From NCBI GenBank assembly GCA_017654855.1, contig CM030333.1:1984001-2048000 (forward strand): 64,000 nt of DNA. Direction: 5' to 3'. This DNA is from Podospora anserina (lineage: Eukaryota). Both the position numbers and the translations under genes were made by a program. Within the stretch, counting starts at the first letter, position 1. Every line of letters starts with the position of its first letter. Positions 1-64,000 of this stretch are shown here, piece after piece. The notes under the pieces were generated by a model. It had not been told where the DNA came from. It did not search any database and worked only from the letters and a program-made list of their open reading frames with translations.

Positions 1-2419
1 TTAACTTCGACGACGAATTGCAACCTTTCCGCAAAGCGTCCTGCCAGACGTGCCTGCCTTGTTGTAACCAGAACCGTGCTGTGTCTGCCCCTGGGAATAA
101 AATCCCAAAGGCTCCGCTCATCATGTGTGTCAGAGTCTGTGAGCCAGTCCAGCGAGGATTCATCGTCAAGACCATCCACAACCATCAGCCAATGACTGTT
201 GGCGCTTTTCTTGAGCGCGTGGCGGACGTCCCTCACAACATCTTGCGGCGAATTTGGGTCCCTGAGACGGACTTGAAGGCCCTCCGCTATACGCTTGTAT
301 GAGAACTCGAATTGCTCGGCGCTGCCCGCGTCGATCCAGTGTATGTGAGCGCCGGGGTTTGCGATACAATATCGATAAGCATATTCAACGGCGATGTGTG
401 TCTTTCTGTGGCCGGTTCAATTAGTCTGCTGCGGAATCCAGCTTTCAGTATGGACAAGTGGCATCGGAGATGAGAGTTAAAGATGCTTACCCAGTCCCTA
501 AACCTCCGGTGAGTGCTACTACTAGGCCGTTTTCGTCATGAAACTTTTTTTCAAGGAGACCTAATATGTCTGCTCGGTCCACAAAGTGACCATCCTTCCT
601 GATTGGAATTGGAAGCTTTGCCAAGTGTGGCAGGTGACTGTGAGACTGGCTGGGCTTGGAATCTGTTGAGTATAGGAGTCAGACTACTTGTCTAGTGATC
701 TGCGTGGGTACGAGTACAAATGGAAAGGAGAAGCTGTTTGGATTCCGTCAAAATGCAGCATATGGATCCAAATATTCCTAGTTCTCGGCGAATAGACCCC
801 ATGGTCTGACCAAAGCCCCGAAACCCTGATGAGGAACCACCTTACCTACTTGCTTCCTCCTCTCCTGGTTTTCCCTTGCCACCTTGGCCATTTTCACAAT
901 CTGCTGGCGGACTGAGTCGTAGTTGGCATCTTCATTGTCTTCGAAGGTGTTCATGTTGAAGTGGTCGGCATTAAGACCTGTGGAGCCGTGGCCGTAGACT
1001 GTCGCAGATGACTGCGTAACAACAAATTCCTAAAAGAGAAGTTGAGATGTTAGTGATACCCACCTGGAAGGAATGTTGGAAATGGAATTGTCAACGTACC
1101 TGAGGCAGACTTCCGATCCCACCGAGCTTCCCTATGCTGGACGCATACATCTCGTAGAAAGAGTAGATTTCGGGCTGGACCTTGACCTCATTCTTCAGTA
1201 CTTGGTTGAAGTCCTGAACAATTCCATGAAGCATTTGGTTGTTGTGCGTCATGACCTCGAGTGTCTCCAAGTGGGTCTTCACTTGAGCGGCTACGATTGC
1301 TCGATAGATATCGCCCTCCGTGCTGAGTGCGGAGTTGCCGTCCACTCCAGCATGTGGGGTACCAAGAAAGATAAGCCCAGTGATGGCGTCGATGAGTCCA
1401 GGAAAGTTGGATCTGTGGGAGTGGGCGATGTGGAAAGCCTGTATGGAATACATGTCAAGAGCTTGTCATTGATGGGTATGGTAGAGAAACACTTACACGC
1501 TGAAGTATCAAGCCGCCAAAACAATGAGCGACGAATATGATAGGTCGTTCGGTGCATTTCTAGACATGACAGAGTTAGAGCGCAGCTTGGATAGAAACTG
1601 GGGCATAGCCTACCTCTCTCAACTTCCCCATCAAAGCGTTCAGTAGCTGGTCAGCCGCCGTATTGACTGTTTGCCTGACAGCGTTTTGGCCATGCCAGGC
1701 AGACTGGTATCCAAAGTACAATATCCTTGCTCTAGGCAAATCGGCAGGCAGCATGGACTTGTCATCAAGCCAGTTGACCTTTGTTGCTTTGTGTGTCCAA
1801 GTCTTGTAGGGGTCGGCACCAATGCCGTGGATAAAGACAAGACTAGGTAGAGTGCCAAGTTAGACCGCTGCAAAGAAACATCAACTTGTACCCAAAAGAA
1901 ATGGCAAGGTTCTCACTCAATGTCGGTTTCTTCCTCGGCAGGTTCAACCAGCTTCCTCAAGCCCAAATACTTTCGCTCGACTGTAATCATTGCCGGTAGC
2001 CCGCCAGGACCCTTCGTAGTCTTTGGCTTTGAAGCATCCTCGGTTGGTCCCTTCTGCTTGACATCTGTGGATGTCTGAGCAGTGTTGCTTGGCACAACTG
2101 GTACCTCGGGACCGGGCAAAGGTTTGGAAGCTGACTTGGATTCTTGGGCAGTGACAACTGGTTTCTCGGTCGCTGGCTTTGTGGCATCTTCTGGAGTGGT
2201 ACTAGGAGCAACCTTTGTTGCACTTGAAGTCTGTGGGTCTCCCGCGGATTGACTTGTAGTAGGTGGGTCTGGCTGGGTTCCATTGGGCTTCGAGGCAGTG
2301 TTCGTAGCCGCCGTCGAGACTTGGGGAGGGCCATCCCCTGGGTTTGGGCTCTTGGGAGCCCCGCTCAACCCTGGGGTCTCGTTCTTTGCCTCGTTGGTTG
2401 TCGGCTTTGGCTGGTCCAT
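1..2419 (-). CDS. Fungal NLR-type protein, C-terminus outside the window: Pro/Thr-rich N-terminal extension + SesB/SERAC1-like alpha/beta-hydrolase + NB-ARC
   Basis: Manual splicing keeps the frame: exons 2419-1917, 1842-1614, 1559-1497, 1438-1100, 1029-846, 662-491, 405-<1. Hydrolase motifs are DLVFIHGIGADPYKTW, RPIIFVAHCFGGLIL and LIFLGTPHAG. NB-ARC motifs are Walker A ALTGGLGTGKT (split by intron 406-490), Walker B WLMVVDGLDD and VLVTTR. Confidence 0.88.
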
Positions 2420-3578
2420 CTTGAAGAAGGTATTATTCACTTAAAAATGTTGCTCAGGTAGAAAGTCTATTGAAGTGAGAAATATGATGATAGGTAGCCC
2501 ATGGGACTTAAGTCAGGAATGTCCCTATCACGGCAGAGGTCTTATAATCCTGTCTTCATGCTCTTTCAGACTGCGCGTCGTCGTGCCTCACAAGGCTCAA
2601 GCATCATGGTTTTCAGCCGCATTGTCAAATCCCCCAAGTCTGAGCCCCAAAAGCCTCCCTCACAGGGATGTTTATGCCGGTGCCTGTCTTTCCATTTTCA
2701 GACTATGATGATGCCTTCGCCGGTCAGGATTTGACCAATCGAAGTGCAAGAAAAAAGATACTTTTACCTGAAGTACTGGCCAGTTGAAAAGGGCGTTCCA
2801 GCATGAGCTGCATGCATGTGCATGACCTAAATTGCGACCTTTTTACATAACCTTGTTTGAGAAAAAGCAACCTATCAATCCCAATCACTTCTGAGCCTGA
2901 TAATGCTCTCGTGAACATCATGGTCCGGTGGAGATGAGGCACTGCCCGTGGTTCTACAAAAACCGTCTGTGCCTGAAGCGGGAAGGATTAACGGTAGCCG
3001 CCGCCCTCCCGGGCGGGTGCCATACTGGCGACAGGCACTGCCCCAACTCACAAACTCGGTCAGACGAGATAGCAGGTTGGTGGACGCCTTGCGGAAAGGG
3101 CTTGCGTCTCCACGCATAACAAATGCTGCGCGCGGGGAATGCCTGGCAAATCAATACGAACCAAGTCATCAGCCATAGGCTTGTGTGACACACCAGTGGC
3201 TTGTAGATCTCAACCACTCGTTGGTCCAGCATAGTCAAGAAATTGGCGCCATGAATTCAAGGCACACCACCAGCTAAGACCGACGACTTAATGACTAGCT
3301 ATTGTTGAGTTGGACCCAAATCACTCAGCGCTTGTAGTCTTGCTTTATTCTCTCTTTGGGGCTAAGTGCATATATGGAAATGCACAAATGCTCGCGATAG
3401 AAGTCGATCGAATGCATATTCAAGAGTTTTAGTTCAGCAGCCCCATATTTGGAACTCAGCTTCTCCAATTTCCATTTTCTCCCTTGAATCTCTTCCAACA
3501 CACAACGCCAGACTTACGTATCCAGCTGCCAGGCTACGGCGACAACCTCATCCGACACAATCAAGCCCGGTCCCACTA

Positions 3579-4508
3579 ATGGCGGCTCACGAACAAACCA
3601 GACCTACGATGAACCCACCTGCCGGAGGCACAGAAAACGAGGACACCACCGTGCCCGGTCAACCTACTATTCCGTTCAATGACAATGCGAGGATCGTCAC
3701 TTTCCTCACCACCGACCTCTCGACCGAAAGATTGAACAGTCTCTATTCGCTGCTATTCCTGACCGGCAAGCCTGAGAATATCTCCCCCTTACACCACCAA
3801 CCCATCAAAGGGCGCACGATTCTCATCACCGAAAGGCCTGATCTGCACCTCATTTGGAACATCGACCGGATTTTCATCAAACCACTTCCGAAATATCTGC
3901 TCAGCCACTCGTTTTGGAAAGCCCACCTCCACCACCGACCTGGCAGATTGGACATTACGACCCCCACGTTATGCAACCCCAAAGACACCCTCCGTCTCGA
4001 AGCCCAAGGCTTCCTGCGCACTTACTCGCGTCTCATCCGACACGAGTCGGACTTTGATATGGCCCAAAGCCTGGGACTCCTCCCCAAGAGTCTAGACTGG
4101 GCCGGTTGGTCGCATTACATACAGGCATATGCATACCTTCGGGACACCCAAGTGGCCAGACGCTATCACTACGGCGAACTTCGCTTGCCAAGACTCAACG
4201 CCTGGACAATGGTCTGCCGCGGGGAACATTACTTTCAAATTCACTACGACCAGTTGTCCTTCTTTTCCTGTTTTGGCGGGCCGTATCTGCTGCTGTTCGG
4301 TGCAGTTACGGTGATGCTCGCGGCCCTGCAGACGGCTGTGCAGATGGTGCCGGAGGGGGGTCCTTACCGGGAGTTTGCAAATAGCTTTGTGCCCATGTCG
4401 ATCGCGCTGACGGCGGCGGGGTTGCTGTCTTTTCCGGTGCTGTGGTTTTTGTTCACGATGAGGGAGCTGTGGTTGTTTATCTTCCGATATCGATCGCTTG
4501 CTTTGTGA
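3579..4508 (+). CDS. DUF6601-like fungal protein with two C-terminal hydrophobic segments
   Basis: Single-exon ORF, first plausible ATG at 3579. Motifs PLHHQPIKGRTILITERPDLHLIW, RIFIKPLPKYLLSHSFW, GFLRTYSRLIRHESDF and RRYHYGELRLPRLN match my recollection of this family. Confidence 0.7.
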   Translation: MAAHEQTRPTMNPPAGGTENEDTTVPGQPTIPFNDNARIVTFLTTDLSTERLNSLYSLLFLTGKPENISPLHHQPIKGRTILITERPDLHLIWNIDRIFIKPLPKYLLSHSFWKAHLHHRPGRLDITTPTLCNPKDTLRLEAQGFLRTYSRLIRHESDFDMAQSLGLLPKSLDWAGWSHYIQAYAYLRDTQVARRYHYGELRLPRLNAWTMVCRGEHYFQIHYDQLSFFSCFGGPYLLLFGAVTVMLAALQTAVQMVPEGGPYREFANSFVPMSIALTAAGLLSFPVLWFLFTMRELWLFIFRYRSLAL

Positions 4509-4808
4509 GACAATCTCGACAACAACACCACAACCCAATGTGTGCACATTTTGATTATAGAAAGTTGCTTTTTTCTTCACAAATCCAAGCATAAAATAGA
4601 ATCTCTTGGCATTATCAGGCTGTGATCCATTATAGGGGTATTTACACTAGCAACAACATTGCCATGAGACCCACAATTATCCCTTTGTTGGCTCCTTTTC
4701 CGTCAGCAAAAACACACTTACATAGGTAGGAAAACAATAGATTAGACTGTCAATCTGAAAACTCAATAAAAAAAATGAAAAAATGGCAAAACCATGTGTG
4801 CGTCATCA

Positions 4809-7800
4809 CTACTGTTCAATGAATCCCCTCGGTCCTTGCTGCTTTCCCTTCACAACCTTCTTTTGCCCCGGAGCCGCTGGTCCACCAATCCGCTTTGACA
4901 TCTCCTGTTCCAATAGCCTCATCCCTGCCTTGTTCTGCTCGAAATCCAATTCCTCGTCATGGGCATCCCATTGATAGTCCACCTTTTGCTGATTGTTGGC
5001 ATGTGCGAAGTTCAGCTTGTTCTGGTCTGTGCTGCGCTGGAAGTCCAACTTTCGCTGGTCCGCCTTCACATCGAGCTTGGCCATCGACTTCTTGAGCGTG
5101 ACTTGCTGCTCGCCTGTCTTCTTGACATTGTCGCGGGTTTCCTTGTTCATCTTGTGGAGCTGGTGAACCTTGTGCTTATCGACTGCCTCGGTGGCCTTGA
5201 GCTTTTGCTTTTCCATGGTTTTGTGAGTGAGGAGTTTCTGCTGGTCGATCGCTTGTGCGGCTTGAACCTTTTGCCAGTCTGTTCTCTGCTGGGTGATGAA
5301 TTTCTGGTAGTCGGCTCTCTCCTGAGTGACAAGCTTGTGGTGGTCTGTCATCTGTGTCTGGTGGAGCTTTTGCTGATCCATCATTTGGGTCTTGCGGTAA
5401 GCCTGATAGTCCAGCATCTGTGCGAGGTGGACTTTCTGATTGTCCATCACCTGCTGGTGGCGCTCGTTGATGTGATGCTTCTGAGCGAGACCATTGTTGT
5501 CTACCGCGAGAAGTCCGGCTTTGTCTTGGTTGGCGAGCACGCGGCCCCGGTGAGCAATGTGGTTCTTTTCTTCCAATGTTTGGAGTTGCTGGAGTGTGAC
5601 TTCTGCGTCTTGATGCAACTTGCTCTCATGAAGGATGTTGCTATTCTGGACCTTGTGAACTGTAGCTTGTCCTTCTTGAACCAGGCGCTGCTCGTGGCGG
5701 GTTTGCTCAATGAAAATCTTCTGGAATTGTGCTTCTTTATCCCGACGGAGCTGGTCATCATGGTCCCGCTGGATCTTCTCAAGGCGTTTGATCTCTTTTG
5801 CAAGTGTCTCAGGGTAGCCGATTGCGCCGAGTGGCTGATCAGCAGCGACGTCAGACCAGTATCTATCCTCAGCCCCCTTATCTCTCAGCATTTGCTCAAG
5901 GGCGTAGTTAAGCTCAGCTTCCTTCTCCGAATTTGATGGATGGAGGAATTTGAGATACATGGTTGGTGAGTAATGACAAGTGATCATGCTTCCCGTTTTC
6001 GGACTTGGCTCTTGCAGGGTATATACGTTGTTGTCGTTGTTGATGTCGTCCCAGACCATGTCAAGAAGAGCTTTGATCACTGCGAACGGTCGCGGATTTT
6101 CCAGAGCCAATATCAGGGCATTCTTCCATTTCGGTGTCTTCCAAAATTGAAAAAGGTCCAAACCACCTTTCTTGAGTTCAAGAAGAGTGTCCTCCATATC
6201 CACCTGACTGCCACTCCCATCACAGCAGCATGCCATTTCATGTAAGGGGGTTCGAACCCCGTGAAGGAAAGACGCAAAGTTGACAGAAAAGTTCTTGGTC
6301 GCTATCAGGGCACGGCAAACCTTGCTGTGGAGGTTCCTTGCAGCTTCGTGAAGGCTGCCATCGTTGGGCCTGTATGGCATCTTCAGCAGAGCCTTGACAA
6401 TGTCAAGGTGACCTTCGCGGGATGCATAGAACAAAGCGGAACTGTCCAAGCTGTCCCGTATTCGGGTGTTTGCCCCGGCTTTGATCAGGTGATTGACAAC
6501 TTCAGCATGCCCAAAGGCGGCGGCAAGAATGAGCGCTGTGGCCTTCGAAACCGGTGCCACAAAGTTCACATCGACTACTGTACGACCGTTATTAGCCACA
6601 TACTCAGAAGAAAGTATTGGGGCACGTCAGCCTACCTTTGGCTTCAATCAATACTAGGATGACACCTGGCTCAATTGGGCGACTTCCTGGTGGTCGAGGC
6701 AGCAAACTCCAGAGAAGGGCGGTACAAGGCTCAGGACCATAGTCGCTGCCATATAGGGCGGTTGGTTCCGTCACGTCGAATTTGACGCCCAACTTAATCA
6801 AGCGCTTCACAAGTTTGATGGAACCAGGATGGGCCGCCAGACACTCCCTGACTGGCGCGCGGAGTTGGGGTATCGTCTTTCTGAACGTCTGAACAACATT
6901 AGAGCCATCAGATGATGTGACAATGTCGATGAACAAAAGTGCTGTCTCTTCAGTCAGTGAGGTAACCATGACTTCGAAGAAAGCACCCTCAATCGTGTCC
7001 ACTGTTGCCCCACGGCCAAGAAGCATCCTCAAGACTTCAGTGTTTCCAGCCCTAACTGCCAGCTTCAGAGCTTCTCCAGACTGAAAGTTGACATTGGCGT
7101 GTCCAACACTGAGCATAGTCTCAACCATAGCCTCTGAACAACGGTGCATCAGATATGCCTCAATGGCAATAAGAAAGGCGTGGTTGGCTTGCTCTCTCCC
7201 TCGGCCACCCCACGTGAGCAGATCATGGACAAGCCAAAGATATTTGTCGTCCGGAGCGAGCCAGTCCTTAGAAGTCTGGATGACACCCTGCAAGGCATCA
7301 ATGACTGTGCGAATATCGACATAGGCAGCGAAGAGCTCGAAAGCATCCCGCTCGTAGCTTTTGGCGGCATGACAGAAGGCTTGTCTGACATCGCTCCCTG
7401 AAACACCAAGATGAAGTAGTGCGCGGATTGTCGAGAGACCAGCCGGCATTTGCCATTTAGGATTTGCTAGAGCAGCGCGGAATCCAGCCAAGACTTCTTC
7501 TGGTGACTGACTGGCATGGGGTAGAAGGTTGAGGAGTGACAGATCCAAGCTTCTACAAGCAACTTGGAACACCGACTGCTCAAGAGGTTGGCGATTGTAG
7601 CCAGCTGCATGCAGTAGTCGTTTGACAATCCCAAGGCGTACCTCACTATCTGCAAGGCCAATAGAAGCAGAGACAGCAGCCTGCAGAGACTGTAGAGTGA
7701 CTGAACCAGACAACAGGACGGAGAGAATTCCCAGCCACCCCTTTGTCGAAGCGAGCACAAGCGGCTGGCCTCCGTTGAAGTTGACATCTGCATTGGCTCT

Positions 7801-9210
7801 TTGTACCAAGAGTTGCACCAATGAAGACCGTGACGTAGGGTCGCCCTCAAGAGAATCCCCGTGGAGCGATATGGCGAGCAATCTGTTGACTGGCTCTCCC
7901 TCCAACCCAGCAGGAAGCAAAAGGCTGGCCATATCGTGGATGATTGAAATCGACCTCACCGAAGCTAGCGAGTCGACTGTTGTAGAGATGGCGAGCTTTG
8001 ACGGCCCTCCATACAGCACGGCTTTGAGCATCGGCACAGAGCGGCTCTGAATGGCAGCATGTATCACCGCCCCGTTCTTATGCTCGATTGATGAGCCATG
8101 TTGAACAAGCGACTGGATGAGCTCAACCGACCGCCTCTGTTTGACAGCTTCAAGCAAGACTTCATCTCTCACAGGACCTTTTGCCCCTGACTGTAGACAA
8201 GCAATCAGGGCCCGGTCTAGACCAGCGGTGAATGCTTCTCCCACCATGGCGTCCAAGACAAGGGGGATAGATGCCATCTCGGGTGTAGACGCAATGGCGA
8301 CAGCAATATCTTCGTGGTGACCCAATATCGCGGCTTTGAGTGCAGCTGCATTCTCAAATTTCGGGTCCGCCTGTGCGTCCAGCAAATTCTGAACCTTCAT
8401 GTAGTTGCCTGATGCTGAAGCCCGCACCAACCCCTTGTGCCGGCAGTCTCCGCACGCTCCTTTAAGCTTTCCCAGCAGGAGGGGAAGCATGTCATTCGGA
8501 CCGTTGTCCACAGCATGCAAAAACTGCTCATGCAGGGGCTCAGCATTCGCACCACCGGATATCAAGACAGACGCTTTGGCCGTATCATTCTGGGTGATGG
8601 CAAACGGAAGTGCTCTGTCGAACGCGTCTTGGTCCGCCTTCAGGGCGAGTGCATAGACGATCTCGTATGAGCAATTCTGCACGGCTCTCTCAAGAACATC
8701 ACTGCGAATATCTTCTTGATCTCGGCCGGTCATAACCTTGAAGAGGTTGGTACTCTTCCGTCGCTTGATGGAAGCATTGGCTTCGAAGTCGGTCTGCAAG
8801 GCATAGACAAGGGCCGGAGTTGCATCGGGAACTTTTCCCTCGACGATACTTGCGAGAACCGCATTGGCGTCTTTGTAGGTGAATTCTCCTTTGGACTTTC
8901 GACTCTTGTTATTGCAGTGCTCCGACATGAGAGCTTTGGCCCGGGCCACTTCTTTCTCCGAGAATTTCATGTCGGGTTTGAAGATGGTGGACACGGTTCT
9001 GCACAAGCTGGCCCTCACGCCGAAAGGTGATGCTGGTGAGGAGAGTGGAGGCGAGTAGGGGGTTATTGGTGGACTCATTGGGGGACTCATTGGTGGACTC
9101 AATGTCGGGGTAAAAGCAGGAGATGCTGAGAACATTGTTGTTGTCGATGGTGTTGGTGGTGTTGAAATTGTTCGAGTGGAGCCCACTGTGAGATGCATTG
9201 GGGCTTCCAT
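4809..9210 (-). CDS. Large (~1447 aa) ankyrin-repeat protein with a C-terminal Q/K/H-rich coiled-coil-like tail
   Basis: ORFs 6604-9210 and 4809-6599 join through a GT..AG intron at ~6578-6635. Canonical ankyrin repeats (TALILAAAFGHAEVVNHLIKAGAN, SALFYASREGHLDIVKALL) and many degenerate ones (ADVNFNGGQPLVLAS, ANVNFQSGEALKLAV) are present. Confidence 0.82.
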
Positions 9211-10028
9211 CGTTTCGAAGAGTTGGCTACCTACCTAGGTAAAGTACCTAGGTAACAATGTCTGAGGAGGGCTTTTGATTTCAAACACAGCCTAGCTTTG
9301 GTGAGATGAAGAATAGGGACAATTGAAGGAATTCTTTCCTGGGAATCTTCTGGGTACCCTCTTCCCACGGCTTTGGGTCAGTTCTAGAGATGACAGCGAA
9401 CTGACAGAACTTCCATGTGAGGCTCTGCGGCAAAGCAAAGCGCACAATGAGCGGAGAACATGCAGTGTTGACTGCAGTGTTTGTTTCGATTTCAGACATT
9501 TTACCGGCCCGGATGCCTTTTGCTGGCCGGTGTAGCAACTGACCCCCACTGAAAATGCATGTGGTCATTTGTTGTACACCACTACAGCAAGGCGACCTAT
9601 GAGACAGTGCAGACGCCGTGTACTTGAACACCATGTACCTTTCTTTATAAGACATCTCCACGGACCACATCTGAACATGGAGGTGGACTAATTAAAATAA
9701 TGTTGGGGCTGTGCAGCCACAACGGTTCCAGCCTGGGGGCCATTGTTTCACATGTTGGGGTCAGCACCCGGTATTCCAAGAGTTGCCTTGTCAGGCTGAG
9801 GATGATCACTGAACTCCTGAATTAGTGTTTGCCTCTGGCCACTCAGTAGGTTAGCATGGTGTTGTTCGGCGCTTAGGATCAGATGCAATCTCCCTTTCTT
9901 TGATCTATCTAGATACTGTCGACCCAGGGATAAGTCTTTTTAAACCTGACAAACCTTCTCGTCATCGACATCAAAGCTCATTTTGTCCAAACATCTCAAA
10001 TACTCTCCTATTCGTACAACTAAGCACA

Positions 10029-13000
10029 ATGGCAATCAACGGCCCTCTGAAAGCAGTACCTGGCTCGGCAGAGTACCTGGAGTCTCAGTTGAGTGGTCCA
10101 GAGCTTAGCTGCCGGCACTTTCCCAAGTACCGTGCCGAGGAGGACCACCGTTACCCGAGTCGTCTTGGCTTTTTCTCTTCCGATCCCGAGCCCAAGATTA
10201 CCTACCTTGACACAAAGAAGCTCTGCATTGCCTGTCTCGTAGCCACAGTCCCAGACGGATTCAACTACATCCCTCCTTCAACGCCAGCAACGTCAGCGCC
10301 CCTGCCAATCAAGACACCAGAGTTACCTTCACAGGTATTCCAAGCTGGTCATCATCGTCTCAACCGAGGGTCTCAACCGGTGCCCACGCCCAGTCACCTC
10401 ATTGCTCCACCTGTGTCAATCGACTTGGCACAGTCGCCATGGCTTCAACATGGTTGGAGCTGGATGAAGAGCCAACGGAAGCCATTTTACGTCGATGCGT
10501 TGTACCCTTTGAATGATCGGCCACCTATCGTTAGGGCAATAGTCACGAGAGATGCTGAAATAGCTACCCATTCGGGGACCCCGTACGCTGGTCAAATCAT
10601 CACTCTCAATTCAACTGTTTTGCAAACAGAGTTTCAACAATCTACCGTGACTTCGACGATAAAACAAGTCACGGTCAAAAAGAAAGAAAGCGAAGATGGA
10701 AAAAAGAAGAAAACCGCAACGTCGACAACCAAGGCGAAACCTCAAGACACAAATCGCGGCCCCAAGTCCACCTCCTCAGACATTCCGCCAGTGCCAACGC
10801 CAAAGGTCGCCGCGAACCTTCAGAATGATTTAGGACCTCGCTCTCCCAATACAGTTTCTCTGAGCAAGGCATCCAGCAAAGAAGCAACTTCAACAAGCAT
10901 CAGTTCAAAGACTGTCAGCACTACGGGCTCCGTCCAGTCGAAACCTCGTAACGGTACGTCGGATACAAAGCTAAAGGCAGAAACCGGCTTGAAGTCAGAG
11001 GGTTTGGTAAAGTCTGGGGCTCACAGTTCTGCTGCATCATCTGTCATACCAACCGCGAAGATCACAGAGGAGCGCCATATCTCCTCGTCGATTACCAACT
11101 GGCAAGACTTGATGATGCCCATGCCCCAGCCAACTCCTGGCCTGGATACCAAAGCCGTGGCTGGAAACGTCGTCAACACCGAGGCAAGTCTCGCTGGCAA
11201 GATATCCCTGGGACAAGCCAAACCTCCTGGGAAGGACACGGCCAACCTTACACAGGTAAGAAATACAAGTTTGACAGAGGTCTGCATTGATAGCTCAGTC
11301 GTAACTGACATAATCTTTCACAGGCAGCCTCAGCAACAGCAGCCGCACGGACAACCATCACACAGACGCAACAGTCAACATCTTCGTCAAGCCAACGTTA
11401 TCTTGCAAAGAACTGGAGCCGCCACGACCCTATCCCATTTCAAGACAACAGCCACATACCACCTCTGAAGGCCTACAAACGTACCGCAGGAATACAGGGG
11501 CAAGCTAGCGAATTTCTGCCTTTAGAGAAGCTATTGCCCAAGGGCACTGTTGTCGCATCCGATGAGGATCTTTCCACGTTCAAATTCCCAGACAAGTCCT
11601 CTGGTCCTCTGCAGAAGATCTTGATGTCCATTCCTCAGACATCACATGCCCCCACCGGCGGCCCATCCGTGTCACGACAATTTATCGACAGTCTCTTGTC
11701 AACTACAACATCCACAGTTCAGACAAGTGCTTCTATGGTCCAGACGAGGGGGGTTGTCGGCTTGGATGGACGCCAGAGCCCTGGTCAACAACTGCCAGCG
11801 GCGCAGGGAGCCAAGACAACATCTCTCCGACAGACAGTTGGTCAAGCCATTGGTGGTCTTACCTCCACAAAGGCAACGATGCCCTTGCCAACCAAAGCAC
11901 CGGCTCAGTCATCTATCCCCGGATCACAAGCAGTGCAGACAGCTGCGTCAGGTATTTTCGCTGCTGCAAAACAGACCATCAGCTCAAAAGAACAAACCCG
12001 GAGTGCCCCCCAAGAGGACAAAGATAAGACCAAACAAAGAGTTCCGCCTGTCGCTGCTAAGCCATCGCAAGTCAAGGAGTCTTCAGGGGCAGTCAAGAAG
12101 AACAGTGACACAAAGTCTAAAGAGACAAAGGTGAAGACAGAACAGACCAAGACATCCTCCACCCTCGCCGCCTCTGCCAATAAAACATCCACGAGTTCCA
12201 AAAACACAAGCGAGTCTACCAAGGCCAAGAAGGAAACTTCTAGTGCTGAGACGAAGACGCGTGGTGCGAACAAGCGGAGCGGGGGCGGGGATGGGAAGTC
12301 TCTGGTGGGCTCTGGGCTGAATAAGTTGAAGGACGTTGTAGCCGCAGTTGCGGAAGGCTCCGCCGGTCTTCACGAGCCCAAGTCCAAGCAAGACGGAGGC
12401 AAGAATAACAAGACTGTAAAGAGCGATGCTAAAAAGAAGGCTACCCATGGGGTGAAGAAAGAGGTCAAAAGCAAGGTCAAGCAAGGGATCAAGAAAGACA
12501 GCAAGACGGCTAAGCCTCCAAAGGCAAGCGGCAACAGGTCTATCAAGGAGTCGAAAGGAAAGGAGAAAGTCAAAAAGAGTATGGCGTCTACGAAGTCAGA
12601 GTCTCGAAGTGTCTCCAAGAGGCAAGAGATGAAGAGCAAGACAACAAAGACAAAGACTACCACTACTAAGGCTGGGGAGAAGACGGAGAAGAAGACCGAG
12701 GAGGAGACTGAAGAGGATACGGAAGATGAGACTGAAGAGGAGACCGAGGATGAGACTGAAGAGGAGACTGAGGTTGATGATGAGGATGAGAGTGAGGATG
12801 AGAGTGGGGAAGAGACTGAGGATGAGAGTGGGGATGAGAGTGAGGATGAGAGTGAAGATAAGACTGAGAGTGAGGAGAAGTCCAGCGGTGAGTTATCAGG
12901 CCATAAAAGATTGTCAGACGTTAAAAAGGAATCAACTGGCGACAACGACGACGCAGATGGCTTCAAGGAGGATGGTGACTCTGATTTTTCAAATCCGAAC

Positions 13001-14902
13001 GCCAAGAGAAAGGAGCAATCAGCAGATCCCAAAGACCCTGAGGACCCACCCAATGCCTCAAAGGGTTCTAATGAGGAGCAATCCTCCAAGGCCGACAATC
13101 TGGACACCACTAAGAAGAATGCTGTCGATGACGACGATGCAGCCGCCAACAAGACTTCGACTGCGGATGGACCATCAGATACGCAGCTATCTTCAATTAC
13201 CAAGGACCAAGCCGAGGAGAATTCAAAGTCTCAAGAGTCTTCCACCGAGAACGGATCTTGCGATGCCAAGGAGGCTTCATCTGAAGAAGAAGCCGCAACA
13301 TCCACCGCCAGCAAGAGTGAAGATACAAGATCCACCACTGTCAAACCCCAAGACAACACTGTCACGTCAACCAGTTATGAGGCTTCCACCAAGGAGACCC
13401 TTTCTACCAGCAATGAAGTAGTGACGACCGGCGAGCCTCCGACCACGTCTCAGCGATCAGTCCCTGACAGCTCCGCTACCGTGGATCAGAGGATCAGTGA
13501 ACCGACAAAAGCTGGCAAGTCATCCGGTTCTGCCGTTCTAGCTGGAGCTGCGGTAACTGGTGCTGCGGTAATAGCTGGTGCAGTCATTTACAATAACATC
13601 ACAAACAACAGTTCAACCACCATAAACATTGATCAGTCTTCGCACAACCACCAAATTGAAGCTGCTCAACAAGGAGAGGGAGACACTGATAGTGATAACA
13701 ACGATCAACACTCTGTACAAGGAGCTCAAGACAGTGATGTTGAGCAGCATGATGGTGATAATTCGAAAGGTGAAAACGATCAACTCAGCGGCAACGACAC
13801 TGATAGCGATGACGGAGGTGGGAATGACACCGACAGCAATAGCGGAGAACATAACGCAAACGACTCAGACAACGATGAAGAGGTTGACAATGGGAGCCAA
13901 GCCGGCTTCGACACCCAAAGCGTCGATGGGTCCCAACAGGGAGAGCACGACAGCGACGACAATTATAACCACCACGAAAGCGACGACGGTAGTGACAATG
14001 AGGGTGACAGCGAAGGTAATATCGAATCGGGAGGAGATGGAGAGAGTGATAACGAGGGAAACATGGCAGGCGAGGAAGGAAGTTTCAAAGGTTATGCCTC
14101 CAGTGATGATGGGCACCGAAAGTTGGATGATGAAGGTGGCTCCAACGATGGCGATGGGGACGAAAATGAAGACGATTCTCAGAGGTCGAGTGTTTCTGGG
14201 GATGATGATGACAACCAGAGCCACAATGGATGGGGAAATCAAGATAGCGACGAAGAGCAGAACAATGGAAGTGATGCGGATGGCAATGGTGAAGAAAACG
14301 GATGGGGAGATGACACACAGAGCCAAGTCAGTGGTGATGGTGACGATGATGACAATGACGCCCAGAGTGTCAGCGGGCAGAGCTCTGGAGGCGGCTCTAA
14401 CCACACCGGAACGGCTAATAGCAAGGATGGAAACGGGGATGGAGATGACGATGAGGATGGATACGGGTATCACAATGACAGTGGAGATGAACCCGCTGGA
14501 GATGGTGATGACCGAAGTCTGAACCAAGATAGCGATGCCTTGCAGGATGATGACAATGAGCTGGACGATGACAATGAGCTGGACGATGACAATGAGCTGG
14601 ACGACGATAATGAGCAGGACGACGATAATGATCAGGACGACGATAATGAGCAGGACGATGATAATGAGCAGGATGACGATAATGAACAGGATGATGAAGC
14701 GGAGGATGATGAAGCGGAGGATGATGGAGTTGAGGATGATGGATTTGAGGATGATGGAGTTGAGGATGAGTACGGGCAGGATAAGGACGATGAGCAAGAC
14801 GATGAGAATTATGAATATGGGCAAAATGAGGAGTACGGGCAGGACTATGACGATGGGCAAGATGGTGATGGCAACGGATATGAAGAAGACTATATGTACT
14901 AG
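10029..14902 (+). CDS. ~1601-aa low-complexity, probably disordered protein with Ser/Thr-rich, Lys-rich and Asp/Glu-rich blocks; function unknown
   Basis: ATG at 10029. Intron 11256-11323 (GTAAGA..CTGAC..CAG) joins ORF 9900-11468 in frame to ORF 11534-14902. Confidence 0.75.
12695..12875 (+). repeat. Degenerate 12-bp tandem repeat (GAR GAG ACT GAR / GAT GAG AGT GAG) encoding EETE/DESE
   Basis: Seen directly; it translates as TEEETEEDTEDETEEETEDETEEETE...DESEDESGEETEDESGDESEDESE. Confidence 0.75.
14543..14770 (+). repeat. Coding minisatellite: ~8 x 18 bp (encodes [L/Q]DDDN[E/D]) followed by ~5 x 15 bp (encodes EDDxx)
   Basis: Units such as ctggacgatgacaatgag and caggacgacgataatgag, then gaggatgatgaagcg and gaggatgatggagtt, are visible in the sequence. 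Confidence 0.85.
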
Positions 14903-15536
14903 TAGTATCAGTTGGAGAGAATTAGGTAGGTAGGTAGGCAACGCATTTCGTGCAAAACATTTCGGGTCTCCTTACAAGTATTGAAGAGTGCAATGTGCGG
15001 TCTTGCGTTTGAAAGAGTTCCAATGGGTCAGTGGCCGATGCCACCTTTGAGAGATCTGGTGCTTGGAGCCCACTCCTCCAGGCTCCTCGGAATTTTATCC
15101 TCAGACCGTCACGATGCACCATTTTTTTTTTATCTCACTGCATGTTGAAGTAAGCATGAACAGTCCTTGGTGGTTTGGGAAATCCGCCCTAATCAGATGA
15201 TTGGTTGGTTTCCGGACCGGCGACCTAGCGCTTTCCTCCCCCGGCAGACCTTGATCATGAACGGTGAACCAACAAATTGGCACCTAGCTTCTTTAGGTAT
15301 CAACACATTGAAAGAGGGCACATGATATTGCAATTGAGTCACAGAAGACGAGAAAATGTGGCTTCGTCTGGTTCGTTGAGGTAGGAATATAGTGTTTAGG
15401 TAGGGGTAGGTCAATACATGTACCTTATATTCAATGATCTTTCCACTGTTCTCTTACTCTGACTCTGGACCCCAGTCTTTTGGTTCATCACTTCTTTCTT
15501 TCTTTTACATGGTATCAAAAGGTCCTCAGTGTTTCA

Positions 15537-16048
15537 ATGGCGCACACAAGCAGTCATAAAAATACTCAAATTCAAAAAGGAGCCAAGTCGGTTACCTCGA
15601 ATACCAACCCTGACCTGAAAGCCGACTGGTTGAGCTGCCCACTTGCCCCAAAAAGCGTCACACCCAAAACTTCTGGAACAAAGGTCTCATCTCAGTCGAA
15701 ACCAACCCCAAAGCCAAAAGACCCACACTATCTCATCAAGCGTTACATGAAGGACGGCGTGGTTCATATTCATGAGAAATTGTGGATGGAAGCAAGATAT
15801 TTGCCACAAGAGCCTGGGGCATTCCACGGAGAATTAGAGGTGCTTGAATATCTGCCATTTATCAGTCCTGTTTCCCGTCCTTTCCTTTGTTTCTTTATTA
15901 GTTTGTTTGGAGAAACAGTCTTGTTGACGCTTCTATTGTGCAGGAAACGGACTTTGATATTTGTATTCTGGCTGAGTTTGCGGGTCAAGTTCATGAATCT
16001 GTGATGATCGGGTCTTATGACTCTGCTCCTCACCTCTCATATCTATGA
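15537..16048 (+). CDS. Small hypothetical protein
   Basis: ATG at 15537 (MAHTSSHKNTQ...). A possible intron at ~15840-15943 (pyrimidine-rich, TTGAC branch, TGCAG acceptor) would give a short second exon. No recognisable domain. Confidence 0.3.
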
Positions 16049-16323
16049 TGCGAATGATGGGCTTGGGAGCTCGTACCACCAGGGCAAGGTGCTGGCCAGG
16101 ATAGAATTATATCAGAATTAAGTACCCAGACAGTCATCATATTCATGAATTCAATAGTTCATTCAACAGTAGGCAGTGAAAAGAACGCCTTTTCTTGAAG
16201 TCATGTCTGACTGGTTTTAGAGGTTATGAAAGAGCGTGATAATGTCCTCTCTGATGCATGAAATCTCCTAAAGAGTGTTTCCAGTTGGTGTTTGGTCTTT
16301 TACCCTTGGTCCCACAACTACAA

Positions 16324-17371
16324 TCACCAAACCCCTTTCTCATTCCCCTGGACCTGCATCCTATTCAACGTACGCTGTGTCCACCTCACCAGCCCCACCA
16401 GTGAGTCCTTTGTAACCTTGACAATCCAACGAAGAATCATATGTTGGTAAGGCTCGCCGCGGTATTCGCGTCCGAACTCCAGCAACAGTGTTTTGACTCC
16501 TCTAGGGTCATCCTTATCTCCTTCAGCCACAATTGCGTCGATCTCCCGGAATCCCAGAGACATGAACAGACACTGGGACATGGGCGCAGCGCTGACACAC
16601 TGAGGGATCCTGTCCATTCTTGAGAGGTCTCTAGCCCATGTTGCCAGCTGAGTGCCGTGGCCACGTCTCCAGTATGCCGGGTGAACGACTATCATGCTGA
16701 TGGTGGAGTGTCTGTGGACTCTGTTTTTCCTTTTGGCGGTAGCAGAGAGAAGGCCCCACTCGTCATAGTGGCGTTGGTTTAAGTCTCGATTCAGGCTATG
16801 TGGAGTTGCGAGATAACGACCTGGGAGACGTGATGGTTAATATGAGGTTCACATAAATGCAATTTGAGCTTCAATAGAAGTATATAGATATTTGGATGTG
16901 GCCACAGTGATTTGTAACCATAGACGAAAATTCCTGTTGAGATTTTGAGATAGGAGGAGTTAAAGAGGCAATGAATGCAATAAAAGCAGTGACGTTACCA
17001 TTATTGCTTTTCAATTTACCAACATGAGGAGAGCCTGGGTCGAGTTTAATGGAAATAACACCGACAATGACCCGTTCACCAGCCTTGGGAGCAGTCCAAC
17101 CGGTGTTGTCCGGTATGATGGCAGCTGTCTTGTTGTTTTCATCGCGCAAGTAAGCGTCCTCCCGGACTAAGACTATATGATCGTCGCTCTGGATGGCATC
17201 CAGGAATTGGGCGCGGTACGACTCGAGTGTGTCTTCGGGGTACTTTGCATGATTGGGACGTTCCCACTCGAACAGAGGAGAGTATCGAAAAGCGGCAGTT
17301 GCCACGACGCTAATGCGAGGAACATCGTCGGGGCTTGCGATACGCAGGTGGCCCAGCGGAGGGAAATCCAT
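16324..17371 (-). CDS. GNAT-family N-acetyltransferase
   Basis: Two exons with intron 16821-16998. N-terminal LRIASPDDVPRI, acetyl-CoA motif A IVVHPAYWRRGHGTQL and C-terminal LFMSLGFREI are present. Confidence 0.85.
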
Positions 17372-17920
17372 GCGGCAAACAATGTCAAATGATCGTGAAA
17401 AACATGAAAAAGAGAAAAATAAACTGGTGGGTTCCCATCTTGTTACAAATTAACTGTCTTTGTGTGCACTTATGAAGAAATTCCTTGTCAAGGATTACCA
17501 TTCCACCAGATACAAACTTTGGGGACACAATAGGTAATAATGGCGAGGCTCCGGTCGATGAAGTGGGTGGAGGTGGGTTGAGGTTGAGGTCCGGGTGGGT
17601 TGAGGTTCGTATACAGTGTTGCACCGTGCGAGCCTCGCGGGACCCACAAGTCAACAAATGCCAGGTGCTTATTCTGGGGGCCAATCAGAGTCAATCAGAG
17701 CTCGACCGGCGAAGGAGCTACCCCGCCCAGACGCTTTTATTGGCGAGCTTTTCTCACACATCATGGTCTGACAATGTTTAGTTCGGCCCTTGATGCTGGA
17801 AGTGTTTATAGATACTACATGTACCAGTTTCTTATTGCGTTTAAGCCTCCCACGGGCACGTCACGTTTCACAGTTGCCAACTTCTGATCCTTACATTACC
17901 TGTTCACAAATTCCAAAACC

Positions 17921-20221
17921 ATGTCCGGCCACGGAGAGGGTCACGCCGGCCCAGAAACAAACGAATCAGACCCCGGCTTGGCGCCATCAGAATGTTTCGA
18001 CTCCATGTTCGACTTTGAGCAGTGGGAGGCAGATCAAGAGGTTCACTGGGAGTTGCATCAGGACCTTCAAGGCCTTTCAAATCTCGCAAGTAGTGGCGAC
18101 GAGGGTCTCAACATCACCTCGCTCACACCTCAGTCTTCGTCCATCGATTTCGATTTGGAGGAACCCCTGCGAACTACTACACCCGTGTCAACGATAGTTC
18201 CTACAACAGTGTCGGCCAACATCGAAAGTTTGTCATGCCTTGGCGTTCCATCATGGGACTTCGTTTCGATAACCGACCATAATTCTATCTCTTTGCCATC
18301 GACCCATCTTGTTCACTCCCCTGACATAGCCTCTGGAACTGATGGGGCCGAAGTACCCTTGAGGCAGCAGTCGCTCCCAAGCGGTTACTCAGGAGACTAT
18401 AGCAACCAAACAACCGGGGATCACAATGCCTTCTCCAAAGACCCGTCAGTGGAAAGACAGAGCGATGTTGGGGTTGGGGTTGGTTCTTATGTCATCCAAC
18501 CCAAACAAAGCCTGCCACACTCGAAGAAAGGTTCCCGGACAAAGTCACGCCGCACTATCTCAACAAAGTCAACCCAGTTGACGACAGAGAATGTGACATC
18601 CTATGACTGTTCCATAGGTTTTAGGAGCATCCTGCCCAGACTCGACGCTCAAGGGACACCTTGCAACCACACTGAACCAGACGCCCAAGCTTCCAGTTCG
18701 ATGCCACCTAAAAAGAAGCGCAAGCCCAACACAGACGAAGACCGCGAGAAGATCAAGCTTGTGAGGAGGGGTGGTGCATGCTTACGATGTAGGATCTTCA
18801 AAGAAGCCGTGAGTTGCACTATGAGTCGATGCCAGATACGTGCTAACATCGGTGATAGTGTGATCAAAACAAGCCTTGCGGGCGATGTTTAATAGCTCTT
18901 GCCAACGCTAAAGTTTTTTCATTACCATGTTATAGAGAGCCACTGGAAAACGTCATTGCATTTCGGGCTGGAAATTCCAGGGCCGGAAAAATTCGCTCGG
19001 AGCCAATATCTATTAGATGGGCCGGTGATGACATAAGTCCGAGAGTCGTAGCGCTGTCATATCCGTTCAAGAAACAGGGCGCTGGAGCAGGATTAACAGT
19101 CACCATTAAATGTCGCAAGTTCGTACCTTACGAGTGGGATGTGATGGAAGAACCATGGTCTATTTCTCCAACAAAGTCCATTCCTATGATATCAACACCA
19201 TTTGCCTGTGTAAGTGCATTAGAGATCCGGTTATTTGTCATCGCTGACTGACTGAAACTCCAGTACGACGATGGTGCAAGCGTGGCTGCTGTTGCAAGGT
19301 ACATTGAAGCCACCAAGGCAGCACTCTTGGATGAGAGTCTCGACGGTATTTTGGACGACATGATTCGACTGAGTACTGCTGAAGCAACACGTTACTGCTT
19401 GAAATACAGGGTGAGCGCTTCCAGTGAGCTTCTCAGGAAACTGTGATCATCGGCTAATATTGGCGGTGACAGGACTCTGCTGTAGCAACTGCCATGAACA
19501 TCCGCGCAGCCAGCTTTTTCTCCCGAACGAAAATGATCATGACTGGAAACAATGTGCTTGAATTGCCTTATTTTCATAATCCACATTTTCTACTCAACGG
19601 TGGCTACCCTGTACCATCAATGATTGACTATCAGATGGATTACATGGCAGTTACCTACATGCACAGACAGATGGAAGTCCTTGTAAAGCAGTTGAAGAAG
19701 CTAATTTTCACCAAAAACCAGCGTAAAAGCTGGTACGAGGTCTACTTGACAGTATTCGTGCTGCTTCAAAGTTTGGAGACAGTGCATGCTCGCCAAATAG
19801 ACATCATTCGGCGGTATGAACCAGAGGTACGGACGAATCTTACAAACCTTGCAGGAATCTCACTAATGGTGATGATCAGGGTGGTGAGGCATTGTCAAAA
19901 GCTCGAAATATTGGCACGAGAATGATCGATGAATGGAAATACTCTGCAAGAATCCTGATTTATCATTATCGAGCTGTTTTGAAAGGCATGGTGCCATTCG
20001 CAGCCACCTGGAACGACAAACACGTGGCCGAGTTGCGCCACAACTGCGGCCTGGATGAGGAGGCGCTTCAATATGCTCGACAAATGTCGGGTTTCATCAG
20101 GACCCGATTCGACTCTCTCAGACGATTGACCAAAGAGGGGCTCGATAACGATGCTGTAAGGCCGTTGGCGTGGATAGCACGACTTTATATCGACGATGAG
20201 GTTGACTCAGGCAAGAAGTAG
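17921..20221 (+). CDS. Zn(II)2Cys6 fungal transcription factor
   Basis: Removing intron 18809-18858 gives CLRCRIFKEACDQNKPCGRC-x13-C, preceded by the basic segment PPKKKRKP. Further introns lie at ~19210-19263, ~19410-19472 and ~19827-19879; stop at 20221. Confidence 0.85.
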
Positions 20222-20463
20222 AGAGGGGCGTTCAATTTCAGCAAACACAGCTATAGTATACCTGTTGTTATCTCCTCCGAGCCAAGACATTGCAAAAACG
20301 AGTTTCAAGCTCCGCTTGCACCAGACGAGTCTTTCGTTCAGGCGGCACTAGGAACCGGCAAAGAACCTTCGACAAACCAGCAAAATCCACCGTCAACCTT
20401 TCACTGGCCCAGACGGCACCATTGTTACACCAACACTCACGCGCTGCACAGCCACACCAGAAC

Positions 20464-21693
20464 TCAGTCATGGTCCGGGTTAGCAGAGATGCCCATCTGC
20501 TTGATCCTCATGCCAGGAGCAACCTTGTCCATCTCATCCTTGGTCCAGTACGCCTTCTCAGCAGCATTCAGATCAAACGTCTCGTCCAACTTCCTCTGCA
20601 AGACAGGAGCGGACTCCCATCCCTTGTGGCTGTCATGCAGCCACAGGCGCATGATGTACCGCTGGTTCCACACATCATCCGGCGAGTCAACAAACCCAGC
20701 ACGTGCATGGAGAACAGCAAAGTTGTTGATGAACAACAAATCTCCAGCCTCGGGAACAATCCGAAGGTTGACACGCGTAGCGGCCTCCTGGACCCGATTA
20801 AGAGCAGCAATCCTCTCGGGTGTAAGCTGTGGAGCATCAGGCGAGAAAGGGATGGCGGGATTCGCCCCCAAGAACGTAACAGCCATATTGATCTGAAGCT
20901 GGTTGTTGTGGAACCCAATCACGGGCCTGTTGAAGGTCCTGGTGATGGTTTGATTTGGGCCGGGGCGGTGGATGCGCTCCCAGTACCAATTCTCCGAGAG
21001 AATGCGCAAGACTTCGGGGTCTCGCTTCATGAGGTCGTTGTAAATTGAGGCGATGGGGGCGAGATACTGGTCTCCTCCTTCGAGGGGAGTGCTTTGGACG
21101 AAGAGAGAGACCATGTCACCGACGTCGATGTCGGTGTGAAATGTCATGGGCTTGGCGAGCTCGAGGGGGCTGAGCTTTTGCGAGAGTTGGGCACGGGAGC
21201 GGTCACGGATGTGGTCTTGGGAAAAGTTTAGCTTTTGCTTTCAGTCTCTAAAGCAGGAAGTCTCACCAATGTTTCTTGCACGCTGATCAGCAATGTAGCT
21301 GGTGATGCCGGCGTAGAGGATCACACATTCCTCGTCTGTGTAAGCCGAGGGGTTGATGCCACGGATACGGTGGAATCCTCGGCCGTTGTACACATGGTCC
21401 GTGACTTTCTGGAGCCGTTTGGCGAGTCCCTGAGAAAGAGGGAATGTGGTAGGGTCTGCATGGCCACGGGAAAGGCCCAGGGCTGGTGGGCAAGTGTCAG
21501 TTGATGACGTGGGCTGCATATGAGGGACACATGTGTTACCTTGGAAGTGTTTGATGGCAGAGTTGAGCTCCTCAATATCTTGGCTTGAGAGCTTGTCAGT
21601 GAAAACATCAGTGTTGGACTCAAAGTCGGCACCAGTCCATGCCAGGTCACCGGTGAGCTCTTTAGGCCAGTCAGCGGAGCTAGGGCTGTCCAT
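20464..21693 (-). CDS. TauD/TfdA (clavaminate synthase-like) Fe(II)/2-oxoglutarate dioxygenase
   Basis: Introns 21483-21539 and 21216-21266. Motifs: HxD in FHTD, GDLLFINNFAVLHAR (distal His), RYIMRLWL and N-terminal LAWTGADF. Confidence 0.9.
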
Positions 21694-23199
21694 TGTTCAG
21701 GATCTTGTCTGAGTCGTGCAATTTCTCCCTTGGAAGTTCAAGTATGATGAGATTGGGGAGAGAGTAGTGTGTACAGAACTTGATTTTCAAGACCCCCATT
21801 CTCACCGGGACTCCAGTCTGCATATATATCCTTCATCCATTGCATCCAGCTCATGAACGTGAATGCCCTCGATGCGGCTCAACTGCGTATTTCCCCTATT
21901 CCACAAGGCTATGAGGCTCAAATCGAGGCTCTGAGCTAACTGCCGGGCCAAGAAGAAGCTTCAGGGGTGTAGCTTATGTGAACACATGCAGAGCGGTTGG
22001 GGTGGTGTGCTAACCGAGCGTGCCATTTGTTGCCAGACCAAGAATGAAGCAGAAGTGCAACAATAAGTCTCTCACACTGTGCAGAGATGATAAGCAGAGC
22101 CTCAAGCCAGCGGGACACAGCATCCGAAACAGTCTAAGTTCGGGGCGGAAGACTGTCAGCGTGACCACGGACTGAGCCGGTTCCGCGTGGAGAGCCAATG
22201 ATCGAGGGTTGTGATGAAGAGAATGGGCTGTTGATATATAAAACCCCCACGATAACATTCTGGCTTGCATGGTAGGATACTATGTCACGGATCCAATGGC
22301 TTCAGAGTGATACACATAGGTAGGATGGGGAGTAAGCACGGGTTAGGTAATGACATTCTGGACCTTGTTTTCAATGAGGCTCTTCGCACGCGCTAGCCCG
22401 TAATGATGAGTGGAAGGAGGGGATAAATAAAATGAATGGAATCAGTTGAGTGCCCAAAGAAGGAAACTCGGCGAGATGGGAGTCGTTGACTCTTGCCACT
22501 GTGTTCACCGTCTGTGGTTGATCCAGCAAATGACCTCCTCGGCAGCCCCAATTGGTTGGTTTCCAATGATGTCAAGACTCGAGACAAGATGATGAACTGC
22601 TCCTGATTCAACTCTGGACCAGTCATACAGGGCTAGCCGCCTTCACCATCCAGCAAATGGAACGGATGTTACCGTGTCTAGGCAGTTAGGTATCCGAGGA
22701 CACCTCCACCAGCCGATAAACGTCGGTATACACCGGTCTAGAGTGCTATATCCCAGATTCTATGTACATGCTTCCCCCCCTAATTATGTTAAACCGACTG
22801 TGTCACACAGCTTCTGAGTACCCATTAGGCCCTTAGAGCCGATCAGGTGTTAGGATCTGCTTCACTCGTTCACCAGAACAGGCAATCATTTCCAGAACTA
22901 CAAAGACTTGGTAATTTTGTGACACATAAACTGTCTTTCTACGAGGATGGCATCTCCGGTTTCTGCTCTAGATAGCTTGTTATCACAGGCGTAAAGGCTT
23001 TCGTCAAATCATCAAACAGCCGAGCATATGTGACTACGGATCGTGTCATTTTGACCGCATTCGGCCCTCAAGCGTAGCGGGACCGTCTATGTTTGGCTGA
23101 ACAGCTTGACATAGGTATGACTAAAGGAATTTCAGGGCGTAGGCTCTCATCAAACTCGTCTTTCAATTCCGTTTCTTTTGCCTAGTTCTCGATGCTTAC

Positions 23200-25061
23200 C
23201 TATATGTTCAGCCTCCTCACCAGCTCTATATCCGATTCCCGCCGCTGAAGCCCACTCCCACCCCTATCATATATGGACGTTGTCACTGGGCCGTACCCCT
23301 CCACTTTCTTCCGCAAAAAGCCGAGCCAGACGAAAGATAAAAGTATCAGTCCCACAGCGACAATAGCCATACCCAGTGACACACCCACAACCCCACCAAG
23401 TGGCATCTCTAACCTGAAGCCTACGAAGCTCAGACCAATGAAGAGACCTGAGAGAACGGTGAATATCAAGAGCATATAGATCGTGCTGGCAGTGGTGAGG
23501 GCTGTCATGAACTTTATGAGACGGTTGCCAACCCGCCCGATGGAAGGCCAGTTGATGCTGCGAGCGATTGTGCTCGGGATGGTGTGGGTGACAGCGGTCT
23601 GGACGGTGGAGAAGTATAGCGCAAGGTATGTGACAGCGGTGACGCCTATGGACACTCCCAGCCATCGTGGCCAGGTGTATTGGTCTTGAAATTCCTACCA
23701 AGATGTGTGAGTTATGAACAAGGGAAATAAGTTAAGGCACTTACAATTACGTTCATCCCAAAAACAGCAGCAATGAAGCTCAGTGGTATAAAGAAGAAGG
23801 CCAGCTGTGTAAGCTTCGATATCGACTCGGCTTGGGCGATGGCCCGCTGGCTCTCTAAAATGCTGAGGGTCGACATAAGCGCTTGAAAAGCCGTTTCGAC
23901 TCTATTTCGAATCGCCTCGAGTTCAGCGTTGATCTGGTTGAGTCGCCATGCTATCACTTGCTCCGAGTCATCGCCGTATGGCGGGACCAACTGACGGGGC
24001 CTCTCCTTGGTGTGCTGCTCAAGTTTCTCCATCATATACCGGACAGAGACCCGAAGGTTGGCGAGGGTGTTCCGCCATCGGCCAAGATAATCTCTCCACT
24101 GCGGCACCGAGGAGCGCAGCTGCTCGTCTTCGCCCAAATACAATTCGACCTCGTCCAACCCCCGACCCAGCTCGAACAGGATGGTTGGCATATCATCCAC
24201 CACAAAACCAAGCATCGTTTGTATGAGCCAAGTATCGTTTTGTCTTCCTCGAAACGGACTCGGGGCATCCAGCGCCCTTTTGATACGGTCTAGGGCTGTC
24301 GTCTCGAGGATAAAACAGGGCTGATTCGGCAGAGGTTTGGAGCCTATGTCTCCAGACCACAAGTTGAGGTTCACCTGCCTGACTGTATGCATTCTTTGTG
24401 GATCGACCAGAAGGCACCCAACAAGTTGACCATTCTCCCGTCTCGAGTAATGAAACGACATGCGCGTTGAGGCATGATGAAGAACAACACTCTCCATCCT
24501 CTGTGATGGGTGAAGCGGATGGTATGGTCTATATACCCCCTCCGGAAACGTTCCCCATCGACAATGGCTCTCGTATGTGGATTGGGGGTCGGCAGTTTGG
24601 TCTGTATCCCATGGCGTTCCCGCGCGAATCTTCTTCTCCATTTTCCAACCTTCAGACTTTTGCAGGGCTGGTTCTGACCAGCTGACAAAGAAACTACCGG
24701 TAGATCTGTCCTGGTGGAAGCCCATTTTGTGTCCTGAGCCGCGTCCAAGATGGGCTGGGAAGAACTCTGGGGGCAGGTACAACCCCATATTTGCCAAACG
24801 CGTTGCCTGAAGGTCGCTATGAGCTTCCACGAGGTATATCAGATCGTAATCTTGAGAGGGTTCCAGGGCTTCGTCAGGGTTGGGTTTGGTCTGTGACAAG
24901 TCGACGGCGGTGAAACTGGTCTTTCCATCATTTTGGACTTGAAGTCGCAGACATCTGGAGGTGGCTTCCGAAGGTTCTGAGGGTTTGGCGGGCTCCCGGC
25001 CGATAACGGGATCACCCAGCAATCTCACCGAGTCAAGCGACGAGGTCCTTCTTTTGAGCAT
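23200..25061 (-). CDS. CorA-like (2-TM-GxN) membrane protein of the fungal expanded type
   Basis: Intron 23695-23744. The segment SILESQRAIAQAESISKLTQLAFFFIPLSFIAAVFGMN carries the GMN signature and is followed by several hydrophobic helices. Confidence 0.82.
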
Positions 25062-25849
25062 TCTGACTTAATTGATGCTTCCTGGATTTCAGACATTAAG
25101 GATCATGGGAACTTGCTTTGTGATAAATGCGGCTGACCTCTATTGCCCCTTGATACTCTCCCCTGTCCCACGACTGTTCTCAGCCGCACGCGGGGTCGTT
25201 CGTGCTCATGGAGATCATCTTCAAACTGTTGGCACGCCTCTCCGGGCGAAGACAATAATGTTTGTGGAGAACACTCCCGTCTTTCCTACGATTTCCTCGG
25301 TTGCCGTCTGACGGGATTAGGATTCAATGTGATACCCGTGGGTACATGGCAAAGCGTAAGTTGGGACTGGCGGGCCGTTCAACGTGCCTTCAAGATTTGG
25401 CATGCACACCCCTAACCCTTGGCCAACGAAGTGTGGCTGGAAGTGGTCCGCGCACCAGCACTTCAGCGCGTGTCTGCCTTCTTCTCAAGCTGGGATAAGT
25501 GTTTATCCACCAAATGTCCCCAACTATCGCCGGGCACGATAACGTCTTGGGCCCCAATTGGTTTCTTTCTGTCGACAAGTCACATGAGGGGTCTCTGGGG
25601 CAATAGTATTGGATCGCCTTACACACCACCACTTGCTGGCAGGATGCCTTGACCACTTCATGTGGTGCTAGGTAAGGCAATCAGCCCTTCCCTAGGGTTC
25701 ATATGACTCGGGGATTATCATGGATTTGAATAAGATATATCCTCACACTTCCCTTGGCCGGCGCACGCGGAATACTGACTCTTTTTTTGTTCTAAAGAAG
25801 CATTACACCGCATGCGATCTGTTTGGCCGCTTCCCTTTCAAGTCCATTG

Positions 25850-27370
25850 ATGCTGGGGATCATGGCATCACAGCCCTCTTGTTGGGGCATATTCCCCACA
25901 CCAGCCAACAATGAGCTCACCAGACACACTATCTACCATGATCTTAACCCAGCCTGCCAGGAAATCCGCCTGCTCAGAGTTCATCTTGAGGAAAAAGACG
26001 GCTTTATCCGGTGTGAGCTCCTACCAGCAGCTAGTCTGTCCAACATCAGAGGGCAGTACACGGCAATATCCTACTGCGCGGGAGACCCTAGGAGAACCAA
26101 AAAAATATTCGTCAACGGCATGCCGTTCAATGTCTTTGAGAATCTTGCCCATGTCTTGGAAATGACAAGGAACTTCTGGACCAAGACATTTCCCGATAAA
26201 GAGTGCATAATCTGGGCCGACCAAATCTGCATTAACCAGTTCAACCTTGCTGAGCGCTCACACCAGGTCGGTTTCATGAAGGGTATTTACTCTTCAGCGG
26301 CGGAGACCTTGATATGCCTTTCCACCACCGACGTTGACCCTCGTGGAGTTGAGTGGCTGGTGAAGCTACACCAAAGTGTCGATCCTGATGGCGACTTCTA
26401 CCAGTACTACTTCCACCTTGAGTACTACCTCCGAACCAACCTGGCCAACAAGCAATTTGCCGACGATTGGTTTGCATTTTACGACGTCTTCAACAGCCCA
26501 TGGTGGATGCGAACTTGGGTCTATCAAGAGTTTATTTCATCCTCCAACATCTATTTTTTGTATGGAAAATCATCTGTTCCCTGGAAAAGACTGTCAGAGG
26601 TACTCCCGACACTTCAAAAATACAGCCACTTCCCATACTTTGGCCCGGCTATTACTGAACGCCAAGCACAAGTCGCAGACACAAAGAACATTGTCAACTT
26701 TTTCGTAATCAGTAAACTTCGGTTTGATCGGGTTGGGCCATTCGACTTGATGGATCTGCTTTCTCAATCTCGACATCTTCAGAGCAGCGATAGCCGCGAC
26801 GGGATCTATGCTTTCCTTGGTCTTGTTCGTGAGACCTACGGGATCATTCCAGACTATTCCCCTGAGAACACTATGGAACGGCTTTTGGTGGATATTGCAA
26901 CGCGGATTGTCTTGCAAGACAAAACATTGGATATTCTCTCAGATGCGAGCAGGGTGAGAGGAGAGCTGTCGCCACGACTTCCCTCTTGGGTTCCAGATTG
27001 GACCACAAAGACTTGTGTCAGCCTTATTCCAAGAACCATCCGAGATACAAGTGACGGATCAGTCGCTTTATTTCCTCGAATCGTTCAATCAGGGAAGCTA
27101 GAACTTCAAGGTTTCCATATCGGTGTTTTCAGAAATGGAAAGCTTGGGTGGTACTTCCCCAACAGTCGGGACAGATGTCGTCATGATGGTGAAGGTCGCG
27201 AGGAGTTGTGGGATATTGTCGGGGCTCAAGGTCCATTTGTTTTGCGTCACGTGGGGAATCAGTATCATTTTGTCAGGGAAGCACAGAGAAATAAACCTGC
27301 TGGATATAATAGCGTGGAGGATGCTGTTCAGAGACATGGATTGCAAGCGCAGACAGTGGTACTCTCTTAA
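25850..27370 (+). CDS. HET-domain (HET-6-like) heterokaryon-incompatibility-type protein
   Basis: HET motifs: EIRLLRV, YTAISYCAGDP, IWADQICINQFNLAERSHQVGFMKGIYSSA, PWWMRTWVYQE, SDSRDGIYAFLGL and LPSWVPDW. Single exon; start at ATG 25850 or 25862. Confidence 0.92.
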   Translation: MLGIMASQPSCWGIFPTPANNELTRHTIYHDLNPACQEIRLLRVHLEEKDGFIRCELLPAASLSNIRGQYTAISYCAGDPRRTKKIFVNGMPFNVFENLAHVLEMTRNFWTKTFPDKECIIWADQICINQFNLAERSHQVGFMKGIYSSAAETLICLSTTDVDPRGVEWLVKLHQSVDPDGDFYQYYFHLEYYLRTNLANKQFADDWFAFYDVFNSPWWMRTWVYQEFISSSNIYFLYGKSSVPWKRLSEVLPTLQKYSHFPYFGPAITERQAQVADTKNIVNFFVISKLRFDRVGPFDLMDLLSQSRHLQSSDSRDGIYAFLGLVRETYGIIPDYSPENTMERLLVDIATRIVLQDKTLDILSDASRVRGELSPRLPSWVPDWTTKTCVSLIPRTIRDTSDGSVALFPRIVQSGKLELQGFHIGVFRNGKLGWYFPNSRDRCRHDGEGREELWDIVGAQGPFVLRHVGNQYHFVREAQRNKPAGYNSVEDAVQRHGLQAQTVVLS

Positions 27371-28097
27371 GATACTTAGTTTCTGTTGCCTTTGTTGTTT
27401 ATCACTGTCAGGTTAGGTACCAGACCTAGCACCTACTGTATTCTTCGCCGGGAATATTGATATCACACCAGCGTCACAGGAACCAAGTACCCCTGCCACC
27501 TGTTCCCCAACGGTGCGAAGAACAAGCAAGGCCTGCGAAAGAGCTGGCACATTCATATTGGAACACTCCAAGTCTTGTACCACTTCCCTTCTTTAAGGCA
27601 GACTATGCAAACTACTATATCCCTTTTGGTAATGAACTGTAGCCCGGGTAGTTTCCTCCGGCTACGACGTTGTATTGTGGCTGTATGATAGCATTTTATA
27701 GACTTATAGCGATTGGCAGCTGAGATACGAATGCAACCTAGGTACCTAGCTTAATGTAACTCTGATACCCTTCTTTATTTACCTCTGCACCTTTGCACTC
27801 TACCCTGCCACTCCAGAGCCGGCTTGATGCAATTGCGCTCGGCATGCTGCCTGAATCGGGCCTTTGAAATGCCTTGAAGTTGTTAGACTGGAAGTTGTGA
27901 TGACATGGTACCCAGTTGATAGGCATTAATATCTCATAGTCAACGATATCTATTCCATGCACGATGTTCTAATCACCAGAATAAAGGAGACTGATCAGCC
28001 TATTCCAACCCTAGGTATTCCCTCATTCATCAGTCTCCAGGGGATTATCACAACAACATTTGCCCTTGGAAGGTCATCCTCTAAGCGCAAGCAAGAT

Positions 28098-31000
28098 ATG
28101 AGGACCCGCGCCTATGCATTGCTCAGCAGCATGTTCACGACCAAACTTCGAGTTAGGACGAACGTTGCAGCATGCTACAAACCCATACCTCTCAGGACTG
28201 GATTCTTGGTTATCATGGCACTGTAGTACGTTCACTCCCTGACTGAATTTACCTATCTTACAGCTGACAACGACTGGGAAGTATCTGCTGTCTTCTCGCT
28301 CTCGTGGAAACAGCTCTTCAAAAGTTTTCCATCTCTCATGATCGACGAACCGTGCCCAATGACACCGTCTCTTTCGGGTACGGGTCTTTTGTCAGCGCTC
28401 CGCTTATCCCGCCGCGACAAACAACGCGTGCCATATATGCTCTACCAGATCTACAACCAAGATGGACACCTGCAAAAGGATTAAGAGCCGCCAACACCAC
28501 GGTCAATGGTACAGTCCCCAACCCCTCAACAATCGCACCCAGTTCAGCATCTCCGGTCGTCAACCCAACACCTACAGAGTCAGGTCCACCAGCCTGGCTG
28601 GAGGCACTAGAAGGGCCATTTCGATCTGCTGGGCGGAGCGCCTACTTTTGGGATGAAAGTTTGTCGTCAGGAAACGGTACGAAAGAAATCTTTACAGAAA
28701 GGAGCCAACTCAATGGTCGAGCACCCATTCCACCCCTCGACAACTGGGGCCGGCTACTGGGCCCACGTCACAGCTTTCGCTTTTTGGTTACGGCAGGGGA
28801 CTATATCAGCCCCGATGCAAGCTCTTTTCGTAACCTTCTGGCCATATGGCACGACCCCTTGGACTCCCAAGCTAGCCTTGCAGTCTTGAGACGTGATCTA
28901 GGCCTGATTGACGAGACATACGAAACCCCAGGAAAGGACGAGCCAGACTACCTCAGGAATTCCCCTCAGTCCTGCACAGTGGTGTGCAGTGGGTCAGCAC
29001 TTATCTTTTTGGACCAGACTTGTTGGTTGTCGTGGTATATCACCTCATTGATGTGGACTTATACCTGTACAGACACTGTGCAGTTCCAAAACACGCATTG
29101 TTTTAGCTTGGTTGCAGACTTCAACAATGGACACAAAGATCAGCCATGCAGCAGTCCGGATCCCAGTGGTTTGGAAGGAGATGAAGCGCAGAGCTTAGTA
29201 TTTGAGTCAAATCGTCATGAAGAACAAGACAACAAGAGCAGTACTGCTTCTGATACAGTCCAAAGAACAACCTTTGCATCATCGATGACCTCTTCATCCT
29301 CTGCAGCTTTTACATCATCGGTAGCCTTTTTATCGTCACCAGCTTTTTCATCGTCAATAAGCTTTCCGTCGTCAACAACTTTTTCATCAACAACCTTTTC
29401 ATCATCACCAGCTGTTTCATCATCATCAGCAGCATTGCTGACCTTTCAGCCGCCCATGACAATCATCACCAGCATTACTCATAGCGGTTTCAACCATGGC
29501 TCCTTCAGCACATTGACCGAAAGTAATAGTCAAACCGACAACACGGTTAGCCAGCCCACAATACAAACATCGACTTCATCACCAGACAAGAATAGCATTA
29601 AGCCGTCAAAATCTCAACCAGAGGAGTTCGCAGACATTGGTAGTGGCCATATTGGTACAACCGTGGAAAGCAAAGGTGCAAGTAGGATCAACCCCGATAG
29701 CATAACATCGACCAGTCGCAGTCTCGAGGCAAGCGACCAGTCAACAACTCCCTCTAAGAGTTTCACGGCCACTGCCTCTACTTCCCAGGTCACACAAGAA
29801 TCAGGGGTTCGGGATAGCCTTTCAAGGATTAGCGAAACAAAACAAACAACAACACCACACTTCAATGCGTCCCAAATTACGACGCCAACAACCCTATACG
29901 CTGACTCTATACCGATAACATTATTGCACATAAAAAGCTTATCATATCCAGATGCGACACAATTCCGACAATTGGTTGGGTCTCAATCAAGTCAAAAACG
30001 TCATGATAAGACAATCAGCGGTGCTTGGCAATCAACAACATTTCCTAGCATGGAGAAACCCAATAGTGCAGGCCAATCACCAGTTTCAGACACGAAAACG
30101 AGGCCCCCAGCCGTCACACTGCCCAAAGAGCCTAATATGAGCGATAGGTCAATCCGCTCTTTAGTTGTCACAACAGAAGCTTCTCACAGTCTTGATTTTC
30201 TCGAGGACGTCGCCAGCCTAGCTCTGGCACAAAAGGCGACAGTCAGCCAACTTACAGGCTCGGTGAATGGAACAAGGATAATCACTGCATTACAGTCGTA
30301 CAAAGAAGCCATCAATCTGTCCACAACGACTTCTTTTCCTACGGATGCCAGGACTTTGGCCGCGATAGCCATCCCTACTTCCGTCACAGACCTACATTCT
30401 TCGCCATCGACAAGTCATAACCCAACAGAAACGGTCAGTTCGGTGATAGGCGGAGCACAAATACCGCCTCTTTTTCACCCTGTTTCATTGGGAGACTATT
30501 TCCTAGCTGCATACGTGCCTGTAATGATCACGTTGCCCTTGGCAGCTTTGGCACAAATATTGAGCATGGAGGTCAAAGCACTTGCCCCCTTCCACGCACT
30601 CAGTAGACCGATGGGGGCGGCAGCTACAGACTCCCTGTGCCTCCCCACAGGTGGCTTTCCGGGGATCTATAAAAGCATTTGCCTTTGCTTCCGGCGTCAA
30701 GGTCGACAGCCCTTATTATTTCTGGTCGATCTGCTTGTCTGGACCACGGCCATCATTGCCTCGCTCTCTAGCGAGGCCTTCGGCATCAAGCTCCATGGCA
30801 AATGCAAACACGACGATTTCAGAGGATGCTACATGGGAATTGCAGTATACGGCACTCAAAGCCGCATCATTCAGAGTCTACTGGGCTTCGCCTTATGTCT
30901 TATTCTGCTTATTATGTATCGGCTCCGAAACTGGCAAACCGGCATTGATGTGCCCCATGGTCGAAGTGTCGCAGCCATATCTATGCTCGTTACTGAACCA

Positions 31001-31987
31001 TGCACACGCAGAGTCTTGCAGCACCTCAGGCCCGATTCCCACACCGGGAGACTCAGTAACAAGGACATGGCACGCCAGCTTGAAGGGTACATCTTTAAAT
31101 TAGCACCCATCTCATCACACCTGACTGGTTACAAGCAGCTTGTTTCCTCAAGGCCCGCACAAGCATTACGCGAACCCAAACCACAAAAGACACCAACCAC
31201 ACGCCGCTCCAGAATCACGGAATTCGTTGACCACCTTCCACAAGGCTTTCTCCTTCAATTCCTCGTCATCCTCGGTACACTCAGCTTTATAATTCTGATA
31301 ATATGCTATGAAACAATTACGGGAGCCGATTCTCCGTTTGAGCACTTCATGAACTCTCAGGGCTTCGGTGTGAAGCTCCTTTCTGCAGGACTGGGTGTAG
31401 TGATATCTCTCTTTTGGGATGATTATTTCGCGCGTGAGTTGTCTCTGACATTTCTAACCCAGCAGTTGAACCCAAGCTAACCCGTCATCCCGACAAACAA
31501 GAGGTTGCACTCAAAGAGCCAGACCGCCAATTCAACCGCTGGCCGCGCCCTGCCAAAGCCTCTTCCGTTTTCCTAGTCTCCCCACCGACCACTGCCTTTG
31601 CCGCCCTCACTCCTGCTACCCTTCACAGACGCCAGTTCTTTCTCATGTGGGTTGCCTTTGTCACCGTTCTGTCAAAGATCACGCCATTGTTGCTATCCAA
31701 CATCCCATTCAGCCCCTGGCTCACCTGGGAGAACACATCGTGTCTGTACTTGGACCGCGGTTGGGATCTTGACAACAATGATCCTCACATTGGGGTACGG
31801 TCTTATACTTGTCAAGTACTCCCGATGGCCGTCGCATCCAGGAAGACTCGGTGGCATCATCTACTACCTGTTGACAATGCCGTCTAACAGCAACGGAAGA
31901 ACACCGATTTTGCGGTTTCTTGATGATGGAATGGCACCAGGAAACCGTGTGGAGGATATTGAACTTGGAAATATCCAACGTCGTTGA
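28098..31987 (+). CDS. DUF3433-like multi-pass membrane protein with a long Ser/Thr-rich region; apparent +1 frameshift at ~31732 (disrupted allele or sequence error)
   Basis: Intron 28226-28281 gives YKPIPLRTGFLVIMALYICCLLALVE; a second intron lies at ~31434-31501. Motifs include YFLAAYVP, FMNSQGFGVK and LLLSNIPF. The expected continuation THRVCTWTAVGIL is in another frame. Confidence 0.7.
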
Positions 31988-32043
31988 AGCTACAAGCTAC
32001 CTATACTGTATCCTAGAAACAATCCAACTCATCATGATGGACA

Positions 32044-34111
32044 TTACCCAGACTTCCTCGGAGTAACATCAACTCCCACTAAATCACCAGCCCTATACTC
32101 TTCAAGAACCTTCATAAAGGACAAGATGCCCTCCGACCAAATACCCATCCTAGCACTCTTCATCATCTCGGCAGGATCCTGATTTGGCTTGTTGAACTCG
32201 CCCTCCGAAGTGGTATAACCTGGCGTGCACACGCTAAGTGCAGCAAGATTGGCAGCTCGCTTGACGGCTTCCATCGCCCAGCCCTCTTCAGCCTCTACTG
32301 TCGGGTCAATCACGGCGAGCCCCCCAACCTTTTCCTCGGCCTTCTTGATGAAGTGAGTCATGTGTTCAGCCGCAATATCCAACGTCTCAGTGTTGTTAGG
32401 AGACTGCCCAAACTGAGCAGTCGGCCCAAAGAAAAGGTTAGGAAACCCGCGGCTGATAACACCATGGAGAGTCGAAGCTCCCTGAGCATCCCACTTGTCG
32501 TCGAACGACTTTCCACCACGACCAAAAACATTGATTCCCGTCCGTTTCGCAGGGTTGAGACCACCATACGCAGGAGACCGATACCCAGTGCTGAGAACGA
32601 GGATGTCGAGCGGATACTCCTTCCCTTGCACGACCAGCCCTGTGCTAGTAGCAGAGTCGATACCCTTTCCGTCTGTGTCAACCAAGTGAACGTGAGGGAG
32701 GTTGAATGCCTGCAGGTACTCATCACTGAAAGTTGGACGCTTGCACCAAACAGGGTACCAAGGCTTGAGCGCCTTTGCTGTCTCCGGGTCCTTGACGATC
32801 TCATCAATGCGAGCACGAGCCTTTTCAGCACGTGGCAGGTCCAACATCAAGAGGCCCCCAACATGCTCGCCAATCTTCTCTGGAGTAGGCTCGATGATCC
32901 CAAAGTTGGGAGAGCCAATGATAGCACAATAGGCAGGCGCCTCGGTCCATCCACAACCCACCATGTTGACTTGCTCCGGGGGTGCGCAGTTGTTAAGGTA
33001 AGTGACCCAGTTATAGCGGCGCTCGCGTTGCCATCCTTTTTTGTTGGCGATCTTTGTTTTCCTTTGTAACTGTTAGCCCGAGTTCGAAGTCTCCCCCAAC
33101 AAGATCAAAGAGCTGTACTTACCATTCCTCAAGATCCGTTTCCTTCTGGCCACGCCAACTCACCGACGAAGGCGTCCGCTGGAAAACATACACCTCCTTC
33201 GCAAACTTTGCCAGCTTCGGCACAACCTGAATAGCCGTCGCACCAGTCCCGATAATCCCCACCCTTTTCCCTTCCAAGCCGGTCAAATTCTGGTCCTCCT
33301 GCGAGCCACCCGTAGTCCCATAATCCCAGCGAGATGTATGGAACATCGACCCCCCAAGGTTCTCCAGTCCTGGTACCTTGGGAACATGAGGAATCGTCAA
33401 AACACCCGACAAAACAAAGAAATAATTCGCCTGGATATTCAGCTTCCTTTCTCCCTCCTCTGGCCCCCTGTTTTCCGTCACAGCCACATTCCACACCTCC
33501 TCCTCATCACTCCACCTGCAATCCGTCACCTCCGACCTGAAAAGCGCCTTGTCATGGAGATCCCACTTTGTGGCAATCCTCTCAGCATGCTCACGCAGCT
33601 CAAGTCCCGTAGCGTATTTTTGCTTAGGAACATACCCCGTCTCTTCCAACAGCGGCATGTAGATATAACTTTCCACATCACAGTGCAGACCAGGATAGCG
33701 GTTCCAATACCAAGTACCACCATATCCACCACCAGCCTCAATGATACGGAGGTCATCAGGACCGTTGACGAGACCAGCTTCGATAAGCTTGACAGCGGCG
33801 ATGAGACCGCCGTAGCCGCCTCCCAGGATGACGAATTTGTACCTCCCGCCATCCTTGACAGCGGGGGTTTTGGCGTTGAGAGCTGCGTGGTCGACCCAGG
33901 GATCTTTGCCTAGGGAATGGATGCGGGCGTCCTTGGCGTCCTGGAGGTCGACGTACTGGGCGAGGCCGTCTGAGCGGAAGCGTTTGGAGGCTTCTTCAGT
34001 GTATTTTTGTTGGATGCTGGCGAACTTGGCTTGCATGGCTGCCATGTCGGGGGGGGCTCCGTCGGAGCCATTGGTGCTGTCAGCACTGGGGAGGACCTCT
34101 GAGGTCGTCAT
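32044..34111 (-). CDS. Baeyer-Villiger-type FAD/NADPH-dependent monooxygenase
   Basis: Motifs: FAD-binding GGGYGG, GGTWYWNRYPGLHCDVESYIY, BVMO fingerprint LGGSMFHTSRWD, NADPH-binding GTGATA, VFQRTPS and LSTGY. Intron 33062-33122. Confidence 0.93.
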
Positions 34112-35262
34112 GGTGTGAGGTTTGAAGAGTTATCTTTGTCAACCAGGACTGAAGATACAGATAACGGAAACCAAAGAGAGAGGAACGGATGGCTTACGAG
34201 TTCCAAAACAGGATGTCGTGCAAAACTTTTACTTATGTGTCTCCCCCTGGGAAGCCCTGGGTGCGAGTACGAGCAGTTTATATACCAGAACGAGTACGAT
34301 CGCGAGAATGGTAGGACGGGATCGGGTTGCCTGGTGGTGTGTCTCGCGGTGCTCACAGTGTGTGGAGAGTGTGTGGGTTCTGGGCCTACCGGCTGCAGGG
34401 GCGTTATTGATCCCATATTGAAGGTCTTGGCGGGATTGCGAAACCAGGAAAAGACAGGTCGGCCATGTCGCATTGCATACTGTACATTCCTCCTGTTGTT
34501 GCAACGCACATTGCCAACGCCCTGAGTCTCGGGGTTTAGCAGCTGTCCGATCCCAAGATTAACCGCGCTCTCCCGGGCAGGATGAAACAGAACCTGCCAT
34601 CTTCTTCAGCGTCCGGCATCAATCCGAAGCAATCATCTGCTGGGGGTCCAAGACAACTCACCGCTCATGGACTTGTCATGTCTCAAGCCGTTCCTTCACA
34701 TTCTTCAGTTGCCCCTCCATAGATCGCCATCCCGCTCCGTGCAAGCGCCAATCATTGGCCGTTTGGGATATAGGGTTACAGACAAGGTTCTTACGCGAGC
34801 CCCTATGTCGATAAACGCACAGGTCACAGTGCGGGGTGGATGGGCCGTGTACATACTGCATCATTATTTGTGTACTCCGTAGGTAGTTTGATGACTCTTG
34901 TCCAATCGTCAGATACCAAGAGGAGAGTGAGGGGTCAAAAATGCAGATATCGACAGTCTCAGCCGTCGAACCCCCCGAAGGCACACAGGAGCTGATAAGG
35001 TCATACTCCCAACAAGGGTTTCTACAAGTTGCGTAATGCATCATGCTAAACTCTTGGTGTCCACGGAAGTTAACAAATCACCAACAGCTCAGCAGGGAAC
35101 CAAAGTCCCCAAGGTGCCAACCGCATCAAGCGATGGAACACACATATAACTTGCTCAACCTTCCCCCCTTCACCATCATGACCCCTCTTGTCTTGTTATC
35201 GAACAGGGTCGACCTGCATAAACAATACACCAATAAGAACCAACAACTAAAAAGCCACCAAC

Positions 35263-36394
35263 ATGCCTACCGACCCAAGCTCTGTCCCAAACTTTGACGA
35301 CCTCCCCGCAGTCGATGGACACCCTCAGGGCTGCGCCTGGGGAGTCTTCGACAAGGACGGAAAGAAAGACCACTACGGTACACTGAACTTTGTCACTCCT
35401 GAAATCGTAGCTGCTGCTGCCAAAGAAGTCACAGATGGCATTTCCATCTCTCTCAAGTATGTGTGCGGATTCTCCACGCAAAATAGGCACTAACAACCCC
35501 AAAGCTGGCCCCTAAACGGCATCAAGTTCCCCTTGCCCGGCCGCAAAGCCCCCGTCCACAAACCCGTTTCCCTCCGCGAGGCAGGGATGGAAATCGATGG
35601 CTTTGACGACGAGCTCGAAATCAACACCCAATTCTCCTCCCAATGGGACTCCCTCTGCCACTGTGTCCTCCCCTCGGGCGAGACCTACAACGGGTTCAAG
35701 CCCTCTATTGAGCTCCTTCAAACAACCACCACTGAGGGCAACGAAATGCCCACTATTGATCACTGGCACTCCCCCGCCAAGGGCTGCCTCGTTGCCCGTG
35801 GCGTCTTGATTGACTTTAAGCGCTATATTGATGAGATCACTGACAAGACGTATGACCCCCTCGATGGTCATAGGATCACCGTTGAGGAGATCGAAGCGGT
35901 GGCGAAGCATCAAGGGGTGGAGATCAAGCCAGGGGATGTCCTGATTGTTCGGACGGGGTATACAGAGTTTTTGGAGAATCCAACTCCGGAAGGGTTTGCC
36001 AAGATGGCTACAATGTCGCTTTCTGGCGTGCATGGCACGACTGAGACGGCGAAGTGGTTCTGGAATAAGAGGATTGCGGCTGTTGCTTCGGATGCGCATG
36101 CTTTTGAGGCGCTGCCGCCATTGAAAGAGAATGGGGAGGTTGGTGCTGTGTCGGATTTGGGTGAGTTCTTTGCCAGCTTTTTGAACACAAAACGAATGGG
36201 TTTGCTGACAGAGAACAGTGCTGCACAAGTGGTTTTTGAACTACTTTGGAACACCCATTGGTGAGCTTTGGGATTTGAAGGCGCTGGGAGAGTATGCCAA
36301 GAAGAAGGGCAGGTACAGCTTTTTGCTGACAAGCGCACCGTTGAATCATCCTGGACTGGTGGCTTCACCACCCAACGCCATTGCCTTGTTCTGA
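35263..36394 (+). CDS. Cyclase-family (kynurenine formamidase-like) metal-dependent hydrolase
   Basis: Motifs AWGVFDK...DHYGTLNFVTP, NTQFSSQWD, RGVLIDF, GDVLIVRTG, GTPIGELWDL and SPPNAIA. Introns at ~35458-35504 and ~36161-36218. Confidence 0.88.
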
Positions 36395-36921
36395 GCTGCT
36401 TCCAAATTTGTCAGGATTCAAAATAAAGAATAAGAAGGAAAAGCCAAACCAAAGCTGGCTCACACTGTCAGGTTATGGACAAATAAAATAGACCGGAATG
36501 TGATGAAAAAGGGTTAAACAGCCTTCGATTACCCATATTGCCTGACTATCTCTGTTCACCTCACGATACACGGATAGTACGATAAGGTCGTCATAGTGGC
36601 TGGCTGTTAATTCCTGGGATCGAGTGGCAACATCTAAAACTAATATGATAGAATTTCAAACCATAGGTAATGGACAGGGAAGTTCGTTAGTTGGAATCCA
36701 GACTTTGAACACTGTGAGTTTCAACTTTGAACGCCGTTTCCTACTAGTTTGAAGCCTCGAACCGATTTTCAACGTGTCCGAAGCCGCAATTCCCGGAGCC
36801 ACAACTCCACCCGCCTCCTCGGCGCTCCGGCTCCCTCCTCAACCTCACCGCCGGTACCACCGTCTCTCACAAATTCACCACTTAACCACCCCAAACCTTA
36901 CAAACACCACCACCCCTCAAA

Positions 36922-37458
36922 ATGTCAACCTACACCCACCCTTCCGACCCCTCCACCCTCTCCCACGTCCAATCAACATGGGACTTTATCCGCCCCAACT
37001 CGTCCATCTACAACCACCTCCTCTCCGACATCCGCCTCGTCGCCGCCACAAAGGGGCGCATCATCGCCCACCTAGACGTCACACCCATCCACACCAACTC
37101 CAAAAACATCCTCCACGGGGCAGTAAGCGGGACGCTGTGTGACTGGGCCGGGGGTATGGCGATTGCTGCTGAGACGGGGCTGCAAAAGACGGGCGTGAGC
37201 ACGGATATGCATGTTAGTTATTGCTCGACGGCCAAGGTGGGAGATACGTTGGAGATTGAGGCTTGGGTGGGCAGGGCGGGGAAGAACTTGGGGTTTACGG
37301 GGTTTGAGATTAGGAGGGGGGTGACAAATGGAGAGGGGAAGAAGGGGGTTGTGGTGGCTATGGGGAGTCATACCAAGTTTCTATTGTTTGGGCAGGGGAA
37401 GAGTGAGATAAAAGAGGAAAAGAGGGAGGGGACGGTTGAAGGGAATGGGTCCGAGTAG
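36922..37458 (+). CDS. Hotdog-fold acyl-CoA thioesterase (PaaI/ACOT13-like)
   Basis: Motifs HTNSKNILHGAVSGTLCDW, GVSTDMHVSY, GKNLGFT and GSHTKF. Confidence 0.88.
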   Translation: MSTYTHPSDPSTLSHVQSTWDFIRPNSSIYNHLLSDIRLVAATKGRIIAHLDVTPIHTNSKNILHGAVSGTLCDWAGGMAIAAETGLQKTGVSTDMHVSYCSTAKVGDTLEIEAWVGRAGKNLGFTGFEIRRGVTNGEGKKGVVVAMGSHTKFLLFGQGKSEIKEEKREGTVEGNGSE

Positions 37459-38117
37459 GGGATTGGGGCGAGGGCAACCCTGAAGACATAGACTTATAGA
37501 CAGTTACATGGTTGACAAAATGATAGAGGCAGCCGCTGGGGATGAACATGCAAGCCAGCATGACTCTAAGAATAGTTTATAGATGTTGAATGTATACTTG
37601 TGGCACTTAAAGATACGGTAGCCAATAGACCTTTAAAGATGGTTCATATGCCTTTCAAGATGAGGTCATTTATGTCTTTGAAATAGTTGAACGGTCTTCG
37701 AAATATAGTCGAAGGCGTTTCTTTTAGCTTTCAAGACCTTGAATCTACGTTACAGAGAAGATAAGCCCCGCCTAAAGTTTAACAACATTGCTGGTGGTGG
37801 TTCCCAATCAGAGTCCCTAAAGGCAAACCCACGCTCATGCCTGCCACCATGGAAGTGCTGGTACGGTGCCTTCTCAAAATATGGCGGGGTTGATGCCAAA
37901 CGGATGAAGCAGAAACCATCGCAAATCATCAGAAGAGGCCCGTGAAAGAGCTCGAGGTGGGGTGTAAGGGTCACTTACCAAACTTGAAAATTTAGTCCCG
38001 CTCCTTATCTACCTAGCTAGCTTCATTCCGCCATTCTTCTTTTGCTCTCCGCGACCGCACCCACTCTCTACATATAATATCCACATTCAATTCTCTACAT
38101 CCTTCGAACCACGCACA

Positions 38118-38694
38118 ATGAGCCACCTAACATCCGAAGAAGCGCACTCCCGCCTAGGACATGGCGAGGGCATCGACCAGAACACCATCTGCAATTGGTA
38201 TGTATCACACCCTCCTCACTTAAAGTTGTTAGAATTTTGATAAGAACTCTGTTACTAGGCCGGTGACTGAAGATGGTGTTGAAGATGATGCTGCCGCTGC
38301 AAGATTCCACTGGCGGGAAACAGGTTTTTGCCTCGTTGCTCGGATCGGTCAACGAGGACACATCGATGGCGTTTATGTCATTTATGATATGGATTGGGAT
38401 GGTCCTTTCACCGGAGAGGATGGGAGGTATTCTTTTGATGATAGCAATTGGGGTATACCGCCTGGTTTTGAGCACGATAATGAAGATGAGGACGAGGTAC
38501 GAAGATGAGATCGAGGGTGGGGACGAGGCCAAGGAAGAGAAAAGCAGATCTTTTGCGCCCGGCTTGCAGAAAGAATGGGGGATTTTGGTCGTAGCCACCA
38601 TGTTTGGTGGGACGAGGTTACATTCTCCCAGTCCAACTCGGCCAGTCTCGGATTTGTGTCGAAAGACATATTGGTCTGTGATGTTGAAGAATGA
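38118..38694 (+). pseudogene. Small hypothetical gene, possibly interrupted
   Basis: ATG at 38118 in a CACA-ATG context and an intron at ~38198-38258 (GTATGT..TAG). The frame has a TGA at 38506-38508 but continues protein-like (QIFCARLAERMGDFG) to 38694. Confidence 0.3.
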
Positions 38695-38868
38695 CGGGTG
38701 GTCCGGCGATGCAAAGAGCCGCAAATCGTGGTAGAAAACAAAGCCTCGATATTTTATTTCACCACTCACTCTTTCATTCATGTGAAAAAGAAAATTCACT
38801 CTCATCAGAATCGGCTACATATGTCCCATCAAAATCCCCTCCCTAGTTCCCCTCGCCGTCATAACATC

Positions 38869-41800
38869 TCACCAAGCTACCCTCCCCCAAAACCCCCCAG
38901 GATACCTCCTCACCATGCACTTCCTCCCCTCATCCAACAACAAAATGCCCAACCCGAAACACATTGGCAAGAACCAATACTCCACCGGTACCTCCGCCGT
39001 CCCCAAAACACTCTGCAAACTCGGAATATACAACCAAAAAAACGCCATCACCAACGAAAACAACACCGCCGGAAACAAGTAGTAGTTCCTCGTCTCCTTG
39101 TTAAACAACGGCGGATGCTGAAAAATACTCAACCTTCTCGTCCTAACCGCCAACAAATTGAACCATTGCCTACCCCTCTCTCATCAGCCACACATACCTC
39201 ATATCACATCAGGGAACAAAAGGGGGAACTTACACCACAACCAACGTCACAAAGTACACCGAACTAGCCACATTCAACCTAGCTACAACCTCCTCTCCCG
39301 ACATACCCCCCGGCACCCTTCCAAACCCAAACCACAAATCCCCAAACTTGACCCCCTCCCTCTCCAAAAACCAATACGCCATCGCAAAGGCCACCACCGT
39401 CTCAATCACACCCACAAACCCATAACTCTGCACAATCAACCTCCAATCAACCAATCTATCCACCCCGACCCGTCTCGGAGGCCTCTTCAAAACATCCGCC
39501 TCGGGAGCTTCATACGCCAGCGCGGTAGCAGCCAGACAATCCGTAAAACAGCAAATAATGATCATCAAAAACGAGCTCAAAATCTGCGGCAGCCCAAAAG
39601 CGACGTTTGTCATGATGGGCCAGAACTCAGCAAAACTTCCAGCGGGGAGGAGGTACGCGATGGTTTTCTTGAGGTTGTCAAACAGCACCCGACCAAAGCG
39701 GACCGCTTCGACCACGCTGGAGAAGGACTCGAGAAGGACCATGTCAGCGGCCTCAATGGCAATGTCGCTCCCGCCGCCGATGGCAATGCCAATGTCTGCT
39801 GCGCGGAGGGCAGGGGCGTCGTTAACGCCGTCGCCTGTCATGCCCACGACGTGACCGCGGTCCTGGAGCTCACGGACGATTCGCAGTTTTTGCTCGGGGG
39901 TTGTTCGGGCAAAGACGACTTCGTTGTAGGAGGAGACGAGAGCATCCCATTGGGTGCTGTTGAGGGTGATGAGATCTGGGCCGGTCAGCACGATGGACTT
40001 TGAGAGCTCCTCGTCGCCTTCTTCAGACGGAGTGTGTTCCTTGTGATTTTTTGTTTCGGTGGGCTCCCGGGACAGAGCGGTGACGTTAGCGACAACGCTG
40101 TCTGGGTTGGTGATGATGCCGCACTCTCTAGCGATAGCTTGGGCCGTCAAGGCAAAGTCTCCAGTGACCATAAACATGCGAATGCCAGCCGTCCGAAGAA
40201 TCTTGACCACCTCTGGGATCTCAGGCCGGGGAGGGTCAACAATAGCGACCAGGCCCACGAGCGTGAGTCCAGATTTGGCTTGCTCCAAAGTCTCTGCCTC
40301 AAAGGCAGCCGAGGAAAAGGGAGACGACTTAAAGGAGCACCTGGAGAGTGCTTTGTGGGCCAGAAGCAATACCCGACGCCCTTGTGCAGACCAATCATTC
40401 TTGATGCGGTTGAACTTCTCTCTAACTTCAGGAGTCAAGGTCATGGCAACACCCGAACTACCAGTAAAGTTGGTACAACGGTCCATCAATATCTCTGGAG
40501 CTCCCTTGATAGTCAAGAGCCTGTCACAAAATGTCAGCGAGTGGGTACTGGGAGGTTGTGATAGGAAGACTTACATATCACCAGGCTCAAAGACAGACGC
40601 CGTTCCAGTTGGCAAAGCCAAGCTCAGCCCATCAGGATGGGTGTATCCCAGAACGCGAATCATGAACTTGTTCTTGCTGTTGAAGGCGAGGTTGAACTTC
40701 GTAGCCCAACAGCGCTTGAGCTCAGACACAGGACCCAAGCCTTCTGCAAACCGCAGAATGGCTTGGTCAGTAGCGTCACCGTGAATCTTTCTTTCGCTAA
40801 CGGGCAGGCTCCACGTGGCAGCGTCAAACTCTCCAGCGTTGCAAAGCCCAGCAACGCTGCGCAGCTGGTCAATGGAGTTGCTCGCCATGTCACCGTTGGT
40901 AAGTCGCTCGGCGATGGCAACATCGAGGATGCCATCCACAGTCATTTCCTTGCCACCAAGGGCACAGTCTGTGACCAGCATTTTGTTCTGCAGATGTTGG
41001 GTAAGTACGATTACGCCGAAATGATGAGAACGCAACTTACTTCTGTCAGTGTCCCAGTCTTGTCCGAACAAATGACAGACACAGACCCAAGCGTCTCAAC
41101 AGTCTTCAACGACTTGCACAAGACCTTGTTCTTCCGCATCATATTCGCACTGATCGTCAGACTGGCCGTCAACGCTACTGGCAAGCCTTCAGGAATGAAA
41201 GCCACAGCAACCGACACACAAGCAACGATCAGATTAGGGACGCTGATCCAGTCTGGATACGTAGTCCTCAGCCAGGCGGCCCTATCAAACAGTGTCAGTG
41301 CGCCGTCAAGTGAACAAGCCATGCAGGTTCGTACCAAATAACAACAACCGCAATGATCATAACCACCATGATGGAACAAATGACATAGACAAAGTTGAGA
41401 ACCTCCCTCTCAAGAGGCGTCATCCCCTTTTTAGGCTCATTGGTCAACTTGGCAATCCGTCCAAACACCGTCTTGCTGCCAGTGGCGACAATAACTCCAG
41501 TGCAAGTACCAAACGAGCAATGGGTGCCCTGCAAACCAATGTTCTTGGTCTCGAGGTAGTTCTCATCCGTAGCATCAACAGTGGCAGCAAGAGGGACCGA
41601 TTCACCTGCATAGCGACAATCAGCAACACCTCACACTTCTCTCGCCAAGTTGGCAGACTCACCAGTAAGGATCGACCGATCAAACTTAGCATCACTCGAC
41701 ACCTGCACAAACCTCACGTCCGCCGGCAACTTATTCCCCGCCTTGACCAGCAACACATCTCCAGGAACAATATCAGCAGCCATGGCCGAAACCTGAACGC

Positions 41801-42593
41801 CTTCCCGAATCAAAAGACACTCCTCAGGAATCATATTCTTGATGGAAGCCATGACCCGAGACGACGACCAGTCCTGCCACATGTTGAAGGCGGCCTGAAT
41901 GAAGAACACAGCAAGCAAGACGATAGCCAAGGCCAAGTTGGCCTGGGCCGGGGGTTGTCCCAGAGGCTTCCAAGCAACGAAGACGAGGATGGAGCCGACG
42001 AGGAGGACAGAACCGAAGCCCTTAAAGAAGTAGCCCATGATTTGTTGGAAGTGGCGGGTCTCCGGGGGGGAGGGCGTGTTTTTGCCATATTCAGTGACGC
42101 GGCGCTTGATTTGGTCTTGAGAGAGGCCTTGGTCGAGGGAGGTGGTCCAGCGATTGACAACGTCAGCAACGGGAAGGGTGTGCCATTCGAGGTCGGCAAG
42201 GCCTGTCATCATCAGACATATCGTCAGCCTTCCCGAACCGCAAATGTGACCAAGAGAAAACAAAGTACCTGTCGCAGCAGCCTTTGAGACCTTGTTGGCC
42301 ACTTCAGCCTTGCGGTTGTAATCATCAATGTCGATGGAGCTGGTCAAGCGTGTTAGTACACGTTGATGACACACAAGCCTGCTGAAGACTTACACAGTCC
42401 GGTACTGAATAGGCAGCGCCGCGGAGGGATCAACACCACCACCGGTATTCGAACGAACACTCCGAATTGACATGGAGCCATGAGAGCGAGTACGCTCAAG
42501 CCCAGGACCTTGAACCGGTCGGCTCGCAGACCGACCGGCCTCAACGTCGTTATCCTGCCATCGAATGCGAGATTTGTCTCCCGGTTTACCCAT
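38869..42593 (-). CDS. P-type cation ATPase, Na+/K+-ATPase alpha-like (type IIC/ACU-like)
   Basis: Eight exons that splice in frame. Motifs: LPAD, DRSILTGES, FIPEGL, phosphorylation site CSDKTGTLT, FNSKNK, KGAPE, DPPR, MVTGD, FARTTPEQK and TGDGVNDAPAL. Confidence 0.93.
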
Positions 42594-45066
42594 TACGAGT
42601 CAATCGGGGATAATATGAGTAAGACTGGTGTAACAAGATAGAGTCAAGACAGTGCAGAGGGAGGAGGGAACAGGTAGGAGAAGTGAGACTGATAACACCC
42701 GACTGGACAAAGGGCGTACCAGCTTCTTATGAGAACCACTCCGAGGAGGCACTGCCCAAGTACGTACAGTACCTCCCCCTCCCGCGCCGCGGCCCTTCAA
42801 TTGTGCCATTGCTGGTCCTGGAGATTATTCCTCGATAGAGGCAAGCCCTCTCCCGGAATATCACAGCAAGGGCACATGCTCTGCCGCGGCATCCAACGCA
42901 CCAATCTCAAAATAGCCATGAAATGAGTGATCTTTGAAGGACTGGTCAGTATGCATCTCGTTGGAGACTGAAACAAGACAGATGACTGCGCCAAAGGAAT
43001 CCCACCAACCTCATTAGCTACCTACACCGCGGCGTCAATGATCCGGACGTAGCACTTGAGTTCTGAAGTAGACAGTGAGGGATCCATACCAGAGAAATAC
43101 GTAACACGGAACACCACAAAACCCCTCAACCCCATTCCGAATTCCATGATGCGTGAAATGCATTGCCACGGCGATGAAAGTCGGTCGAGACCACCGCCTC
43201 TCGCATTTGGGAGGAAGGTGTGACGAAGCACCTAGCACTTGCCTCAAGCTTTCGCGATGCCGGAAGGAGCGATACTCCTCGTGTCGGGTGGAAAGAGCTA
43301 CCACCCAACCAACCAAGGTAATATGTACCCCAAGTCCCCTACCTAAGTACCTTGCCTCAGTATCCCCCTAACCGCCACCAGAAAATCACTCATACCCATC
43401 CAGCTCAGCACCCATCCCAGCCCTGATATCAGGAACCTCCCCTCACTGTCGAATTAAGCTTTTCCACCGGCACCCGGAAGGCGGAAAAAACAACCCGAGC
43501 TGTCCACCGCTCAATGAATGCAAGGAGCTTTGGCCAACATCCCCTTTTAGCTTGCTTCTCCTGTCGTAGCTTCCAACACAGCCCCCCTTTCCCTTTTCCC
43601 ACTGACACCCACAAAGGAGACCGGTTCTCCCCATGTAGTCAAACGAATCTAGAACCTCTCTCTCCACATGGTTGCCATCGGCTGTGAGGTGGGTGCCCTT
43701 GCCGCTCGGAAGAGGGGCTAGCTACGAGCTGGTATAGCTCCAGTCAGACGGGCAAGCACTGCCACCCTCACTAACACTGAGAGAGAAAAAGAGACAAAGC
43801 ACTTTTGGATAAAATATTACCATGTCGTGTCGTGCCACAACGGGATTTCTCCATGAGGCATCCCTAACGCTGCCATCAAGTGAGCAAGACACCATAAGAA
43901 CGGGGAGGCCTCCCGGGGAAATCTATTAGGTTAGTATGGGGCTGGGAATCGACATGGCCAACGAGTGAGTCAACTCGTATATAACACAGACAGCAAGCCG
44001 CCCTCAGACAAAGGTGGTCAACCCAATCTCATCACTCCGCACTTAACTACCTACCCAATAAAAATTTGTGTGAATATTGTCGCTTCAACACCCCCCTTTC
44101 TAGGGTGTTGACACACTGTCTTGGCACCCCCAGCAAATCCCCTCAGCAACCAACCATCCAACCAACGAACCAACCACCTTTCAATCACAATCACGTTCCC
44201 CCATACAAAAAAAGTATTCCAACAAGTCAATTCTTCAAAGCTGCCTAGCTTACATCTATGTTGTGTGTGTGGTGGACTGTTCCCATTGCTCTTGGCTGTC
44301 CCCAATCCCACCTGATGGCCCAGTAGTAGGAAATACCCTCGCGACGCCGAGAAGCGCAAAATGAGCGAGAAAAAAATAAAAACAAAAAGAAAAAATATAT
44401 GTCCATAGGATATACCTTCCATCCCAAGACCGCATCACCCAACACAGCGCGTATGTTTTCCCTGCCACTGATCATCAATTTGCGACAAGAATGGTGGCGC
44501 CCTCGATTCCTTGATCCGACAAAGATGCAATATAACCCCCGCCCCGTCCCAAGAGGCCAATGTTATTGACCACCCCCAAACAGTAAGAAATAAAAGCAAA
44601 AAAAATCACTGTGTATAATCCCCCAACGTTCTTTGCCCATCCTTCAAACAAGCCTAACCCGCAAAAGCCGTGACTTCGTGAATCCTGTATAGGGAGCTTT
44701 CACGGGAATAAAAAAGGCAAATGATTGGGCCGTAGGTAAAGCTACGTTCCAATAGTAAAACGGCCATAACAGCAGACCAAACCACTGTGCTGGGTATCAA
44801 TGTCGCATTTCTGCTCCGAAACCTTGCCGAAAAGGCGATGATGCGAAGTACTTCTGATCTCTGCGGGACAGAGTTCAACCCTAACCAAAAGGCAGCTTTC
44901 AAGCCACCGCAATTCTCCTTCGCTTAGACGGCGTCAACGCAATGGCCCGTACGCTGCGACTTCGGCGTAGCGTGATTGCTTCAGAAGTCCCGCGGTCGTC
45001 CCGTGGCGTGTCTCCTGCAGAAGAGCTGCGAACGCGGTGTGGCGTGCTTCCTCCAGACAAGGTCTC

Positions 45067-47557
45067 CTAAGCCGAATCTTGAGGGTTACCAGGTCCGTCG
45101 CGGTCCATTCTCGCTGGCGGATTAACTATCGTCGTGCCCATAACTTGGCCAGGAGAGTCAGTGGATGGCGAGGGGCTCGGTCCAGCAACTTGAGCTTGTT
45201 GAGCAGACAATGTCACAACGTCGTAGTCTATTGGTAGGCCGTGGTGAAGAGTTGGAGGATGTTGGGGTGCCATGTGACCGTTTTGGAACGGAACCGACTG
45301 GGGTAGGTAAGGCGGGTGGCCCCCTACATAGTTAAAAGGATGAAGTGTTGGAGCGAGCGGCGGGGGAGGCGGTGGTTGTTGATGGGTTGGGTTAGGTGGA
45401 GCAGCATCGGCCATATCGTCATCCTCCGGGTCGTCGTCCACGACATCGACCTCCGTCTCGTCGGCATCGCCATTGTTGGCATGAATGACCTCGCCGGTTG
45501 GAGTGTCTCGGCCAGCCCCGTTAACACCGCCGGCTGATTCTCCAAGTCCAAGGTCGGCAAATGTCTGTTCCTGGTTCAGATATTTGCGGAGGTTGACAAC
45601 GCCTTGACCTGAGAACACGCAAAAGACATCGCGTTGGTGTTGGGTAAACCCTATAATAACCGTGTTAGCCACCGATGTGCATTGACAGAGCGAAAAGCTT
45701 ACCTTGAGGAGGCTCACGAGAAAATACCTCCAAGTCATCTCTCAAGAAGGCAGCCACGCCTGTGAGACTGAGATGGGTGAGTCGCGGACAGCACTTAAGC
45801 AGCCGCAAGATTCCCTACGCATCTTAGTCAGCAAAATCCAGACCTGCAACGGCGAAAAAAGCTGTTAAATAAATACCTTCAAAGTAAGATTTGTGCAGTA
45901 GCTCAGATGAACGCGTTCCAAGCTGCTGTGGCTCATGCTGACATACTCGTTGGGGATGACATTTCCATGCGCGTCCTTTCGTAAGCGTGCTCGCCTGTTG
46001 GCATTCGCAAGAGCGATAACACTTGCATCTGTGATCTGGGCACATTTGACGAGACCAATTCTCTTCAACTTGGGCAAGGTGGCCAGCTTCATCACCGAGT
46101 CGTCCGTCAGGTGGGTGCAGCAACCAAGATCAATATAGCGAATGCGATTGCACTCGGCAACAAGCTTCTTAACGGCCTCGTCCGTGATCTGGTGGCAATG
46201 GCCCAAATGGAGGAAATGCAGGTTCTTCCCTAGACCAGCAATGGCATACAGAGCTTCGTCTGTGAGCTGGCGGCACTTGGCAAAGACCAGGTTCCGGAGT
46301 CGAGGCGCGACTTCAATAATCTTTTGCACGGCCCGATCCGTCAATTTGTCACAAGATGTCAGATCCAGGATGCGCAGGTTCTCAAACGTCCTGTTCGGCA
46401 ACGATAAGAAAGCACTGTCGTCGATCATCTCGCAGTTGGCCAGTCGAAGTTCACGGAGAGCCTGTCCCTTCTCAATAAGTGCTGTAACAGGCTCGTTGCC
46501 AATCAACTTGCATTGGTGGAGATCAATCTCGAGAATGTTGGGACAGTGCTCGGCAAAGGCAAGGACGGCTTGGTTGTTCAGTTGTTGGCAATCATTCAAT
46601 TTGAGCTATGAGACGACCAGTTAGCACATCTAGACACAGAGTACAATATGAAAGCAAATACGTCGAGGCTTGCAAACTCACCCTCTTCAAAAACCTGCAG
46701 TTCTCGGCAAGAGTAATCATGCTCTCTGGAGAGACCTTGTGGCATCCACTGATGTTGAGACCCTGGAGTCGCTTGCAGTACTGGGCAATAGCATAGATCG
46801 AAGCCTCCGTAATTTGGCTGTCGTTGGAAACATCGAGTGCCAACAAGTGATCATTGTTAGTGATCAATGGGATGAGGCCAGTGTCGGTAATCTTGCCGCA
46901 GTTTGTGAGGGTGAGGCGTTCGACACGGGTGCACGAGGCAAGAGGAACAACACTGCCATCACTGACGGTGTCGTGCAGACACGCAAGGTTGAGGCGCTTG
47001 ATGAACTCCCTGTAGGGAAAGGCCGGAGCCTCTGAGCTGAGAGTGTTGCAAATCTGAACGTGCTTGTCCCATGTCGTGCACGATGGACGATGCCACAAAA
47101 TGTCAACCGCATTGCGAGCCCATCTCCTACATGTCAACATGACGTGGAAGACATCAGATAGACTGTTGAGCTTGGCAAAGATGGCGATCAAGATCTCGTT
47201 TGGCAGCCGGTTGATGGGCGGAAGGCAGTCCTCATCGTTGACCTGCATGTCCTGGAGATTTGGTACGCCGAGAGAGGACTGTGAATCATTTGCGCCGAGG
47301 AAGAAATCGGATTCCTCATTGTCACCGCCGGGCGCTGGCGAGCTGCTGGATGAAGTGGAGCGGCCATCGTCTTGTGCGTCAACGGCAAGGTCGATGAGTT
47401 CAGGCTGGGCGGACTGTTGTTGTTGTCGGGTGAGCTGGTCGGGTGCTGCTGCTGCTGGCTCGGCGACGGTGCTGCTCGGGGCGTGGTTGGAAATGATTGC
47501 GCCTCTGTCGGCGATGATATCGAGGGACGCGCGCTGTCTCATGGTTGCTAAAGTCAT
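45067..47557 (-). CDS. grr1: SCF ubiquitin-ligase F-box/LRR subunit Grr1
   Basis: F-box LPNEILIAIF, then ILWHRPSC, FIKRLNL, many LRRs and C-terminal FTQHQRDVFCVFSG. Three introns. Start at 47557 or 47542. Confidence 0.92.
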
Positions 47558-49684
47558 TGTCGACTCCCGCGGCGCAAAGGGCGGGTTCGGTGGGAAGTTA
47601 AGCAGAGGGAAGGACGGTGACTGTCACTGAGGGGAGGCGACCCGACCGTAAATGTGGAGTGCTTGTTGGTGCGCTGCCAGCCGTCAATTGTCAGCAGGGG
47701 GCCCAGGCTGTGATGAGGGGACCCGGCCCAAAATAGCCTTGGTCTGTGGGTCCAATGACGGTCGGAATCTCAAGCGGTTGAGGGCGACAAAGATAGATAC
47801 CTCCAGCTATCTGTGGGTGATGGAAAAACAAGAAGACCTAGGAGGCAGCGCAACAGGTGTTCGATATTTGAGATGGAGGGTTTGTCTGGGTTGACAGGAG
47901 GAGGTGGTGAGATAACAGGGGGGGCGTGGTTCTACAGGAAGGTGAGTTTGAATGACAGCGTGTGCGATGACGGTGGCAGGGAAGGATGCCGTGATAGGAG
48001 ACAATAAAGAGGGAAAGGCCTGAAGCCAGTCGCTATTGTGAAATGCCACCCAAGAGTTTTTACCTAAGAAGGTGGGCTTTCTGACAAACTTGACACTTGG
48101 GAAGCAAAGTCTGACAAAGATGTGTGCTTCATGCCTTCTCTATTCCCATTTCCCATTGCTGTCACTTTAGGACTTCCACCCACACATTCAACAGTTGCCC
48201 TGCTGCGGACGGGCTGCTCGAGGGAATGTGTGAACAAGGCAACCTACCTACATGGGGCGCAACCTACCGACCTTAGGGTGGGGTTATTGGCTGCCCAGAG
48301 GTCACACTTCATGGGCACTTGCGGTGGTTTCTTTACTGTTCAAAATCAAACCTCGATTTCCATCTGAAATTCCATGCTACGCCAAGTAACTTTGTGATGA
48401 TTACTAGGAAGCTGATCGATGGCAGTATGGAGCATTCATCAAGCGACAGGTGGTAGTGTCAGTACTAACGTCCCACCTGCAGGCCTGATGCAGTGAATGA
48501 AGTACCAGATGCGGCACCTGAGACAACCACCTCAATTCGCCGCCTGTGTGCTTGGGTACCATAGAAAATAGCTGAGGTGGCAGGTCCTGTCCAACTCGTT
48601 CCAATGACCATGCTAGCCACGCCAATGTCGAATAGATCATGGACACGGCTGTGGCAAACCTTCCAGCGGCGTCTCGTGCGTAGAGTCACGGGGAAAGCGG
48701 CAGATTCCCAGGAGGGCGTACATCTTGACGAGGGAGCTTCCATGGAAGGAAAGCTGGGCTGCGAATATCGGCAAAATGATAGCAAGTGTTATACGAAGAC
48801 TCCAGCTGGGCAACCTCCAGCGCCACCACCGGATCTACCTCATCGGGATCTCGGGAGCTAGCCAGTAACCCAATCTCTGGGCCATGGAAGGACGCGATAG
48901 CTTTCGGGTAGTCGGGTATCTTAAGGTGGTCAGGCTGTCTGAGATGCCACCTCGATATCGGTTTTCAGAAAGACACTACGCGCGGCCAGTCATTTAGGCC
49001 CGCCGCACGGCATTCCCTTCAACTTGAGAAACACAGCACCGCAACATCACAGATTCCCAGCATGCACGTCTATTTGTTCATGACGTGCGCATGGGCGCTT
49101 AAGCATTCGGCTGCAGTAACCAGTCAAAGCAAACAGTCAGCATGTCAAGATCCTGGAGATAGTTGGCGCCCCTCGTCCAAATGATGTGGTTTGCTGAGAA
49201 ACATGGGACGCCACGTGCAATGATATGTGTGACCTCATCCTTCAGCTGCAGGGCAACATCCCATAGGCGGGAAGCTTCCTTCGTAGCACAGGGCTGGGCG
49301 ACCATGTTGGTCTCAAGTTGGTCGGGGTGTCTGGCCTCTTTGATTCGAACTTGAAGTGGTTTTATTTTGAGATTCAGAACAGTTGAAGTCAAAGTCCACC
49401 TTTTTTTGAGGATCACCACGCTAGAAATGATCCAATGGGCATAGCGTCGTGATTCTTGAACCAAGACGCCATGGTTCGGCAGACGACCCACTTTGATGAC
49501 GGACCCCAGGCACCATGATGTCAAATTGACCCTGGGGACGAACGCCAAGCTCCAAACTCCGAACTGACATCCATCTCCCATAAGGAACATCGAACGGACG
49601 ACCAGCCGACGAACGACTGCACGCAGGGGAGATCACCACAATAATAATACGGCTGCAACTGTAACAGCATCATATACACACACA

Positions 49685-50875
49685 ATGCTCCGGCAGCCCC
49701 TCCTCCGGCAGGCAGCCCGCACCGCAGCCCGGCCCTCCTCCGCCATCCCCTCCCTCAGACCTCACATCCAGCGCCGAACCCTCCTCTCCAAGCGCTCCTT
49801 CCGCCAAACCGGCACCCGCGCCGTCGAGAACCTCAACCTTCGCAACATCGCCCAGTCCTCAGCCGATTACCACCGCAACAAGCAAATCTTCCTCTCCTGC
49901 GGTATCGTCGCCGGCATCGTCTCCTTCATCTACGTCTCCTACCGCATTGTCCTCGAGATCAAGAAAAACCCAATACAAGCCGACGCCGACCCATCCAACC
50001 CCCTCTCCGACCCCAACGCCCCCAACAGGAAAATAATCGTCCACGATGAAAACGGGAATGAAATCGTGCCCACAGGCCATAGCGTCGTCCCTAGCTTTCC
50101 GCGGACAATCTCGTTGCCTTCTTTTACCGGACCGTTAGATGCTACTGAGCCTGTTCAACCTGGGACAATCACCACCGCTGCTGCCCCAGAGACGGAGTAT
50201 ACCCTTGTTGGTCTGGGAACCAGAACAGTCACCTTCATCGGGATTTCCGTCTACGTGGTAGGCTTTTACATCGCAACCGCAGACATTGCAGCTTTGCAAT
50301 CCGCCCTTGTCAAAAAGGTCAACCCTATTGCTACCACCCTCGTCCCTGGAGAGCGGGATCAGTTGAGGAATGAACTCCTCGACCCAGCCGAAGGCGCCAA
50401 GTTATGGAATGAGCTCTTGTCTCACAACATTCCCGCCCGTACTGCCTTCCGCGTCATCCCCGTTCGCGACACTGACTTCCACCACTTGCGGGATGGGTTC
50501 GTCAACGCCATCAAGACTCGCGGACCAGAATTATCCGGGAAGGGGGTGGATGATGAGGCGTTTGGGGAGGCGATGAAGCAGTTTAGGGCTGTGTTCAACA
50601 GGGGCAAGGTACCAAAGGCCAAGGAGTTGATTCTGGCCAGAGATGACAAGGGCCATCTCAGTATTGCCTTTGATGGGGGCAAGAAGTCTGGTGGCAGGCA
50701 GTTGATTGGGGTTGTGCCGGATGAGAGGGTTTCGAGGGCGTTGTGGTTGAACTATCTGGCTGGTAAGCAGGTTGCTAGTGAGCCGGCGAGGAGGAGTATT
50801 GTTGAGGGCATCATGGAGTTTGTAGAAAGGCCGGTGGGGACAGTTGCTAGTATGGTCGTGCCGCTCGCTAGGTGA
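49685..50875 (+). CDS. Chalcone-isomerase-fold mitochondrial protein (Aim18/Aim46-like)
   Basis: Arg-rich presequence-like N-terminus and one TM segment. Motifs YTLVGLGTRTVTFIGISVYVVGFY, PVRDTDFHHLRDGF and LWLNYLAGK..ASEPAR. Confidence 0.85.
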   Translation: MLRQPLLRQAARTAARPSSAIPSLRPHIQRRTLLSKRSFRQTGTRAVENLNLRNIAQSSADYHRNKQIFLSCGIVAGIVSFIYVSYRIVLEIKKNPIQADADPSNPLSDPNAPNRKIIVHDENGNEIVPTGHSVVPSFPRTISLPSFTGPLDATEPVQPGTITTAAAPETEYTLVGLGTRTVTFIGISVYVVGFYIATADIAALQSALVKKVNPIATTLVPGERDQLRNELLDPAEGAKLWNELLSHNIPARTAFRVIPVRDTDFHHLRDGFVNAIKTRGPELSGKGVDDEAFGEAMKQFRAVFNRGKVPKAKELILARDDKGHLSIAFDGGKKSGGRQLIGVVPDERVSRALWLNYLAGKQVASEPARRSIVEGIMEFVERPVGTVASMVVPLAR

Positions 50876-51181
50876 AAATCTTTGGTTCAGGTGAGGAAAT
50901 GGATCTTCTGCCTTTCGCTAGGTAAGACACTGGAGTGTCTTGGCAAAAGATGTTTTGAAGAAAATCAGACGCGAACTGTATTGATAATAGCCAATGTTTA
51001 CAAAGATTTCAAGTTATGACAACCAACATGACATCCCATTTTCCAAGCATTGTTATGTTAAGTGCAACGCAAAAAAGAAAGCTTGCTTCGCTTGCTAATA
51101 TCCCATAATCTTGAATGTTGGTTGAGCCTTTGACCGTGGGTATCCCATCTCTTCCCTTCTGATTCCTCACTCTCTCTCCAT

Positions 51182-51596
51182 TTAGAGAGCACCAGCCTCC
51201 TTCAACAACTCCTCAAGCTTCTTGCCGTCCTTGCCCTTGCTGGCCACGGCCTCGAGATCGCTGTTGCCACCAATGTGCTGCTTGTTGATGAAAATGTTTG
51301 GCACCGTCCTCTGGCCGGTGATCTTGGCGAGCGCGGCCTGGATGTCGTCGCCGTCATCCTCCTGGTTGAGCTCGATGGCCTTGTACGTGGCGTCGTAGGA
51401 GTCGAGGAGGCGCTTGGTGTTGTTGCAGTAGGGGCAGTAGGACTTGCTAAAGACCACTGTTTTTTTGCGCGCAATACTTCCATGGTTAACAATGTATTAT
51501 CAACGGCAAGGGTTGGGGGCGCATATAGAGGGGCAACTACGTACTGACAGCATTGTCATCGATCAACTGCTGGGCTTTCTTCTGGGCGGCGTCCAT
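51182..51596 (-). CDS. Dithiol glutaredoxin
   Basis: MDAAQKKAQQLIDDNAV, intron 51457-51544, then VFSKSYCPYC, GQRTVPNIFI and HIGGNSDL. Confidence 0.95.

Positions 51597-64000: not shown

What the first reader, a model, noticed from the sequence alone, without database searches (positions are those of the whole stretch)
1..31987. Candidate fungal non-self-recognition / cell-death island
Seen: ~32 kb contains no recognisable housekeeping gene, but it holds an NLR (hydrolase-NB-ARC), a HET-domain gene, a giant ankyrin protein, three membrane proteins of uncharacterised families (DUF6601-like, CorA-like, DUF3433-like) and a giant low-complexity protein. Established: NLR, HET and ankyrin domains make up fungal incompatibility and immune pathways, and effectors are often encoded beside their receptors. 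Inference: the uncharacterised neighbours may be unrecognised parts of one multi-gene defence system, analogous to bacterial defence islands.
Basis: partly seen in the sequence, partly recalled or inferred. Interest (0 to 1): 0.72.

Follow-up and report, generated by a model that had tools for sequence, protein, structure and literature searches.

The report
Fungal immune receptor's unrecognised membrane partner
The 32-kb 'island' is not one system, but its left end holds a gene pair, kept together across distant fungi, in which an immune receptor with a hydrolase head sits back-to-back with a small membrane protein of unknown fold that may be the receptor's missing partner.

Summary
The real unit is smaller. 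DUF6601 (309 aa, two predicted membrane helices, no solved fold found) is paired with an NLR that carries an N-terminal SesB-like alpha/beta-hydrolase: 6 of 7 DUF6601 loci in this genome, and 21 of 25 non-redundant metagenome loci (19 head-to-head), while the NLR's nucleotide-binding and sensor parts change. A four-gene version (NLR, DUF6601, giant ankyrin, giant low-complexity protein) is induced 9-46-fold in published incompatibility data; the first three, plus a large hypothetical gene, are adjacent in Colletotrichum too. The hydrolase often has Cys instead of Ser at the nucleophile, and RNA contigs show hydrolase-only splice forms. Best reading: NLR-activated hydrolase signals to DUF6601 as a membrane effector. 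Functional linkage is well supported by genomics; the direction (effector, inhibitor, substrate) and cell death are inferred. I found no description of the pairing in ten literature searches.

The parts
1..2419 (-). 5' part of SesB-like hydrolase / NB-ARC / TPR NLR (1244 aa; Pa_2_4500 + Pa_2_4490 in the old split annotation); continues to about G000:C3:1982161. Elbow AHCFGG (Cys for Ser), Walker A GGLGTGKT, Walker B VVDGLD. Core member.
   Evidence: DUF676, NB-ARC and TPR on the sister-species orthologue P0121
663..845 (-). Intron spliced in run X15 but read through in X17 and X20; read-through gives a 461-aa hydrolase-only protein whose intron-encoded tail is conserved in two other taxa
   Evidence: tables 5 and 8; tails
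2420..3578 (.). 1159-bp divergent intergenic region between NLR and DUF6601 (shared promoter inferred)
3579..4508 (+). DUF6601 protein (309 aa, Pa_2_4510): ~200-aa soluble domain with near-invariant R79, H90, K101, D158, R195, R202, R205, N207, then two predicted membrane helices (236-254, 275-293). Core member, proposed effector.
4809..9210 (-). Giant ankyrin/helical-repeat protein with Q-rich C-terminal tail (1447 aa, identical to PODANS_2_4520; intron 6578-6635). Lineage-specific member.
10029..14902 (+). Giant low-complexity protein (1601 aa, Pa_2_4530; intron 11256-11323), basic then strongly acidic; 818 bp head-to-head with the ankyrin gene. Probable lineage-specific member.
16324..17371 (-). 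GNAT acetyltransferase (289 aa, Pa_2_4540); bystander, not induced; marks the boundary
17921..20221 (+). 693-aa protein with Zn2Cys6-like motif; bystander
20464..21693 (-). TauD-family dioxygenase (Pa_2_4550); bystander
23200..25067 (-). CorA-like membrane protein (Pa_2_4560); probably bystander (ends approximate)
25850..27370 (+). HET-domain protein (506 aa, Pa_2_4570); one of at least 145; induced late; probably bystander
28268..31987 (+). DUF3433 membrane protein (Pa_2_4580; ends approximate); bystander

Best explanation
A two-gene NLR signalling unit: the TPR sensor detects a non-self or damage cue, NB-ARC oligomerisation switches on the N-terminal SesB-like alpha/beta-hydrolase (inferred from the general NLR mechanism), and the hydrolase makes a product, or transfers a group, that activates DUF6601, a two-helix membrane protein acting as the downstream effector (membrane permeabilisation and cell death or compartment shutdown). 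In this lineage a second divergent pair (giant ankyrin plus giant disordered protein) is attached as a slightly later-induced accessory. Shown: gene anatomy, linkage, co-induction (published data), two predicted membrane helices. Inferred: enzyme activity, direction of signalling, pore formation, death. Confidence that the pair is functionally coupled is about 0.85; the number given is for this specific direction.
For: Linkage: 6 of 7 own-genome DUF6601 loci have a SesB-NLR within 7 kb, 4 head-to-head; outside the window 5 of 6 against 0.05 expected, P=0.0002. 21 of 25 non-redundant metagenome loci, 19 head-to-head; 27 loci hit in 85 kb of proximal upstream flank against 1 in 124 kb of distal flank. 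The hydrolase is the constant: partners are NB-ARC-TPR, NACHT-ANK, NACHT-HEAT and NACHT-WD40, at least 7 NBD switches on the DUF6601 tree; no third family recurs. Consecutive accessions in five named relatives; same neighbours in Colletotrichum destructivum and NB-ARC-TPR beside DUF6601 in Curvularia. Co-induction in het-R/het-V incompatibility: 41.9, 46.2, 9.4, 26.5, 23.9-fold, then none for the GNAT; 4 of 4 securely identified DUF6601 genes are induced against 21% of all genes. 141 of 147 family members have exactly two predicted membrane helices and the soluble domain has many near-invariant Arg/His/Lys/Asp. One paralogous DUF6601 has an in-frame stop beside an open NLR frame, which fits a dispensable output better than an essential antidote.
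Against: No experiment links the proteins. Only 6 of at least 21 SesB-like loci in this genome have a DUF6601 neighbour, and 1 of 7 own and 4 of 25 metagenome DUF6601 loci lack the hydrolase. One of the five outside pairs (C8) was found by looking beside DUF6601, not in the genome-wide search; without it 4 of 6. Co-induction is not general: Pa_7_3540 is induced but its NLR Pa_7_3550 is not; Pa_6_7270 is induced but Pa_6_7260 (mapping inferred) is not. 44% of genes change in that reaction and 15 runs of 7 or more adjacent induced genes exist. Sequence co-divergence is modest (Mantel rho 0.41) and expected from shared descent. Cys at the elbow is enriched but not diagnostic (21 of 35 linked, 3 of 14 unlinked, Fisher p=0.025, not phylogenetically independent). 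The ankyrin has two unlinked paralogues among ordinary genes, and homology of CDEST_09717 to the low-complexity protein was not tested.
Confidence: 0.45

Rival explanations
1. DUF6601 is a membrane-anchored inhibitor (immunity protein) that keeps the NLR's hydrolase, or its hydrolase-only splice form, from damaging the cell's own membranes.
For: One-way dependence, shared divergent promoter and co-induction fit a toxin-antidote pair; a free hydrolase isoform is made.
Against: At least 15 of 21 SesB-like loci lack it; one DUF6601 carries a stop beside an open NLR; a close copy of that hydrolase at C3:3893215 has no DUF6601; near-invariant charged residues over 30% identity suit a small-ligand or catalytic site better than a fast-changing inhibitor surface.
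Confidence: 0.2
2. DUF6601 is a partner enzyme, substrate or guarded bait: a membrane enzyme of new fold that works with the (Cys-type, possibly acyl-transferring) hydrolase, or the protein whose tampering the NLR monitors.
For: Invariant H90, D158, K101 and several Arg could be an active site; Cys nucleophile enrichment; a co-induced NUDIX gene lies between NLR and DUF6601 at one locus.
Against: A guard model predicts linkage to the sensor type, yet sensors change freely while the hydrolase stays; NUDIX seen at 1 locus only.
Confidence: 0.2
3. No functional coupling: an old back-to-back pair copied as a block, in a versatile, co-induced chromosomal region.
For: Head-to-head pairs are hard to separate; versatile regions are co-induced in incompatibility; some paralogous pairs are not co-induced.
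Against: Linkage persists across ~30% identity, several fungal classes, tandem and inverted arrangements and NBD/sensor exchange; no other neighbour persists.
Confidence: 0.1
4. One reading: all genes in 1-32 kb form one multi-gene defence system.
For: In the RNA-seq incompatibility column 4 of the 5 listed right-half genes are also up (1.2-3.8 log2); CorA-like genes lie near NBD genes more than a uniform null gives (2 of 12 within 7 kb, P=0.017; 4 of 12 within 30 kb, P=0.006).
Against: No co-occurrence of DUF6601 with HET, CorA or DUF3433 in this genome (0 of 6 each within 7 kb) or in 15 metagenome loci (HET 1, others 0); microarray shows GNAT flat, DUF3433 down, HET late; none of these named among the Colletotrichum neighbours; the uniform null ignores clustering of accessory genes.
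Confidence: 0.05

Closest known systems
Fungal SesB-like (lipase-domain) NLRs (Dyrka 2014; Bonometti 2025, PMC12258605)
   Same: Tripartite SesB-like/NB-ARC/TPR architecture; SesB-like is the one N-terminal domain found with all NBD types.
   Different: Treated as self-contained 'all-in-one' receptors; here a subset has a dedicated second gene, and many have Cys at the elbow. That paper looked for NLR-NLR head-to-head pairs and found them rare; 0 hits for PF20246 or DUF66 in its main text.
Amyloid-coupled NLR-effector pairs (nwd2/het-S, PNT1/HELLP, het-eN/sesA/sesB; PMC3321046, PMC12881547)
   Same: Two- or three-gene clusters of NLR plus effector, with changing NBD and repeat types.
   Different: There the NLR lacks an enzyme head and signals through shared amyloid motifs; here the NLR has its own hydrolase, the partner ends in membrane helices, and no PP/sigma-type motif was found.
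Fungal protease-NLR / gasdermin clusters (het-Q type; PMC12881547)
   Same: Enzyme-headed sensor encoded beside a membrane-acting partner: the closest logic.
   Different: Enzyme is an alpha/beta-hydrolase, not S8 or CHAT; partner has two hydrophobic helices and gave no gasdermin match. The database name 'subtilisin-like serine protease' on many DUF6601 proteins is not backed by Pfam.
Prokaryotic enzyme -> messenger -> two-helix membrane effector systems (recalled: CBASS SAVED-2TM, CRISPR Cam1/CorA)
   Same: Soluble conserved domain plus two membrane helices next to a signal-producing enzyme.
   Different: No PADLOC hit for DUF6601, no structural match; no messenger known. Resemblance recalled, not tested.
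Pa_2_4470-4530 co-induced run (Bidard 2013 Table S10, PMC3689799)
   Same: The same genes, listed as one of 15 runs of adjacent induced genes, with labels sesB-like, PB002574, ankyrin (labels shifted by one row).
   Different: Listed only; no linkage analysis or function; the NLR was split in two gene models.

Membership tests
SesB-like fungal NLR | N-terminal SesB/DUF676-type alpha/beta-hydrolase | tested here: met
   HG, elbow, LGTPH and His motifs; DUF676 on orthologues P0121-P0123
SesB-like fungal NLR | NB-ARC or NACHT with intact Walker A/B | tested here: met
   GGLGTGKT and VVDGLD in the 1244-aa form; NB-ARC on P0121
SesB-like fungal NLR | C-terminal repeat sensor | tested here: met
   TPR_12 E 6e-28
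Serine lipase | Ser at the nucleophile elbow | tested here: not met
   AHCFGG in the window and its orthologues
Serine lipase | Lipolytic activity | not testable with these tools
   needs assay
Amyloid-coupled NLR-effector pair | Adjacent NLR and effector genes | tested here: met
Amyloid-coupled NLR-effector pair | Shared amyloid motif at NLR N-terminus and partner C-terminus | tested here: not met
   crude motif screen found none in DUF6601 or at the NLR N-terminus; DUF6601 ends in membrane helices
Protease-gasdermin cluster | S8 or CHAT protease domain on the sensor | tested here: not met
   Pfam on the orthologue shows DUF676, NB-ARC, TPR only
Protease-gasdermin cluster | Gasdermin fold in the partner | tested here: inconclusive
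   no match listed
Messenger-gated two-helix membrane effector | Two membrane helices after a soluble domain | tested here: met
   141 of 147 members by hydropathy; helical hairpin in the model
Messenger-gated two-helix membrane effector | Known ligand-sensing domain | tested here: inconclusive
   best Z 3.3, rmsd 4.4, 93 aligned; no PADLOC hit
Messenger-gated two-helix membrane effector | Ligand binding and membrane permeabilisation | not testable with these tools
   needs assay
het (allorecognition) locus | Divergent alleles segregating within the species | tested here: inconclusive
   NLR aa 81-1040 only 66-91% identical to three sister species while flanks are 92-100%; AU p 0.18; no variant in the NLR in three RNA runs; no population sample
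het (allorecognition) locus | Incompatibility phenotype | not testable with these tools
   PMC13449251 states the nine P. anserina het loci are all characterised
32-kb multi-gene defence system | All families co-occur in other genomes | tested here: not met
32-kb multi-gene defence system | Presence/absence variation among close relatives | tested here: not met
   DUF6601-to-HET accession offset is 7 in four sister species, as in the window; conspecific strains not sampled
32-kb multi-gene defence system | Co-regulation of all genes | tested here: inconclusive
   microarray: left block only; RNA-seq: weaker rise also in 4 of 5 listed right-half genes

The most novel reading that the evidence does not exclude
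A third way for fungal NLRs to reach an executioner, beside amyloid templating and proteolysis: an NLR-borne Cys/Ser alpha/beta-hydrolase makes a lipid or nucleotide-like signal (or acylates its target) and so gates a membrane effector of a fold not yet solved; alternative splicing of the same gene releases a free hydrolase as amplifier; ankyrin and disordered proteins seal or remodel the dying compartment.
Probability: 0.25. Interest if true: 0.92.

Novelty: new variant of a known kind. Interest (0 to 1): 0.78.

Why it matters
SesB-like domains are among the commonest heads of fungal NLRs (PMC12258605, passages), yet their involvement in cell death is described as only indirect (PMC9815663, passage) and I found no substrate or partner in my searches. 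A conserved partner gene makes that directly testable in a model fungus, at a locus already known to be strongly induced in incompatibility. It also gives a role to a large fungal family (1547 clusters at E<1e-10) that is often mislabelled as a subtilisin and whose confident model (pLDDT 94) matched no solved fold.

Tried and rejected
Complex prediction of hydrolase with DUF6601 (Cercophora pair; alignments were not used by the tool): no answer, score 0.00; no evidence either way. Fold searches: full model matched only generic helical hairpins (best Z 7.6, rmsd 3.6, 66 aligned); N-domain best Z 3.3; Foldseek no E<=0.001; absence does not prove a new fold. Atlas: no informative hit for DUF6601 (best 0.77) or the low-complexity N-terminus. 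PDB sequence search with the hydrolase profile: one hit at E 0.98. Run listing: no RNA holder on record, holders are chosen for holding the stretch, so not used for presence/absence; lack of cover in run X21 not used. No RIP signature or GC anomaly in the block. No shared promoter motif beyond 8-9-mers (no control run). Fusions: one S41-peptidase-DUF6601 model and one merged Colletotrichum model, none with an NLR among 10 long members scanned; the 'longer' search was not run for DUF6601. Bacterial induction: none for the left block; Pa_2_4500 down at 6 h. Septal-pore (SPA-like) role for the low-complexity protein: composition fits disorder, no sequence support. My CorA exon model was out of frame and is not used. 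Dropped rows: 23 of 48 metagenome clusters had under 1.5 kb upstream; only the best 80 of 220 confirmed loci were returned; L057 and L124 elbows unreadable; the ankyrin search scored only 7999 candidates of 471-1502 aa. Literature searches: DUF6601 in 1 paper, PB002574 in 0, gene tags in no relevant main text; the library lacks most subscription papers, and bioRxiv supplements and Bidard supplement file 1 could not be seen.
Full report
Setting. The window is G000:C3:1984001-2048000 of a 35.96-Mb, 9-contig genome. Its ankyrin protein is identical to PODANS_2_4520 and sister-species orthologues carry tags 204510 and 204570, so this is Podospora anserina chromosome 2, Pa_2_4490-4580. Left of the NLR lie ordinary genes (T5orf172, Mn-SOD, INO80); right of 32 kb lie a monooxygenase, ATPase, F-box and ribosomal genes.

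Observation. Contigs of three probable RNA runs give GT-AG introns for the NLR, ankyrin, low-complexity, GNAT and regulator genes (only 1-20000 was laid). The NLR is 1244 aa: low-complexity leader, SesB-like hydrolase, NB-ARC with intact Walker motifs, TPRs. The left block is two divergent pairs: NLR/DUF6601 (1159 bp apart) and ankyrin/low-complexity (818 bp).

The whole-island idea. The genome has at least 145 HET, 13 CorA-like and 13 DUF3433 loci. Outside the window, 0 of 6 DUF6601 loci have HET, CorA or DUF3433 within 7 kb; 17 of 1116 32-kb bins hold HET plus an NBD or SesB hit. In 15 non-redundant metagenome DUF6601 loci with at least 5 kb on both sides, GNAT, regulator, TauD, CorA, DUF3433 and low-complexity homologues occur 0 times, HET once, and the single ankyrin hit is the repeat part of an NLR. 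The accession offset from DUF6601 to HET is 7 in four sister species, as in the window, so the block is collinear and not presence/absence-variable at that level. Against my reading: CorA-like genes are near NBD genes more than a uniform null predicts (2 of 12 within 7 kb, P=0.017; 4 of 12 within 30 kb, P=0.006), though that null ignores clustering of accessory genes.

The real core. Of 7 DUF6601 loci in this genome, 6 lie beside an NLR, 4 head-to-head and 2 in tandem, and all six NLRs begin with a SesB-like hydrolase although they are NB-ARC-TPR (3), NACHT-HEAT (2) and NACHT-ANK (1). Excluding the window, 5 of 6 against 0.05 expected (P=0.0002); one of these hydrolases was found only by looking there, so 4 of 6 on the blind list. 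The converse is weaker: 6 of at least 21 SesB-like loci. The metagenome scan returned the best 80 of 220 confirmed loci; they fall into 48 clusters at 85% nucleotide identity, 25 with at least 1.5 kb upstream, of which 21 have the hydrolase and 19 are head-to-head; 30 of 34 at a 93% cut and 19 of 22 at 70%. As an internal control, 27 loci are hit in 85 kb of proximal upstream flank and 1 in 124 kb of distal downstream flank. An all-against-all of flanking ORFs finds no other recurrent family. The pairing spans the DUF6601 tree, with at least 7 NBD-type changes (labels partly from P-loop motifs). Named genomes agree: consecutive accessions in three Podospora species, Cercophora samala and Apiosordaria backusii, and a table in PMC10512319 (one passage seen) shows DUF6601 beside an NB-ARC-TPR gene in Curvularia.

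The four-gene version. The ankyrin orthologue (34% identity over 1125 columns) is two or three accessions from DUF6601 in five Colletotrichum assemblies of one species complex. Supplement rows of PMC11338638 give the order CDEST_09714 (DUF6601), 09715 ('TPR, alpha/beta hydrolase', 1058 aa), 09716 (ankyrin), 09717 (hypothetical, 1916 aa), all low in two libraries and the first three detected mainly in the third; strands are not given and homology of 09717 to the low-complexity protein is untested; flanking rows name none of the right-half families, though four are hypothetical. Window and Colletotrichum DUF6601 fall in one clade (98). So three, probably four, genes stay together across two orders in changed order. 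Two ankyrin paralogues in this genome sit among ordinary genes; neighbours of the Xylariales orthologues are unknown.

Expression (published tables, read by gene tag). Bidard 2013 Table S1 (rows seen): maximum fold change in het-R/het-V incompatibility 41.9 and 46.2 for the two halves of the NLR, 9.4 DUF6601, 26.5 ankyrin, 23.9 low-complexity; then GNAT flat, TauD not called (3.7 at 4 h), CorA-like 2.9, HET 15.7 but late, DUF3433 -2.1. NLR and DUF6601 are up at 30 min, the ankyrin lags. Table S10 (whole file seen) lists Pa_2_4470-4530 as one of 15 runs of 7 or more induced genes; my term searches of the main text found no comment on it. Lamacchia 2016 file 1 has an unlabelled column that I read as incompatibility RNA-seq from idi markers and methods: 7.6, 7.6, 5.9, 4.2, 4.4, then blank, 1.8, 1.2, 3.1, 3.8, so the boundary is softer there and DUF3433 conflicts; bacteria do not induce the left block. 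Other DUF6601 genes are induced too (Pa_1_15310 3.9 with its NLR 3.4 and an intervening NUDIX 9.8; Pa_1_16430 6.0; Pa_7_3540 4.7), but Pa_7_3550 is not, and Pa_6_7260 (mapping inferred) is not while Pa_6_7270 is. With 21% of genes up and over half of HET and STAND genes among them, induction shows membership of the incompatibility programme, not of one complex.

Anatomy of the parts. DUF6601 folds confidently (pLDDT 89; N-domain 94) into a mostly helical soluble domain and a helical hairpin; 141 of 147 members have two hydrophobic segments, and R79, H90, W93, K101, D158, R195, G199, R202, R205, N207 are 97-100% conserved. I could not test whether they form one pocket. The hydrolase keeps the catalytic His motif but has Cys at the elbow in 21 of 35 linked and 3 of 14 unlinked copies (hand tally; p=0.025; 9 changes on the tree). 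From general enzymology (recalled), Cys-elbow alpha/beta-hydrolases work through thioesters and include acyl-transferring enzymes. The gene also yields short forms: intron 663-845 is read through in two of three runs (461 aa), and acceptors 425 and 428 shift the frame (542-543 aa); only acceptor 405 gives full length. The intron-encoded tail is conserved in the 458- and 464-aa Cercophora and Apiosordaria models, which suggests a selected hydrolase-only isoform. The NLR's middle (aa 81-1040) is only 66-91% identical to three sister species, whose hydrolases are nearly identical to each other, while its ends, DUF6601 and ankyrin are 92-100%; the hydrolase tree groups the sisters with Cercophora (83/83) but does not reject the species grouping (AU p 0.18): old allele or fast evolution, undecided.

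Mechanism. Because DUF6601 follows the hydrolase and not the sensor, I place it on the output side: sensor, oligomer, hydrolase on, DUF6601 gated, membrane damage (0.45). Inhibitor (0.2) and partner enzyme, substrate or bait (0.2) remain; mere co-inheritance 0.1; whole island 0.05. Only anatomy, linkage and expression are shown.

Comparison. It works like the known fungal sensor-effector gene pairs (PMC3321046, PMC12881547; passages seen) but fails membership of the amyloid-coupled and protease-gasdermin kinds on tested features. Surveys of fungal NLRs (PMC12258605, PMC13449251, PMC9815663; passages by term search) looked at NLR-NLR pairs, repeats or amyloid neighbours; my terms found no mention of this partner. 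Ten searches of a library that lacks most subscription papers are the limit of that claim; supplements of those surveys were not read.

Verdict. The 32-kb island as a whole is ordinary versatile chromosome; its left 15 kb holds a conserved, apparently undescribed NLR-partner module. New variant of a known kind; interest 0.78.

Noticed in passing
window 405-845 (-): Three alternative acceptors (405, 425, 428) and a read-through intron give hydrolase-only NLR products; the intron-encoded tail is conserved in two other taxa.
   Followed up: partly
window 1-2180 and L010:8700-10000: NLR aa 81-1040 is 66-91% identical to sister species while everything around is 92-100%: possible ancient allele or accelerated evolution.
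   Followed up: partly
L018:8381-9226 (G000:C1:5405881-5406726): NUDIX hydrolase gene (Pa_1_15300) between an NLR and DUF6601, co-induced 9.8-fold in incompatibility; seen at this locus only.
   Followed up: partly
L021:731-733 (G000:C7:3182731): In-frame TGA in a DUF6601 gene whose neighbouring NB-ARC-TPR frame is open for 1159 aa.
   Followed up: no
L029:660-5770 (G000:C2:161163-166270): DUF6601 and its NACHT-HEAT NLR both carry several stops, next to retroelement remains: the pair decays together.
   Followed up: no
L114 (G000:C3:3893170-3893850): Hydrolase with the same 21-residue elbow segment as the C7:3180936 copy, before an NB-ARC, without DUF6601 nearby.
   Followed up: no
L024:8630-9775 (Pa_7_3540 cluster): Three near-identical copies in P. 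pseudocomata and two in Triangularia setosa: recent duplication or movement of this DUF6601.
   Followed up: no
L094 and L060: One DUF6601 flanked by SesB-like hydrolase genes on both sides.
   Followed up: no
P0138: Kalmusia model fusing a CPAF-like S41 peptidase to DUF6601; single case, may be a merged model.
   Followed up: no
proteins: Many DUF6601 proteins are named 'subtilisin-like serine protease' in databases though Pfam lists only PF20246.
   Followed up: partly
window 12843: 12-bp repeat-unit insertion in the low-complexity gene in runs X15 and X17.
   Followed up: no
window 15438-16004 (+): 188-aa open frame with no Pfam hit and no RNA-contig cover; sister-species gene counts leave no room for a gene here.
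   Followed up: partly
G000:C6:4640103-4647949 and C8:427952-432530: Small clusters of two or three SesB-like hydrolase genes, some with Cys elbows, without DUF6601.
   Followed up: no
L011:6508-7272: Long KKTEE-type tandem repeat ORF upstream of the window.
   Followed up: no
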